Shown: positions 1 to 64,000 of the stretch, piece after piece
Position numbering within the stretch: the first letter of the stretch is position 1
How the letters are laid out: every line of letters begins with the position of its first letter
DNA from: Candidatus Latescibacterota bacterium
GTDB lineage: Bacteria > Latescibacterota > UBA2968
Direction: 5' to 3'
Length of the DNA stretch: 64,000 bases
NCBI GenBank assembly: GCA_965204745.1
Contig: OZ242010.1
Location: forward strand, 3,232,001 to 3,296,000
Made by a program: the position numbers and the translations under genes
Notes under the pieces: model-generated
The model's input: only the letters and a program-made list of their open reading frames with translations
Told to the model about the DNA's origin: nothing
The model's database searches: none

Positions 1-767
1 ATGCCGCGCTCGATTCCCTGCTCAATGCCCTGCTCAATGCCCTGCTCAATGCCCTGCTCAAGAAACTGTTCCTTGAACTGCTCCTCGAGGTACTGGGCAA
101 ACGATGACTCACGCATAATCGCGTCCATAAAACCCTCCTGGGAAAAAATTCGGTTGATGGTGGCAGGATCATAAGCCAACCCACTCAAGACCGCCAAGCT
201 ACCCAAATAATTCGCCTTGTCTGCCTCATCCAACGAAACCGAATCGCCCTTGCGAACACACGCACGCAACCAATCTTCGGAACCCATCCCCACAGGCGGC
301 TTCATCAACGGCGCGAAAGGAAGCAAGCCGGCCTGGTCGCCTTCAAGAATGCCGCGCCCGTCCAGCTCGCTCAACCGAATCACCTTGTAGCGCACCAGCA
401 CGGGGAAGTCCGCATGATCTTGGCGGAAAAATCCCTTATCGCTCCGCCCGGCATTGGGACGCAGATAGATGACAAAGGAATAGACCGGCAAGTCATACTG
501 CTCGATGAGGCGGATGATATAGGAAGCCATGCGACGAGCCATATTCGCGCTATCCGAGGTTTGAAATTCGATGTGGATCAAGGCTTCCTCGCCATCGATC
601 CGCACGCGAAGGAGGCTATCGACCAGGCGCGTTTCCACCTTGGGGAGTTCGGTATCGAGGATTTCTTCAACTTCAATTTCGACCTCCTCGCGTCCGAGTG
701 CCAAGCGGATGAGGTCTTGCGGGTAGAGGTGCATCAACTGCTTGGGAATCGTATCGTATTCTGCCAT
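1..767 (-). CDS. Rpn/YhgA-like PD-(D/E)XK nuclease family protein (putative transposase-like); 3' end runs off the window
   Basis: Not in the ORF track because it has no stop in the window. Manual translation from ATG 767 (AGGAGG RBS just upstream): MAEYDTIPKQLMHLYPQDL...RLVDSLLRVRIDGEEALIHIEFQTSDSANMARRMASY...LLPFAPLM...MRESSFAQYLEEQFKEQFLEQGIEQGIEQGIEQGIERG. The D..L/HIEFQ motif and EQGI repeat tail are typical of Rpn proteins. Confidence 0.8.
   Translation of the reverse strand, partial: MAEYDTIPKQLMHLYPQDLIRLALGREEVEIEVEEILDTELPKVETRLVDSLLRVRIDGEEALIHIEFQTSDSANMARRMASYIIRLIEQYDLPVYSFVIYLRPNAGRSDKGFFRQDHADFPVLVRYKVIRLSELDGRGILEGDQAGLLPFAPLMKPPVGMGSEDWLRACVRKGDSVSLDEADKANYLGSLAVLSGLAYDPATINRIFSQEGFMDAIMRESSFAQYLEEQFKEQFLEQGIEQGIEQGIEQGIERG
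15..62 (-). repeat. 12-bp tandem repeat (ccctgctcaatg) encoding EQGI repeats in the Rpn C-terminus
   Basis: About 4 copies directly visible. Confidence 0.9.
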
Positions 768-932
768 GAGACGCCTCCTGACGTGCTATGGTTTGAACGA
801 CTTGCGGAACAAAATAAATAATCCGCAATCCCGCTCGCGCTGTCAAGTGAATTTCCCCAACCGCGCCGCACCACCGCGCCGCCCCGCCGTGTGCGTTCGC
901 CCCGTCTTATATCCTGCGGTTGGGGATTGCGA

Positions 933-1156
933 GGGGGACCTACCCCCTAACCCCCTTCCTTAGAGGAAGGGGGCATGGCGAGCGGTTTTGCGAGGGGATG
1001 GCGTGAGGGATTTTTAATCGCTTTATGCCCTCGGTCAATGCCATCAGCGCAACCCTTGATTAAGCCATCAAAGGCGCTTTCCTCCCCTTTCCTCGTAGGC
1101 ACAGGCGTAGCCTACAACGAAGCGTAGCGAGTAACGGGGCCGGGGGATAGGTCCTC
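933..1156. repeat. REPIN/MITE-like intergenic element, family A (about 220 bp; imperfect terminal inverted repeats GGACCTA(T)CCCCC; hairpins CCCCTTCCT..AGGAAGGGG)
   Basis: Near-identical internal sequence (ttttgcgaggggatgg..tttaatcgctttatgccctcg..gccatcaaagg) recurs at 34050-34290, 43695-43982 and, inverted, at 46855-47390. Confidence 0.85.
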
Positions 1157-1187
1157 TTAAAAACAGCCACCGCCACCGTTGATGGCA

Positions 1188-4100
1188 CTACCGCAAATCC
1201 AGCGCGATGCGTCGTAGCGTACCTTCTGCGCTGGTGATGAGGTCTTCGACATTGGAGCCATCCAAGTTGGCACGCTGAATCTTATCCGGGTACAAGTTCG
1301 TCCAGTACATCTTTCCGCGTCCCACATCCAGCGCGATGCCAACTGGCCTATCCAATCCTGTGGTGATGAGGTCTTCGACATTGGAGCCATCCAAGTTGGC
1401 ACGCTGAATCTTATTCGCTTCAGCGTCCGTCCAGTACATCTTTCCGCGTCCCACATCCAGCGCGATGTCCAATGAGAAACTCAATCCTGTGGTGATGAGG
1501 TCTTCGACATTGGAGCCATCCAAGTTGGCACGATGAATCTTATCCGTGTCAGAGTCCGTCCAGTACATCTTTCCGCGTCCCACATCCAGCGCGATGCTAT
1601 ATGGATTGCTCAATCCTGTGGTGATGAGGTCTTCGACATTGGAGCCATCCAAGTTGGCACGATGAATCTTATCCGTGCCAGGGTTCGTCCAGTACATCTT
1701 TCCGCGTCCCACATCCAGTGCGATGGAAGTTAGAATATTCCAGTTACCGTTTCCGTCAGTGGAGATGGTGTCTTTGACGGTGATGAGGTCTTCGATCTGT
1801 GAGCCATCCAAGTTGGCACGCTTAATCTTAGCCCTGAACAGGCGCTGGAGTGGAAATGGATTGTCCCCAAAGTTCGTATCCTCGTGTGATTCTGTCCAGT
1901 ATATCTTTCCGCTTCCCCCATCCAGCGCGATGCCCGCGTGGCCCCATGCATTACTATTTCCTATGGTGATGAGGTCTTCGATCTGTGAGCCATCCAAGTT
2001 GGCACGCTTAATCTTAAACATGTAATCGGTTATCCAGTACATCTTGGATGGCTTCACCGTGACGCGCACGCCGGTCGAGCAGTTGTTGTTGGTGTTGCTC
2101 TCGCCGGTGACCGCACCCACACACGCGCCGTAGTAATACGTGCCCGTGGTTGAAGGCGCGGTCACGCTACTCGACTGCTCACTCGTCGCCGACGCCGCCA
2201 GCGCGCTTATCGCATCCGACGAGCCAACTTCTGTGTCGCCAGTGGTGATCGTCGCGTCAGACGATTGATAGTAGCGCAGGGTCGTCGCCGTCGCCGGCCC
2301 CGTGCCTTGGTTACGCACCGTCGCGCTTAGCGTGAGCGACTGCCCCGGCGTCGACGTGGTATCGTCCACCGATGGCGATTGCACAACCAGGTCTGGCGCG
2401 CCAACGGTCACTTGGACGCCGGCCGAGCAGTTGTTGCTGACATCGGTCTCGCCGCTGACCGCAGCCACACACGCGCCAAAGTAATACGTGCCCGCGGTCG
2501 CTGGTGCGGTCACGCTACTCGACTGCTCACTCGTCGCCGTCGCCGCCAGCGCGCTTATCGCATCCGACGAGCCGACTTCTGTGTCGCCGGTCGTGATCGT
2601 CGCGTCAGACGATTGGTAATAGCGCAGGGTCGTCGCCACCGCCTCAGCCGTGCCTTGATTACGCACCGTCGCGCTTAGCGTGAGCGACTGCCCAGGCGTC
2701 GGCGTGGTATCGTCCACCGAAGGCGATTGCACAACCAGGTCTGGCGCGCCAACGGTCACTTGGACGCTGGCCGAGCAGTTGTTGCTGACATCGGTCTCGC
2801 CGCTGACTGCTACCACACACGCGCCGTAGTAATACGTGCCCGCGGTTGCTGGTGCGGTCACGCTACTCGACTGCTCACTCGTCGCCGCCGCCGCCAGCGC
2901 GCTTATCGCATCCGACGAGCCAACTTCTGTGTCGCCGGTGGTGATCGTCGCGTCAGACGATTGGTAATAGCGCAGGGTCGTCGCCACCGCCTCAGCCGTG
3001 CCTTGATTACGCACCGTCGCGCTTAGCGTGATCGACTGCCCCGGCGTCGGCGTGGTATCATTCACCGATGGCGATTGCACAAGCAGGTCTGGCGCGCCAA
3101 CGGTCACTTGGACGCTGGCCGAGCAGTTGTTGTTCGTATCGGTCTCGCCGCTGACGCTTGCCACACACGCGCCGTAGTAATACGTGCCGGCGGTTGCTGG
3201 CGCCGTCACGCTACTCGACTGCTCACTCGTCGCCGACGCCGCCAGCGCGCTGATCGCATCCGACGAGCCGACTTCTGTGTCGTCGGTCGTGATCGTCGCG
3301 TCAGACGATTGGTAATAGCGCAGGGTCGTCGCCACCGCCTCAGCCGTGCCTTGATTACGCACCGTCGCGCTTAGCGTCAGCGACTGCCCAGGCGTCGGCG
3401 TGGTATCATTCACCGAAGGCGATTGCACAACCAGGTCTGGCGCACCAACGACCACTTGGACACCGGCCGAGCAGTTGTTGCTGACATCGGTCTCGGCGCT
3501 GACCGCTACCACACACGCGCCGTAGTAATACGTGCCCGCGGTTGCTGGTGCGGTCACGCTACTCGACTGCTCACTCGTCGCCGTCGCCGCCAGCGCGCTT
3601 ATCGCATCCGACGAGCCAACTTCTGTGTCGTCGGTCGTGATCGTCGCGTCAGACGATTGATAATAGCGCAGGGTCGTCGCCGCGGCCTCAGCCGTGCCTT
3701 GATTACGCACCGTCGCGCTTAGCGCGAGCGACTGCCCAGGCGTCGGCGTGGTATCATTCACCGAAGGCGATTGCACAAGCAGGTCTGGCGCGCCAACGGT
3801 CACTTGGACGCTGGCCGAGCAGTTGTTGCTGACATCGGTCTCGCCGCTGACTGCTACCACACACGCGCCGTAGTAATACGTGCCCGCGGTTGCTGGTGCG
3901 GTCACACTACTCGACTGCTCACTCGTCGCCGCCGCCGCCAGCGCGCTGATCGCATCCGACGAGCCGACTTCTGTGTCGTCGGTCGTGATCGTCGCGTCAG
4001 ACGATTGGTAATAGCGCAGGGTCGTCGCCGCGGCCTCGGCCGTGCCTTGATTACGCACCGTCGCGCCTAGCGTAAGCGACTGCCCAGGCGTCGGCGTGGT

Positions 4101-7100
4101 ATCATTCACCGAAGGCGATTGCACAACCAGGTCTGGCGCACCAACGGTCACTTGGACACCGGCCGAGCAGTTGTTGCTGACATCGGTCTCGCCGCTGACG
4201 CTTGCCACACACGCGCCGTAGTAATACGTGCCCGCGGTTGTTGGCGCCGTCACGCTACTCGACTGCTCACTCGTCGCCGACGCCGCCAGGGCGCTGATCG
4301 CATCCGACGAGCCAACTTCTGTGTCGCCGGTCGTGATCGTCGCATTGGTTGAACGGTAATAGCGAAGGGTCGTCGTTGCGGCCTGCCCGGTGCCTTGATT
4401 ACGCACCGTCGCGCGAAGCGTGATCGACTGCTCCGGCGTCGGCGTGGTATCGTCCACCGAAGGCGATTCAACGATCAGGTCAGGAACAACGACCATGACG
4501 CGCACGCCATCCGAGCAGTTGTTGTTCGTCGCACTCTCGGCGCTGACGCTTGCCACACACGCGCCAAAGTAATACGTGCCCACTGCCGCTGGCGCGGTCA
4601 CACTACTCGACTGCTCACTCGTCGCCGACGCCGCCAGCGCGCTTATCGCATCCGCCGTGCCGACTTGCGTGTCGCTGGTGGTGATCGTCGCGTCGGACGA
4701 TTGGTAATAGCGCAGAGTGGTCGCTGTCGCCGTCGCCGTGCCTTGATTACGCACCGTCGCGCGAAGCGTGAGCACCTGCCCCGGCGTCGCCGTGGTCTTA
4801 TCCACCGCAGGCGATTGCACGAGCAGGTCTGGCGCGCCAACGGTCACTTGGACGCCGGTCGAGCAGTTGTTGTTGGTGTTGCTCTCGCCGCTGACCGCAT
4901 CCACGCACGCACCGTAGTAATACGTGCCCGTGGTAGAAGGCGCAGTCACGCTACTCGACTGCACACTCTTCGCCGACACCGCCAGCACGCTTATCGCATC
5001 CGACGAGCCGACTTCTGTGTCGCCGGTCGTGATCGTCGCGTCGGTTGAGCGGTAATAGCGCAGGGTCGCCGCCGCTACCTCAGCCGTGCCTCGGTTGAAC
5101 ACCGTCGCGCTTAGCGTGAACGCCTGCCCTGTCGTCGGCGTGGTATTATCCACCGCAGGCGATTGCACGAGCAGGTCTGGCGCGCCGACGACCACTCGGA
5201 CACCGGCCGAGCAGTTGTTGTTCGTATCGCTCAAGCCCCTGACTAACACACACGCGCCGTAGTAATACGTGCCCGCGGTCAAAGGCGCCGTCACACGACT
5301 CGACTGCTCACTCGTCGCCGACACCGCCAGCGCGCTTATCGCATCCGCCGTGCCGACTTCTGTGTCGCCGGTCGTGATCGTCGCGTCAGACGATTGGTAG
5401 TAGCGCAGGGTCGCCGCTGTCGCCGCCGCCGTGCCTCGATTACCCACCGTCGCGCGAAGCGTGATCGCCTGCCCCGGCGTCGGCGTGGTATCGTCCACCG
5501 ACACCGATTGCACGAGCAAGCCTGGCGCGCCAACGATCACTTGGACGCCGGTCGAGCAGTTGTTGTCGGTGTTGCTCTCGCCGATGCTCGCCACACACGC
5601 GCCGTAGTAATACGTGCCCGCGGTCGCTGGTGCGGTCACACTACTCGACTGCTCACTCGTCGCCGACACCGCCAGCGCGCTTATCGCATCTGCCGTGCCG
5701 ACTTCTGTGTCGCCGGTCGTGATCGTCGCGTCGGACGATTGATAGTAGCGCAGGGTCGTCGTCGCCGCCGCCGCCGTGCCTCGGTTGAGCACTGTCGCGC
5801 GAAGCGTGAACGCCTGCCCCGGCGTCAGCGTGGTATTATCCACCGATGCCGATTGCACAAGCAGGTCTGGGGTACCAACGGTCACCCGGACGCCGGTCGA
5901 GCAGTTGTTGGTGGTGTTGCTCTCGCCGCTGACCGCATCCACACACGCGCCGTAGTAATACGTGCCGGGGATCGCTGCCACGGGCACGCTACTCGACTGC
6001 ACACTCGTCGCTGACACCGCCAGGGCGCTGACTGCGTCCGTGCCGACTTCTGTGTCGCCGGTCGTGATCGTCGCGTCGGCTGAAAGGTAATAGCGCAGGG
6101 TGGTCGTCGTCGCCGCCCCCGTGCCTTGATTACGCACCGTCGCGCTTAGCGTAAGCGACTGCGCCGTCGCCGCCGTGGTCTTATCCACCGATGGCGATTG
6201 CACGACCAGGTCTGGCGCGCCAACGGTCACCCGGACGCTGACCGAGCAGTTGTTGCTGGTATCTTTCTCGTTGCTGACCGCAACCACACACGCGCCGTAG
6301 TAATACGTGCCGGGGATCGCTGACACGGGCACGCTGCTCGACTGCACACTCGTCGCCGACACCGCCAAGGCGCTTATCGCATCCGCCGTGCCGACTTCTG
6401 TGTCGCCGGTGGTGATCGTCGCGTCGGCTGAGAGGTAATAGCGCAGGGTCGTCGCCGCGGACGTCGCCGTGCCTCGATTGCGTACCGTCGCACGTAGCGT
6501 GATCGACTGCCCAGCCGTCGGCGTGGTATTATCCACCGATGGCGATTGCACGAGCAGGTCTGGCGCGCCGACGACCACTCGGACGCCGGCCGAGCAGTTA
6601 TCGCTCGAGCCCCTGACCGCTAACACACACGCGCCGTAGTAATACGTGCCCGCGGTCGCTGGCGTCGTCACACTGCTCGACTGCACACTCGTCGCTCCCA
6701 CCGCCAGGGTGCTTATCACATCCGCCGTGCCGACTTCTGTGTCACCGGTGGTGATCGTCGCGTCGGACGATTGGTAATAGCGCAGGGTCGCCGCTGTCGC
6801 CGCCGCCGTGCCTCGATTACCCACCGTCGCGCGAAGCGTGATCGACTGCCCCGGCGTCGGCGTGGTGTTACTCGCCGTCAGCGATTGCACGAGCAAGCCT
6901 GGCGCGCCAACGATCACTTGGACGCCGGCCGAGCAGTTGTTGCTGGTATCTTTCTCGCCGCTGACCGCAGCCACACACGCGCCGTAGTAATATGTGCCCG
7001 TAGCCGCTGGCGCGGTCAGACGAACCGAGGTATCAAGGCCGTTGCGGGCCGCCAAGCGGTTCACACTATCCGTGCCGACTTCTGTGTCGCCGGTGGTGAT

Positions 7101-8774
7101 CGTCGCGTCGGTTGAGCGATAATAGCGCAGGGTCGTCGCCGCCGCCTCAGCCATGCCTTGATTGTGAACCTTCGCGCTTAGCGTGAGCGACTGCCCCGGC
7201 GTCAGCGTGGTATTATCCACCGATGCCGATTGTACGACCAGGTCTGGCGCGCCAACGACCACTCGGATGCCAGTCGAGCAGTTGTTGCTGACATCGGTCT
7301 CGCCGCTGACCGCAGCCACACACGCGCCGTAGTAATACGTGCCAGCACTCAAAGGCGCGGTCAGAAGGATCGATTCCAAACCCGTGCCCGAAGCCGAAAG
7401 CACGCTGACTGCGTCCGTGCCCACAGACCTATCGCTGGTCGCGATCGTCGCGTCGGACGATTGATGATAACGCAAGGTCGTCGCGGCTGATGGCCCCGTG
7501 CCCCGGTTGCGAACGGTGGCTTGCAGGGTGAAGGATTGACCGGGCGTCAGCGTGCTATCGCTGACCGACGGTGCTTCAACGATCAGATCCGGACTGCGAC
7601 TCCCACCACCGCCACCACCACCGCCACCGACTGTCACGCGCACGCCGGTCGAGCAGTTGTTGCTGGTATCTTTCTCGTTGCTGACCGCAGCCACACACGC
7701 GCCGTAGTAATACGTGCCCGGGGTCAAAGGCGCGGTCAGAGGGATCGATTCCAAACCCGTGCCCGAAGCCGAAAGCACGCTGACTGCGTCCGTGCCCACA
7801 GACCTATCGCTGGTCGCGATCGTCGCGTCGGACGATTGATGATAACGCAAGGTCGTCGCGGCTGATGGCCCCGTGCCCCGGTTGCGAACGGTGGCTTGCA
7901 GGGTGAAGGATTGACCGGGCGTCAGCGTGCTATTGCTGACCGACGGCGCTTCAACGACCAGATCCGGACTGCGACTTCCGCCACCAGAAGGGGGTACTGA
8001 CTTGCCATAACTGCTGGCAAAACTCAGAAAATCCTGAAAGTCTATCGCGCCATCGCTATTCAAATCGTACTTCGCTTCGTATCTGCTATCCCCGCGCCGG
8101 GCGCCATATTGCGCGACAAACGCCAAGAAATCGGGAAAGTCCACCTTCCCATTGCCATTAAAATCGGGCGTGGAAGTCGTCGGAACATTAAACGAGATCC
8201 GGCTTGTCGTGGTGAGCGTATCGCTCGAGGACAAACTTTCAGAAAGCGTCACCAACCCAAGACCAATGGAAAATTCCCGGCCCGTAACATCGGGCGCCGT
8301 GGTGAACTCTGCCCGTGCCAGAAAACCCGACGACGCCAAACGAACCGGCGAAAACGCCGCGAAGTCCGTGCCCGTCGGTTGTGGCACGTTAAAGACAAAC
8401 GCGCGGTTCTCCGCTTTGACAAAGGTCAACAGAGTCGCATCAAAGGCAAACTGAAGTTGCATGCCGATCAAAGATGTGGTCACGCCGGTTGCAAAAACCT
8501 CAATGGCAATCGTATCTCGTCCAGACGCGGTGCCTGATGTGACTTCATTATCTCTCTGATCGCCCGCGCCGCCATTGGGAATCAGATCGAGCGACACCCG
8601 CGCATTGGCATTGGCACCAGCGGCAACTTTCGCGCGCCGTTCAGAAATCGGGGAAGATTCCCCTGTGCCCGCGCCGCCTTGGGCATCCGGTTCGGCTGCG
8701 ACTTGATAGACCACAAAGACCAACGCTGTGAGCGCGGTCATACACAAGCCCGTTGACAAAATCAGTTTACGCAT
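1188..8774 (-). CDS. Giant secreted modular protein A: signal peptide, cohesin-like domain, paired EF-hand/dockerin-like motif, 17 CARDB (Ig-like) repeats, C-terminal 6-bladed YWTD (LDL-receptor class B) propeller
   Basis: ORF of about 2528 aa with an AAGGAG RBS. Contains DFNGNGKVDFPDF and DLNSDGAIDFQDF EF-hands, 17 PDL/PGL..GQS.TL.ATVRN.GT...TYYYGACV..NNCS units and six KMYW(T)D-type repeats. Confidence 0.9.
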   Translation of the reverse strand: MRKLILSTGLCMTALTALVFVVYQVAAEPDAQGGAGTGESSPISERRAKVAAGANANARVSLDLIPNGGAGDQRDNEVTSGTASGRDTIAIEVFATGVTTSLIGMQLQFAFDATLLTFVKAENRAFVFNVPQPTGTDFAAFSPVRLASSGFLARAEFTTAPDVTGREFSIGLGLVTLSESLSSSDTLTTTSRISFNVPTTSTPDFNGNGKVDFPDFLAFVAQYGARRGDSRYEAKYDLNSDGAIDFQDFLSFASSYGKSVPPSGGGSRSPDLVVEAPSVSNSTLTPGQSFTLQATVRNRGTGPSAATTLRYHQSSDATIATSDRSVGTDAVSVLSASGTGLESIPLTAPLTPGTYYYGACVAAVSNEKDTSNNCSTGVRVTVGGGGGGGGGSRSPDLIVEAPSVSDSTLTPGQSFTLQATVRNRGTGPSAATTLRYHQSSDATIATSDRSVGTDAVSVLSASGTGLESILLTAPLSAGTYYYGACVAAVSGETDVSNNCSTGIRVVVGAPDLVVQSASVDNTTLTPGQSLTLSAKVHNQGMAEAAATTLRYYRSTDATITTGDTEVGTDSVNRLAARNGLDTSVRLTAPAATGTYYYGACVAAVSGEKDTSNNCSAGVQVIVGAPGLLVQSLTASNTTPTPGQSITLRATVGNRGTAAATAATLRYYQSSDATITTGDTEVGTADVISTLAVGATSVQSSSVTTPATAGTYYYGACVLAVRGSSDNCSAGVRVVVGAPDLLVQSPSVDNTTPTAGQSITLRATVRNRGTATSAATTLRYYLSADATITTGDTEVGTADAISALAVSATSVQSSSVPVSAIPGTYYYGACVVAVSNEKDTSNNCSVSVRVTVGAPDLVVQSPSVDKTTAATAQSLTLSATVRNQGTGAATTTTLRYYLSADATITTGDTEVGTDAVSALAVSATSVQSSSVPVAAIPGTYYYGACVDAVSGESNTTNNCSTGVRVTVGTPDLLVQSASVDNTTLTPGQAFTLRATVLNRGTAAAATTTLRYYQSSDATITTGDTEVGTADAISALAVSATSEQSSSVTAPATAGTYYYGACVASIGESNTDNNCSTGVQVIVGAPGLLVQSVSVDDTTPTPGQAITLRATVGNRGTAAATAATLRYYQSSDATITTGDTEVGTADAISALAVSATSEQSSRVTAPLTAGTYYYGACVLVRGLSDTNNNCSAGVRVVVGAPDLLVQSPAVDNTTPTTGQAFTLSATVFNRGTAEVAAATLRYYRSTDATITTGDTEVGSSDAISVLAVSAKSVQSSSVTAPSTTGTYYYGACVDAVSGESNTNNNCSTGVQVTVGAPDLLVQSPAVDKTTATPGQVLTLRATVRNQGTATATATTLRYYQSSDATITTSDTQVGTADAISALAASATSEQSSSVTAPAAVGTYYFGACVASVSAESATNNNCSDGVRVMVVVPDLIVESPSVDDTTPTPEQSITLRATVRNQGTGQAATTTLRYYRSTNATITTGDTEVGSSDAISALAASATSEQSSSVTAPTTAGTYYYGACVASVSGETDVSNNCSAGVQVTVGAPDLVVQSPSVNDTTPTPGQSLTLGATVRNQGTAEAAATTLRYYQSSDATITTDDTEVGSSDAISALAAAATSEQSSSVTAPATAGTYYYGACVVAVSGETDVSNNCSASVQVTVGAPDLLVQSPSVNDTTPTPGQSLALSATVRNQGTAEAAATTLRYYQSSDATITTDDTEVGSSDAISALAATATSEQSSSVTAPATAGTYYYGACVVAVSAETDVSNNCSAGVQVVVGAPDLVVQSPSVNDTTPTPGQSLTLSATVRNQGTAEAVATTLRYYQSSDATITTDDTEVGSSDAISALAASATSEQSSSVTAPATAGTYYYGACVASVSGETDTNNNCSASVQVTVGAPDLLVQSPSVNDTTPTPGQSITLSATVRNQGTAEAVATTLRYYQSSDATITTGDTEVGSSDAISALAAAATSEQSSSVTAPATAGTYYYGACVVAVSGETDVSNNCSASVQVTVGAPDLVVQSPSVDDTTPTPGQSLTLSATVRNQGTAEAVATTLRYYQSSDATITTGDTEVGSSDAISALAATATSEQSSSVTAPATAGTYYFGACVAAVSGETDVSNNCSAGVQVTVGAPDLVVQSPSVDDTTSTPGQSLTLSATVRNQGTGPATATTLRYYQSSDATITTGDTEVGSSDAISALAASATSEQSSSVTAPSTTGTYYYGACVGAVTGESNTNNNCSTGVRVTVKPSKMYWITDYMFKIKRANLDGSQIEDLITIGNSNAWGHAGIALDGGSGKIYWTESHEDTNFGDNPFPLQRLFRAKIKRANLDGSQIEDLITVKDTISTDGNGNWNILTSIALDVGRGKMYWTNPGTDKIHRANLDGSNVEDLITTGLSNPYSIALDVGRGKMYWTDSDTDKIHRANLDGSNVEDLITTGLSFSLDIALDVGRGKMYWTDAEANKIQRANLDGSNVEDLITTGLDRPVGIALDVGRGKMYWTNLYPDKIQRANLDGSNVEDLITSAEGTLRRIALDLR

Positions 8775-9173
8775 CACTCGCTCCTTGTGAAAGTTTGGGC
8801 GACTTTAGAATAGGCGTCGCCCGAAGCCTTTACTGCATTCCCCCTCAATGAGCACGCACGCACCGAAAGATAAAAGTGCGGTAAATACTGAATATTTTTT
8901 ATTTTTCGGTGATTTTTTTCATGTCTTATAGAGAGGGAAGCGAAACTGACAAGAGGTGTGTCTGCCCAGTTCAACCCTCGGTTGACCGCTCGACCAACGC
9001 GAGACAACCCCACCCTCGGAGACAGCTCCACGGCCGCACGCTTCGTTGTGCTCGGTCGCCGCGGTCAATCTGCACGGGCGGGCTTATTGCTTCAGGCGTG
9101 CCAGATGTCGGCGTTCACGCCGTGACGCTACAAAGGCTTGTGCCGTTATCGGCTCTTTCTCGCCACCTACCGG

Positions 9174-12100
9174 TTAGGGCAACCCGTCAATCCTGTAATC
9201 GTTGCCCACCCGAGTCCCTCTAAATCCGTTCAAATTGAAGCTGCGAATGCACAACCTGCCGCTACCGAAGGGAGTATAAACGACGCACCCACCGCCGACA
9301 TTTCTAAACTCTCCACCGCTGATCTGACAACTCTGGTTAGGACGCACGACCAGCCCCACCCTGCAAGCACCGAGACTGCCACTGCCGCCACCACCGCCAC
9401 CGCCACCACCACCGCCGCTACTCACCGTAACGCGCGCGGCATCCGAGCAGTTGTTGGTGGTGTTGCTCTCGCCGCTGACGCTTGCCACGCACGCGCCGTA
9501 GTAATACGTGCCCGCACGCGACGGCGCAGTCAGACGGATCGATTCCCTACTGGTCGCCGAAGCCGAAAGACCGCTGACCGAATCTGTGCCCACTTCTGTA
9601 TCGCTCGTGGAGATCGTCGCATTGGACGAGCGATAATAGCGCAAGGTCGTTGCGGCTGACCGAGCCGTGCCGCGATTGCGGACTGTGGCATTCAGGGTGA
9701 AGGATAGACCGCTGGACGAGCTGGTCGAAAGCGATTCAACGATCAGGTCAGGACGACCACTGCCACTGCCACTGCCACCGCCACTACCGCCACTCTGAAA
9801 ACTTGCGTGAACGGTATAGCTTCCAGTCTCTGACGAGCCATACCCTCGTACTGCGATGTAGTAGGTCCCCGCACTCACAGAGCGTGCTATGCTGAAATTC
9901 GTACCACTTCCGTCATCGTCATCGGTTTCCAAAGTGGTGCCGGAACTGCTTTGCAACGTACCATAAGTATCGGTGTTGCCTGTCGTATAAACCGTCAAGG
10001 TGCCAGAACGGCTGACTTGCACCCTGAAGTAATCAACATCGCCGCCGGTTTCTATCCGCCCAGAGCGTGAGCCACCCAAAGACAGGCTGGTCGCGCCAGA
10101 TCGGGTATTGCTGTGATCATCGCTACCGCCACCACCCCCGCCACCGCCACCACCACCCCCGCCAGTCACCGTAATGCGCACGGCATCCGAGCAGTTGTTG
10201 TCGGTGTTGCTCTCGCCGCTGACGCTTGCCACGCACGCGCCGTAGTAATACGTGCCCGCACGCGACGGCGCAGTCAGACGGATCGATTCCCTACTGGTCG
10301 CCGAAGCCGAAAGACCGCTGACCGAATCTGTGCCCACTTCTGTATCGCTCGTGGAGATCGTCGCATTGGACGAGCGATAATAGCGCAAGGTCGTTGCGGC
10401 TGACCGAGCCGTGCCCCGGTTGCGGACTGTGGCATTCAGGGTGAAGGATAGACCGCTGGGCGAGCTGGTCGAAAGCGATTCAACGATCAGGTCAGGACGT
10501 CCACTGCCACCGCCACCGCCACCACCACCACTGCCGCTACTCACCGTGACGCGCACGCCTGTTGAACAGTTGTTGTCGGTATTGCTCTCGCCACTGACGC
10601 TTGCCACGCACGCACCGTAGTAATACGTGCCGGGGATCGCTGACACGGGCACGCTACTCGACTGCACACTCGTCGCTGACACCGCCAAGGCGCTTATCGC
10701 ATCCGCCGTGCCAACTTCTGTGTCGCCGGTGGTGATCGTCGCGTCGGCTGAGAGGTAATAGCGCAGGGTGGTCGCCGTCGCCGCTGCCGTGCCTCGGTTG
10801 AGCACCGTCGCACGTAGCGTGATCGACTGCCCAGCCGTCGGCGTGGTATTATCCACCGATGGCGATTGCACAACCAGGTCTGGCGCGCCAACGACCACTC
10901 GGACACCGGCCGAGCAGTTATCGCTCGAGCCCCTGACCGCTACCACACACGCGCCGTAGTAATACGTGCCCGCACGCGACGGCGCAGTCAGACGGATCGA
11001 TTCCCTACTGGTCGCCGAAGCCGAAAGACCGCTGACCGAATCCGTGCCCACTTCTGTATCGCTCGTGGAGATCGTCGCATTGGACGAGCGGTAGTAGCGC
11101 AAGGTCGTTGCGGCTGACCGAGCCGTGCCGCGATTGCGAACTGTGGCGCGCAGGGTGAAGGATTGCCCAGGCGTCAAGGTGCTATCGCTGACCGAAGGCG
11201 ATTCAACGATCAGATCGGGAAGACTGATACTACCGGTCCCCTGAGTATCCAGCGCGATGCCACCTGGCGTAGTCAATCCTGTGGTGATGAGGTCTTCGAC
11301 ATTGGAGCCATCCAAGTTGGCACGCTGAATCTTATCCGTGCCATTGTCTGTCCAGTACATCTTTCCGCGTCCCACATCCAGCGCGATGCCCAATGGCGTA
11401 GTCAATCCTGTGGTGATGAGGTCTTCGACATTGGAGCCATCCAAGTTGGCACGCTGAATCTTATCCGTGCCATTGTCTGTCCAGTACATCTTTCCGCGTC
11501 CCACATCCAGCGCGATGCCCAATGGCGTAGTCAATCCTGTGGTGATGAGGTCTTCGACATTGGAGCCATCCAAGTTGGCACACTGAATCTTCTCCGTGCC
11601 CCAGTCTGTCCAGTACATCTTTTCGCGTCCCACATCCAGCGCGATGCCTTCTGGTGTCCTCAATCCTGTGGTGATGAGGTCTTCGACATTAGAGCCATCC
11701 AAGTTGGCACGCTGAATCTTCTCCGTGCCAGTGTCCGTCCAGTACATCTTTCCGCGTACCACATCCAGCACGATGCCAACTGGCGTAGTCAATCCTGTGG
11801 TGATGAGGTCTTCGACATTGGAGCCATCCAAGTTGGCACACTGAATCTTATCCGTGCCAGCGTCCGTCCAGTACATCTTTCCGCGTACCACATCCAGCGC
11901 GATGCCAACAGGTGTCCTCAATCCTGTGGTGATGAGGTCTTCGACATTGGAGCCATCCAAGTTGGCACGCTGAATCTTCTCCGTGCCAGTGTCTCTCCAG
12001 TACATCTTCGGCGTACCAACCCCGCCACCGCCACCGCTACTCACCGTGACGCGCACGCCCTCCGAGCAGTTGTTGTCGGTGTTGCTCTCGCCGCTGACGC

Positions 12101-13763
12101 TTGCCACGCACGCGCCGTAGTAATACGTGCCTGAACCCGACGGCGCAGTCAGACTGATCGATTCCGAACCCGTGCCCGAAGCGGACAGACCGCTGACCGA
12201 ATCTGTGCCCACTTCTGTATCGCTCGTGGCGATCGTCGCGTCGGACGAGCGGTAGTAGCGCAAGGTCGTTGCGGCTGACCGAGCCGTGCCCCGATTGCGA
12301 ACGGTGGCTTGCAAGGTGAAGGATTGCCCAGGCGTCAAGGTGCTATCGCTGACCGACGGCGATTCAACGATCAGATCGGGACTACTACTACCGCCACCGC
12401 CGCCACCGCCACCACTGACCGTGACGCGCACGGCATCCGAGCAGTTGTTGTTGGTGTTGCTCTCCCCGCTGACGCTTGCCACGCACGCGCCGTAGTAATA
12501 CGTGCCGGTACTCGACGGAGCAGTTAGACTGATCGATTCCGAACCCGTGCGAGAAGCCGAAAGCCCGCTCACGCTATCCGTGCCCACTTCTGTATCGCTC
12601 GTGGAGATCGTCGCATTGGACGAGCGGTAGTAGCGCAAGGTCGTCGAGGCTGATTGCCCCGTGCCCCGATTGCGAACGGTGGCTTGCAAGGTGAAGGATT
12701 GCCCAGGCGTCAAGGTGCTATCGCTGACCGACGGCGATTCAACGATCAGATCGGGACTGCTACTGCCACCAGGAGGTGGAGGAGGCGGTACTGGGCTGCC
12801 ATAACTGCCGGCAAAACTCAGAAAATCCCGAAAGTCTATCGCGCCATCGCTATTCAAATCATACTTCGCTTGGTATCTGCTATCCCCGCGCCGGGCACCA
12901 TATCGCCCTGCAAACGCCAAGAAGTCGGGAAAGCCTACCGTGCCATCGCCGTTAAAATCGGGTGTGGGACCCATCGCATTAAAAGTCAATGGCGTCGCCG
13001 CGGTGAGCATATCCGTCTCACCAATATTAGTGCCATCCGCCACATTTATGCTGGCACTAACTGTGAATTCGGTACCTGTTACATCAGAAACTGTCGTAAG
13101 CGTAACCGTTCCCAAATAGCCGTTGGGCAGGGCAACGCCCGGTGGGAAACCACCAAACGAGACAGTTCTTGCGGTAGTCCCAAGAACCGACAACCCCGGC
13201 GTAGCCGCCGCACTTTTGACGGTCAGCCTATTCGTATCAATGGAAAACGCACCACCGATAATTGGGCCTGCCAACCCCGTGATAAACACCTCGACGACAA
13301 CATCGGTACCAGCACCTGCAACAGTGCCCGATTTATTCCCATCATCCCTTTTAGGATCGCTGGCATCGATGTCCAAGTCCAAAGACAGAACGGCATTGGC
13401 ATTGGGACCGGCGGCAACTTTCGCGCGCCCTATGACGTCATCCGCGCTGTGCGTGGGTTCATCCTCGGCGATGCGTTCAAGATACAGGGTCATATTGGCA
13501 TTGGCACCGGCGGCAACTTTCGCGCGCCCTATGACGTCATCCGCGCTGTGCGTGGGTTCATCTTCGGCGATGCGTTCAAGATACAGGGTCATATTGGCAT
13601 TGGGACCGGCGGCAACTTTCGCGCGCCGTTCAGCAATCGGGGAAGATTCCCCTGTGGTCGCGCCGCCTTGGGCATCCGGTTCGGCTGCGACTTGATAGAC
13701 CACAAAGACCAGCGCTGTGAGCGCGGTCATCAACAGGCCTGTTGACAAAATCAGTTTACGCAT
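9174..13763 (-). CDS. Secreted modular protein B: signal peptide, 2 x 33-aa repeat, divergent cohesin-like domain, EF-hand pair, 2 CARDB, YWTD x6, 3 CARDB, PPC domain, CARDB, Cys-containing C-terminal domain
   Basis: ORF of about 1529 aa. Shares the N-terminus and upstream region of gene A. The PPC-like unit reads DDHSNTRSGAT...GDVDYF...DDDDGSGTNF...GTYYIAV. Confidence 0.9.
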   Translation of the reverse strand: MRKLILSTGLLMTALTALVFVVYQVAAEPDAQGGATTGESSPIAERRAKVAAGPNANMTLYLERIAEDEPTHSADDVIGRAKVAAGANANMTLYLERIAEDEPTHSADDVIGRAKVAAGPNANAVLSLDLDIDASDPKRDDGNKSGTVAGAGTDVVVEVFITGLAGPIIGGAFSIDTNRLTVKSAAATPGLSVLGTTARTVSFGGFPPGVALPNGYLGTVTLTTVSDVTGTEFTVSASINVADGTNIGETDMLTAATPLTFNAMGPTPDFNGDGTVGFPDFLAFAGRYGARRGDSRYQAKYDLNSDGAIDFRDFLSFAGSYGSPVPPPPPPGGSSSPDLIVESPSVSDSTLTPGQSFTLQATVRNRGTGQSASTTLRYYRSSNATISTSDTEVGTDSVSGLSASRTGSESISLTAPSSTGTYYYGACVASVSGESNTNNNCSDAVRVTVSGGGGGGGGSSSPDLIVESPSVSDSTLTPGQSFTLQATVRNRGTARSAATTLRYYRSSDATIATSDTEVGTDSVSGLSASGTGSESISLTAPSGSGTYYYGACVASVSGESNTDNNCSEGVRVTVSSGGGGGVGTPKMYWRDTGTEKIQRANLDGSNVEDLITTGLRTPVGIALDVVRGKMYWTDAGTDKIQCANLDGSNVEDLITTGLTTPVGIVLDVVRGKMYWTDTGTEKIQRANLDGSNVEDLITTGLRTPEGIALDVGREKMYWTDWGTEKIQCANLDGSNVEDLITTGLTTPLGIALDVGRGKMYWTDNGTDKIQRANLDGSNVEDLITTGLTTPLGIALDVGRGKMYWTDNGTDKIQRANLDGSNVEDLITTGLTTPGGIALDTQGTGSISLPDLIVESPSVSDSTLTPGQSFTLRATVRNRGTARSAATTLRYYRSSNATISTSDTEVGTDSVSGLSASATSRESIRLTAPSRAGTYYYGACVVAVRGSSDNCSAGVRVVVGAPDLVVQSPSVDNTTPTAGQSITLRATVLNRGTAAATATTLRYYLSADATITTGDTEVGTADAISALAVSATSVQSSSVPVSAIPGTYYYGACVASVSGESNTDNNCSTGVRVTVSSGSGGGGGGGGSGRPDLIVESLSTSSPSGLSFTLNATVRNRGTARSAATTLRYYRSSNATISTSDTEVGTDSVSGLSASATSRESIRLTAPSRAGTYYYGACVASVSGESNTDNNCSDAVRITVTGGGGGGGGGGGGGSDDHSNTRSGATSLSLGGSRSGRIETGGDVDYFRVQVSRSGTLTVYTTGNTDTYGTLQSSSGTTLETDDDDGSGTNFSIARSVSAGTYYIAVRGYGSSETGSYTVHASFQSGGSGGGSGSGSGRPDLIVESLSTSSSSGLSFTLNATVRNRGTARSAATTLRYYRSSNATISTSDTEVGTDSVSGLSASATSRESIRLTAPSRAGTYYYGACVASVSGESNTTNNCSDAARVTVSSGGGGGGGGGGGSGSLGACRVGLVVRPNQSCQISGGEFRNVGGGCVVYTPFGSGRLCIRSFNLNGFRGTRVGNDYRIDGLP

Positions 13764-13980
13764 CACTCGCTCCTTGTGAAAGTTTGGGCGACTTTAGAAT
13801 AGGCGTCGCCCGAAGCCTTTTCAAAAAGCGCGATCTCCACGCCCCCCGAACACTGAGCCACACAACAACAACAACGCAAGACAACCCAATCGTATGCACA
13901 AGCCCTCGCAACAGGCTCCTACCTTCAGAGGACGCTACAAAGGCTTGTGCCGTTATCGGCTCTTTCTCGCCACCTACCGG

Positions 13981-16900
13981 TTAGGGCAACCCGTCAATCC
14001 TGTAATCGTTGCCCACCCGAGTCCCTCTAAATCCGTTCAAATTGAAGCTGCGACCAAGGCAAAACCTGCCGCTGCCGAAGGGAGTATAAACGAAGCACCC
14101 ACCGCCGACATTTCTAAACTCTCCACCGCTGATCTGACAGCTCTGGTTAGGACGCACGACCATCCCCACCCTGCAAGCACCGAGACTGCCACTGCCGCTA
14201 CCACCCCCACCACTGCCGCCACCACCCCCGCCACTGCCGCCACTCACCGTAATGCGCACGGCATCCGAGCAGTTGTTGTCGGTGTTGCTCTCGCCGCTGA
14301 CGCTTGCCACGCACGCGCCGTAGTAATACGTGCCCGCACGCGACGGCGCAGTCAGACGGATCGATTCCCTACTGGTCGCCGAAGCCGAAAGACCGCTGAC
14401 CGAATCTGTGCCCACTTCTGTATCGCTCGTGGAGATCGTCGCATTGGACGAGCGATAATAGCGCAAGGTCGTTGCGGCTGACCGAGCCGTGCCCCGGTTG
14501 CGGACTGTGGCATTCAGGGTGAAGGATAGACCGCTGGACGAGCTAGTCGAAAGCGATTCAACGATCAGGTCAGGACGACCACTGCCACTGCCACTGCCAC
14601 CGCCACTACCGCCACTCTGAAAACTTGCGTGAACGGTATAGCTTCCAGTGGCATTATTCCCATACTCTTCTACTTTGATGTAGTAGGTCCCCGCACTCAC
14701 GGAACGTGCTATGCTGAAATTCCTACCACTTCCGTCATCGTCATCGGTTTCCAAAGTGGTGCCGGAACTGCTTTGCAACGTACCATAAGTATCAGTATTT
14801 CCTGTCGTATAAACCGTCAAGGTGCCAGAACTACTGACTTGCACCCTGAAGTAATCGACATCGCTGCCGGTTTCTATCCGCCCAGAGCGTGAGCCACCCA
14901 AAGACAGGCTGGTCGCGCCAGATCGGGTATTGCTGTGGTCATCGCTGCCGCCGCCGCTACCCCCGCCACCACTGCCGCCACTCTGAAAACTTGCGTGAAC
15001 GGTATAGCTTCCAGTCTCTGACGAGGAATAGCCTCGTACTGCGATGTAGTAGGTCCCCGCACTCACAGAGCGTGCTATGCTGAAATTCGTACCACTTCCG
15101 TCATCGTCATCGGTTTCCAAAGTGGTGCCGGAACTGCTTTGCAACGTACCATAAGTATCAGTATTTCCTGTCGTATAAACCGTCAAGGCCCCAGAACTAC
15201 TGACTTGCACCCTGAAGTAATCGACATCGCCGCCGGTTTCTATCCGCCCAGAGCGTGAGCCACCCAAAGACAGGCTGGTCGCGCCAGATCGGGTATTGCT
15301 GTGATCATCACTCACCGTAACACGCACGCCTGTTGAGCAGTTGTTGTTGGTGTTGCTCTCGCCGCTGACGCTTGCCACGCACGCACCGAAGTAATACGTG
15401 CCCGCACGCGACGGTGCTCTCAGAATGATAGATTCCGCACTGGTACCAGAAGCCGAAAGACCGCTGACCGAATCTGTGCCCACTTCTATATCGCCCGTGG
15501 AGATCCCCACGTTGCCCGAGCCGTAGTAGCGCAAGGTCGTCGAGGCTGACCGAGCCGTGCCCCGGTTGCGAACGGTGGCGCGCAAGGTGAAGGATTGCCC
15601 AGGCGTCAAGGTGCTATCGCTGACCGACGGCGATTCAACGATCAGATCGGGACGACTGCCACCCCCACCACCCCCACCACTACTGCCACCACCGCCACCG
15701 GCACTACCGGTCCCCTGAGTATCCAGCGCGATGCCAGATAGCCCATCCACTCCTGTGGTGATGAGGTCTTCTACCTGGGAGCCATCCAAGTTGGCACGCT
15801 GAATCTTCGCCGTGTTAATGTCCGTCCAGTACATCTTTCCGCGTCCCACATCCAGCGCGATGCCCTCTGGCCCAAGCGCTCCTGTGGCTGGTACTGTGGT
15901 GATGAGGTCTTCGACATTGGAGCCATCCAAGTTGGCACGCTGAATCTTAGGAGGGTCATTCGGGTACTTGCGTGTCCAGTACATCTTTCCGCGTCCCACA
16001 TCCAGCGCGATGCCATATGGCCCAAGCGCTCCTGTGGTGATGAGGTCTTCTACCTGGGAGCCATCCAAATTGGCACGCTGAATCTTCTCCGTGTTAATGT
16101 CCGTCCAGTACATCTTTCCGCGTCCCACATCCAGCGCGATGCCAAATGGCCCACTCAATCCTGTGGTGATGAGGTCTTCGACATTGGAGCCATCCAAGTT
16201 GGCACGCTGAATCTTAGACGTGCGACCGCCACCGTCAAAGTCCACGTTCGTCCAGTACATCTTTCCGCGTCCCACATCCAGCGCGATGCCCAATGGCCCA
16301 ATCAATCCTGTGGTGATGAGGTCTTCGACATTGGAGCCATCCAAGTTGGCACGCTGAATCTTATCCGTGCGACCGTCAATGTCCACGTTCGTCCAGTACA
16401 TCTTTCCGCGTCCCACATCCAGCGCGATGTCATATGGCGTAGTCAATCCTGTGGTGATGAGGTCTTCGACATTGGAGCCATCCAAGTTGGCACGCTGAAT
16501 CTTAGACGTGACAAAGTCTATCCAGTACATCTTGGGCGTACCGCTACCGCTACCGCCACCACCGCCACCACTGACCGTGACGCGCACGCCAGCCGAGCAG
16601 TTGTTGTTGGTGTTGCTCTCCCCGCTGACGCTTGCCACGCACGCGCCGTAGTAATACGTGCCGGTACTCGACGGAGCAGTTAGACTGATCGATTCCGAAC
16701 CCGTGCGAGAAGCCGAAAGCCCGCTCACGCTATCCGTGCCCACTTCTGTATCGCTCGTGGAGATCGTCGCATTGGACGAGCGGTAGTAGCGCAAGGTCGT
16801 CGAGGCTGACCGAGCCGTGCCCCGATTGCGAACGGTGGCGCGCAGGGTGAAGGATTGCCCAGGCGTCAGCGTGCTATCGCTGACCGACGGCGATTCAACG

Positions 16901-17895
16901 ATCAGATCGGGACTGCTACTGCCACCAGGAGGTGGAGGAGGCGGTACTGGGCTGCCATAACTGCCGGCAAAACTCAGAAAATCCTGAAAGTCTATCGCGC
17001 CATCGCTATTCAAATCGTACTTCGCTTGGTATCTGCTATCCCCGCGCTGGGCACCATATCGCCCTGCAAACGCCAAGAAGTCGGAAAAGCCTACCATCCC
17101 ATCGCCATCAAAATCGGGCGTGGAAGTCGTCGGAACGTTAAACGAGATCCGGCTTGTCGTGGTGAGCGTATCGCTCGAGGACAAACTTTCAGAAAGCGTC
17201 ACCAACCCAAGGCCAATGGAAAATTCCCTACCCGCGACATCGGTCGCCGTGGTGAACTCTGCCCGGGTTAGAAAACCCGACGACGCCAAACGAACCGGCG
17301 AAGTCGCCGCGAAGTCCGTGCCTGTCGGGTGTGGCAGGTTAAAGGCAAACGCGCGGTTCTCGGCTTTGACAAAGGTCAACAGAGATGCGTCGAAGTCAAA
17401 CCGAAGTTGCATGCCGGTCAAAGAGGTGGTCACGCCGGTTGCAAAAACCTCAATGGCAATGGTCGTGCCCCGTCCAGACACGGTGCCCGATGTGACGCGA
17501 TCATTTCGCTGATTGCCCGCGCCGCCATTGGGAATCAGGTCGAGCGACAGCCGCGCATTGGCATTGGGGCCAGCGGCAACTTTCGCGCGCCCTATGACAT
17601 CATCCGCGCTGTGCGTGGCCTCGTCCTCGGCGATCCATTCGCGCAACCACCGCGCATTGGCGCCAGCGGCAACTTTCGCACGCAGTGTCATGGCATCCGC
17701 GCTGTGCGTGGCTTCGTCCTCGGCGATGCGTTCAAGCAACTGCCGAGCTTTGCGGTCAGCGGCAACTTTCGCACGCTGTTCAACAATCGGGGAAGATTCC
17801 CCTGTGGTCGCGCCGCCTTGGGCATCCGGTTCGGCAAAGACCAGCGCTGAGAGCGCGGTCATCAACAGGCCTGTTGACAAAATCAGTTTACGCAT
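13981..17895 (-). CDS. Secreted modular protein C: signal peptide, cohesin-like domain, EF-hand pair, CARDB, YWTD x6, CARDB, 2 PPC, CARDB, Cys-containing C-terminal domain
   Basis: 1304-aa ORF with an AAGGAG RBS. Modules are homologous to those of genes A and B, and the C-terminus is nearly identical to gene B. Confidence 0.9.
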   Translation of the reverse strand: MRKLILSTGLLMTALSALVFAEPDAQGGATTGESSPIVEQRAKVAADRKARQLLERIAEDEATHSADAMTLRAKVAAGANARWLREWIAEDEATHSADDVIGRAKVAAGPNANARLSLDLIPNGGAGNQRNDRVTSGTVSGRGTTIAIEVFATGVTTSLTGMQLRFDFDASLLTFVKAENRAFAFNLPHPTGTDFAATSPVRLASSGFLTRAEFTTATDVAGREFSIGLGLVTLSESLSSSDTLTTTSRISFNVPTTSTPDFDGDGMVGFSDFLAFAGRYGAQRGDSRYQAKYDLNSDGAIDFQDFLSFAGSYGSPVPPPPPPGGSSSPDLIVESPSVSDSTLTPGQSFTLRATVRNRGTARSASTTLRYYRSSNATISTSDTEVGTDSVSGLSASRTGSESISLTAPSSTGTYYYGACVASVSGESNTNNNCSAGVRVTVSGGGGGGSGSGTPKMYWIDFVTSKIQRANLDGSNVEDLITTGLTTPYDIALDVGRGKMYWTNVDIDGRTDKIQRANLDGSNVEDLITTGLIGPLGIALDVGRGKMYWTNVDFDGGGRTSKIQRANLDGSNVEDLITTGLSGPFGIALDVGRGKMYWTDINTEKIQRANLDGSQVEDLITTGALGPYGIALDVGRGKMYWTRKYPNDPPKIQRANLDGSNVEDLITTVPATGALGPEGIALDVGRGKMYWTDINTAKIQRANLDGSQVEDLITTGVDGLSGIALDTQGTGSAGGGGGSSGGGGGGGSRPDLIVESPSVSDSTLTPGQSFTLRATVRNRGTARSASTTLRYYGSGNVGISTGDIEVGTDSVSGLSASGTSAESIILRAPSRAGTYYFGACVASVSGESNTNNNCSTGVRVTVSDDHSNTRSGATSLSLGGSRSGRIETGGDVDYFRVQVSSSGALTVYTTGNTDTYGTLQSSSGTTLETDDDDGSGTNFSIARSVSAGTYYIAVRGYSSSETGSYTVHASFQSGGSGGGGSGGGSDDHSNTRSGATSLSLGGSRSGRIETGSDVDYFRVQVSSSGTLTVYTTGNTDTYGTLQSSSGTTLETDDDDGSGRNFSIARSVSAGTYYIKVEEYGNNATGSYTVHASFQSGGSGGGSGSGSGRPDLIVESLSTSSSSGLSFTLNATVRNRGTARSAATTLRYYRSSNATISTSDTEVGTDSVSGLSASATSRESIRLTAPSRAGTYYYGACVASVSGESNTDNNCSDAVRITVSGGSGGGGGGSGGGGSGSGSLGACRVGMVVRPNQSCQISGGEFRNVGGGCFVYTPFGSGRFCLGRSFNLNGFRGTRVGNDYRIDGLP

Positions 17896-18394
17896 GAATA
17901 TCTCCTTTGCGTTGGGGGTAGCGTTTCAGCCCCAATTTGCTGATAAAACTGCGATAGATTGAACTGCTGGCTAGGGAAAGAGGTTTAAGCTTTCCTGGTT
18001 ATGCGGTAGGACAAAAAAGTCGCATCTCATCCCTCCTCTATGTGTACGTATGCCGTAGTGTGATAGGTCGATAATGACAACCACTTGTCGGCACCCTCCG
18101 CGGTATTATCGACGCCGTTGCGTGTTGCTTGTGTGAGGACAATCAGCCTGGAATCCACCAAGCAGATGTGCTCAAAATTCGCATTGTCAGTGAAAACAAA
18201 AAAATAAGCCGGCTGTTCCTCAAGGGGTTGCCACGCAGGAACTGAGCCGGCTAAAGAAAATGTTTTGGAAGAATGAAACGAATGGGGGAAAGACGGACGG
18301 AAAAAATTGATCAGGAGGGATGCGACATGGTGCAAATTGGACGGTGGAATTTTGCTCAGACAATACAGATAGGGGAAGGCGATAAGGGGAAATG

Positions 18395-18407
18395 CCCCCC
18401 CCCCCCC
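18395..18407 (-). repeat. Homopolymer G13 tract (C13 on the + strand) inside a short leader ORF
   Basis: aatg-C13-gaaaa is directly visible. Confidence 0.9.
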
Positions 18408-18577
18408 GAAAATCTAATGAAAACAATAAGTTGTGTTAAGTTGTGGGCAGGCAAAAAAGACCTCACACCAGCCGTCGCGGTGCCGGTGTGAACGCCCAAA
18501 AAAGTAGGATGTGAAGTCTGAATTGTCATAACAGCCAAACCCCTTTGTGATTGAGACCTACTCGGTCAACGCGGGAG

Positions 18578-18605
18578 AATATAAGCCCGTCAATCCGCCT
18601 GTCAA
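18578..18605 (-). promoter_or_regulatory. Putative sigma70 promoter TTGACA-N16-TATATT facing gene C
   Basis: The reverse complement reads TTGACAggcggattgacgggctTATATT, at the edge of an AT-rich intergenic region. Confidence 0.55.
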
Positions 18606-18672
18606 GTATCTTTGCCGAAGGCATCGGTGCGAGGGCTTGTATCGTTATCGGCTCTTTCTCTGCACCTACCGG

Positions 18673-18864
18673 TTAGGGCACCCCGTCGATGCGCCACCGC
18701 GACGTGCCGGCGATTTTGCTGGCTCGGAATCCGTTGAGATTCAGACCCGGGCCCGCGCAGATAGTGCCGTAACACCCCGAAATAATACGTGCTTGTGTGG
18801 CTACACTCGAAATAAATAAACGGATCGATTCCGCACTGGTACCAGAAGCCGACAGGCCGCTCAC
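18673..18864 (-). pseudogene. Orphan remnant: CARDB fragment fused to a variant of the Cys-containing C-terminal domain of genes B and C
   Basis: VSGLSASGTSAESIR is a CARDB piece and STYYFG lies in another frame. It continues CYGTICAGPGLNLNGFRASKIAGTSRWRIDGVP*, homologous to ..FNLNGFRGTRVGNDYRIDGLP*, and is followed by the same 3' flank as genes B and C. Confidence 0.75.
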
Positions 18865-21800
18865 TAGCGGACCGTGAAGGTATTCGCGCTGGTGTATTGG
18901 CGCCTAACGCCATTATTGATAAACACTAAAACCAATCGGTATTCACCGGGCTCGGTGGTTGAATAAGCACAAACTTCTTCACGGCGTTCTGTATTTGGAA
19001 TATCACGCCAAGAGTTCCCAACCTTTTTTTGCCATTTTGACGAATTGAGTGTATTGCCATTAATGGTGAGGGATAGCATGGTGCATCCACTTGTACGGAT
19101 GGTCGGCGTAATGCCAAATATCGACGGCAGGGTATATCGTACCTCCCCATTGGATACGCGCAGCGCATCTAAGGGCGTATAGTCACTGCTGCCGCCACCG
19201 CCGCCGCCACCGCCACCGCCACCACCGCTACTCACCGTAACGCGCACGCCAGCCGAGCAGTTGTTGTCGGTGTTGCTCTCCCCGCTGACGCTTGCCACGC
19301 ACGCACCGTAGTAATACGTGCCCGCACTCGATGGCGCAGTCAGACGGATCGATTCCAAACCCGTGCGCGAAGCGAACAGACCGCTGACCAAATCCGTGCC
19401 CACTTCTGTATCGCTCGTGGTGATCGTCGCGTCGGACGATTGATAATAGCGCAAGGTCGTTGTGGCTGACCGAGCCGTGCCCCGGTTGCGAACTGTGGCG
19501 CGCAGAGTGAAGGATTGCCCAGATGTCAAGGTGCTCTCGCTGACCGACGGCGATTCAACGATCAAGTCGGGCTTGAGCTCGACCACCGTGACACGCACGC
19601 CAGCCGAGCAGTTGTTGTCGGTGTTGCTCTCCCCGCTGATGCTTGCCACGCACGCGCCGTAGTAGTACGTCCCCGCACTCGATGGCGCAGTCAGACGGAT
19701 CGATTCCGGACTCGTGCGCGAAGCCGAAAGACCGCTCACGTAATCCGTGCCCACTTCTGTATCGCTCGTGGAGATCGTCGCGTCGGACGAGCGGTAGTAG
19801 CGCAAGGTTGTCGAGGCTGACGGCCCCACGCCCTGGTTGCGAACCGTGGCTCTTAGGGTAAAGGATTGACCGAGCCCCAACGTGGTGTCGCTGACCGCAG
19901 GCGATTCAACGATCAGGTCAGGAACAACGACCATGACGCGCACGCCAGCCGAGCAGTTGTTGGTGGTGTTGCTCTCCCCGCTGACGCTTGCCACGCACGC
20001 ACCGTAGTAGTACGTCCCCGCACTCGATGGCGCAGTCAGACGGATCGATTCCGGACTCGTGCGCGAAGCGGACAGACCGATGACCAAATCCGTGCCCACT
20101 TCTGTATCGCTCGTGGTGATCGTCGCGTCGGACGATTGATAATAGCGCAAGGTCGTTGTGGCTGACCGAGCCGTGCCCCGGTTGCGAACTGTGGCGCGCA
20201 GAGTGAAGGATTGCCCAGACGTCAGCGTGGTGTCGCTGACCGACAGCGATTCAACGATCAGATCGGGACTGCTACTACCGCCACCGCCACCGCTACTCAC
20301 CGTAACGCGCACGCCAGCCGAGCAGTTGTTGGTGGTGTTGCTCTCCCCGCTGACGCTTGCCACGCACGCACCGTAGTAGTACGTGCCCGCACTCGATGGC
20401 GCAGTCAGACGGATCGATTCCGGACTCGTGCGCGAAGCGGACAGACCGATGACCGAATCCGTGCCCACTTCTGTATCGCTCGTGGAGAGCGTCGCGTCGG
20501 ACGATTGATAATAGCGCAAGGTCGTTGTGGCTGACCGAGCCGTGCCCCGGTTGCGAACTGTGGCACGCAGAGTGAAGGATTGCCCAGACGTCAGCGTGGT
20601 GTCGCTGACCGACAGCGATTCAACGATCAGATCGGGACTGCTACTACCGCCGCCGCTACCTCCGCCACCACTGCCGCTACTCTGAAAACTTGCGTGAACG
20701 GTATAGCTTCCAGTCTCTGACGAGGAATAGCCTCGTACTGCGATGTAGTAGGTCCCCGCACTCACAGAGCGTGCTATGCTGAAATTCGTACCACTTCCGC
20801 CATCGTCATTGGTTGCCAAAGTGGAGCCGGAACTGCTTTGCAACGTACCATAAGTATCGGTGTTGCCTGTCGTATAAACCGTCAAGGTGCCAGAACTACT
20901 GACTTGCACCCTGAAGTAATCAACATCGCCGCCGATTTCTATCCGCCCAGAGCGTGAGCCACCCAAAGACAGGCTGGTCGCGCCAGATCGGGTATTGCTG
21001 TGGTCATCACTCACCGTAACACGCACGCCAGCCGAGCAGTTGTTGTCGGTGTTGCTCTCGCCGCTGACGCTTGCCACGCACGCACCGAAGTAGTACGTGC
21101 CCGCACTCGATGGCGCAGTCAGACGGATCGATTCCGGACTCGTGCGCGAAGTGGACAGACCGCTGACCAAATCCGTGCCCACTTCTGTATCGCTCGTGGA
21201 GATCGTCGCGTCGGACGAACGGTAGTAGCGCAAGGTCGTTTCGGCTGATTGCCCCGTGCCCCGGTTGCGAACTGTGGCACGCAAGGTGAAGGATTGCCCG
21301 GGCGTTAGCGTGCTGGCGCTGACCGACGGCGATTCAACGATCAGATCGGGACTGCTACTGCCACCAGGAGGTGGAGGCGGTGGTGGAGGCGGTACTGTAT
21401 TGCCATAACTGCCGGCAAAAATCAGAAAATCAGAAAAGTCTATCGCGCCATCGCGGTTCAAATCGTACTTGGCACGGTAGCTGCCTTCCCCTTGCCGCGT
21501 GCCATATCGCCCTGCAAACGCCAAGAAGTCGGAAAAGCCTACCATCCCATTGCCATCAAAATCGGGCGTCGGGGCCATCGGGGCCATCGCATTAAATTCA
21601 ACTCGGCTTGTCGTGGTGAGCGTGTCTCTCGATGACAAACTTTCAGAGAGCGTCACAGACGCAATGCCAATGGAAAATGCCCTGCCCGTGACATCGGTCG
21701 CCGTGGTGAACTCTGCCCGTGTTAGAAAACCCGACGACGCCAAACGAACCGGCGAAGTCGCCGCGAAGTCCGTGCCTGTCGGGTGTGGCAGGGGCAAGGA

Positions 21801-22274
21801 AAACGCGCGGTTCTCGGCTTTGACAAAGGTGACGAGGGACGCATCAAAGTCAAACCGAAGTTGCATGCCGGTCAAAGAGGTGGTCACGCCGGTTGCAAAA
21901 ACCTCAATGGCAATTTTGGTGCCTCGTCCAGACACGGTGCCCGATGTGACGCCATCATTTCGCTGATTGCCCGCGCCGCCATTGGGAATCAGATCGAGCG
22001 ACAGCGTCGCATTGGCATTGGCGCCAGCGGCAACTTTCGCGCGCCCTATGACGTCATCCGCGCTGTGCGTGGCCTCATCTTCGGCGATCCATTCGCGCAA
22101 CTGCCGCGCTTTGCGGTCAGCGGCAACTTTCGCGCGCCGTTCAGCAATCGGGAAAGATTCCCCAGCCGTCGCGCCGCCTTGGGCATCCGGTTCGGCAGCG
22201 ACCCGATAGCTCAGAAAGACCAGCACGGTCAGTGCGGTCATCAACAAGCCCGTTGACAAAACCAGTTTACGCAT
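18864..22274 (-). CDS. Secreted modular protein D: signal peptide, cohesin-like domain, EF-hand pair, CARDB, PPC, 4 CARDB, unique C-terminal domain
   Basis: Start reassigned to ATG 22274 (MRKLVLSTG) by homology with genes A-C. No YWTD propeller. The C-terminus SDYTPLDALRVSNGEV...ANTFTVR is unrelated to those of the paralogues. Confidence 0.88.
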   Translation of the reverse strand: MRKLVLSTGLLMTALTVLVFLSYRVAAEPDAQGGATAGESFPIAERRAKVAADRKARQLREWIAEDEATHSADDVIGRAKVAAGANANATLSLDLIPNGGAGNQRNDGVTSGTVSGRGTKIAIEVFATGVTTSLTGMQLRFDFDASLVTFVKAENRAFSLPLPHPTGTDFAATSPVRLASSGFLTRAEFTTATDVTGRAFSIGIASVTLSESLSSRDTLTTTSRVEFNAMAPMAPTPDFDGNGMVGFSDFLAFAGRYGTRQGEGSYRAKYDLNRDGAIDFSDFLIFAGSYGNTVPPPPPPPPPGGSSSPDLIVESPSVSASTLTPGQSFTLRATVRNRGTGQSAETTLRYYRSSDATISTSDTEVGTDLVSGLSTSRTSPESIRLTAPSSAGTYYFGACVASVSGESNTDNNCSAGVRVTVSDDHSNTRSGATSLSLGGSRSGRIEIGGDVDYFRVQVSSSGTLTVYTTGNTDTYGTLQSSSGSTLATNDDGGSGTNFSIARSVSAGTYYIAVRGYSSSETGSYTVHASFQSSGSGGGGSGGGSSSPDLIVESLSVSDTTLTSGQSFTLRATVRNRGTARSATTTLRYYQSSDATLSTSDTEVGTDSVIGLSASRTSPESIRLTAPSSAGTYYYGACVASVSGESNTTNNCSAGVRVTVSSGGGGGSSSPDLIVESLSVSDTTLTSGQSFTLRATVRNRGTARSATTTLRYYQSSDATITTSDTEVGTDLVIGLSASRTSPESIRLTAPSSAGTYYYGACVASVSGESNTTNNCSAGVRVMVVVPDLIVESPAVSDTTLGLGQSFTLRATVRNQGVGPSASTTLRYYRSSDATISTSDTEVGTDYVSGLSASRTSPESIRLTAPSSAGTYYYGACVASISGESNTDNNCSAGVRVTVVELKPDLIVESPSVSESTLTSGQSFTLRATVRNRGTARSATTTLRYYQSSDATITTSDTEVGTDLVSGLFASRTGLESIRLTAPSSAGTYYYGACVASVSGESNTDNNCSAGVRVTVSSGGGGGGGGGGGGSSDYTPLDALRVSNGEVRYTLPSIFGITPTIRTSGCTMLSLTINGNTLNSSKWQKKVGNSWRDIPNTERREEVCAYSTTEPGEYRLVLVFINNGVRRQYTSANTFTVR

Positions 22275-22409
22275 GAATCTCTTCCCTTGCGTTGGGATAT
22301 AGGTGTCCATCTCACGAGTGATGGACAGATGATTGCTGACCGCGGCCTGTTCCCTTTGCTGACCGATTGACTGGGGGTTGTGGGGACTGACCACTGACAA
22401 CTGACCTCA

Positions 22410-23870
22410 TCAATCCGCCTTCTCGCCAAACTTCGCCTCATCCACAGGGCCGGGCAGTGCGCCGTGGGTGCGGAGGATTTGCCCGCCAAAGCCGAAGATG
22501 CCCGCGGTCAACAAGGCGGAGCCGACGACCAGGAACCAGTACATCCCCGCAATGCTGTTGCCGATAGCCAGCGTGCAAAAGAGCGCGGCGAAAAAGTCTC
22601 GGCGGCTCACGAACTTGATCGACACGCAAAACCGGTGGAACCATCCGCGGTCACTTTCCGGCACATCGGTCGAAAACGCAAAATAAAAACTCACCAGACT
22701 GCCCGACCCCACCACTTTCAAATACAGGAACAGCAGCAACACGCCCAGCACGTCTAAAAACACCATCACCCCGCCGAGCAGGGGGTAGAGCACTTCGCCC
22801 GTATGCGCGTACATCCCGCCGAGCACCGCGATAAAAAACACGAGATAGGACAGATCGTCCGCCAGCGTATCGACCCACTCGCCCGCGCACGACCCCATAA
22901 GTTTCAACTTGGCGATCTCGCCGTCGCACCCATCCACAATCGACGCAAATTGGAACAACAACCCACCCAGCGCGAGGTGCAAATAACTCGTCCCGCCCTG
23001 AAACACCAGCCACGCGGACAAAAAGGACAACAGCATGGTGGAAATCGACAACTGATTCGGCGTGATGGGCAGATGAACCAACAGCCGGGAAATGCGCGTG
23101 GAAATTTTGCGGTTGAAATGCCGGGAAATAAACCCATCGGTGGGCTTGCCCAGCCTGCGAAACAACTCGCCCTCTGCGTGGACGTGCGCCTCGGGCGTAT
23201 CCACATCCAGCCAAAACGCGCCATTGATATCCGCGGTTCGCATGCTGCCGCGCTCGCACAACACCCGAATCCCGCCGGACAAGGACCCGTCGCCTCGGGC
23301 GATGGACTGCGCCAGGGCCGCAAACAAAAAGGGACTACACAGAAAAATCCCGGTATCCACCGCATTGAAATCGGCCAATTCTTTGCCGATTTGAACCACG
23401 CGGTCATTGCGCGCCACGACCTTGGTGGCGTCTTCCGTATCGAAAATGCCATCGAGATCCGAATCCACGCACAGCACGGCCTCGTCTTCGCCCACCGGCA
23501 TGTGCCGCAACTTGGTCAGCACCTCCGGGTCGAACAAGTGATCGGACATCAACAGCACAAACGGCTCATCCACGTAGTCTCGCGCACACAGCACAGACCC
23601 CCCATTGCCGCGTTGCCAGTCATCGTTGTGAACCCAGTTGATCACCGCGTCTGAAAACTGCGGGTCGTCGGTCAAGGCGTGCTGGATCTCGTGCCCGCGG
23701 TACCCAATCACGATCACAAACTCGGAAATCCCCCCGCGCATCGCGGACAAAACCGCGCGCTTGAGCAAGGGCACGCCGGCCAACGGCACCAGCGGCTTGG
23801 GCAAATCCGCCCCATAACCTCGCAACCTGCTGCCCATGCCAGCGGCAATAATAACGGCCTTCTTCACCAT
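22410..23870 (-). CDS. Bifunctional NTP-transferase / CDP-alcohol phosphatidyltransferase (IPCT/DIPPS-like)
   Basis: N-terminal AVIIAAGMGSRL..PKPL nucleotidyltransferase motif and WLDVDTPE. C-terminal membrane domain with the DGCDGEIAK..G...D..AD CDP-alcohol phosphotransferase signature. Confidence 0.85.
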   Translation of the reverse strand: MVKKAVIIAAGMGSRLRGYGADLPKPLVPLAGVPLLKRAVLSAMRGGISEFVIVIGYRGHEIQHALTDDPQFSDAVINWVHNDDWQRGNGGSVLCARDYVDEPFVLLMSDHLFDPEVLTKLRHMPVGEDEAVLCVDSDLDGIFDTEDATKVVARNDRVVQIGKELADFNAVDTGIFLCSPFLFAALAQSIARGDGSLSGGIRVLCERGSMRTADINGAFWLDVDTPEAHVHAEGELFRRLGKPTDGFISRHFNRKISTRISRLLVHLPITPNQLSISTMLLSFLSAWLVFQGGTSYLHLALGGLLFQFASIVDGCDGEIAKLKLMGSCAGEWVDTLADDLSYLVFFIAVLGGMYAHTGEVLYPLLGGVMVFLDVLGVLLLFLYLKVVGSGSLVSFYFAFSTDVPESDRGWFHRFCVSIKFVSRRDFFAALFCTLAIGNSIAGMYWFLVVGSALLTAGIFGFGGQILRTHGALPGPVDEAKFGEKAD

Positions 23871-23887
23871 AGCGTTTGCAACCTTTC

Positions 23888-25240
23888 TCAATTCCCAAGC
23901 GACAACGGGCTGCGCCCAATGGCCCGCTGCAATCTCGCCCAGGATCGGTTAAAATTGAACACGGCTTCGTAGTATTTGGCGCGAATAATGCCGTACTCTT
24001 TCGCGGCATCGATCATCTCGGATGCCTCTTCAAGCCCTGCGTTAAATCCATCTCGAACCGACACAAACCACCGGCGGGTCGCCCGCCGCGCCTTGCCGGC
24101 TGCCTGCATGTTTTTCTCTGCTTCGACCCATGCGCGGTAAATCCGCTCGATTTCAATGGCGATGCCTTTCTCGGCCAACTGCTTTTGATACAGCAACTTG
24201 CGGTGTTCCAAATTCGCCCTTCGCGTCTTGACCGATGCGAGCCCAAACGACAGGGATTGCCGAATCCCGATCACCGCGCCGGCTTGCAACACATTGAAAT
24301 CGTCCTTGGCAAACGGACTCGTCTGATCGTCGCGGTTCGGCGCGTACCCGTACTTGAACTGACCCGCGATAAAAATTTGCGGATACTGCTCGGCCTTTGC
24401 CACCTGCGCCAGAGAGGCGCGCACCTGCGCCGCGGCGTCCAACTGCTGCACATCCTCGCGCTCGCCTGCGCGTTGCAAATAAAATTCGAGCGGCTCGATC
24501 TCCACCTCTATCGGCGTCAGCGGCTCGGCCAGCGCGAGTGAATCCGAGTCGCTCAACCCCAAGAGCAAGCGCATCGCGGACTCGGCCAGTGCTTTGGTCT
24601 TGACCGCGGCATGCACCTTCTCGTTCACGTCAAAGGCAAATCGGTCGATGCGCCCCAAATCCGCGTACGTAAAATCGCCCTCATCCGCGTCCAATTTTTC
24701 TGCCACAAAATCGCGTGCGGTTTGAAAATCGCTTTGTGCCTCCAGCGCCAGCGCGACCAGATCATCGGCTAATTGCAGGCCAAAATACACCTCGGCAACT
24801 TGGAGTTCGAGATCCCCCCGTGCTTTTCGCAACCCGGCTTCTCGCGCTGCGATTCCGGCCCTTGCCGCGGCCTTGGCCCCTGCCAACTGCCCAAACGTGA
24901 ACACCGGTTGCACGAGCGTGGCCTCGGTCTGCGTGAAAATGCTCATCTGACTCAACCGCGTCTCGCCGACGAGCGCGTTGCCCCGGGCCTCGGGCGACGG
25001 GCCGATCACGGAGCGCACTTCAAATTGCGGCAAAAAGCGCGCGGCATTGACCTGATCCAACTGCGTCTGTGCGAGCTCGACATCCACCCGCGCGGCGCGC
25101 ACCCCCGGATGCACCTGCATGGCCCGCGCAATGCTCGACGCCAAATCGTACGTTTCCGCGCACAGGTCAGATCCACACGCGATGACCCAGATCGCGCACA
25201 ACTGTGAAAAAACAACACACCTGTTGCAATTTATCAACAC
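23888..25240 (-). CDS. TolC-family outer membrane efflux protein
   Basis: Signal peptide and two OEP-like halves (LP..ATLVQPVFTFG; YPQIFIAGQF..; YYEAVFNFNRSWARLQRAIG). AAGGAGG RBS before GTG. Confidence 0.85.
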   Translation of the reverse strand: MLINCNRCVVFSQLCAIWVIACGSDLCAETYDLASSIARAMQVHPGVRAARVDVELAQTQLDQVNAARFLPQFEVRSVIGPSPEARGNALVGETRLSQMSIFTQTEATLVQPVFTFGQLAGAKAAARAGIAAREAGLRKARGDLELQVAEVYFGLQLADDLVALALEAQSDFQTARDFVAEKLDADEGDFTYADLGRIDRFAFDVNEKVHAAVKTKALAESAMRLLLGLSDSDSLALAEPLTPIEVEIEPLEFYLQRAGEREDVQQLDAAAQVRASLAQVAKAEQYPQIFIAGQFKYGYAPNRDDQTSPFAKDDFNVLQAGAVIGIRQSLSFGLASVKTRRANLEHRKLLYQKQLAEKGIAIEIERIYRAWVEAEKNMQAAGKARRATRRWFVSVRDGFNAGLEEASEMIDAAKEYGIIRAKYYEAVFNFNRSWARLQRAIGRSPLSLGN

Positions 25241-25465
25241 CTACCTCCTTGAACGCGCGGCAAAATTCGCAATCCCCAAAACGATGTCTCGATTAAACAA
25301 CGAGTTACGACGATCTATGACAAACGGGTACAAAACATGGCCTTGATATATGCGAAAACCGTGCCAGTTCTAAAATGGACAAAAAAACCCGGGCAAGTGC
25401 CCGGGGGAATCTGGAGACGGGAGAGGTGAGACGGGAGAGGTGAGACCACCCCCCCACCGGAAAGG

Positions 25466-25511
25466 GAAAAAAGAAAACCGCCATCTGCGTTTGTGCAGAC
25501 AGCGGCGTTTC
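25466..25511 (-). terminator. Rho-independent terminator
   Basis: Minus strand reads gaaacgccgctgtctgcacaaacgcagatggcggttttctttttt: a hairpin plus U-tract downstream of the 25554-25790 gene. Confidence 0.6.
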
Positions 25512-25553
25512 AATCTTTGTTCTCATGGAAGTAAAGCGCGAGGATTGCTTTTT

Positions 25554-25790
25554 TTATGACCCGATTCCGCGCAAAATCAGGCCAGCCAAAACGATAAACA
25601 TCGTGACTTGGATGCCGATCACCCATCGCAATGTTACCCGCAGGTCTTGAACCTCTGAACGCAGGTCGTCAATGCGTCTGTTCACGTCGTCAATGCGTCT
25701 GTTCACGTCGTCAACGCGCTTGTTCATCTGCACCATTTCACCGCGTAACTCTGCGAGTCCAATGCGTTGATCCAATTCTTGATCTGCCAT
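25554..25790 (-). CDS. Small coiled-coil protein with a C-terminal transmembrane helix (DUF1640/CCDC90-like architecture)
   Basis: AAAGGAG RBS. MADQELDQRIGLAELRGEM..(RV/IDDVNR)x2-3..LRWVIGIQVTMFIVLAGLIL. Contains an internal 21-bp tandem repeat. Confidence 0.7.
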   Translation of the reverse strand: MADQELDQRIGLAELRGEMVQMNKRVDDVNRRIDDVNRRIDDLRSEVQDLRVTLRWVIGIQVTMFIVLAGLILRGIGS

Positions 25791-25900
25791 TTCAACTCCT
25801 TTGTTAATGCCTTTCAAGGCCAGTGACGCCAAAATATACCCAAATACAACGAGGTTGGCAACGGGGATTTTTCGCCAATTACGGCTCGCGCCCTATCTTG

Positions 25901-27595
25901 TCACAACGCGAGGGCGACGCCGACCGCGACGATGGGGATCAGCAGGTATTTGAGTAGCCCTTTGCGCTTGCCCGGGATGTTGCTGAGGATCGAGGTTTGG
26001 AGTTTGTGATCGCCGGTTTTGTAATACAGGCATTCCGCGCCCGGGGCAACGGCTATCGCGGTGACCCCAGGCCACACCGGTTTGATGCCGCCCGTGGGAT
26101 AGAGGACGATGTTTTCCCGGTGGTCTTTGTAATCGCCCGTTTTGATCTGGATCGCGTATTCCTGCCCAAAAGTCATCTGGTCGGGCGGAACGATGGGGCC
26201 GAGTTCATCCCCGAACACGGGTTGCACGCGCACCACATCGGACGCGGCCTTGGCCTCGGGCAACCACATGGACACGCGCGGGGACACGCGGAGAAACGAG
26301 GGGGTCGCGCCCACGCGGAACGACACTGGCACGGCCCGATTTTGCCCGTCTTTGAAAATGTAATGCCCTTGGGGCAAGGCCAGGGAAAACGCCTGCCTGC
26401 GCTGGACGATGTTTTCGCGCAACAGGAGTTCGGCCAACGTCACGAGGCTGTCGCGCATGGCCTGTTCGCTCGGCGAAGTCAGCGGGGGCGTTGGGGATTC
26501 GCGCGTGAAAAGCACCTGCTCAAAATAGAGCGCGTTGGGTTGCAAATTGCGCGTGGAAAGCCAGGCCTCACTCACGTTCACATCCAAGCGGCCGAGGCGG
26601 TCGTGCCAGTGCTCGACAAAGCCCATGAGATCGCCCAAGCGCAGGTGAGAATTGCCCGGCAAAGGATACGGCTCTTGGTCAACTGGAAACGGAGATCGTG
26701 CACGCGCACTGCGAAAAAGCGCGTGGGCCTCAGAGAACCGGCGGTACTTGCCCAGCACGATGCCGCGGTACACCTCGACTTGGGCCAATGCGCGCAGCAC
26801 GCCGAGTTCTTTTTCGCTCATGCGGTCCAAGGTGCGGTCTATCTCGCGGATGTGCGCGCCATAGCGGTCGAGTTCTGCGACAAACAGGGGCAAGCGGCGA
26901 TCCATCAAGTGGATGGCCGCATTGCTCGCAACGGCGGGCGCGGCTTCGCCAATGGCGATGGCGCCGGCCAAGAGATGCGCGCTTTCCGCGCGATACCGGT
27001 CTGCGAGTGCCGCGAGATCCGGGATGGACAAACTCGTCAGGGGCAGTGGGGCAGGCGTCAGCACGATCTTGAGGAGTTTGCCGCGCGGCCACAAAAACAG
27101 GTCTCGTTCAATGGTGCGAAAGCCGGCTTTGCCGATTTCGAGGCGATACTTGCCCACAAAGAGGTCGGCCTCGTACGCCACATTCCCGCGCCCGATGTTG
27201 ATGAACCCGGTGAACGTCGTATCCCGATCCGCAAACCGCAGGCGGATTTTCGCGCCCAAGGCGTCGAGTTGGTCCGACCGGATTTGCAGGCGCGCTTTTT
27301 GTCGCGTGAGCGCGATGTGCAGCGTATCTGCCAACACCGGTTGCGTGATGGTGCGCGTCCAGAATTGGTAGCCGTGCGCCAAAGCCTGAAGTTTGTCGCC
27401 GATGTCCAAGCGTTCCCGCGTGGAAAAGGGCGCGTACCCCGCTTCCTGCCCGTTGATGAAAACCCGCGCGCCGGAGGGCGTGGAGTCGATGTGGAGCAGG
27501 GTCGCCGGGCGCGTCTGCGGCACGGGTTCTGGCTCCTGTGCGGCGAGATGCAACGGCGCGATCAGGCATAAGAAGACGAGTCGCAGTGCGTTCAT
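25901..27595 (-). CDS. PEGA domain-containing protein with signal peptide and C-terminal TM anchor
   Basis: Start reassigned to ATG 27595, which overlaps the upstream stop (ATGA). Contains the PEGA motif LHIDSTPSGARVFINGQEAGYAP and a hydrophobic C-terminus YLLIPIVAVGVALAL. Confidence 0.75.
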   Translation of the reverse strand: MNALRLVFLCLIAPLHLAAQEPEPVPQTRPATLLHIDSTPSGARVFINGQEAGYAPFSTRERLDIGDKLQALAHGYQFWTRTITQPVLADTLHIALTRQKARLQIRSDQLDALGAKIRLRFADRDTTFTGFINIGRGNVAYEADLFVGKYRLEIGKAGFRTIERDLFLWPRGKLLKIVLTPAPLPLTSLSIPDLAALADRYRAESAHLLAGAIAIGEAAPAVASNAAIHLMDRRLPLFVAELDRYGAHIREIDRTLDRMSEKELGVLRALAQVEVYRGIVLGKYRRFSEAHALFRSARARSPFPVDQEPYPLPGNSHLRLGDLMGFVEHWHDRLGRLDVNVSEAWLSTRNLQPNALYFEQVLFTRESPTPPLTSPSEQAMRDSLVTLAELLLRENIVQRRQAFSLALPQGHYIFKDGQNRAVPVSFRVGATPSFLRVSPRVSMWLPEAKAASDVVRVQPVFGDELGPIVPPDQMTFGQEYAIQIKTGDYKDHRENIVLYPTGGIKPVWPGVTAIAVAPGAECLYYKTGDHKLQTSILSNIPGKRKGLLKYLLIPIVAVGVALAL

Positions 27596-28962
27596 GGCGA
27601 TGGCTCCCCCCGTTCGCTGACCAAATTGGGATTGTGGTTTTCCTCGAGTTGACGCGCTTGGGCGTAATCGCCTTGGCTTTTGGCAATGCGGTAAAATGCC
27701 CGCCAATACCGATCCGGCGCGATGCGATAGGCATGCTCTGCGGCTTGGTACGCACGCATCCCAACACCTTGCAGGTCGGAGTTGAGATAGGCATGCGCCA
27801 AAGTGATCAGGGCCTCGGCTCGGTCTTGCCACCCAAAGGTCGTCACCGGATAAATGGCTGCAATGGCTTGGCGATACGCGCCCTCTTTGAGCTTGACGCT
27901 CGCCAAACTGAGCGACAACCCGCCGTACGTATCGCACACGCGCGCCTCGTATCGGTTGTGCCGATAGGCTTTTTGGGCAAAGGCCACGGCTTGGGCCAAA
28001 TCGTCTCGATACGCGGTGAACGCCATGTCCAAATACAGGGCGGCGCGGGACGTGTCTGACCGCGCATAGAACAAGGCGCGTTGCATGGCGCGAATCGCCT
28101 GCTCGGTATCTTCTTCTTTGCCGTGGCGCAAGCCCTTGAGGCGGAGGATGGCACAGCGCATGTTGTACCCGCCGTCAAAGCGCGCTGCCGCGAGCACTTG
28201 CGCGAACCAATCCGGATTGTTGCCCAAGGCGCCGCGAGACGCTGCCGCGGCAATTTTGGGAATGTAAAAATCCGGCTCGATGCCCTCAAAATTCACCTGC
28301 GCCGCGGTTTCGATGAGGTTCAAGCTGTTCTCGATATAAACGCTCAAATAGGCTTGCAGGGTATCGCTCATGCCCGCGCGCTGGGGCGACGTATAGACGA
28401 GTTCCCTTTGCTCTCGCACGAGAATGGCGGTCCAGATCTCGCGCAACCCGTCTTCTGCGACTCGCCAGATGCGGTGCAAGGTGTCGATCATCGCCGGGTG
28501 AAAGCGCGTGTCTAGCCGCGTGGTGTCTCGCAGTTCTGCGGGGAGGAGATTCAAAGGCATGGGTTGGCGGGCGTATTCCCGGTCGAGCGCGGCATTGGCA
28601 CGCGCCATCGCGTATTTGACCGTGAGCCGCCCCTGTTCGTAGATCACATCCGGGTCTTGCTCTCGGTCGCGCGCGATGCGGTACGCGTCCGCGCCTTTTC
28701 TGAGCAGGTCGATCCGCGCATTGGGATCCGCGTCATAAGCGCGTTCGCAAGCCGTGCCCAGCCAGATATAGTACGCGCTGGTAAAGATGAGGGCGTGATC
28801 GCACGCGCGTTCAAACTGCGTCACGGCTTTGGCATAATCCGCAACCGAGAACGCGGCGCGGCCCTCTTCAAAGGCGCGATAGGCCAAGTCGTCGTCCTTT
28901 TCCCACGCGCGAGACGGGGCAATGGCGACGGCGAACAACAAGATGAGGGCTGTTTTTTTCAT
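27592..28962 (-). CDS. Secreted TPR-like helical repeat protein
   Basis: Signal peptide MKKTALILLFAVAIAPSRA. TPR-like segments include AFEEGRAAFSVADYAKAVTQFERA, AYYIWLGTA and GDYAQARQL. Confidence 0.7.
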   Translation of the reverse strand: MKKTALILLFAVAIAPSRAWEKDDDLAYRAFEEGRAAFSVADYAKAVTQFERACDHALIFTSAYYIWLGTACERAYDADPNARIDLLRKGADAYRIARDREQDPDVIYEQGRLTVKYAMARANAALDREYARQPMPLNLLPAELRDTTRLDTRFHPAMIDTLHRIWRVAEDGLREIWTAILVREQRELVYTSPQRAGMSDTLQAYLSVYIENSLNLIETAAQVNFEGIEPDFYIPKIAAAASRGALGNNPDWFAQVLAAARFDGGYNMRCAILRLKGLRHGKEEDTEQAIRAMQRALFYARSDTSRAALYLDMAFTAYRDDLAQAVAFAQKAYRHNRYEARVCDTYGGLSLSLASVKLKEGAYRQAIAAIYPVTTFGWQDRAEALITLAHAYLNSDLQGVGMRAYQAAEHAYRIAPDRYWRAFYRIAKSQGDYAQARQLEENHNPNLVSERGEPSP

Positions 28963-28970
28963 GATCGATC

Positions 28971-30320
28971 TCACGATTGGCCCAAGGCGCGGTTGAGCAA
29001 GCGGATGCCCCTGCGCGCTTGGGTTTCGAGGTGGAGGGATTTGCCGAGGCCCGACCGCGCGAAAATCTGGATATTGTCCAAGCGGCCCCTGCGAAAGGTG
29101 AGGGTAAAGGCAATGCCGTCCGCAAAGTGGATTCTGGCGCGGTTTGGGGCCAGGGCGAGTTGGGCGTTTTCAAAAATTCTGTTTTCCTGCGTTTTGAGGC
29201 GCGCGAGGGCGCGTTGAATGCGGGTGAGGCGCGCGAGTTCTGCCGAAAGCCCGGCCGATGCGCGAAAGTTGGAAAAGCCAATGCGCCCGGCCGGGCCATA
29301 GCCTTTGAGATCCTCTGATTCCACTTGGGGCGCGTCTTTGTCCGTGTGCGTAGGCGGTGGCAAGGTCGCAGGTGTGTGCGAGGGCATCTGCAATGTGGGC
29401 CGCGTGACCGCGACTTCTGGGCGCGATCCAAAAAAGGACGATGGAGCCGCCCCTCGGTCTAAGCGGGGCGCAGAGATGTTGGGGCGCGTCTCGAACGCGA
29501 GTTGCGGCAGGTCGCGCTGGCGCGAAATATCGGGCAATGCCGCGAGCACGCGCTTGGGCTTGTCCGGCAATGCGATTTGTGGACGCGGCACGGTCGGCGC
29601 GATCACTTTAGGTTCTGGCTCGGGCGCGGCAACTTTGGGTTCTGGCGGCGCGTTCTGCCCCATGTCAAAAACGCCCTGCGCGCTGACGAGCATCTCCTCA
29701 AAATTTGCGACAATCGCATTGCGCGCGCGACCACTTGCGGGCGGGAACAGGGCCAAGAGCAAGACCGCACCCACAGCACACGCGCCGGCCAGCGTGGGCA
29801 AAAAGCGTTGGCGATGGCGTTGCACAGGCGGCGACAGCAGACGGGGAACAACCGCAGACGGCGCGGCATCGGGCGCGAGGGCAATGGCGATTTCGATCTC
29901 GTGCCGACGATTGGGAAATCGATCCCACAACTTGGCAAGCCCGACCCGGTTCCGGGCGGCGACTAGCGCATATGCCTCGTGCAAGATGTGGCCCTTGTAC
30001 CAGCGGTCGATGACCTCCGGCGAAGGCAACTTGGCGGCCACAACGCGGCGCGCAGAGGACTCTCCTCCAATGCGATCATCAAAGGCATCGGCCTCCACAG
30101 GCGGATCATACCCTCGGTCGCGCAACCCTTGGACGAGATGCTCCACAGCGCGGTGATAGTCCCGCGTAAAATGTTTCGGCGAGACATGTCCACACACCCT
30201 GCGCGCCTCGTGCAAATTGCGTGCGTGCAACACGGCCCGCAACACGCCAAAAAGCGCGGGTTGCTCTTGCGCCATGCGGTCAAAGGCACTGCGGATTGTA
30301 CTTTGTCGTTGAGGAGACAT
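28971..30320 (-). CDS. Hypothetical bitopic membrane protein with a Pro-rich linker (TonB/TolA-like architecture)
   Basis: N-terminal soluble region, a single TM helix LAGACAVGAVLLLALF, a Pro-rich stretch PPEPKVAAPEPEPKVIAPTVPRP and a globular C-terminus. Lies downstream of exbB/exbD-like genes. Confidence 0.6.
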   Translation of the reverse strand: MSPQRQSTIRSAFDRMAQEQPALFGVLRAVLHARNLHEARRVCGHVSPKHFTRDYHRAVEHLVQGLRDRGYDPPVEADAFDDRIGGESSARRVVAAKLPSPEVIDRWYKGHILHEAYALVAARNRVGLAKLWDRFPNRRHEIEIAIALAPDAAPSAVVPRLLSPPVQRHRQRFLPTLAGACAVGAVLLLALFPPASGRARNAIVANFEEMLVSAQGVFDMGQNAPPEPKVAAPEPEPKVIAPTVPRPQIALPDKPKRVLAALPDISRQRDLPQLAFETRPNISAPRLDRGAAPSSFFGSRPEVAVTRPTLQMPSHTPATLPPPTHTDKDAPQVESEDLKGYGPAGRIGFSNFRASAGLSAELARLTRIQRALARLKTQENRIFENAQLALAPNRARIHFADGIAFTLTFRRGRLDNIQIFARSGLGKSLHLETQARRGIRLLNRALGQS

Positions 30321-30357
30321 GGTGGTTTCTCGGGACCTGGTGTATGCTTATGAGGAT

Positions 30358-30470
30358 AGCCACAAAAGGCACGAGCGGGGTACAACTGGCGATAGCCAGT
30401 TCAAAAGCACAAAAGGGATACAACTGGCGATAGCCAGTTCAAAGGCGAGCAGTGTTTGTACGTGCTCGCC
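30358..30470. repeat. Palindromic REP-like repeat, family B; tacaactggcgatagccagttcaaa duplicated in tandem
   Basis: Two direct copies near 30381 and 30419. An inverted copy lies at 54885-54923 and a related element at 41633-41697. Confidence 0.75.
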
Positions 30471-30492
30471 CTGCCCGTCTCTCGGAGAGGGG

Positions 30493-31023
30493 TTACAATT
30501 TTCTCTTTTGACTCTCAAGCCCCCATTGCACGGTCTTAAACCCATTGGCGTTGAGGGCGTCGTACACGCCAACCGTGTACGTCACAGTGGCATCGCGCTC
30601 AAAATAGAGGCGCGCCAAAATATCACTGGGATCAAAACCCCGTTGCGCTTGGAGTGCGTGCAAGGCTTTTTGGGTCGCCAAAAACACCGCGCGTTCAATG
30701 CCGACTTGGGCGTTGTCTGCCCCGTGTTGAAAGACGATGTGTTCTTCGGTGGCAACGCCGCCCTTGTCGAACTGGATATGGGATTTGCCGATGATGATCT
30801 GCAAAAACCGCTCGTCCGTGGGATTGGGCGCCGCGTGGGTTTCGTCAGCGGCTTTGATAAAGTTGAGTTTTTGCGCGTGGACAAAGCGGTTGTGCAAATT
30901 GGCGAGATGCGTTTGCCACACGTTTTGGATGATGAAAAATGTCAGCAACAAAAACAGCACGTCGATAAATCCCTCGCCCGTGTCCAACAACGCTGCCAAA
31001 GGTCGCCTGTTGCGGTGTCTCAT
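30493..31023 (-). CDS. ExbD/TolR-family biopolymer transport protein
   Basis: Short basic N-terminus, TM FIDVLFLLLTFFII with the conserved Asp, and a periplasmic domain ending ERDATVTYTVGVYDALNANG. Confidence 0.8.
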   Translation of the reverse strand: MRHRNRRPLAALLDTGEGFIDVLFLLLTFFIIQNVWQTHLANLHNRFVHAQKLNFIKAADETHAAPNPTDERFLQIIIGKSHIQFDKGGVATEEHIVFQHGADNAQVGIERAVFLATQKALHALQAQRGFDPSDILARLYFERDATVTYTVGVYDALNANGFKTVQWGLESQKRKL

Positions 31024-31047
31024 GGATAATTCCCCAAGGCACAGGGG

Positions 31048-32304
31048 CTACGCCTGTGCGTCTCGTAAAAAAAAATGTTGAACCAAATTGAGCATGCGCG
31101 CTCGGTGTTGCAGGCTACGGGCTTTGGTCTTGCGAATGAGGATCATGGACAAAATGCGTCCGAGGAACCCAATGGCCGTGGTGACGAGTGCAAAGTTGAT
31201 GTAGTGCGCCATTTTGAGTTGGGTCTGCGCCGGGCCTTCGCCCACTTTCATCGTATCTTCCAAAATTTTGAACGCGTCGATCATGCCCACGACCGTGCCC
31301 AACAAGCCGAGGGAGAGTGCCAACAGGCCCAACATGCCAAAACCCTCGGAGAGACGGTCTTCAATCTCGTCGAAAAGGAGATAGATTTTGTCCGTGCATC
31401 GCTCGACCAATCTGGCGCGGTCAGACGCGATTTCCGATTCCACAGACGTGAGAATGGCGTAGAGTTCGGTGTTTTCAGCCAGGGCGTAATCCGCGTTGTA
31501 CTGCCCGCCCCAAAGCAAGTCAATGCCGTGGGTTTGAACGATCTGCGCGTCTGAATCCGTGAAGAACCGGTCCGATGCCAAGTCGTGGGACAAGACTTGG
31601 GCATAGCGCACGACCATGTAAAAGGGCAAGGCGATCAGAAACAGGATCAACACCGTGGAGAGCGGGCCGCTGATGTTGGAGATGTACCGCCCGATAGACT
31701 CGGCCAAATCCCCGCCGCGCACCACCGTGGGCACGGCATTGTCCGCGCCAAACGCGAGTTGGATGTCGTCAAACCCGTACTCGATCATCTGCGTATTGGG
31801 CGCGATGGGGCCGTCCAATGCGTTGTCGAAGTCCAGCGCATAGACGCGGTTGCCGCGCTGAAAGCGCAACTCGTCGATCACCGCGCTGTGGCTGGCGTTG
31901 CGCGTGCGAATGACCAAGCTATCGACGGGCAGATCCGGTATCTCGATCCACTCGCGTTGCGTGCCCGAGTAATAGGTCGAATCCCGCCCCTGCACGTGGA
32001 CGATGACCGCGATGGGCAAGAAGCGATCTACATTTTTGAAGCGGATGTCTGTGACCGGGAGGGTTTGTTCGGGATTGTCCGGATGCTTGAAGGTGACGGT
32101 CAGCGCGCGCCAAAACGTGCCGCCTTGCAGGACTTGCCCGCCTTGTAGCCCGGTGATGGTCGCGTCGAGGTAGATGGCCGCCTGCGTGCAGATGTAGATG
32201 CCCAAAAACAGGGCGATGAGATAGAAGACCACCTGAACGATGGGATGGTTTTTGATGGTGGGGTGGTTTTTGATCGACGCGATGTATGCAGCGGGTTTGG
32301 GCAT
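31048..32304 (-). CDS. MotA/TolQ/ExbB proton-channel family protein with an extra N-terminal TM and extracytoplasmic domain
   Basis: C-terminal ExbB signature LGLLGTVVGMIDAF...INFALVTTAIG, preceded by an extension of about 200 aa. Confidence 0.85.
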   Translation of the reverse strand: MPKPAAYIASIKNHPTIKNHPIVQVVFYLIALFLGIYICTQAAIYLDATITGLQGGQVLQGGTFWRALTVTFKHPDNPEQTLPVTDIRFKNVDRFLPIAVIVHVQGRDSTYYSGTQREWIEIPDLPVDSLVIRTRNASHSAVIDELRFQRGNRVYALDFDNALDGPIAPNTQMIEYGFDDIQLAFGADNAVPTVVRGGDLAESIGRYISNISGPLSTVLILFLIALPFYMVVRYAQVLSHDLASDRFFTDSDAQIVQTHGIDLLWGGQYNADYALAENTELYAILTSVESEIASDRARLVERCTDKIYLLFDEIEDRLSEGFGMLGLLALSLGLLGTVVGMIDAFKILEDTMKVGEGPAQTQLKMAHYINFALVTTAIGFLGRILSMILIRKTKARSLQHRARMLNLVQHFFLRDAQA

Positions 32305-32489
32305 ATCATCTCTACCATTGCGGTGAGTTCAGTAGCGGACGGAATTTGACCAATTTAAGGATTTACGCAGGACTTATCCACCAAAATTTTGGGCAATAGA
32401 AGAACGCCCCATCTAAAATCGCTTGCACGATCTCGGATGGGGCCAATCGTTTCGATCACCCAAAGGCGCGTTGCGTCGGATCATGAACT

Positions 32490-32882
32490 TTATTTACTAT
32501 CCCCATCTCGGTCGATAGACCTCGTTTCTTCATCGGGGATTCGGCTCCGAATTTTTTCAACCAATGCGGCGGTTGACTGCCGATAGCGATACCACAAACT
32601 CATCAATACGAGACCGCCGATGAAACCGATGGTGACAATCACGGTGAATACAGTAAAAATGCGGTCAGAAGCGATGTGTGTCGCGAGTAGAGCGATGAGG
32701 AATGAACAACTTATGGACACCAGCGCAATGCCAAAGTTTAGGAAAAGACTCGCAGGCATTCCCTTTTCGAGCATATCCAATTCGCGTTCCTCAATTTCGT
32801 ACAATCGCATCGCAGGGACTTTGCCCCTCAGAATCTCGATGGATTTTTCGCCGCCGTTTCGCGCTGAAGATATATGATCCAT
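32490..32882 (-). CDS. Hypothetical 2-TM membrane protein (130 aa)
   Basis: ATG 32882 lies 1 nt after the upstream stop. Two hydrophobic helices: LFLNFGIALVSISCSFLIALL and IFTVFTVIVTIGFIGGLVLMSLW. Confidence 0.7.
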   Translation of the reverse strand: MDHISSARNGGEKSIEILRGKVPAMRLYEIEERELDMLEKGMPASLFLNFGIALVSISCSFLIALLATHIASDRIFTVFTVIVTIGFIGGLVLMSLWYRYRQSTAALVEKIRSRIPDEETRSIDRDGDSK

Positions 32883-32883
32883 C

Positions 32884-33162
32884 TCAAAGATTCCTTTCCA
32901 GCCATTCGTCGCTACAAAGCACATTCCATCCGGCCGCTTCCGCTTGAACATCTGACTTGACGACAAAAAGACGACTTCCCTCTATATGCCTCCACAAGTC
33001 CTCTGTAATCTCTGTCGCGCTCTTATCAGTCACCACGGCCCAGGTCGATTTGGTAATGTGCGCCCAAGCGCGATATTTCTTAATTGCATCGCGGAGCGCG
33101 TCGTAATCGCTTCCTGCCGCAATGTCGCAAGAGATAATATAGCACTTTTCATTTTTTTTCAT
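32884..33162 (-). CDS. Stand-alone small Cas2/VapD-like (ferredoxin-fold) protein
   Basis: 92 aa with a GAGGAGG RBS. The pattern CYIISCD...DYDALRDAIKKY..WAHITKSTWAV.T..SA.EI...L...RLFVVK resembles, from recall, solo proteins auto-annotated as Cas2-like or SinR-family. No cas genes or array nearby. Confidence 0.6.
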   Translation of the reverse strand: MKKNEKCYIISCDIAAGSDYDALRDAIKKYRAWAHITKSTWAVVTDKSATEITEDLWRHIEGSRLFVVKSDVQAEAAGWNVLCSDEWLERNL

Positions 33163-33181
33163 TGACGTTCCTCCTCGTGTT

Positions 33182-33910
33182 TTACCCGGCGATGATCATG
33201 TAGGTCAGCCATTCCCCGTGGGGGTTTTGGATGTGGTAGGGCGTGCCGGGGGGCAGGTGGACCGCGTCGCCTTCGGTGATGGGTTGTTCGCCATCCGGGG
33301 TGACGAGGACGCCCTTGTTTTCGATGATCCACAACCCGAGTTCCACCTCGTCATAACGCCGCGCGATGCTCTGATGCCCGGGTTGAATGGCTTCGCGGTC
33401 GATGAATGCAATGGATTTCAAGCACCCGTCTTCTGTGCCCACAGGCCCGAGTTGATGCCAGCGAATCGCGCCTGCGCCGTCGCTGACCGGCAACACGTCT
33501 TCCCAGTTGCGAATCACGCACGCGCCGCCCGGGGCCGCGTCGATGTTTTTGCCCAGAACGAGGTGTTCGAGCCAATCGTCGTTCATGTCATTGAACATCT
33601 GGTGGTGAATGTCGGCTGGCAAATAGACCGCATCCCCCGCCCGGACTGGAAACCGGTCTTCGCCGACCAAGACTTCGCCGCTACCGCTGAGGATGTAATA
33701 GGCTTGTTCGACTTGCGCGTGCTTGTGGTGGTCAGAGGTCTTGCGGCCTTGCAATGCGTGCTTGACAATGCCTTGAAGATGGTGCAACTGATGTGCGTCT
33801 TCGTCCTTCCGATTGGGGCCGGCATTTCTGCTTTTCAACCCCGGCCAGCGAATCGCGCTCAAGTGCGCGACTTCGGGCTGTTGGTCTCGCCAGTTTCTAA
33901 TGTGTGCCAT
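33182..33910 (-). CDS. Bicupin (cupin domain) protein
   Basis: HHKHAQVEQAYYILSGSG..GDAVYLPADIHHQM, plus a second cupin GDAVHLPPGTPYHI. Confidence 0.85.
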   Translation of the reverse strand: MAHIRNWRDQQPEVAHLSAIRWPGLKSRNAGPNRKDEDAHQLHHLQGIVKHALQGRKTSDHHKHAQVEQAYYILSGSGEVLVGEDRFPVRAGDAVYLPADIHHQMFNDMNDDWLEHLVLGKNIDAAPGGACVIRNWEDVLPVSDGAGAIRWHQLGPVGTEDGCLKSIAFIDREAIQPGHQSIARRYDEVELGLWIIENKGVLVTPDGEQPITEGDAVHLPPGTPYHIQNPHGEWLTYMIIAG

Positions 33911-34001
33911 GTTTGTTTCCTTTCGCGGTGTTGTGAAGGACTTGTGCGAATCTGGGTGAGGTTCGGCTAAATTAGCGCGATTGGCGAATGTTAAATAAAA
34001 A

Positions 34002-34290
34002 AGTCAGTTGTCAGTTGTCAGTTGTCGGTTGTCAGTTGTCAGACCGCCCAGCCCCTCACCCCCGTTACTCGCTTCGCTTCGTTGTAGGCTACGCCTGTGC
34101 CTTTGAGGAAGGGGGGAACGCGGATGGGTTTTGCGAGGGGATGGTGTGAGGGGTTTTTAATCGCTTTATGCCCTCGCGCAATGCCATCAGAGCAACCAGA
34201 GCGAGAAGCCATCAAAGGAGCTTTACTCCCCTTTCCTCGTAGGAAAGGGGCCGGGGGATAGGTCCCCTCGGTCAACGCCATCAAAGGACC
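34002..34290. repeat. Heptamer tandem repeat (gtcagtt)n followed by a family A REPIN-like element
   Basis: About five gtcagtt units, then an element homologous to 933-1156. Confidence 0.85.
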
Positions 34291-34327
34291 AAACGCTTTA
34301 GACAAGCACCGCATGATCCCTTTGGTA

Positions 34328-35101
34328 TTATGCCGCTGCGAGCACTTCGCGCACTCGGGGAAATTCGCGCCAGATGTCGAGGAAGCCCCGATTGCCGTTT
34401 TCAGTGCAATCGACGTGGCGGAGGCGGGCAATGGTCGCGTAGCGAATATTGGGAGACGCATTCGGGCCGGCGCTGTGGACCATCTGGTGGTGGGCGAGAA
34501 CGAGATCGCCCGCGTTGCCGGTGATCATATCCGGACCTTCGGGCAATGCCACATGCGGCGTACCATCGGAGAGCACTTCGAGCCCCTCGCGCTTGAAGTA
34601 GGATTGAAAAAAGCGATGCGACCCCGGCCAAACCGTGAAATTGCCGCTAAAGGACTCGGGCACATCGGCCAGGTAAATGACGGCAAAACAGGTGAAATCG
34701 CGGCGGTACACGCCTTTGGGCATGCCATTCATGCCCGTGCCCATGCCGTCGAGATGCCCCCGCGGTTCGGCCGGGTCTTTGCCGATGACATTGGGAAACC
34801 GCGGCGCCACCTGCGCGCCTTGGATGGGCTTTTGCAAGTTGCCCTCTCCCATCAGGGATTCGGCGAGGGAAATGACCGGGCTGTTGTTGAACAGGTCCAT
34901 AATCACGGGACTGCCATTCAAGTCGCGGCAAAACTGCGCGGCGCGATGCTTGGACATATCCTCGCCATTTGGCCCCAGCGTGCCAATCGAATGGTTGATG
35001 GCCTGCCGCGCCGTATCCACCATCGCCTTCGAGATGGCACCGGGGATTTTGACGTACCCACGCTCGTAAAATTCGCGGATTTGTTCGGTCGTGAGTTGCA
35101 T
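34328..35101 (-). CDS. Phytanoyl-CoA dioxygenase (PhyH) family Fe(II)/2OG oxygenase
   Basis: MQLTTEQIREFYERGYVKIPG start with an AAGGAG RBS. HLD iron motif, GNFTVWPGSH and GDLVLAH..VH. Confidence 0.85.
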   Translation of the reverse strand: MQLTTEQIREFYERGYVKIPGAISKAMVDTARQAINHSIGTLGPNGEDMSKHRAAQFCRDLNGSPVIMDLFNNSPVISLAESLMGEGNLQKPIQGAQVAPRFPNVIGKDPAEPRGHLDGMGTGMNGMPKGVYRRDFTCFAVIYLADVPESFSGNFTVWPGSHRFFQSYFKREGLEVLSDGTPHVALPEGPDMITGNAGDLVLAHHQMVHSAGPNASPNIRYATIARLRHVDCTENGNRGFLDIWREFPRVREVLAAA

Positions 35102-35184
35102 GACGATCTCCTTAAAATAGGGTTGCACAACGTCGCTATTGGTCATTAAACTTACGAAAAATACAATTCAAGGACAACGATTAT

Positions 35185-37584
35185 ATGCACGCCAAGCCCA
35201 AATACCTCCCCTTGCTCGTCGCCCTGTTCGCGGGCAGTGGGTGTGCCGCGCTCATCTACGAAATCGTCTGGTTTCAGATGTTGCAACTCGTCATCGGGTC
35301 TTCGGCTATTTCCCTCGGCATCTTGCTCGGCACGTTCATGGCCGGGATGTGCGTGGGCAGTGTGATGCTCTCCCGCGTCATCGCCACGCGCCATCATCCC
35401 TTGCGGGTCTATGCGCTGTTGGAACTGGGCATCGGCATCATGGGGATCGCCCTGCTGTCCGTGTTGCCACTGATCGGCAAATTCTACATCGGCGCGGCAA
35501 CGCAGGGCTTGTGGGGGCATCTCTTGCGCGGCCTTATCTGCGCGTTCTGCCTCTTTCCGCCCACCGTGTTGATGGGCGCGACCCTGCCCGCGATTGCGCG
35601 CTGGACCGCATCCACCCGGCGCGGCGTCTCATGGCTCGGGTTTTTTTATGGGGGCAATATCGTGGGCGCAGTGTGCGGCTGCTTGTTCGCAGGGTTTTAC
35701 CTCTTGCGCCTCTACGACGTGGTCATCGCAACGTACGTGGCAGTCGCGCTGAACATCGGCGTGGCCTTCATCGGGTATGGCTTGGCGCGCCGCGCCGAAT
35801 ACGCCGCAGCGGACGCGCCCACGCGCAATTTGTGGATCGCAAACGCCTGGCGCGTCTATGTCGCCATCGCGATTTCCGGCGCGTGTGCCCTCGGCGCGCA
35901 GGTGATCTGGACGCGCTTGCTGTCGCTGATGATGGGCGCGACCGTGTATGCGTTTTCGATCATCTTGGGCGTTTTCCTCATCGGACTCGGCGTGGGCAGC
36001 AGCGCGGGCGCCGCTCTTGCTCGCAGCAAACGCAATCCCCAACTCGCGCTGGGATGGTGTCAACTCCTCCTCGTCGGCGCGATAGCCTGGGCCGCTTACG
36101 CGCTCGCGCAGTTGCTCCCCTACTGGACGCCGGGCGGAACCGTTGCCGTGCGATTTCAGTTGGATTTGCTGCGTTGTTTCGTGGCGATCTTCCCGGCAAC
36201 CGCGTTGTGGGGCATGAGTTTTCCACTGGCCCTTGCAGCCGCGAGTACGCGAGACCGCGACCCGGGCGCGCTCGCCGGTAGCGTGTACGCGGCCAACACC
36301 GCAGGGGCTATCGTGGGCGCGCTCGGTTTTGTGGTGATCGCGCTTTGGGGAACGCAAACCGCGCAGCGAGTCCTGCTCGTCCTGTCCGCCTGCGGGGCCG
36401 CGTTGATGTTTGGACGTGCATTGTGGCAGGCGCGCAACCGAGGTCGGGCCGTCCGATCAGATCGCTGGGTTGCCGTCACGGTCGGCGTCGCCCTGCTCGT
36501 ATGGCACCTGCCCGCGCCACCGGCCGCGCTGATCGCTTATGGCCGCTCCCTGCTCGACTGGGGCGATGAGGCCCAATATCTCTACGTGGGCGAGGGCATG
36601 AACGCCTCCATTGCCGTGTCAGAACTGGACACGGGCGTGCGAAATTTTCACGTGAGTGGCAAAATCGTCGCGTCCAGCGAACCCCAGGATACGCGCTTGC
36701 AGCGCATGCTCGGGCACCTCTCCGCGCTGATGCACGCAAAGCCGCGATCCGTGCTCGTGGTGGGGTGCGGCGCAGGCGTGACAGCGGGAACATTTCTCTT
36801 GCATCCGAGTGTTGAACGCATCGTAATCTGCGAGATCGAACCGCTGATCCCGCCTGCGGCCAAGGCGTATTTCGGCCCCGAGAATTACGCGGTCTTGCAA
36901 GACCCCCGCGTGGAGGTCGCGATCGACGATGCGCGACATTATCTGGTGACAACGGATGAGAAATTTGATATTATTACGTCCGACCCCATCCACCCTTGGG
37001 TCAAGGGCGCAGGTGCCCTGTATTCAAAAGAGTATTTCGCCCTGTGCAAAAAACGCCTGAACCCCGGCGGGGTGGTGACGCAGTGGGTCCCCCTGTACGA
37101 ATCCCGCGCAGATGCGGTCAAAAGCGAAATCGCAACCTTTTTCGACGTGTTTTCACACGGGACAATTTGGGGCAATCAGGACGACGGCCAGGGCTATGAC
37201 GTCGTCCTCCTGGGCACGGAATCGCCGCTCATCATCGACGTGGATGCCCTGCAAACGCGCTTGGACCGCGACGACCACACCGAAGTTTGGGCATCGCTCG
37301 ACGACGTGGATCTGGGATCGGCTGTCGCGCTTTTGTCAACCTACGCCGGCCGCGCCTCGGACCTCGCAGAATGGCTCGCAGACGCCGAAATCAACCTCGA
37401 CCACAACATGCGCCTCCAGTACTTGGCCGGCCTGGGCCTGAACCGCTACGAGGCAGATGCCATCTACACCGCGCTCTTGGAATACGCGCATTACCCGACA
37501 ACCCTTTTCGTCGCCACCCAAACCACCGAAGCCGCCCTGCGATCCGAAATCGCTTGGCAACACGGCGGGAAAAACAACCGCTGA
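35185..37584 (+). CDS. Fused MFS/spermidine synthase-like protein
   Basis: Multi-TM N-terminus (SGCAALIYEIVW; LMGATLP; YAANTAGAIVG) and a SAM-dependent domain VLVVGCGAGVT..CEIEP..DDARHYL..FDIITSDP. Confidence 0.88.
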   Translation: MHAKPKYLPLLVALFAGSGCAALIYEIVWFQMLQLVIGSSAISLGILLGTFMAGMCVGSVMLSRVIATRHHPLRVYALLELGIGIMGIALLSVLPLIGKFYIGAATQGLWGHLLRGLICAFCLFPPTVLMGATLPAIARWTASTRRGVSWLGFFYGGNIVGAVCGCLFAGFYLLRLYDVVIATYVAVALNIGVAFIGYGLARRAEYAAADAPTRNLWIANAWRVYVAIAISGACALGAQVIWTRLLSLMMGATVYAFSIILGVFLIGLGVGSSAGAALARSKRNPQLALGWCQLLLVGAIAWAAYALAQLLPYWTPGGTVAVRFQLDLLRCFVAIFPATALWGMSFPLALAAASTRDRDPGALAGSVYAANTAGAIVGALGFVVIALWGTQTAQRVLLVLSACGAALMFGRALWQARNRGRAVRSDRWVAVTVGVALLVWHLPAPPAALIAYGRSLLDWGDEAQYLYVGEGMNASIAVSELDTGVRNFHVSGKIVASSEPQDTRLQRMLGHLSALMHAKPRSVLVVGCGAGVTAGTFLLHPSVERIVICEIEPLIPPAAKAYFGPENYAVLQDPRVEVAIDDARHYLVTTDEKFDIITSDPIHPWVKGAGALYSKEYFALCKKRLNPGGVVTQWVPLYESRADAVKSEIATFFDVFSHGTIWGNQDDGQGYDVVLLGTESPLIIDVDALQTRLDRDDHTEVWASLDDVDLGSAVALLSTYAGRASDLAEWLADAEINLDHNMRLQYLAGLGLNRYEADAIYTALLEYAHYPTTLFVATQTTEAALRSEIAWQHGGKNNR

Positions 37585-37597
37585 TGAAGGAGAACAA

Positions 37598-39454
37598 ATG
37601 ACCATGGAAAACGACCTCAAAGCCCAAGCCGCGCAAAACGTGCCGGAGGGCTACGATCCCGAGTTGTATCGGATCCGCCATTCACTCGCGCACATCATGG
37701 CGCAAGCCGTGATCGAGCAGTTTCCGGGCGCCAAAACCGCGATTGGCCCGCCCATTGAAAACGGGTTCTACTACGACTTCGACTTGCCCGCCAAATTGGG
37801 CGAAGAAGACCTGAAGGGGATTGAAAACAGGATGAAGGAAATCATACGCGGTCGCCATCCCTTTCGAGTTCGGGAAGTCAGTGCCGCCGAGGCGCGCGAC
37901 CTGTTTCAGGACAATCCCTACAAACTCGAACTCATCGATGGTCTCACGCAGGGCAACTATGACGAATACGGCAATGCGCTGTCAGACGCGCAGCAAACCG
38001 CGATCACGGTCTATCGACAAGACGCCTTTCTCGACCTGTGTCGCGGGCCGCATGTCGCGCACACCGGCAACATCAAATACAACGCATTCAAATTGATGAA
38101 CGTGTCGAGTGCTTACTGGCACGGCGACGAAAACAACCCCATGCTCACGCGCATCTACGGCACGGCTTGGCGCGACAAGGCAGAACTCAACGCCCACCTC
38201 AAACGCCTCGAAGAGGCCCAAAAGCGCGACCACCGGCGGTTGGGCCGCGACCTCGAACTCTTCATGGGCCACGAATTTATCGGCACCGGGCTTCCCATCT
38301 GGTTGCCCAATGGCGCCACCGTGCGCCGGATTCTCGAGGAATACATCGAGGAAGAAGAGCGCAAAGCGGGGTACATGCACGTTTATTCCCCGCACTTGGG
38401 CAAACAGGAACTCTACGAAAAATCGGGTCACTGGGAGCACTACAAGGATGAGATGTTCCCGCCTATCGAGTTGAAAAATGAGAACCTGGTATTGCGCCCC
38501 ATGAACTGCCCGCACCACATCTTGATCTATGCGTCAAAGCTCCACAGCTACCGGGAGTTGCCGATCCGCATCGCCGAATTGGGCACGATGTACCGGTTCG
38601 AGAGATCCGGCAAAATGGGCGGCTTGAGCCGCGTGCGCGCAATGACCTTGAACGACGCGCACATTTTTTGCACCCCGAGCCAAGTCAAAGACGAATTTGC
38701 CGATGTGATGCGCTTGGTCGAGCGCGCCTATCGCACCTTGGGCATTGTGGATTACACGTACCGCCTTTCCCTGCGCGACAAGGCGGACCGCGAAAAATAC
38801 GTGGACAACGACGCCATGTGGGATATGGCCGAGGACATGCTGCGCGAGACGATGAAGGCCCTGGATCTGCCTTATGTCGAAGTGCCCGGCGAAGCGGCGT
38901 TCTACGGCCCAAAGCTCGACATTCAATTCCGCGATGTGTTGGGCCGCGAAGAGACGTATTCCACCATTCAAATCGACTTTCACCTGCCCAATCGATTCGA
39001 TCTGACGTACGTAGATCAAGACGACCGCGAATGCCATCCCGTGATCATTCACCGGGGCGTCCTCAGCACCATGGAGCGGATGGTCGCCTATCTCATCGAA
39101 TTGTACGCGGGGGCATTTCCGGTTTGGCTCGCGCCCATCCAAGCGGTTTTGATCCCGATCTCGGACCGCCATATCGACTACGCCCAGCAAGTCACAACGC
39201 GCCTCGCCCAAGCCGGCTTTCGCGTGGAGATCGATGACAGCAACAACCGCATCAATGCCAAAATTCGCAACGCACAACTGCGGAAAATTCCCTACATGCT
39301 CGTCGTGGGCGACCGCGAGGTGCAAGGCGACTCCGTCTCCCCGCGCCTACGCACAGGCGAAAACTTAGCAGCAATGCCCGTGCAAGCCTTCGAAGACCTC
39401 CTGCAAAATATCGTGAGCACGCGGTCCTCGTCATTGGTCAAAGGCGAAAAGTGA
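37598..39454 (+). CDS. thrS: Threonine--tRNA ligase (short form without TGS domain)
   Basis: Motifs RHSLAHIMAQAV, GPPIENGFYYDF, DLCRGPHV, RDHRRLG, LRPMNCPHH, GEAAFYGPKLD, TIQIDF and WLAPIQ. Start at ATG 37598 with a GAAGGAG RBS. Confidence 0.97.
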   Translation: MTMENDLKAQAAQNVPEGYDPELYRIRHSLAHIMAQAVIEQFPGAKTAIGPPIENGFYYDFDLPAKLGEEDLKGIENRMKEIIRGRHPFRVREVSAAEARDLFQDNPYKLELIDGLTQGNYDEYGNALSDAQQTAITVYRQDAFLDLCRGPHVAHTGNIKYNAFKLMNVSSAYWHGDENNPMLTRIYGTAWRDKAELNAHLKRLEEAQKRDHRRLGRDLELFMGHEFIGTGLPIWLPNGATVRRILEEYIEEEERKAGYMHVYSPHLGKQELYEKSGHWEHYKDEMFPPIELKNENLVLRPMNCPHHILIYASKLHSYRELPIRIAELGTMYRFERSGKMGGLSRVRAMTLNDAHIFCTPSQVKDEFADVMRLVERAYRTLGIVDYTYRLSLRDKADREKYVDNDAMWDMAEDMLRETMKALDLPYVEVPGEAAFYGPKLDIQFRDVLGREETYSTIQIDFHLPNRFDLTYVDQDDRECHPVIIHRGVLSTMERMVAYLIELYAGAFPVWLAPIQAVLIPISDRHIDYAQQVTTRLAQAGFRVEIDDSNNRINAKIRNAQLRKIPYMLVVGDREVQGDSVSPRLRTGENLAAMPVQAFEDLLQNIVSTRSSSLVKGEK

Positions 39455-39493
39455 CCCGAAGCATAAACGCGAATCCCGCAACCGCGTACAAAA

Positions 39494-39527
39494 AGAACGC
39501 CATCGACAAATCGCCGATGGCGTTTCT
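39494..39527. terminator. Hairpin between convergent genes (likely bidirectional terminator)
   Basis: aacgccatcg-acaaatcgc-cgatggcgtt inverted repeat with an A-run on the left. Confidence 0.6.
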
Positions 39528-39587
39528 GCTTATCCCAATCGGATCATCGCACGCCTGCACGCTTTGGCTGGCAATCAGGGCCATTGT

Positions 39588-40349
39588 TCACCGCCAAAAT
39601 GGACTCGCCCTCTCCGAAAACACCACCTGTCCAAAATCCGCTGGCGCGTGGAATTGCGGGTGGGGCGTTCGGCTGCCCGACCACTGGCTGAATTGCTCAT
39701 TGGTCTTCCCGCCCAGACGGTTCAAATTCAGATGCCACACATCCCCCGGTTGCGGCGGGGTATGCGCGGCAACGTGTGCAAAATTGCGAAAGGGAATGGC
39801 CGCCTCCAAAATCCAGTATTCATCCTCATCGCTGTCGTCGTTCAGCGTGCCCACGATCTGCGTTTTGATCTGAATGCCCTCGCCATTCCATTCCCCGGGC
39901 ACGGGCGCGTCAGGCCCTTCGGGATGAAACTGGTCCAAAAAAATGCCCAGCACATTCATTTCGATATTGAAATAGGCTTGGGGCAAATTCGGATTCGGCG
40001 CGGTAAAAACCTCTACGGTGTCGTCCTTCCACACCGCGGAATCGCGGGCCGTGTGTTCGGCCCAAATATGGGCGTCTTCGCAGATGTAGGCCACGTACAA
40101 ATGCGCGTCATCCCACAGCATTTTGGCGACGGTCTGTTCCTTCTTCCCGGACGCATACCACGGAAAAACAAACGCCCCCACATCCGGCGCGGCCACCCAG
40201 GCGGGTTCGTCCAACCGTCCGTCAATGACAATCGGCGTTCCCGCGCGATAAACGGCGTACACCGGCGGCTCCGCATAAGTTGATGGTACCATAAAAATCC
40301 CCCCAAAAAGCAAAATCAGAGCGGCTGTAAAAAAAGAATGAGCGAACAT
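39588..40349 (-). CDS. Carbohydrate-binding family 9-like (DOMON-like) protein
   Basis: Signal peptide; motifs IVIDGRLDEPAW, AKMLWDDAHLYVAY, DDTVEVF and WILEAAIPF. Start codon uncertain. Confidence 0.82.
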   Translation of the reverse strand: MFAHSFFTAALILLFGGIFMVPSTYAEPPVYAVYRAGTPIVIDGRLDEPAWVAAPDVGAFVFPWYASGKKEQTVAKMLWDDAHLYVAYICEDAHIWAEHTARDSAVWKDDTVEVFTAPNPNLPQAYFNIEMNVLGIFLDQFHPEGPDAPVPGEWNGEGIQIKTQIVGTLNDDSDEDEYWILEAAIPFRNFAHVAAHTPPQPGDVWHLNLNRLGGKTNEQFSQWSGSRTPHPQFHAPADFGQVVFSERASPFWR

Positions 40350-40538
40350 TTTTGCCTCTTGTGTAGCGTATCGCGTGCAAAGTTCAAACGCAAAATACCA
40401 TAACAAGCCGCATTTTCAACCCCTTTTTGCAGGCTATTCCTTGGGATTCACACTTGATTAGATCAACGGAAAAATATATACTCTGCCAATGGACCGCGGA
40501 TAACCAATCCCGAAAATCAAATCCGACCCCATGGGGCA

Positions 40539-40757
40539 ATGATGAAAGCCTATCGCGTTCAAAAGAAGATCGCCGCAAACGGCGATCTCAAACTGCGTGC
40601 TCTCCCTTTTCGAGAAGGGGATGAAGTAGAGGTCATTATTTTGTCGCACGAAGCCATCCGCCCTTCCGCAACGCCATCACCAATACGCGGCAAGGTCATT
40701 GAATATCTGGATCCGACGGAGCCAGTAGCGACAGAAGACTGGGAACTTTTGAAGTAA
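40539..40757 (+). CDS. Small antitoxin-like hypothetical protein (AbrB-like N-terminus)
   Basis: 72 aa, NGDLKLRALPFREGDEVEVIIL...IRGKVIEYLDPTEPVATEDWE. Resembles type II TA antitoxins that precede PIN toxins, but no toxin gene follows. Confidence 0.6.
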   Translation: MMKAYRVQKKIAANGDLKLRALPFREGDEVEVIILSHEAIRPSATPSPIRGKVIEYLDPTEPVATEDWELLK

Positions 40758-40787
40758 GGACGAGGTAGATTCGCCAAGGAGACAACC

Positions 40788-41573
40788 ATGTTGACCGAAG
40801 AACAAGTGGCAGAATTTCACGACAATGGGTTTTTGAACGGCGGCCCCCTGTTGGACGACGCGCAGGTCGAGGTGTTGCGCGAGGAACTCTACCGCGTGAT
40901 CGCCGACAAAGACCGCGATGACGTGCCACAGCCCGTGCTGTTGCGGAACTTGCGCGGCGACGATTCGGCACCGGTCTGGCAGATTGTGAATATCTGGGAA
41001 GCCAGCGCGCCGTTTGAGGCATTGATGTATTCGCAGAAAATTGTCGAGGAAATGGCGCAGTTGACCGGCGCGACCGAATTGCGTATCTGGCACGACCAGA
41101 TCCAGTACAAACCCGCTGAAATCGGAGGCACGACCGGCTGGCATCAAGACGCGCCCCTGTGGCCGATTATCCGCCCCATGACCGAAGTCAGTGCTTGGGT
41201 GGCCCTGGACGATGTGGATGAGGAAAACGGGTGTATGAGCATGGTGCCGGGCTCGCACAACTGGGGCAATCAAATCGCGTTTGTTCGCACGGTGCAAGAC
41301 TTCGATGCCATGCCCTCAACCTTTGAAAACCATCCCATCGAGGTGGTGCGCCGCCCAGTGAAAAAAGGCGAAGTGCATTACCACCACGCCCTCACATGGC
41401 ACGGTTCGCACGACAACCACAGCAACCGCCCTCGCCGCGCCATCGCGATTCACTACATGACACAAGACACTTACTACGATGCACGCGGCAACCATGTGAT
41501 GAAAGAATTTGTCGATGTAAAAGACGGCGAAATCCTGCGTGGAAAACACTTTCCAACGGTGTGGCAAAAGTGA
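40788..41573 (+). CDS. Phytanoyl-CoA dioxygenase (PhyH) family protein
   Basis: MLTEEQVAEFHDNGFL, WHQD, WVALDDVDEENGCMSMVPGSH and HHALTWHGS..N.SNRPRRA. Confidence 0.9.
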   Translation: MLTEEQVAEFHDNGFLNGGPLLDDAQVEVLREELYRVIADKDRDDVPQPVLLRNLRGDDSAPVWQIVNIWEASAPFEALMYSQKIVEEMAQLTGATELRIWHDQIQYKPAEIGGTTGWHQDAPLWPIIRPMTEVSAWVALDDVDEENGCMSMVPGSHNWGNQIAFVRTVQDFDAMPSTFENHPIEVVRRPVKKGEVHYHHALTWHGSHDNHSNRPRRAIAIHYMTQDTYYDARGNHVMKEFVDVKDGEILRGKHFPTVWQK

Positions 41574-41632
41574 AAGGCACAAACAACTAACCGCTAATCG
41601 CTGACCGCTTGGTACGGCACTCCTCTCCCCTC

Positions 41633-41747
41633 TTGTATCTTTGGCCGAGCACGGGGCATCGCCCCTATACACGGCTCGCCTTTCCCCGCTCGTGGCTTAA
41701 ACTTCCATCTTGCCTCTCGCCTCTTGCCTCTCACCTCTTGTATCTTA
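41633..41747. repeat. Family B REP-like element plus (tctcgcc)n-type heptamers
   Basis: cttgtatctttggccgagcacggggcatcgcccctatac...ccccgctcgtggct matches 54833-54923. Confidence 0.7.
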
Positions 41748-41953
41748 CGTCCCTTCCTCTGCGGCGCGTTCAGCGGTGCAAACTGAACACATCGTTCACT
41801 TAACCGATAAATTCTCGTGTTGTATTTCACGGATGCAAGATCCACGCCAACCCTTCTTGCAATAGACGAAAAGAAAGGGTTGTAAAATCGGGGGCAGAGA
41901 TGTATGTTGTCGCTGGGCAGAATATTTGATCACATGCAACAAAGGAAGGCATT

Positions 41954-42301
41954 ATGACCATCAGAGAAGAAATCAAGGACGACATCGCGATCCTCACCCT
42001 GCGGGGCGATTTGATGGATGGGCCGGAGGTCGCGCCGTTTCACGAGCACGTCAAAAAACTCGTCGACAACAACATCAATCGCGTGATTGTCGATTTTTCC
42101 GGCATCAGATGGTTTGGCAGTGCGATGCTCGGCGTGCTCACCGCGTCTTTGGCAACCGTGAAAGAAGCCGGTGGCGAGTTGTGCTTGGTGGGCATTACCA
42201 AGCGAATCGAAAGCATTTTCATGGTCACGTCCCTAGCGTCGGCTTTTCAAACCTATCGCACTGTGAACCGCGCGCTGGTCCATTTCAGGCACAATCCGTG
42301 A
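41954..42301 (+). CDS. STAS-domain anti-sigma factor antagonist
   Basis: 115 aa: ILTLRGDL..VIVDFSGIRWFGSAMLGVL..GGELCLVG..IESIFMVTSL. Confidence 0.88.
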   Translation: MTIREEIKDDIAILTLRGDLMDGPEVAPFHEHVKKLVDNNINRVIVDFSGIRWFGSAMLGVLTASLATVKEAGGELCLVGITKRIESIFMVTSLASAFQTYRTVNRALVHFRHNP

Positions 42302-42397
42302 TCGGGTTTGAGCCACGAAGGGTATGAAGAAAGGCGAATCGCGGGTTAAAGTCGGAAGTCATTCCAATTCGTCTGTCCCCGGTTTCGCACATTCGCA

Positions 42398-43600
42398 ATG
42401 GCACATTCTGAACTCACCCGCAGCGTTCGCTTGTATCCGATTTACGCGCCTATCGCGCAGGCGCATTTCTGGTTGCCCGTATTTTTTTTGTATTTCAACC
42501 AGCACATGACCATCGATCAGGTGTTGCGTCTCGAAGCCATTTACTACGTCGCTGTGGTGATCCTCGAAGTGCCATCTGGGTACTTGTCCGACACCTTGGG
42601 CCGCCGTCTCACCCTTTTGATCTCCACCCTCGCTGCGGTACTTGCGTACATCCTGTTTTTTTTTGCTCACGCATTTGGCGCCTTTGTGTTGGCGCAACTC
42701 GGCTTGGCCGCGAGTGTGGCGTTTCGGTCCGGCACGGACACGTCCTTTCACTACGACCTGCTCGCGTGTTTGGGCCGCGAAGCCGAGTACGCGGACCGCG
42801 AGGCGCGCATTACGCGCAATGTGTTTTTCGCCTCGGCCGGGGCCGCGCTCACAGGCGGTTTGGTCGCCATTTATGCGTTGCGTCTCGCGTATTGTCTCTC
42901 CCTGTTGACCGCGTGTGTGTGTGGCGTGCTGGTCTTTGCATTTGCCGAACCGAGCCGAGACCCCAAACGCCGTTTTTTGATGCCGGGATTTTTTGCACAG
43001 ATTCGCGCATGTGTGGCGTATCTCAAGCAACCCGCGCTCGCGTGGTTGATGTCGTTCTCCGTGTTTATGACGGTGATCAACCACATCCCCTACGAATTTT
43101 ACCAACCCTACATCGACTTGCTCACAGGACAGGCGCCCACCCCGTTGGTCACGGGTTGCCACACCGCGTTGACGATGGTCATTGCGGCGTGGTTTGCAAA
43201 GCGCAGTGTTCGCCTGTCCGATGCCGTGGGCACGCGCTCGGCCCTGATGCTCAGTGCGGGCATTCAAGGCTTTCTCATCTGGACGATGAGCGTTTTTCTG
43301 CATCCCATTGTCGTGTTGCTGTTGGGGTTTCGCTCGGTCCCTCGTGCCCTGATGATCGCGCCGCTCAATGCCGCGATTGTTCCCCGGTTGCAACAACACC
43401 ATCGCGCCACCTATCTCTCCATCCAAAGCCTGATCGGCCGGTTGGCATTTTCGCTCTGCCTCGCCCTGCTCGCGTCCTCCGCATCAACGGGCGCGGACGC
43501 GATCTTTCACCCCCTCCACACGGCCGCGGTTTTTGCCCTCGCGGGATGCGCGGTGCTCGCGATCATCGCGGTGCTCATTCCCCAGGCGCAGTGGGAATAG
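42398..43600 (+). CDS. MFS transporter
   Basis: About 12 hydrophobic segments with an MFS motif A-like EVPSGYLSDTLGRR. Confidence 0.88.
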   Translation: MAHSELTRSVRLYPIYAPIAQAHFWLPVFFLYFNQHMTIDQVLRLEAIYYVAVVILEVPSGYLSDTLGRRLTLLISTLAAVLAYILFFFAHAFGAFVLAQLGLAASVAFRSGTDTSFHYDLLACLGREAEYADREARITRNVFFASAGAALTGGLVAIYALRLAYCLSLLTACVCGVLVFAFAEPSRDPKRRFLMPGFFAQIRACVAYLKQPALAWLMSFSVFMTVINHIPYEFYQPYIDLLTGQAPTPLVTGCHTALTMVIAAWFAKRSVRLSDAVGTRSALMLSAGIQGFLIWTMSVFLHPIVVLLLGFRSVPRALMIAPLNAAIVPRLQQHHRATYLSIQSLIGRLAFSLCLALLASSASTGADAIFHPLHTAAVFALAGCAVLAIIAVLIPQAQWE

Positions 43601-43982
43601 AGGTGAGAGGCGAGAGGGGAGAGGCGAGAGGCGAGAGGCGAGAGGCGAGAGGCGAGAGGCGAGAGGGCATGGAAGGACATAGCGGCGGGGAATTGGGACC
43701 TACCCCCCTAACCCCCCCTTCCTGCAAGGAAGGGGGGAACGCGGATGGGTTTTGCGAAGGGATGGTGTGAGGGATCTTTAATCGCTTTATGCCCTCGGTC
43801 AATGCCATCAGCTCAACCAGAGCGAGAAGCCATCAAAGGAGCTTTACTCCCCTTTCCTCGTAGGAAAGGGGCCGGGGGATAGGTCCCCTCGCGCAATGCC
43901 ATCAGCTCAACCAGAGCGAGAAGCCATCAAAGGAGCTTTACTCCCCTTTCCTCGTAGGAAAGGGGCCGGGGGATAGGTCCCC
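43599..43982. repeat. (gaggcga)n heptamer run plus a family A element whose 3' half is tandemly duplicated
   Basis: About nine gaggcga-type units at 43599-43667. The element spans 43695-43887 and its 3' part is repeated to 43982. Confidence 0.85.
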
Positions 43983-44043
43983 GGGCGCAGTGGGAATAGA
44001 GGCAAGATGGGATTTTAGCCACAAAAGGCACAAGAGGTGCAAA

Positions 44044-45498
44044 ATGAATCCATCCTCCAGAAAACCGAATCTGTTATTCATTTTCACGGATCAGCAACGC
44101 GCCGATACCATGCGGTGCTATGGCAATGTGCATCTCGATGTCGCGCATCTCAACGCGCTTGCGGATGGGAGTTTTGTCTTTGAAAACGCCTACGTCAGCC
44201 AACCCGTGTGCAGTCCGTCTCGCGCTACGATGTTGTGCGGCCTGTACCCGCACACGGCCCGGGTGCCCGCGTGTAATGTGCCGTTGCCGCGAGAGGTGCG
44301 GACTATCGCCGAAATGGTATCGGCGGATTATCGGTGTTGTTACAATGGCAAGTGGCACTTGGGCGATGAGATTTTTCCACAGCACGGCTTTGGCGAGTGG
44401 GTCGGCACAGAGGACTCGTACCGCCGGCATTTCTCGAGCGCGGAACGCCATCGATACCGCAGTGCTTACCATCACTTTCTCGTGGCAAATGGGTTTGAAC
44501 CCGACGCGGAATCCGAAGGCCAGCGCGTTTTCTCCCGGCATGTGGAAGCCAGCATGCCCGAACCCTTTACCAAAGCCGCTTTCCAAGGCGACCGCGCCGC
44601 GCAATTTATCCGCGCCTGCGGGGATGACCCCTTTGTGCTCGCGGTTTCGTATTTGGAGCCACACCCGCCGCATACCGGGCCGTTCAACGACTATTGCGAT
44701 CCGGACGACCTTCCGGTCGGCCCCGCGTTCCGGCAAAAGCCACCTGCCAATGCGTCTCTCCTCAACCGCGTTTTGGCCGCTTATTACATGGAATCCGAAG
44801 AATACGGGTACGACCTTCGCACGGATGAAGGCTGGCGTGCAGTGCGGGCGCGGTATTTCGGCAACATCACCTTAGTGGATCGCTCCGTCGGCAAAATCCT
44901 GACTGCGTTGGAAGAAAGCGGGCAGGCCGACAATACCATCGTCGTCTTCACCAGTGACCACGGGGAGATGGTCGGGGACCACGGCATTTTGGGCAAGACC
45001 GTGCTCTACGAGGAATCCGTCAAAGTTCCCCTGCTCATCCGCGTGCCGTGGCTGTCCAAGCAACAGCGGATAGTCCCCGGCAACATCTCGCACATCGACC
45101 TCGTACCCACCCTGCTCGATCTGATGGGCGAACCCATCCCCGAGCACTTGCAGGGCGAGAGCCGCGTGCCGGTGATGATTGGCGAGGCCACCTTGGCGGA
45201 AAACGACGCGTTTATCCAGTGGAACCGCAGCGACGGTCATCCGCGTCCGGGCGAGGCCGAAGTCAATCCGGCGATGGGCACGCCTTGGCGGTGCATCGTC
45301 TCCTCGGATCGCTGGAAACTCAATTTGAGTGCCCACGATCAATGCGAACTCTACGATCTCAACACGGACCCCCATGAGATGATCAATCGCTTTGGCGATC
45401 CCAAACACCGCACCCGCATCCGCGACCTCGCCGCCCGCATTCGCCAATGGCAAGCGCGGACGAACGACCGAGTCTCGTTGCCCCACCCCAACCATTGA
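44044..45498 (+). CDS. Sulfatase (Cys-type, formylglycine-dependent)
   Basis: KPNLLFIFTDQQR, CSPSRA (CxPxR), GKWHLG, DNTIVVFTSDHGE and ELYDLNTDPHEM. Confidence 0.93.
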   Translation: MNPSSRKPNLLFIFTDQQRADTMRCYGNVHLDVAHLNALADGSFVFENAYVSQPVCSPSRATMLCGLYPHTARVPACNVPLPREVRTIAEMVSADYRCCYNGKWHLGDEIFPQHGFGEWVGTEDSYRRHFSSAERHRYRSAYHHFLVANGFEPDAESEGQRVFSRHVEASMPEPFTKAAFQGDRAAQFIRACGDDPFVLAVSYLEPHPPHTGPFNDYCDPDDLPVGPAFRQKPPANASLLNRVLAAYYMESEEYGYDLRTDEGWRAVRARYFGNITLVDRSVGKILTALEESGQADNTIVVFTSDHGEMVGDHGILGKTVLYEESVKVPLLIRVPWLSKQQRIVPGNISHIDLVPTLLDLMGEPIPEHLQGESRVPVMIGEATLAENDAFIQWNRSDGHPRPGEAEVNPAMGTPWRCIVSSDRWKLNLSAHDQCELYDLNTDPHEMINRFGDPKHRTRIRDLAARIRQWQARTNDRVSLPHPNH

Positions 45499-45508
45499 GA
45501 GGTAGATC

Positions 45509-46552
45509 ATGCCAAAAGTCCTGCTCGCGTTTGACGAGCGCGTGCGCGAAAATTGTATCCCGCCCGAAGAACTCGCGCGCCTCGAAACCTTTGCCACCTG
45601 GGCGTGGTTTGAATGCCAAGGCGGGGGCATTTACGAAGCGCACCGCGATCCCGAAACCCTTGCCCGCTTGATCGAGTGCGTGCGCGATGTCGATGCCATT
45701 GTCGTTTGCCACGGCGCGCCCACCCTGAATGCGGACGTGATGGATCGCGCACCGCGGTTGAAATTGATCGGCGAACTCGAGGGCGACCGCTTTGCCGCAC
45801 GGATGGACCTCGACGCGGCATGGGCGCGCGGCATTCGCACAGTGGATACGACGCAGGGATCGTCTTATCCGGTCGCTGAATGGGCACTCGCCCTCATCCT
45901 CATCGCCCTACGCAATGCGGGCGCGGCCTTTCGCCGCATCATCTCGGGCAATACGCCCAGCGGTGCTGAAAAGCGCGAGAACATGCGCGGCATGCTAACC
46001 GGCAAGCGCGTGGGCCTCATCGGTTGCGGGCACATGGGCCGCCGCCTCATTTCTTTTTTGCGGCCTTTCAATGTCGATATCTGGGTGTACGACCCGTACT
46101 TGTCCCGCGACATTGCAGAAATCGTCGGCTTTACGCAAACCTCAATGGACAATGTCTTTTCCCAATGCGACGTCATCGTTTGCGTCGCGCCGCTCACCCC
46201 GCGCACCGAGGGGATGATCGGCAAACGCGAACTCGACCTCATCCGCTCCGGCTCGGTTTTTGTCAATGTCTCGCGCGGCGCGATTGTCGATTCCAACGCC
46301 CTCATCGCGCGCCTGAAACGGGGCGACATCGCGGCGGGCTTGGAGGTATTCGACCCGGAACCCATTCCCGCAGACAGCGAGATCATCCACCTGCCCAACG
46401 TGTTCCTAAGCCCGCATTTTGCCGGCGTTACCGGCGACGATTATCCACCCTTTTTCGCGCTGATGGTCGATGAACTCCACCGGTTTTTTCAAGGCCACGA
46501 GACGTGGTTCGACCTCACCCCGCAATCGCAGGCCAATCGCAGAGGCGACTGA
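45509..46552 (+). CDS. D-isomer-specific 2-hydroxyacid dehydrogenase family protein
   Basis: GKRVGLIGCGHMG, APLTPRTEGMI, FVNVSRGAIVD, GLEVFDPEP and LSPHFAG. Confidence 0.9.
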   Translation: MPKVLLAFDERVRENCIPPEELARLETFATWAWFECQGGGIYEAHRDPETLARLIECVRDVDAIVVCHGAPTLNADVMDRAPRLKLIGELEGDRFAARMDLDAAWARGIRTVDTTQGSSYPVAEWALALILIALRNAGAAFRRIISGNTPSGAEKRENMRGMLTGKRVGLIGCGHMGRRLISFLRPFNVDIWVYDPYLSRDIAEIVGFTQTSMDNVFSQCDVIVCVAPLTPRTEGMIGKRELDLIRSGSVFVNVSRGAIVDSNALIARLKRGDIAAGLEVFDPEPIPADSEIIHLPNVFLSPHFAGVTGDDYPPFFALMVDELHRFFQGHETWFDLTPQSQANRRGD

Positions 46553-46570
46553 TCGCTTTTACAAATTCGG

Positions 46571-46790
46571 TGAGACGTAAGACGGGAGACGGGAGAGGCA
46601 AAAGGCAGTAGTCAGTTGTCAGTTGTCAGTTGTCAGTTTCCACCCCGCCCAACCCCCTTCGGTGAGACGTAAGACGGGAGACGGGAGAGGTGAGGCAACC
46701 CCGCCCAACCCCCTGCGGTGAGAAGTAAGACGGGAGAGGTGAGACCGCCCCGCCACCGCCCAAGTGGTCCGTGGTCAGTCGTCAGTAGGT
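46571..46790 (+). repeat. Composite heptamer-repeat element, family C
   Basis: Structure (gtcagtt)n-tttccaccccgcccaacccccttcggt-(gagacgg/gagaggt)n-ccgccaccgcccaagt-(gtcagt)n. Homologues at 57593-57700 (inverted) and 63510-63632. Confidence 0.8.
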
Positions 46791-46854
46791 CGTGTTGACA
46801 TTTTATTTTTTTCTAGAGATCAGCAAATGTGTTGCTTGCTCATTTAAGGCGTTT

Positions 46855-47436
46855 CCTTTGATGGCTTCTATCTCTGGTTGCTCTGATGGCGGTGCGCGAG
46901 GGGACCTATCCCCCGGCCCCTTTCCTACGAGGAAAGGGGAGTAAAGTGCCTTTGATGGCTTCTCGCTCTGGGTTGCTCTGATGGCGGTGCGCGAGGGCAT
47001 AAAGCGATTAAAAATCCCTCATCAATCCCCTCGCAAAACCGATCCTCGTTGCCCAATGGGACCTATCCCCCCGGCCCCCGTTATTCGCTTCGCTCATTGT
47101 AGGCTACGCCTGTGCCTACGAGGAAAGGGGGAGCGCATGGCTTTCTTAAAGGTTTGCATCCAGGGCTGTTTTGATGGCTTTGGGCGAATGGATCACGCCA
47201 TGCAAATCCAAAAACCCTTACACACAATCCCTCGCACAACCTCTCGCCATTCCCCCTTCCTCTTAGGAAGGGGGCCAGGGGGTAGGTCCCCCTCGCACAA
47301 CCTCTCGCCATTCCCCCTTCCTCGCAGGCACAGGCGTAGCCTACAACGAAGCGTAGCGAGTAACGGGGCCAGGGGGTAGGTCCCCCTCGCATCCCCCGCC
47401 CCATCCGTCGTAGGGACAGGCCCCTGCGCCTGTCCT
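46855..47436. repeat. Cluster of inverted family A elements ending in a GTAG-type REP (gtagggacaggcccctgcgcctgtcc, 47410-47435)
   Basis: Reverse-complement matches to 933-1156, several CCCCTTCCT/AGGAAGGGG hairpins and a GTAG tetramer followed by a palindrome. Confidence 0.8.
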
Positions 47437-47521
47437 TATTGCTTGACTGACCATCGACCCCATCGTTATTTTACCACTTGACAAATAATAACGCGATTCC
47501 CTTCCCCGAAAAAAAAATAAA

Positions 47522-50500
47522 ATGACATCCCATTATCTCCGTTTTCTGTCCCTTCCAACATGGATCGCCGTGTTGGTCATGCCCTTGCTGATCGCCCCCG
47601 CGACAGCGCAGACGACACCACTGGTGAGCAGCGGGGGCGACACGCTCAAGATGTACTGGACGGACACTGTCACGGATAAGATTCAGCGTGCCAACCTCGC
47701 TGGCTCCAATGTCGAAGACCTCATCACCACAGGATTGAGAGATCCAGTTGGCCTCGCGCTGGATGTGGGGGGCGGAAAGATGTACTGGGTGGACTGGGGC
47801 ACGGATAAGATTCAGCGTGCCGACCTCGATGGCTCCAATGTCGAAGACCTCATCACCACAGGATTGACGAATCCAGCTCGCATCGCGCTGGATGTGGGGG
47901 GCGGAAAGATGTACTGGACAGACTTTGGCACGGATAAGATTCAGCGTGCCGACCTCGATGGCTCCAATGTCGAAGACCTCATCACCACAGGATTGAGAGA
48001 TCCAGTTGGCATCGCGCTGGATGTGGGGGGCGGAAAGATGTACTGGACGGACCTTGGCTCTGGCACGAGTAAGATTCAGCGTGCCGACCTCGATGGCTCC
48101 AATGTCGAAGACCTCATCGCCACAGGATTGGGTAATCCATCTGGCCTCGCGCTGGATGTGGGGGGCGGAAAGATGTACTGGACGGACGTTACCACGTCTA
48201 AGATTCAGCGTGCCGACCTTTCTGGCTCCAATGTCGAAGACCTCATCACCACAGGATTGAGTCAGCCATATGGCATCGCGCTGGATGTGGGGGGCGGAAA
48301 GATGTACTGGACGGACCTTGGCACGGCTAAGATTCAGCGTGCCGACCTTTCTGGCTCCAATGTCGAAGACCTCATCACCACAGGATTGAGTAGGCCATCT
48401 GGCCTCGCGCTGGATAAACCGACGGTGACATTGGCACTGTCGCCCTCGTCGATTTCTGAGGCTGGTGGTGTTGCGACGGTGAGCGCGAAGCTGTCGCATC
48501 GGTCGGCGGCGGCGACAACAATCACGGTGCGCCCCGTGACCGGTGCTTACACGGTGGGGTCGGATTCGACGATCACCATCGCGGCGGGGACACGACGAAC
48601 GCGTCGGACACGGTGGTCATCACGGCGGTGAACAACACGACCGATGCACGGTGGGGTCGGATTCGACGATCACCATCGCGGCTGGGGACACGACGAACGC
48701 GTCGGACACGGTGGTCATCACGGCGGTGAACAACACGACCGATGCACCGGACAAGCGCTTAGGCGTGTCTGGCACGGTGGCAGGCGACGATGTGGCATCG
48801 ATGGCTTCCGGGACCCTGACGATCACAGACGATGAAGCCTCGCCGGATGTGACGCTGATGCTGTCGCCCTCGTCCATCTCGGAGGCTGGCGGTGTTTCGA
48901 CGGTGAGCGCGGTGCTGTCGCGTCCGTCGAGTGAGGCGACCACGATCACGGTGCGCCCCTTAGCCAATGCCTACACGGTGGGTCAGGATTCGACGATCAC
49001 CATTGCGGCTGGGGACACGACGAACGCGTCGGACACGGTGGTCATCACGGCGGTGAACAACACGACCGATGCGCCGAACAACGATGTGACCGTGTCCGGT
49101 GTGGCACGCAACGATCAAGGCGTGGGCAGTGTGACCGGTGCGGCTTTGACGCTGGATGACGATGAAGCCTCGCCGGACGTGACGCTGATGCTGTCGCCCA
49201 CGTCGATTTCTGAGGCTGGTGGTGTTGCGACGGTGAGCGCGACGCTCTCGCGTCCGTCGAGTGAGGCGACCACGATCACGGTGCGCCCCTTAGCCAATGC
49301 CTACACGGTGGGTCAGGATTCGACGATTGCCATCGCGGCCGGGCAAACGGCGAACACGTCGGACACGGTGGTGGTCACGGCGGTGGACAACGCCCAATAC
49401 GAGCTTGATCGCGCCGTGACCGTGTCCGGTGTGGCAAGCAACGACCATGGCGTGGGCCGTGTGACCGGTGCGGCTTTGACGCTGGAAAACGATGACGCGT
49501 CCAAGATGTACTGGACAGACGCTGGCACGGATAAGATTCAGCGTGCCAGCCTCAATGGCTCCCAGGTCGAAGACCTCATCACCGCAGAATTGGAGAGTTC
49601 ATGGGGCATCGCGCTGGATGTGGGGGGCGGAAAGATGTACTGGACGGACAGGGACGCGAATAAAATTCAGCGTGCCGATCTAAATGGCTCCAATGTCGAA
49701 GACCTCATCACCACAGGATTGAGTTCGCCACGGGGCATCGCGCTGGATGTGGGGGGCGGAAAGATGTACTGGGTGGACGCCGGCACGGATAAGATTCAGC
49801 GTGCCGACCTCGATGGCTCCAATGTCGAAGACCTCATCGCCACAGGATTGAGTTCGCCACGGGGCATCGCGCTGGATGTGGGGGGCGGAAAGATGTACTG
49901 GACGGACGCCGGCACGGATAAGATTCAGCGTGCCGACCTCGATGGCTCCAATGTCGAAGACCTCATCACCACAGGATTGAGTTCGCCACGGGGCATCGCG
50001 CTGGATGTGGGGGGCGGAAAGATGTACTGGACGGACGATGGCAGGAATAGGATTCAGCGTGCCGACCTCGATGGCTCCAATGTCGAAGACCTCATCACCA
50101 CAGGATTGAGAGATCCAGTTGGCATCGCGCTGGATGTGGGGGGCGGAAAGATGTACTGGACGGACAGGGACGCGAATAAAATTCAGCGTGCCGATCTAAA
50201 TGGCTCCAATGTCGAAGACCTCATCACCACAGGATTGGATAATCCAGTTGGCATCGCGCTGTTTCAACCGACGGTGATTTTGGCACTGTCGCCCACGTCG
50301 ATTTCTGAGGCTGGTGGTGTTTCGACGGTGAGCGCGACGCTCTCGCGTCCGTCGAGTGCGGCGACCACGATCACGGTGCGCCCCGTGGCCAATGCCTACA
50401 CGGTGGGTCAGGATTCGACGATCACCATCGCGGCTGGGGACACGACGAACGCGTCGGACACGGTAGCGATCACGGCGGTGGACAACGGTCAATACGAGGT

Positions 50501-53500
50501 TACTCGCGCCGTGACCGTGTCCGGTGTGGCAAGCAACGATCAAGACGTGGGCAATGTGACCGGTGCGGCTTTGACGCTGGAAGACGATGATGCGCCCAAG
50601 ATGTACTGGATGGACGCTGACACGGATAAGATTCAGCGTGTCAACATTGATGGCTCCTACGTCGAAGACCTCATCACCACAGGATTGGATGGGCCATATA
50701 GCATCGCGCTGGATGTGGGGGGCGGCAAGATGTACTGGACGGACACTACCACGGATAAGATTCAGCGTGCCGACCTCGATGGCTCCAATGTCGAAGACCT
50801 CATCACCACAGGATTGGGTGATCCAAGTGGCATCGCGCTGGATGTGGGACGCGGAAAGATGTACTGGATGGACGCTAGCACGAATAAGATTCAGCGTGCC
50901 GACCTCAATGGCTCCAATGTCGAAGACCTCATCACCGCAGGATTGAGGTATTCAGGTGGCATCGCGCTGGATGTGGGGGGCGGAAAGATGTACTGGACGG
51001 ACAGGGCCGCGGCTAATATTCAGCGTGCCGACCTCGATGGCTCTAATGTCGAAGACCTCATCACCACAGGATTGGATGGGCCATTTGGCATCGCGCTGGA
51101 TGTGGGACGCGGAAAGATGTACTGGACGGACATTGTCACGGATAAGATTCAGCGTGCCGACCTCGATGGCTCCAATGTCGAAGACCTCATCACCACAGGA
51201 TTGGGTAATCCATTTGGCATCGCGCTGGATGTGGGACGCGGAAAGATGTACTGGACGGACAATGTCACGAATAAGATTCAGCGTGCCGACCTCGATGGCT
51301 CCAATGTCGAAGACCTCATCACCACAGGATTGACTACGCCAAATGGCATCGCGCTGGATAAACCGACGGTGACATTGGCACTGTCGCCCACGTCGATTTC
51401 TGAGGCTGGTGGTGTTGCGACGGTGAGCGCGAAGCTGTCGCATCTATCGAGGGATGCGACAACAATCACGGTGCGCCCCGTGACCGGTGCTTACACGGTG
51501 GGGTCGGATTCGACGATCACCATCGCGGCTGGGGACACGACGAACGCGTCGGACACGGTGGTCATCACGGCGGTGAACAACACGACCGATGCACCGGACA
51601 AGCGCTTAGGCGTGTCTGGAACGGTGGCAGGCGACGATGTGGCATCGCTGGCTTCCGGGACCCTGACGATCACAGACGATGAAGCCGCGCCTACCGTGAC
51701 GCTGATGCTGTCGCCCTCGTCCATCTCGGAGGCTGGCGGTGTTTCGACGGTGAGCGCGACGCTCTCGCGTCCGTCGAGTGAGGCGACCACGATCACGGTG
51801 CGCCCGGTGACCGGTGCTTACACAGTGGGTCAGGATTCGACGATTGCCATTGCAGCCGGGCAAACGGCGAACACGTCGGACACGGTGGTGGTCACGGCGG
51901 TGGACAACACACAAGACGAGGTTAATCGCGCCGTGACCGTGTCCGGTGTGGCGCGCAACGCCCAAGGCGCGGGCAGTGTGACCGGGGCGACTTTGACGCT
52001 AACCGATGATGACGCGACGCCGACGCTGAGTATTGCTTCTGCGAGTGTGGATGAGGGCGCCACTGGGGAGACGCCATCCCTTGAGTTCATCGTCTCGTTG
52101 AGCGCGGCGAGTGGGAAGGTAGTGACGGTGGGCTATGCAGACGCGACTAGCGGGACCGCGACTTCGGGCACGGACTACACCGCAATCACTGCCGGCACGC
52201 TGACGTTCGCGGCGGGTGTGACGCGCAATACCATTGCGGTGTCCGTCACCGGTGACAACACCGCCGAGCCGAATGAGACCGTGAGCGTGACGCTGAGCAA
52301 TCCTGTCAATGCGACCTTCACCGGCGGGAGCGCGACCCTCACCAGTAGCGGGACGATCACCGATGATGACACGACGCCGAGGCTGAGTATTAGTTCTCCG
52401 ACTGTGGCCGAGGGGAGCGGTTCCTCATCCCTTGAGTTCATCGTGACGTTGAGTGTAGCCAGTGGTCAGCAAGTCACGGTGGACTATGAGGACGCGGGCA
52501 CCGGTACCGCGACTTCGGGAGATGACTACACCGCAATCACTGCTGGCACGCTGACCTTAGCGGCTGGCGTGACGAGCGATACCCTTGCCGTGGGCGTTCT
52601 CGCCGATGCCCTCGATGAGGAGAATGAGACCGTGGTCGTCGAGTTGAGCAATCCTGTCAATGCGACGATCAACACGGCGACCGGCACCGGAACGATCACC
52701 GATGATGACGACGAGCCGACGTTGAGTATTGCTTCTGCGAGTGTGGCCGAGGGCACCACTGGCGCCACGCCGTCGCTTGAGTTCATCGTGACGTTGAGCG
52801 CGGCAAGTGGTCGGCAAGTGACGGTGGACTATGAAGACGCGGGCACCGGTACCGCGACTTCGGGCACGGACTACACCGCAATCACTGCTGGCACGCTGAC
52901 CTTAGCGGCTGGCGTGACGAGCGATACCCTTGCCGTGACTGTCCTCGGCGATGCCCTTGACGAGGATGATGAGACCGTGATCGTGACGCTGAGCAGTGCG
53001 AGCAATGCGGCGATAAGCACGGCGACCGGCACCGGAACGATCACCGATGATGACGCCCCGCCGACGTTGAGTATTGCTTCTGCGAGTGTGACCGAGGGTG
53101 ACGCTGGGGAGACGCCATCGCTTGAGTTCATCGTCTCGTTGAGCGCGGCGAGTGGGAAGGTAGTGACGGTGGGCTATGCGGACGCGACTAGCGGGACCGC
53201 GACTTCGGACACGGACTACACGGCAATCACTGCTGGCACGCTGACGTTCGCGTCAGGTGTGACGAGAGATACCCTTGCCGTGTCCGTCACCGGTGACGAC
53301 ACCGCTGAGTCGGATGAGACCGTGATCGTGACGCTGAGCAATCCGAGCAATGCGACCCTCAGCGGCGGGGGCACGACCCTCACCGGCACCGGGACGATCA
53401 CCAATGATGACGGCGTGCCGAGGCTGAGTATTAGTTCTCCGACTGTGGCCGAGGGGAGCGGTTCCTCATCCCTTGAGTTCATCGTGATGTTGAGTGTAGC

Positions 53501-54476
53501 CAGTAGTCAGCAAGTCACGGTGGGCTATGAAGACGCGGGCACCGGGACCGCGACTTCGGGAGATGACTACACGGCAATCACTGCCGGCACGCTGACGTTT
53601 GCGGCTGGCGTGACGCGCGATACCCTTGCCGTGACTGTCCTCGCCGATGCCCTCGATGAGGATGATGAGACCGTGATCGTGACGCTGAGCAGTGCGAGCA
53701 ATGCGGCGATAAGCACGGCGACCGGCACCGGAACGATTACCGATGATGATGGCGAGCCGACGGTAACACTGTCGCTATCGGCGTCGACGATTTCGGAGAA
53801 CGGCGGGGTTTCCACGGTGAGCGCGACGCTGTCGCATCCATCGAGCGCGATCACGACGATCACGGTCTCTGCGGCACCTGTGTCCCCTGCAACTGCGAGC
53901 GACTTCACGCTATCGAGTGCAGACACGCTGATCATCGCGGCGAGTGAGACGACGAGCACGGGCACCGTGACGATCACCGCAGTGGACAACGACGACCGGG
54001 CAGGCGATAAGACGGTCACGGTGTCTGCAACCGCAAACAACGCCCAAGGCATCACCGCACCCGAACCCGTGACCCTGACCATTACCGATGACGAACCGAG
54101 TGCCAACTTGGATGTAGATGGCGATGGCCGGGTGAGACTGTTCTCGGATATAATCCTGGTCATTCGATATGTCCTCTTCTTCCGGGAAGAGGCCCTCCTC
54201 AGAGGGAACGTCATCGAGCAACAGGCTACGCGTACGACTGCTCAACAAATTGAACCCTACCTCGACATATTGGTCAATCAGAACATTCTCGATGTGGATG
54301 GCGATGGCGATGTGAGACTGTTCTCGGATATAATCCTGATCATTCGATATGTCCTCTTCTTCCGGAACGAGGCCCTCATCAGAGGGAACGTCATCGAGCA
54401 AAGTGCTACGCGCACGACCGCTCAACAAATTGAACCCTTCATCCGAAGCCTCTATCCCGACTCTCACTTCGAATGA
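47522..54476 (+). pseudogene. Giant secreted protein E (3 YWTD propellers, Calx-beta/Ig-like repeats, C-terminal twin dockerin-like EF motif), frameshifted by a 97-bp tandem duplication
   Basis: ORFs 47522-48631 and 48543-54476 are two halves of one gene. Removing 48550-48646 gives 6858 nt, i.e. 2286 codons in one frame. Contains 18 YWTD repeats, 5 Calx-beta-like units (GTATSGTDY..GTLTFAAG) and two LDVDGDG..FSDIIL.IRY..ATRTTAQQIE motifs. Confidence 0.85.
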
Positions 54477-54673
54477 AAGCCTGTTCCCTGACCGCCACAG
54501 ATGAAGATGGCGACGAGAACACCCCGAGTTTCTTCCTCACCATCAGCGCGAACGTGGCACCGTCCTTTGGCGATGCGAGTGTGGAATACGCGGAAGCAAG
54601 AGATCGCGCCCCTAACGTTGCCGCAAGCAACCGGTGGCACTGACCCGCTGACCTACGCGCTGACCCCCGAGTT
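54473..54673 (+). pseudogene. Frameshifted remnant of putative Ig (He_PIG-like) repeats
   Basis: SLTATDEDGDENTPSFFLTISANVAPSFGDASV, then in another frame QEIAPLTLPQATGGTDPLTYALTPEL. Confidence 0.6.
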
Positions 54674-54832
54674 GACATTTTGTTTTTTGGCGATGCAACA
54701 AAACAAAGAAAATCGAGTTAGCGACTATAGCCGAGAGCCTATCCTGCGATAGGGCTTGATTTTCCCGATAACCACCTCAACCAAGGTACGTTGCTTGTAA
54801 ATGTCAACTCAACCTAACTACTGAGCACTGCA

Positions 54833-55035
54833 TCTTGTATCATTGGGCGAGCACGGCGCATCGCTCCTACACATACTGATCGCCTTTGAACTGGCTATCG
54901 CCAGTTGTATCCCGCTCGTGGCTCACTTCAGGTTGGGTGGTCGAGTGGGGACTGACTACTGACCACTGGCAACTGACTACTGCTTCTTGTATCTCACCTC
55001 TCGCCTCTCGCCTCTCGCGCCTTTCACCTCACCTC
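54833..55035. repeat. Family B REP-like element (GTAG type on the minus strand) plus heptamer runs
   Basis: The reverse complement reads gtaggagcgatgcgccgtgctcgccc. Contains the palindrome aactggctatcgccagtt and actgact/tctcgcc heptamers. Confidence 0.75.
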
Positions 55036-55051
55036 ATCCAAAGGAGCCCCC

Positions 55052-55969
55052 ATGCCCGAACTCGAAACGCGACGCTTGGGTCGCACCGAACTCAAACCCA
55101 AAGCACTCGGCCTCGGCTGTGCTTTTCTCGGCAGTCCGCAGCGCGTCTCTGACGACACGGGCATCGCCACTGTGCGCGAGGCCATTGACCGGGGGATCAA
55201 TTTTATCGACACGTCTGCCGCGTATGGCGGGGGCGAGAGCGAACGTCGCGTGGGCCTCGCGCTTCGAGATGGATACCGGGAAAGAGTCTATCTCCAGACC
55301 AAAGCGGGCACGCATCCTGACCTACGCCACGACTATTCGGCAAAAGCCATTCGCTGGACAGTCGAGAACAGCTTGCGACAACTCAAGACCGGCTATATCG
55401 ACTCGGTTCTCATCCACGACCCGCAAGACATGGACGAGACATGCGCGCCGGGATACGCTTTGGACGAACTTTTGAAAATGAGGGACGAGGGCCTGATTGG
55501 ATACACGGGCATCGGCTGTCGGTCACACGAGTTTCACCGTCGCATCATCGAGACCGGGCATTGCGATATCGTCATCACCTTTCTCGACTACACACTGCTC
55601 AGTCAGACCGCGGCCGAGACGACCATCCCGCTCGCCCTTGAACGCGATGTGGGCCTCATCCTCGCCAGCGTGCAGGGCATGGGCACGCTCGCCGGGCCAA
55701 AGCCCGATCCCGAATTGACAGACCGCCGGTATCCCGGACGAGCAGACCGCGCCTGCGCCATGTGGACATGGTGCAATGACCGCGGCATCAGCATTCGCCG
55801 CCTGGCCCTGCAATTTTGCCTGGCCGCGCCCCTCGATGGCAATGGCATGCTCTTGGTAGGGCCTGCATCCCCCCGCGAACTCGACGAAGTCCTCACCGAC
55901 GCCACCGCCGATATAGACCGCGACCTCTGGCAGGCATTTGAACGAGCGTTTGGCATCGGCATCACCTAA
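55052..55969 (+). CDS. Aldo/keto reductase
   Basis: RRLGRTEL..LGLG, GINFIDTSAAYGGGESERRVG and ENSLRQLKTGYIDSVLIHDP. Confidence 0.92.
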   Translation: MPELETRRLGRTELKPKALGLGCAFLGSPQRVSDDTGIATVREAIDRGINFIDTSAAYGGGESERRVGLALRDGYRERVYLQTKAGTHPDLRHDYSAKAIRWTVENSLRQLKTGYIDSVLIHDPQDMDETCAPGYALDELLKMRDEGLIGYTGIGCRSHEFHRRIIETGHCDIVITFLDYTLLSQTAAETTIPLALERDVGLILASVQGMGTLAGPKPDPELTDRRYPGRADRACAMWTWCNDRGISIRRLALQFCLAAPLDGNGMLLVGPASPRELDEVLTDATADIDRDLWQAFERAFGIGIT

Positions 55970-55985
55970 AACAAAGGAGCAGGGC

Positions 55986-56732
55986 ATGAAAAAAATACTC
56001 GTCACGGGGATGAGCGGGTTGATCGGGGGCGTGGTTCGCAGGCAACTCGAGGGCAAGTACGCGCTTCGCGCCCTCAATCGGCGTGCTGTTGCGGGGGTGG
56101 AATGCCATCGCGCGGATATTTCGGATTATGAGGCGATTCGCCCGGCATTTGAGGGCATCGACACGGTGGTTCATCTGGCCGCGGCGATCAGAAGCGATTT
56201 TGAGGGCTTTGTCGCGCACAACATCGCGGGGACGCATCATGTTTTTGAAGCCGCTCTGCGCGCCGGGGTCAAGCGCGTGATCTTTGCCAGCAGCGGATCC
56301 GTCACGGCCGGGTGGGAAAATGACCCGCCCTACGACGCGATTGTGCAAGGCCGATACGCGGACGTGCCCGACACATGGGAGAACTTATCCCACAAAACGC
56401 CCACGCGCCCACGCGGCATTTACGGCTGCACTAAGGTGTGGGGCGAAGCCCTTGCGCGGCACTATGCCGACAGCACCCCGCTCTCTGCGATTTGCCTTCG
56501 CATTGGCAGGGTCAATGCCGAAGATCGACCCCAAGAAGCGCGCGGTTATTCCGTGTGGTGTAGCCAAAACACCATCGCACGCCTGATCGAGTCGTGCATC
56601 GAGGCCCCTGACGATCTCAAATTCGACATTTTTTACGCGGTCTCGAACAACGAGTACAGCTATCGGGACATGGCGCACGCACGCGCTGTGCTCGGTTTTG
56701 AACCCGAAGGCCATGCGGAGGATTATCGGTGA
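55986..56732 (+). CDS. NAD-dependent epimerase/dehydratase (uronate dehydrogenase-like SDR)
   Basis: KILVTGMSGLIG, DTVVHLAA, RVIFASS and YGCTK (YxxxK). Start ATG 55986 with an AAGGAG RBS. Confidence 0.88.
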   Translation: MKKILVTGMSGLIGGVVRRQLEGKYALRALNRRAVAGVECHRADISDYEAIRPAFEGIDTVVHLAAAIRSDFEGFVAHNIAGTHHVFEAALRAGVKRVIFASSGSVTAGWENDPPYDAIVQGRYADVPDTWENLSHKTPTRPRGIYGCTKVWGEALARHYADSTPLSAICLRIGRVNAEDRPQEARGYSVWCSQNTIARLIESCIEAPDDLKFDIFYAVSNNEYSYRDMAHARAVLGFEPEGHAEDYR

Positions 56733-57433
56733 GGTACACCACGGTTTTTTTTGACGGCTATGGCACGTTGTTCGACAAGACATTTGACGCCCTGTACGAG
56801 ACCTGCCAGATCATCGTTGACGATCTCCAACTCCACGCGACCAAAGAGGCGTTTCTCCATCACTGGGACCGCTACTTTTTCCCCCGGTTGCACGCAGACG
56901 ATTTCGTGCCCTTTTGGGACGCGCACGTTCTCAGCCTGCAAGAGGTGTTCGCGGACCTCCGCGTTCAAGCCCGCGCTGAAAATTACGTCTCCGACCTGTT
57001 TGACGCCTTTGGGCGCGTGCCCGCATTTTGCGATGTCAACCCCACTTTGGCCGCGCTTTCCCATGTGCAAACCGGCGTTATCTCCAACGCGGATCACGGA
57101 CACCTCACAGCGGCATTGCACGCCAACAACTTGCACTTCGAGATCGTGGTGAGTTCGGAATCCGCACGCTGCTACAAACCCCATCCCGAGATTTTCGCAA
57201 CCGCACTCGCCACACGCGCCACGGACCCGGCGCAAACCCTGTACGTCGGGGATTCGCAAGACGACGACATCATCGGCGCGAAACGCGCAGGCATCCCCAT
57301 CGCCTGGCTCAACCGCACGGGCACAACCCGCAACGCCCATATTCCGGTGCCGGACTACGAGATCGACAGCCTGTCTGAATTGGTCGATATTGTGGAGGGA
57401 AAGCAACCACGGGCCTGTCCCTGCGTGATGTAA
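56729..57433 (+). CDS. HAD-family hydrolase
   Basis: FFDGYGTLFD, GVISNAD, YKPHPEIF and LYVGDSQDDDIIGAKRAG. Confidence 0.9.
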   Translation: MRYTTVFFDGYGTLFDKTFDALYETCQIIVDDLQLHATKEAFLHHWDRYFFPRLHADDFVPFWDAHVLSLQEVFADLRVQARAENYVSDLFDAFGRVPAFCDVNPTLAALSHVQTGVISNADHGHLTAALHANNLHFEIVVSSESARCYKPHPEIFATALATRATDPAQTLYVGDSQDDDIIGAKRAGIPIAWLNRTGTTRNAHIPVPDYEIDSLSELVDIVEGKQPRACPCVM

Positions 57434-57533
57434 TACCAAATTGAATTGTCCTAATGTGATGCGGTACGCGGGGCATTCTCAATTCCTAATTTCTCGATGA
57501 GAGGCAGGATACGGACAACCAAAAATCGAATTG

Positions 57534-57575
57534 AAAAAAAAGAAGCCCCAACGATACAAAATCGTCGGGGCTTCT
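57534..57575 (-). terminator. Rho-independent terminator of the PDH operon (possibly bidirectional)
   Basis: Minus strand reads gagaagccccgacgattttgtatcgttggggcttctttttttc. Confidence 0.75.
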
Positions 57576-57592
57576 CACTTGGGAATGGGCGG

Positions 57593-57700
57593 ACTGACCA
57601 CTGACTACTGACTACTTGGGCGGTGGCGGGGTTGCCTCACCTCTCCCCTCTTGCGTCTCACCGAAGGGGTTGAGCGGGGTGGAAACTGACCACTGACCAC
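57593..57700 (-). repeat. Composite heptamer-repeat element, family C (inverted)
   Basis: The reverse complement matches 46571-46790 and 63510-63632. Confidence 0.8.
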
Positions 57701-57708
57701 TTCGCTCT

Positions 57709-59121
57709 TTACTTTTTCGGCATGTACACGTCGGTCGCGGAGCCGAGGTGGATTTCAGCGGCGAGGGCGATGGATTCGGACAGCGAGGGGTGGGGGTGAA
57801 TCGCGTGGGCGATGTCTTCGGCGACAGCGGCCATTTCGATGGCGAGCACGCCTTCGGCGATGAGGTCGCCCGCGTGGGGGCCAACGATGCCCACGCCGAG
57901 CACGCGCTGGGTATAGGGATCGATGACCAACTTGGTCTGGCCTTCCACGCGCCCAATGGCATGGGCTTTGCCAGAGGCCGCCCAAGGGAAACGCGCAACA
58001 TCGACTTTGCGATTCTGAGCACGCGCCTCCATCTCGGTCAGGCCCGCCCAGGCAATTTCGGGATCCGTGTACACCACAGACGGAATAATGGCGTCAAACG
58101 CCGCGGGTTCGCCGGCCAAAACCTCGGCGGCAATTTTGCCTTCGTGCGCGGCTTTGTGGGCAAGACCGGGGCCTGGCACCGCGTCGCCAATGGCAAACAG
58201 GCGCGGGTCGCGGGTCCGCATCTGCGAATCCACCGGGATGAACCCGCGCTCATCCGGTTCGACATCCGTGGTTTCAAGGCCGATAGTGTCGGTGTTGGGC
58301 CGCCGGCCAATGCACAGGAGAACCCGGTCGTACGTTTCAGAAGCCATCGGCGCGCTGCCCTCGTAGTGGACTTCGAGGCCGGCATTGACTTCCTCGATCT
58401 GCGTCACGCGCGTTTGCGTGTAGATGCCGCGAAAGGACTGGCGCAGTCGGCTTTCCAGGGGTTTGACCAAATCCGGATCCGTGCCGGGCAAGAGCGCGTC
58501 CGTCATTTCGACCACTGTGACGTCGCTGCCCAATGCCGCATGCACACTGCCGAGTTCCAGGCCGATGATGCCGCCGCCGACGACCAGCAGGCTTTTGGGA
58601 ATGTCGGCGAGATCGAGCGCGGTTGTCGAGTCCAAAATGCGCGGCGTGTCCAGTGCAAATGTGGGCAGGACAATGGGCCGCGACCCCGTGGCGATGATGG
58701 CATGCTCAAATTCTACGCGGTCGATAGCCGCATGGCCTTCGACAGCCGCGCTTTGCGAACTCTCAAATCGCGCCCGCCCGGTGAGATGCGTGACCTCGCG
58801 TTGGCGCACCAAGCCGGACAAGCCGCCCGAGAGGCGGGTGATGATCCCGTTCTTCCAGCGGCGCAACGCCTCCAAATCGACTTTGGGATCGCCAAACGAG
58901 ACCCCATAAGTTTTGGCTTCCCGCGCCTCGGCGATGAGTTCGGCAACGTGGAGCAAGGCTTTGGACGGGATGCACCCGCGCAACAAACAGGTGCCACCTA
59001 AGTGGTCGTCAGCGTCGACCAAGGTCACGGTCAGGCCCAAGTCCGCAGCGCGAAAGGCCGCGGTGTACCCGCCGGGGCCACCGCCGATAACGAGGAGTTG
59101 GGTCGTGTGCGTTTCGGCCAT
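57709..59121 (-). CDS. lpdA: Dihydrolipoamide dehydrogenase (E3)
   Basis: GGGPGGY, redox disulfide GGTCLLRGCIPSK, GGGIIGLE and IHPHPSLSE. Confidence 0.96.
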   Translation of the reverse strand: MAETHTTQLLVIGGGPGGYTAAFRAADLGLTVTLVDADDHLGGTCLLRGCIPSKALLHVAELIAEAREAKTYGVSFGDPKVDLEALRRWKNGIITRLSGGLSGLVRQREVTHLTGRARFESSQSAAVEGHAAIDRVEFEHAIIATGSRPIVLPTFALDTPRILDSTTALDLADIPKSLLVVGGGIIGLELGSVHAALGSDVTVVEMTDALLPGTDPDLVKPLESRLRQSFRGIYTQTRVTQIEEVNAGLEVHYEGSAPMASETYDRVLLCIGRRPNTDTIGLETTDVEPDERGFIPVDSQMRTRDPRLFAIGDAVPGPGLAHKAAHEGKIAAEVLAGEPAAFDAIIPSVVYTDPEIAWAGLTEMEARAQNRKVDVARFPWAASGKAHAIGRVEGQTKLVIDPYTQRVLGVGIVGPHAGDLIAEGVLAIEMAAVAEDIAHAIHPHPSLSESIALAAEIHLGSATDVYMPKK

Positions 59122-59136
59122 CTTCTCTCCAAACCA

Positions 59137-60402
59137 TTACGATCCGCCGAGCAACATGAGTTCCGGCTTTTCGAGTGCATCGACAATTTTTCGCATAAAC
59201 CGCGCACCATCCGCGCCGTCAATCGCGCGGTGGTCATAAGACAGGGCCAAGGGCATGATCAGGCGGGGGACGACGCGCCCATTGCGTACAGCCGCTTCTT
59301 CTCTCGCGCGCCCGAATCCCAAAATCGCCACTTCGGGATGGTTGACGATGGGGGTAAATTCACCCACGCCCAAGCTGCCCAAGTTGGTCACCGTGAACGT
59401 GCCGCCGTGCAATTCGTCGAGACCGATTTTGTTGTTGCGCGCCCGCTGGCTGATGTCCCCGAGTTCGAGGGCCACTTCCAAGATGTCTTTGCGATCCACA
59501 TCCTTGATGACCGGAACGAGCAACCCGCGCTCTGTATCGACCGCGATGCCGAGGTTGTAATAGCGTTTGAGAATCAACTCATTGGCCGCAGGGTCGAGGC
59601 TGGCGTTGAATTGTGGAAAGGTCTTGAGCGCGGCGATGATGGGTTTTAAGGCGAGGACAGTCGGCGTCAGTTTGGCCCCCAGCGCTTCGGCGTCTGCTTT
59701 GTTGCGTTGCCGAAACGCCTCGAGGTCCGTGACATCGGCGCGATCAAATTGCGTGACGTGGGCCACTTCTCGCCACGCCCGGCTCATGTTCTGCGCGATG
59801 ATCTGCCGAACCTTGCTGAGGGGTTGGCGTTCAATGGCCCCCCATTTCGAGAAATCGGGCAAGGGCGCGACCGGAGCAACGCCCCCCACTTGCCGGTTGC
59901 GAACCGCGGCTTTGACGTCGTCTTGCGAGATGCGGCCCCCCGGCCCTGACCCGGCGACCTGCGCGAGGTCAACCCCGAGTTCTCGCGCGAGCCTGCGCGT
60001 GATCGGCGCCGCGGGAACGGGGTCGCCATTGGATGGGGCGACAGTGGGCGCGGGGCTGACCGAAGGGGAAACGGCCGCGCTACCGGCGTCTGAACGGCGG
60101 ACGGGTTCTGCCACGGGCGCGGGTTGACGATCTGCTTTCGGCGCCGGATCGCCCTCGGCTTTCTCTCCTTCTTCCACCGAGATCAAGACCTGCCCCACGG
60201 GCACGTGGTCCCCCTCGCTGACGTGTACTTCCGTCACAATGCCCGCCACGCTACAAGGCACTTCGACAAGGGCCTTGTCGGTCTCGAGTTCGACCACGCC
60301 TTGGTCGATGCCAACCGCGTCGCCCTCGGCAACGAGCACGCCGACAACATCGCCGGCCTCCACGCCTTCGCCGAGATCGGGGAGCTTAAATTCAGTTGCC
60401 AC
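59137..60402 (-). CDS. aceF: Dihydrolipoamide acetyltransferase (PDH E2, single lipoyl domain)
   Basis: Lipoyl motif ELETDKA, E3-binding RRLARELGVDL..GSGPGGRI and catalytic LSYDHRAIDGADG. Confidence 0.93.
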   Translation of the reverse strand: MATEFKLPDLGEGVEAGDVVGVLVAEGDAVGIDQGVVELETDKALVEVPCSVAGIVTEVHVSEGDHVPVGQVLISVEEGEKAEGDPAPKADRQPAPVAEPVRRSDAGSAAVSPSVSPAPTVAPSNGDPVPAAPITRRLARELGVDLAQVAGSGPGGRISQDDVKAAVRNRQVGGVAPVAPLPDFSKWGAIERQPLSKVRQIIAQNMSRAWREVAHVTQFDRADVTDLEAFRQRNKADAEALGAKLTPTVLALKPIIAALKTFPQFNASLDPAANELILKRYYNLGIAVDTERGLLVPVIKDVDRKDILEVALELGDISQRARNNKIGLDELHGGTFTVTNLGSLGVGEFTPIVNHPEVAILGFGRAREEAAVRNGRVVPRLIMPLALSYDHRAIDGADGARFMRKIVDALEKPELMLLGGS

Positions 60403-60474
60403 AACACGTCCTTTCTGTGAATTTCAGTTGATGAAATGATACATTTATTACGCAGTCTTCAAAGTCTATAACAC

Positions 60475-60705
60475 TCAGGCAGGCACCATCCTTCGGGCGT
60501 GGGTGATGTCCTCATCGGGTACGGGCCGGGCTTGCGATGGCAAGACGTCTGCAACGGCGGCTGTATCGCCGCCCAGGGTTAGAAATTCGACGACAAAGGC
60601 GTCGCCGCCTGGATAAACATGTACAATTGTGCCTGCGTCGCCGGCTTTCAATCCTTCCTCGGCGATATCGGTTGTGAGTACGATGCAGTCGAGTTCCACA
60701 AACAT
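60475..60705 (-). CDS. DUF4926 domain-containing protein
   Basis: MFVELDCIVLTTDIAEEGLKAGDAGTIVHVYPGGDAFVVEF. AGGAG RBS; start reassigned to ATG 60705. Confidence 0.8.
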   Translation of the reverse strand: MFVELDCIVLTTDIAEEGLKAGDAGTIVHVYPGGDAFVVEFLTLGGDTAAVADVLPSQARPVPDEDITHARRMVPA

Positions 60706-60790
60706 GTCATCTCCTGATCGGATATGCGGTAACAAATCTGGGAATGACGCTACCGATCTAATTTCTCGAATCCCATTCACGCCCCAAAAG

Positions 60791-63496
60791 CTAATAATAC
60801 GTCGTGACCGGGCCTGCGGATACGGGATCGATTTTCTCTGGATCGATGCCGAGTTCGTCGATGGCTGTGGCGACTTGTTCGCGTTTGATTTTGCCTTGTT
60901 GGGCCAAAGCGTAGAGCGCGGCGACGGCAATGCTTTCGGCATCGACTTCAAAATGCCGGCGCAGGGCTTGGCGCGTATCGCTGCGGCCAAACCCGTCTGT
61001 GCCGAGGGCGATCAGGTCTTCGGGCACCCAGGGGCGGATCATTTCCGGGAGGGACTTCATGTAATCGGACGCGGCGACAATCGGACCATCGGCCTTTTCG
61101 AGCACCTTGGCGAGGTACGGTTTTTTGCGCCGCCGGGTGGGATGGAGCATATTCCACCGCTCGGCCTCGAGGGCGTCGCGCCGCAATTCCTTGTAGGACG
61201 TCACGCTCCACACATCCGCGGAAATATTGTATTCCGCCGCGAGAATTTCCTGGGCGCGCAGGGTCTCGCGGAGGATGGACGCGCTGCCGAAGAGTTGCAC
61301 CTTGTGCTGGCCCTGTTGCATCTCGTGCGCCTCGAGCCGGTAAATGCCCTTGATAATGCCTTCCTCAACGCCTTCGGGCATGGGCGGGTGGTCGTAGTTC
61401 TCATTGCCCAGCGTCAGGTAGTAATACACGTCTTGTTGCTCGTGGTACATGCGCCGGATCCCGTCTTGGATGATGATGGCGATTTCGTACGCGTAGGCGG
61501 GATCGTACGCAATGCAGTTGGGAACGGACGACGCCAAGATGTGGCTGTGCCCGTCCTCGTGCTGCAGCCCCTCCCCGTTGAGCGTGGTGCGCCCGGCCGT
61601 GCCGCCCAAGAGAAAGCCCTTGCAGCGGATGTCGCCCGCCAACCACATGAGATCCCCTACGCGCTGGAACCCGAACATGGAATAGTAAATGTAAAACGGA
61701 ATGGTGTTCACGCCGTGCGTGGCATAAGCCGTACCCGCGCAGATGAACGAGGACATGGCGCCGGCTTCGTTGATGCCCTCTTCGATGAGTTGACCGTCTT
61801 TTGCCTCGCGGTAATAGCTGATGTTGCCCGCGTCGACCGGTTCGTAGATTTGCCCCATGTGCGAGTAGATGCCCAGTTGCCGAAACAGCGAGTCCATGCC
61901 AAACGTGCGCGCCTCGTCCGGAATAATGGGCACGAGCAACTCGCCGATGTCCTCGTCCCGTGCGAGTTTGGCAAACAGGCGCGCAAAGGCCATCGTCGTC
62001 GAAGCCTGGCGGTCGCCCGTGCCTTTGAGGGCTTCGTCAAACACGTCCGGCGAGGGCATTTGAATGGGCGTGGCCCGAACCAGGCGGTTGGGCAAGTACC
62101 CGCCGAGTTCGCGCCTGCGTTGTTGCAAATACTGCATTTCAGGGCTGTCGTCGGGCGGACGATAAAACGGTGCCTCGCCCACTTCGTTGTCCGAGATGGG
62201 AATGTCAAACCGCCGCTTAAATTCGCGCATCTCGTCTTCTTCCAGCTTTTTTTGCTGATGCGTCATGTTGCGCCCCTCGCCGGCCTCGCCCAAGCCATAG
62301 CCCTTGATGGTTTTGGCTAAAATAACCGTGGGCGCGCCCTCGTGCTCGACCGCGGCTTTGAACGCGGCGTACACCTTTTCCGGATCGTGCCCCCCGCGCC
62401 GCAGTTTTTGGAGTTGTTCATCCGAGAGGTGGTCGACCATCTCGAGCAGGTCCGGATGCGTGCCAAAAAAGTCGCGGCGGATGTACTCTCCGGATTCGAC
62501 CGTGTACTTCTGGTACTGACCATCGACCACTTCTTCCATGCGCTGCTGGAGCAGGCCCTGCGCGTCCCGTTCGAGAAGCGCGTCCCAATCGTCTCCCCAA
62601 ATCACCTTGATGACATTCCACCCGTCGCCGCGAAACACCTGCTCGAGTTCTTGGATGATCTTGCCATTGCCGCGCACCGGGCCGTCCAGGCGTTGCAAGT
62701 TGCAGTTGATCACGAAGATGAGGTTGTCGAGTTGTTCGCGGGTCGCCAAACTGATCGCGCCCAGGGTTTCGGGTTCGTCGGTTTCGCCATCGCCCACAAA
62801 AACCCAGACCTTGGAATCCCGCGTGGATTTGAGGCCGCGGTCTTCGAGGTACCGATTAAAACGCGCTTGGTAAATGCCCATCAGCGGCCCCAAGCCCATC
62901 GACACCGTGGGGAATTGCCAAAAGTCCGGCATCAGATACGGGTGTGGATAGGAAGACAAGCCCCCCGGATTGCGGAGTTCGCGCCGAAAATTTTCCAGAT
63001 GTTCCGTGGTCAACCTGCCTTCGAGAAACGCGCGCGCGTACATGCCGGGCGAGGCGTGGCCCTGAAAAAAGACCTGATCCCCCGAGCTCTCGCCATCGGG
63101 TGCTTTGAAGAAGTGGTTCTGCCCCACTTCGTACAAAGTGGCAGCCGATGCAAAGGTGGAGATGTGACCGCCAATGCCATCGGCTTCTTTGTTCGCGCGC
63201 GTCACCATGGCCATCGCGTTCCAGCGCACGAGGCTCTTGATGCGGCGTTCGATTTCCCTATCGCCCGGATAGGGCAGTTGCTTATCGCGCGAGATGGTGT
63301 TGATATAAGGCGTGTTCGCGGTAAAGGGAATGTCAATGCCCAGGCTTTCCCGCGCCTCTTTTTCCAAGCGGTCGAGCAAATACCGCACGCGCTCAGGCCC
63401 CGCGCTTTGCCGCACATAAGCCAGTGATTCGATCCATTCCTCGGTCTCAATCGGATCGATGTCGGCAGAGGCATTGCGTACAACGGAATCGGCCAT
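60791..63496 (-). CDS. aceE: Pyruvate dehydrogenase E1, homodimeric type
   Basis: DIDPIETEEW, GGHISTFAS, FQGHASPGMYARAF, TPP motif GDGETDEPE..NCNLQRLDGPV, TAGRTTLNGEGLQHEDG and LGTDGFGRSD. Confidence 0.97.
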   Translation of the reverse strand: MADSVVRNASADIDPIETEEWIESLAYVRQSAGPERVRYLLDRLEKEARESLGIDIPFTANTPYINTISRDKQLPYPGDREIERRIKSLVRWNAMAMVTRANKEADGIGGHISTFASAATLYEVGQNHFFKAPDGESSGDQVFFQGHASPGMYARAFLEGRLTTEHLENFRRELRNPGGLSSYPHPYLMPDFWQFPTVSMGLGPLMGIYQARFNRYLEDRGLKSTRDSKVWVFVGDGETDEPETLGAISLATREQLDNLIFVINCNLQRLDGPVRGNGKIIQELEQVFRGDGWNVIKVIWGDDWDALLERDAQGLLQQRMEEVVDGQYQKYTVESGEYIRRDFFGTHPDLLEMVDHLSDEQLQKLRRGGHDPEKVYAAFKAAVEHEGAPTVILAKTIKGYGLGEAGEGRNMTHQQKKLEEDEMREFKRRFDIPISDNEVGEAPFYRPPDDSPEMQYLQQRRRELGGYLPNRLVRATPIQMPSPDVFDEALKGTGDRQASTTMAFARLFAKLARDEDIGELLVPIIPDEARTFGMDSLFRQLGIYSHMGQIYEPVDAGNISYYREAKDGQLIEEGINEAGAMSSFICAGTAYATHGVNTIPFYIYYSMFGFQRVGDLMWLAGDIRCKGFLLGGTAGRTTLNGEGLQHEDGHSHILASSVPNCIAYDPAYAYEIAIIIQDGIRRMYHEQQDVYYYLTLGNENYDHPPMPEGVEEGIIKGIYRLEAHEMQQGQHKVQLFGSASILRETLRAQEILAAEYNISADVWSVTSYKELRRDALEAERWNMLHPTRRRKKPYLAKVLEKADGPIVAASDYMKSLPEMIRPWVPEDLIALGTDGFGRSDTRQALRRHFEVDAESIAVAALYALAQQGKIKREQVATAIDELGIDPEKIDPVSAGPVTTYY

Positions 63497-63509
63497 CGTA
63501 AAACCCCTT

Positions 63510-63632
63510 TGTCAGTGGTCAGTTTCCGCCCCGCTCAACCCCCTTCGGTGAGAGGTAAGAGGTAAGAGGCGAGACGGGAGAGGTAAGCGGTAAGAGGCGA
63601 GACGGGAGAAGGCCACCGCCTAAGTCGTCAGT
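63510..63632 (+). repeat. Composite heptamer-repeat element, family C, immediately upstream of aceE
   Basis: gtcagtggtcagtttccgccccgctcaacccccttcggtgagaggtaaga..gagacgggaga..ccaccgcctaagtcgtcagtt. Confidence 0.8.
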
Positions 63633-63661
63633 TCCTACACTGCCCCAACCGCTGTTGCGAT

Positions 63662-63902
63662 TTAGAATTTACGGGGGATATTGATTTTTGTCAAATGTAC
63701 GGGGCAACCTGGGGCAGGTTTTGCTCTCTCGCACATCACCAACTTCCTCGGGCGTTTGGGTGGCAAAGAAATCACCTTTTTGTCGCTCAATCTCTGTTTT
63801 GCCTGCAAATCTCGGCAAATCGCATCGAGATCGTAATCAAACCTTTTGGCATACGCATCACGCGCCTTGCGAACTTCCTCAACGATTTGGGTCCCGTTTC
63901 AT
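63662..63902 (-). pseudogene. Frameshifted small antitoxin-like gene (MKRDP/IVEEVRKARDAYAKRFDYDLDAICRDLQ...)
   Basis: GGAGGAAG RBS, then ATG AAA CGG GAC CCA followed by one extra A (ttt at 63886-63888) before ATC GTT GAG GAA. Resembles, from recall, the 'DPIVEEVR' small proteins encoded after PIN-domain genes. Confidence 0.65.
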
Positions 63903-64000
63903 AAGTTTCTTCCTCCATGAGTTCAAGAGGTGTGCAAAGAATGGGAGTTTGGTAACCGGCAGATTCGCAAAACTTTGCCTTCTCATACAACGTCTTTCCC
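63903..64000 (-). other. C-terminal fragment of a PIN-domain-like toxin gene at the window edge
   Basis: ..FCESAGYQTPILCTPLELMEE matches the typical 'GY.PP.ICTP.EL' C-terminus of a PIN family. Confidence 0.55.

Follow-up and report, generated by a model that had tools for sequence, protein, structure and literature searches.

How can a protein repeat keep almost the same DNA from copy to copy, silent sites included, while hardly any two copies encode the same sequence? This question is raised by the window, the whole 64,000-nucleotide stretch of a Candidatus Latescibacterota genome (G000) analyzed here. It contains six YWTD (Ldl_recept_b) propellers of six blades each, 36 blades in total: P06 (1191-2045), P07 (11235-12008), and P08 (15709-16533) on the minus strand, and P09 (47648-48427), P10 (49503-50276), and P11 (50598-51371) on the plus strand. 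The initial annotation had located all six and described each as exactly six repeats of about 129 bp. Positions and blade numbers are confirmed, but not all blades are 129 bp long; loop insertions are found in blades 1-2 of gene A and blades 2, 3, and 5 of gene C. Tandem Repeats Finder detects 129-bp arrays with 88-93% matches at the propellers, and Ldl_recept_b is found in all four proteins included in the Pfam scan (E-values 4e-37 to 4e-103; gene A left out).

The propellers are parts of large modular proteins. Gene A (1188..8777, minus strand) has a translation of 2529 aa with a signal/anchor N-terminus, dockerin-like Ca loops, a repeat stalk, and P06 at the C-terminus. Its stalk consists of 348/375-bp repeat units (by Tandem Repeats Finder, positions 2068-7343 contain 15.2 copies of the 348-bp unit and positions 7269-7985 a 375-bp array), which by eye look like the CARDB units of gene B. 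Gene B (9174..13766, minus strand; 1530 aa) has six CARDB units, a PPC domain, and P07 internally; its Pfam matches are CARDB (3.3e-70), Ldl_recept_b (8.1e-61, six stretches), PPC, and a weak Dockerin_1. Gene C (13981..17895, minus strand; 1304 aa) combines CARDB and two PPC domains with P08. On the plus strand, ORF D (47522..48631; 369 aa) encodes a signal peptide and P09, and ORF E (48543..54476; 1977 aa) encodes P10 and P11 between Ig-like stalk units, five Calx-beta domains, and a dockerin-like C-terminal duplication (Ldl_recept_b 3.8e-103 in 12 stretches; Calx-beta 3.6e-55). ORF D is the 5' part of a single gene broken at 48550-48747 (plus strand), where a tandem duplication of about 98 bp (period 98, 2.0 copies, 99% matches; one nucleotide difference between the two copies on reading the sequence) shifts ORF E out of the frame of ORF D. 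Display on CARDB or Calx-beta stalks, as previously proposed, agrees with this domain architecture, in which signal or anchor N-termini are present.

The family extends well beyond the window. A nhmmer search of the 5.48-Mb genome gives 144 blade hits, which form 24 propeller arrays and fall in about 17 ORFs. Six intact blades are read in 22 of the 24 arrays. P02 has five blades, P21 has one frameshifted blade, and P04 and P24 are circularly permuted, the latter being also degenerate. Propellers are found on CARDB or Calx-beta stalks, next to dockerin-like modules, in front of an M8-type peptidase domain at the C-terminus of the same protein, and as the C-terminal, presumably sensory, domain of a Ser/Thr kinase. 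Rates were calculated from 91 of the 144 blades, that is, standard 43-aa, stop-free blades after three register-shifted ones were dropped. Among the 94 standard blades, 93 sequences are unique.

At the DNA level, each blade consists of a nearly constant scaffold and a few highly variable codons. The two constant blocks quoted in the initial annotation are real: block 1 (51 nt) is found within three mismatches in 31 of the 36 window blades (14 exact), block 2 (36 nt) at all 30 blade junctions (21 exact), and neither has any match in shuffled sequence. The 27 scaffold codons of the window blades have pS of 0.081 and pN of 0.058, and in many of them (AAG, TAC, ATT, GGC, GAA, GAC, CTC, ATC, and CTG) even the third base is identical in all 36. 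The two variable windows per blade that had been noticed are better delimited as residues 7, 8, 10 and 31, 32, 34 of the 43-residue blade. These six positions have 10-15 residue types each and pN of 0.611, and the per-site entropy together with pS and pN over blades bears out an architecture of framework and hypervariable loops. Genome-wide (91 blades), scaffold pS is 0.093 and hypervariable pN is 0.575; nucleotide diversity at codon positions 1, 2, and 3 is 0.53, 0.60, and 0.41 in hypervariable codons against 0.074, 0.018, and 0.073 in the scaffold.

The YWTD fold is predicted with high confidence. The AlphaFold model of the gene B propeller (11235-12023) has pLDDT of 93.6 and pTM of 0.91, and Foldseek aligns it with LRP6, LRP4, and nidogen (TM 0.89-0.91) and with LDLR 1ijq (0.85), the rmsd to solved YWTD propellers being 1.5-2.4 Å at 25-35% identity. 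Strands in the model cover blade residues 1-6, 11-16, 23-26, and 33-39. Loop 1 (residues 7-10) lies between strands 2 and 3, and loop 2 (residues 27-32) leads from strand 4 to strand 1 of the next blade, at whose start residue 34 lies. By strand topology and the customary naming of propeller faces, the two loops are predicted to share one face, as had been suggested, where three hypervariable residues per loop, 36 per propeller, would surround the central channel. The other face shows minor variation at residues 16, 18, 21, 41, and 42 (entropy 0.9-1.5 bits against 2.3-3.6).

The loops differ more than the scaffold even between very similar blades. By pairwise counting on recombining repeats, on which our estimate of positive selection is based, the 34 blade pairs differing at 5-8 nt have 3.97 non-synonymous hypervariable differences per pair against 0.59 synonymous scaffold differences. 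In 459 pairs with at most one of 81 scaffold bases different, 83% of hypervariable codons still differ. Codon choice per residue is near-fixed at hypervariable sites (Gly is GGC in 43 of 43, Val is GTT in 15 of 15, and Tyr is TAT in 12 of 12), and the same residue is encoded by different codons in 11.6% of blade pairs there against 6.6% at scaffold sites; the loops are therefore not simply old. Note that four-fold third positions are about three times more diverse in hypervariable codons than in the scaffold, so some difference in age or a locally raised rate of mutation or patch replacement is possible.

Gene A provides a direct example. Its recent paralogue is located 1.07 Mb away at 4298486-4306360 of the genome. 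The stalks are 96.7% identical over 6.7 kb (pS 0.065, pN 0.021), the N-termini have pS of 0.039, and 388 of 400 downstream bases are identical. The propellers have pS of 0.175, pN of 0.191, and 27 gapped codons, with changes in loop patches. Thus, the duplicates have the same stalk and a strongly diverged head. The overall pattern is repeated in G016, which represents another species of the genus: its 38 standard blades show scaffold pS of 0.104 and hypervariable pN of 0.586.

These observations are probably explained by concerted evolution combined with strong diversifying selection on the predicted binding face. The propellers would be ligand-binding heads on a rigid six-bladed YWTD scaffold, each 43-residue blade contributing two loops to one face. 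In such a regime of birth and homogenisation, blades and whole propellers would be duplicated and also exchanged within and between loci, and homologous recombination or gene conversion would keep their scaffolds nearly identical in DNA. Almost every blade would be made unique by strong diversifying selection on short loop patches, through multi-nucleotide replacements and indels. Selection rather than a mutator would then drive loop change, and the variable face would bind ligands.

Recombination has occurred inside the constant blocks, since mosaic blades and four-gamete violations are found. Two 2-nt markers separated by 12 nt occur in all four combinations (29/37/9/5), 60 of 171 codon-site pairs are incompatible, and P10_2 joins the front half of P10_6 to loop 2 of P10_3/4, while P12_3 and P15_2 are identical. 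Loop 2 is DNA-identical in 22 blade pairs (2.4 expected), and in these loop 1 differs by a mean of 4.3 nt against 5.3 in all pairs. A PHI-type test is significant with terminal blades included (0 of 5000 permutations), but the signal is lost with the 77 internal blades alone (P = 0.12, or 0.30 when each codon contributes one site). The combinatorial reshuffling proposed earlier holds as far as breakpoints in constant blocks are concerned, but with most loops unique (76 of 91 loop-1 and 74 of 91 loop-2 DNA variants are distinct), reshuffling of a limited pool is not where most of the diversity comes from.

A different reading, which we consider unlikely, is that the invariant blocks are selected as homology anchors and that loop patches are swapped between copies of this genome as well as with strains or species sharing the sponge, a population-wide pool being the source of variation more than in-place mutation. 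Loops do change as contiguous patches with perfect flanks (P06_3 vs P19_3; P09_3 vs P10_5, where all seven changes fall within 19 nt and the remaining 108 nt are unchanged), and most have no donor inside the genome, which fits an outside pool. The two loops are also nearly unlinked. On the other hand, no complete four-way reassortment square of loops is found among the 91 blades, the strict form of the PHI test is not significant, and the mostly frozen third bases of hypervariable codons fit recent in-place change.

Comparison of genomes bears on the same reading. Scaffold pS between G000 and G016 is 0.120, whereas the genes' own N-terminal parts give 0.26-0.57 and two housekeeping ORFs 0.33-0.37. 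Plain concerted evolution does not explain this lower silent divergence of the scaffold than of its flanks, a point in favour of the anchor reading. With up to two mismatches allowed, a 24-nt scaffold word has 116 occurrences in G000 and 50 in G016; each of the remaining 19 genomes of the genus, among them G018, nearest on housekeeping genes, has 0-4. In two other samples, contigs placed by the linker that precedes P11 blade 1 depart from the window sequence at codons 5, 7, 8, and 10 alone, but with a length of about 100 nt, and with two possible placements for about half of them, they may be of paralogous origin. Between G000 and G003, however, scaffold silent divergence (0.475) is near the background (0.56-0.59), implying no general constraint on silent sites.

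That a dedicated targeted mutator, a DGR or another system, rewrites the loop codons is very improbable. Variation at codon positions 1 and 2 with a mostly fixed third base (NNC, NNT/NNG) has a superficial likeness to DGR variable repeats with their AAY-to-NNY design, and DGR variable proteins likewise vary at few codons of a ligand-binding domain with many targets per genome, as described in the available part of the source (PMC10907252). The saturation of loops at very low scaffold divergence and the excess at four-fold sites also point this way. However, the genome has a single RVT_1 match, at a distance of about 1.7 Mb, and this is not a DGR reverse transcriptase but a defence gene of retron type (RT-Toprim I-C; E 1.8e-218). 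Moreover, the loops carry indels, and the fold is neither C-type lectin nor Ig. The behaviour of adenines refutes a DGR: outside hypervariable codons, 20 of the 29 adenines in the consensus are invariant to at least 97%, and adenines vary no more than C or G do (minor-allele frequency 0.056 against 0.080 and 0.055). All 24 arrays of the genome lie in-frame inside long ORFs, with no template-like orphan copy, and the silent cassettes envisaged by the initial annotation do not exist there. In pilE/pilS and vlsE, conserved blocks flank variable segments that are moved by gene conversion; those systems differ from ours in having a promoterless cassette archive.

A non-adaptive origin, whether recent amplification with neutral drift of loops, generally the least constrained parts of propellers, or an artefact of assembly from a metagenome, in which at least two propeller genes have a broken frame, is hardly credible, as neutrality predicts loop diversity of about 0.07-0.09 (silent scaffold) against the observed 0.53-0.60 (pN 0.58-0.61), none of the 91 standard blades (chosen as stop-free) has a stop codon, collapse or chimeric assembly would not yield 93 differing in-frame blades among 94, and independently assembled sequences have the same architecture (28 of the 31 related genomes, 3758 database proteins, and, in named MAGs from several phyla, 60 loci).

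Animal YWTD-EGF propellers (LDLR, LRP4, LRP5/6, ApoER2, megalin, and nidogen) share the Ldl_recept_b repeats, with YWTD in strand 2, the six-bladed build, and the predicted fold (TM 0.85-0.91). The top face is an interaction surface in the nidogen-laminin and LRP6-DKK1 complexes. It is also an interaction surface in LDLR and ApoER2, as far as the available text covers them (PMC5452030). Unlike the animal propellers, those described here are not followed by an EGF module, have near-identical rather than diverged blades, and are joined to CARDB, Calx-beta, dockerin-like, kinase, and peptidase domains.

YWTD-rich proteins of sponge symbionts, mentioned in the initial annotation, are known from Poribacteria, where LDL-receptor class B repeats occur in tandem on proteins for which transmembrane helices or signal peptides are predicted (Kamke et al. 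2014, PMC3909097). The available part of that paper reports their presence, states that "virtually nothing" is known of such bacterial domains, and contains no analysis of DNA-level repeat conservation or hypervariable positions. In Poribacterial MAG loci we find the same pattern of conserved scaffold and variable loops on a different DNA scaffold (within-propeller pS 0.13-0.20; pS 0.68-0.84 and pN 0.07-0.19 against G000 blades). As the initial annotation had supposed, no description of this pattern for a bacterial YWTD domain was found in the literature searched.

A close parallel is the nwd/het-e/het-d family of fungal NLRs in Podospora anserina, whose WD40 repeats are highly conserved internally (Paoletti et al. 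2007, PMC1805685; Dyrka et al. 2014, PMC4986451). According to the available portions of these papers, beta-propeller repeats of about 42 residues are nearly identical at the DNA level, are swapped within and between loci of a multigene family, and have four codons per repeat under diversifying selection (six here), placed, as predicted here, on the interaction face. On the same sources, the propellers described here differ in being YWTD, bacterial, and predicted to be secreted or surface-exposed rather than cytoplasmic, in lacking NACHT or NB-ARC NTPase and RIP mutagenesis, in having six repeats in 22 of 24 arrays rather than a polymorphic number, and in sharing scaffold DNA with another species.

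The association of the bacterium with sponges is supported by the presence of a housekeeping stretch of the window in 17 runs of 7 studies. Our guess is that the targets are variable surface molecules of host, phage, or neighbours in the sponge. A mode of evolution already known from fungal immune receptors is thus probably encountered in an uncultured, sponge-associated member of Latescibacterota.

The repeats in the window are carried by five long ORFs. Genes A (1188-8777, 2529 aa), B (9174-13766, 1530 aa), and C (13981-17895, 1304 aa) are on the minus strand and contain one propeller each (P06, P07, and P08). ORF D (47522-48631, 369 aa), which contains P09, and ORF E (48543-54476, 1977 aa), which contains P10 and P11, are on the plus strand. 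A tandem duplication of ~98 bp is found at 48550-48747; its copies differ at 1 base and its length is not a multiple of three. ORFs D and E are a single three-propeller gene broken by this duplication. When the repeats are cut at the K-M/I-Y-W anchors, all six propellers of the initial annotation are recovered where it had placed them, as 36 blades in six groups of six.

Ldl_recept_b (PF00058) is matched by the proteins of B, C, D, and E (4/4; E 4.4e-37 to 3.8e-103, 5-6 stretches per propeller) and by seven of seven further propeller proteins of the source genome (G000), above the cut-off of the family and in tandem repeats of ~43 residues. Other Pfam matches in B, C, D, and E are CARDB, PPC, Calx-beta, and a weak Dockerin_1. 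What follows a propeller is a Gly-rich linker, a CARDB or Ig-like unit, or a stop codon. While in animal YWTD-EGF proteins a C-terminal EGF-like module is packed on the propeller, this module is absent in the 11 G000 proteins scanned; their Pfam matches include no EGF family, and neither NACHT nor NB-ARC. The CARDB-like stalk units (348-375 bp) are also tandem repeats of high similarity with 86-95% matches (2068-7985, 12015-12771, and 19233-20763), and the ORF at 18864-22400 (minus strand) has such stalk repeats without a propeller. In genes B and C the signal anchor is directly followed by 99- and 93-bp tandem repeats encoding 'ERIAEDE..THSADD..RAKVAAG' (13395-13627 and 17561-17776). An intergenic 94-bp tandem repeat (2.1 copies, 96% matches) exists at 43792-43989.

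The propeller of gene B was modelled with AlphaFold2 using an alignment of the six window propellers. Of five models, one is confident, with a pLDDT of 93.6 and a pTM of 0.91; the remaining four score 45-72. According to this model, the predicted six-bladed fold is superposable on solved YWTD domains; Foldseek matches (TM 0.85-0.91) include LRP6 (3s8z, 0.91), LRP4 (3v64, 0.90), nidogen (1npe, 0.89), and LDLR (1ijq, 0.85) as well as ApoER2 and megalin.

G000 is one contig of 5.48 Mb. The initial annotation had advised looking for more propellers in the rest of this genome, and they exist. A profile made from 29 standard window blades was run with nhmmer against the whole genome and found 144 blade matches in 24 arrays, located at about a dozen places in ~17 ORFs. 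Six intact blades are found in 22 of the 24 arrays. P02 has five blades, P04 and P24 are circularly permuted (P24 is also degenerate), and one blade of P21 is frameshifted. This frameshift, in the fifth blade (P21_5), splits a second broken propeller gene at 4562487-4568137. Wherever a propeller ORF is whole, its N-terminus is signal-peptide or anchor-like. By Pfam, the architectures include a small dockerin-like protein with a propeller, a Pkinase with a propeller, five propellers between CARDB units, and a propeller protein ending in a leishmanolysin-like peptidase. P20 is located within an ORF of 6368 residues. In the kinase type (2540606-2542798; L004:2606-4798), a circularly permuted propeller, with strand 4 first and KIQRANIPR last, is attached to a Ser/Thr protein kinase. 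A remnant is at 5180254-5180877, and the kinase-propeller layout is also found in the nearest relative G018 (L014) and in the database relative P0026. The blade number of six in 22 of 24 arrays of the one genome G000 can be compared with unbroken arrays of 11 and 12 blades in the related species G016 (L029 and L026, respectively); each of these may be a pair of propellers joined directly, or else a product of a change in blade number.

The 43-residue blade consists of a near-constant scaffold and two variable loops. The two constant DNA blocks quoted in the initial annotation are present with three or fewer mismatches in 31 of 36 blades and at 30 of 30 junctions, and in no case in shuffled sequence. 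Tandem Repeats Finder gives 88-93% matches between blades with the variable codons included, so that the DNA identity between repeats exceeds the ~85% that marks internally conserved repeats. For the 27 scaffold codons, pS is 0.081 and pN is 0.058 among the 36 window blades. Within genes A-C, excluding the blades A_1, A_2, and A_6, scaffold pS is 0.030, and overall it ranges over 0.03-0.09. Many scaffold codons show no difference among the 36 blades, even at the third base. Six codons of the window blades have a pN of 0.611: residues 7, 8, and 10, which follow YWTD, and residues 31, 32, and 34, in TTGLxxPxG. Genome-wide, each of these positions has 10-15 residue types and is rich in D, G, S, R, T, N, Y, and W; K is almost absent. 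Among the 94 standard 43-residue blades of G000, 93 are unique.

Both variable loops had been placed on one face of the propeller, and the strand topology of the AlphaFold2 model agrees with this. The model strands are residues 1-6 (KMYWxD), 11-16 (KIQRAN), 23-26 (EDLI), and 33-39 (PxGIALD). Residues 7, 8, and 10 are therefore in the strand 2-3 loop, residues 31 and 32 are in the loop from strand 4 to strand 1 of the next blade, and residue 34 starts that strand. Because the sheet is up-and-down, the 2-3 and 4-1 loops are at the same end. Little variation is seen in the loops of the opposite end, 1-2 (VGRG) and 3-4 (LDGSNV). The top face is the ligand-binding face in nidogen and LRP6. Following the usual convention, the modelled variable face would be this ligand-binding "top" face. 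This designation also agrees with LDLR and ApoER2 (PMC5452030). A few codons per repeat, on the predicted interaction surface, carry amino-acid changes in excess, as judged by pairwise pN and pS counts on recombining repeats and by diversity figures.

Neutral drift of unconstrained loops predicts a diversity similar to that of silent scaffold sites, ~7x below what is observed (hypervariable pN 0.58-0.61 vs scaffold pS 0.08-0.09), and is contradicted. Nucleotide diversity at codon positions 1/2/3 is 0.53/0.60/0.41 in hypervariable codons and 0.074/0.018/0.073 in the scaffold. In the 34 blade pairs that are 5-8 bases apart, there are on average 3.97 hypervariable non-synonymous vs 0.59 scaffold synonymous differences. 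In the 459 pairs with no more than one difference per 81 scaffold bases, 83% of the hypervariable codons still differ. Greater age of the loops was also considered. When two blades share a residue, its codon differs in 11.6% of pairs at hypervariable sites vs 6.6% at scaffold sites, and the codon for each residue is fixed at hypervariable sites (GGC 43/43, GTT 15/15, and TAT 12/12, the last vs TAC in 91 of 91 scaffold Tyr). These figures show that age alone does not set the loops apart from the scaffold. Four-fold third positions are ~3x more diverse in hypervariable than in scaffold codons, indicating that some patch replacement or an age difference contributes.

Gene A has a paralogue 1.07 Mb away (4298486-4306360), which is 96.7% identical over the first 6.7 kb. 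Between the two genes, pS and pN are 0.039 and 0.006 in the N-terminus and 0.065 and 0.021 in the stalk, and 388 of the 400 nt downstream are identical. In the propeller they are 0.175 and 0.191, with 27 gapped codons. Blades in matching positions have one scaffold difference and 4-5 codons changed per loop, often by 2-3 bases each. The stalk and flanks of the two genes are alike, and only the C-terminal propeller is strongly different.

It had been proposed that recombination through the constant blocks reshuffles the loops. Recombination among blades stands, both within and between loci. Two 2-nt markers at a distance of 12 nt (Leu17 TTG/CTC and Asn21 AAT/CAG) are found in each of the four possible combinations, in 29, 37, 9, and 5 blades, and 60 of 171 pairs of scaffold codon sites are incompatible. 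Mosaic blades exist: P10_2, the second blade of P10, is like P10_6 over codons 1-29, rare markers included, and has loop 2 (the strand 4-1 loop) as in P10_3 and P10_4. One identical blade is present in two propellers, and 416 of the 459 pairs with near-identical scaffolds are between different propellers. Loop 2 is identical in DNA in 22 blade pairs vs 2.4 expected; in these pairs loop 1 (the strand 2-3 loop) differs nearly as strongly as in random pairs (4.3 vs 5.3 nt). A PHI-type test is significant with all 91 blades, a signal that comes from the linked linkers of terminal blades. In the 77 internal blades it is not significant (P = 0.12; 0.30 with one site per codon), and the case for recombination rests on the multi-nucleotide four-gamete and mosaic evidence rather than on PHI. 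Combinatorial reshuffling from a pool of loops did not hold up as the main source of diversity: no square with all four combinations and three cases with three combinations were found. The numbers of distinct variants (76 of 91 for loop 1 and 74 of 91 for loop 2) also count against pure shuffling.

Public-run data comprise four runs with contigs of ~100 nt, about half of which are placed at two sites. In two samples, contigs that start in the linker preceding blade 1 of P11 depart from the window sequence at 50611, 50616/50617, 50620/50621, and 50626. All of these positions fall in codons 5, 7, 8, and 10. A third sample has the window sequence. The differences are a hint of allelic loop variation, or these contigs may be of paralogous origin.

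Of 8000 candidates scored in a protein search, 3758 are relatives, and propeller DNA matches exist in 28 of 31 related genomes. Most of the named loci that the propeller retrieves come from MAGs of Latescibacterota and Poribacteria, and a housekeeping stretch of the window is present in 17 runs of 7 studies, sponge metagenomes among them. Both fit the label of an uncultured, probably sponge-associated Latescibacterota. Within the genus, an exact 24-nt scaffold word, counted with up to two mismatches, has 116 copies in G000, 50 in G016, and four each in G018 and G005; the other 17 genomes have 0-2. By housekeeping DNA, G018 is the nearest to G000 of four relatives compared. Three intergenic elements of ~60-65 nt in the window (~30357-30416, 34052-34118, and 41622-41683) have dozens of matches at 80-98% identity in G016 and G018 and look like dispersed repeats of REP or MITE type.

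Scaffold pS is 0.093 within G000 and 0.104 within G016. Between these two genomes it is 0.120, against a background of 0.33-0.37 in two housekeeping ORFs and 0.26-0.57 in the N-terminal parts of the same propeller genes. It is 0.475 between G000 and G003 (background 0.56-0.59), 0.359 between G000 and G018 (background 0.15-0.26), and 0.252 between G000 and G020, which is of another family and provides five blades only. These values across species pairs indicate that there is no general constraint on scaffold silent sites. Judging from them, one DNA version of the scaffold is common to some lineages beyond vertical expectation, and plain concerted evolution does not account for it. Lineages may have exchanged the module, or selection may act on the DNA in particular lineages. 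Whole-gene transfer between G000 and G016 is ruled out by the N-terminal pS values. Poribacteria keep the protein scaffold (pN 0.07-0.19 vs G000) with different codons (pS 0.68-0.84), which rules out recent DNA transfer from that phylum. Their propellers are internally homogeneous (pS 0.13-0.20) with variable loops. Copies in Planctomycetota, Spirochaetia, and Caldilineaceae are non-homogeneous (pS 0.42-0.66), and the variable positions are the same; the figures for all four of these groups come from 3-8 standard blades per locus.

The pattern is real and robust, and it reaches well past the window. The nearest described system is a Podospora family of NLR-like genes whose WD40 repeats are highly conserved internally (PMC1805685; PMC4986451). 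These repeats evolve in concert, both inside each of ten loci and between them, and each repeat has four codons under diversifying selection on the interaction surface. The G000 family has the same repeat exchange and diversifying surface codons. It differs from the Podospora NLRs in its fold family, its predicted secreted, surface, or kinase-sensor location, the absence of a NOD module, a blade number of six in nearly all arrays of G000, and a scaffold shared across species. The propeller family is classified as an extension of this known evolutionary regime and not as a new mechanism.

The cross-species conservation of scaffold silent sites is an unexplained residue of this classification and keeps a bolder reading alive. 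The constant blocks might be recombination anchors of a diversity system independent of reverse transcriptase, a horizontally spreading and self-homogenising binder module whose loop patches are swapped within genomes and between bacterial strains and species that share a sponge. This is unlikely, and it is kept because scaffold silent sites are ~3x less different between G000 and G016 than the flanks of the same genes, the scaffold word is abundant in these two genomes with only four copies in G018, and the loops change as patches. If it were true, bacteria would gain a population-level repertoire of receptors with a framework and hypervariable loops.

Targeted mutagenesis by a diversity-generating retroelement (DGR) is ruled out. 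The NNC/NNT appearance of the variable codons resembles that of DGR targets (PMC10907252). The changes in DGR targets are at template adenines, whereas the G000 blades show no adenine specificity: of 29 scaffold adenines, 20 do not vary, the variability of adenines does not exceed that of C or G, and indels are present in the loops. The single RVT_1 match in G000 is a retron-type RT-Toprim I-C, ~1.7 Mb from the window, and no orphan blade copy that could be a template repeat is found outside the ORFs of G000. This RT-Toprim is one gene at 5010687-5012423 (L001:1369-3105; PADLOC RT-Toprim_I-C, E 1.8e-218). Antigenic variation from silent cassettes, which had also been raised and which uses an expression site with promoterless partial copies, is excluded, since all 144 blade matches in G000 sit in the 24 arrays within ~17 ORFs and neither orphan nor promoterless copies exist.

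"Eukaryote-like" repeat proteins are a known trait of sponge symbionts, and what they do is for the most part guesswork. A 2014 report on Poribacteria mentions LDL-receptor class B repeats and says that 'virtually nothing' is known of them in bacteria (PMC3909097). Full-text searches, which covered few subscription journals, gave no account of scaffold conservation at the DNA level or of hypervariable loops in bacterial YWTD propellers. The family raises the question why scaffold silent sites are common to species beyond the genome background, and its naturally occurring, highly regular framework lends itself to binder engineering. Through the family, the regime that combines high internal conservation with hypervariable codons, known from cytoplasmic sensors of fungal NLR type, now also covers a new fold and bacterial proteins that are predicted to be secreted or are linked to a kinase, and it recurs in a second symbiont phylum, Poribacteria. 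The G000 family comprises 24 heads with 144 blades, and each head has ~36 variable residues on a single face. This is a clear evolutionary signature of a recognition repertoire, and the exact residues can be named as candidates for host, phage, or neighbour recognition.
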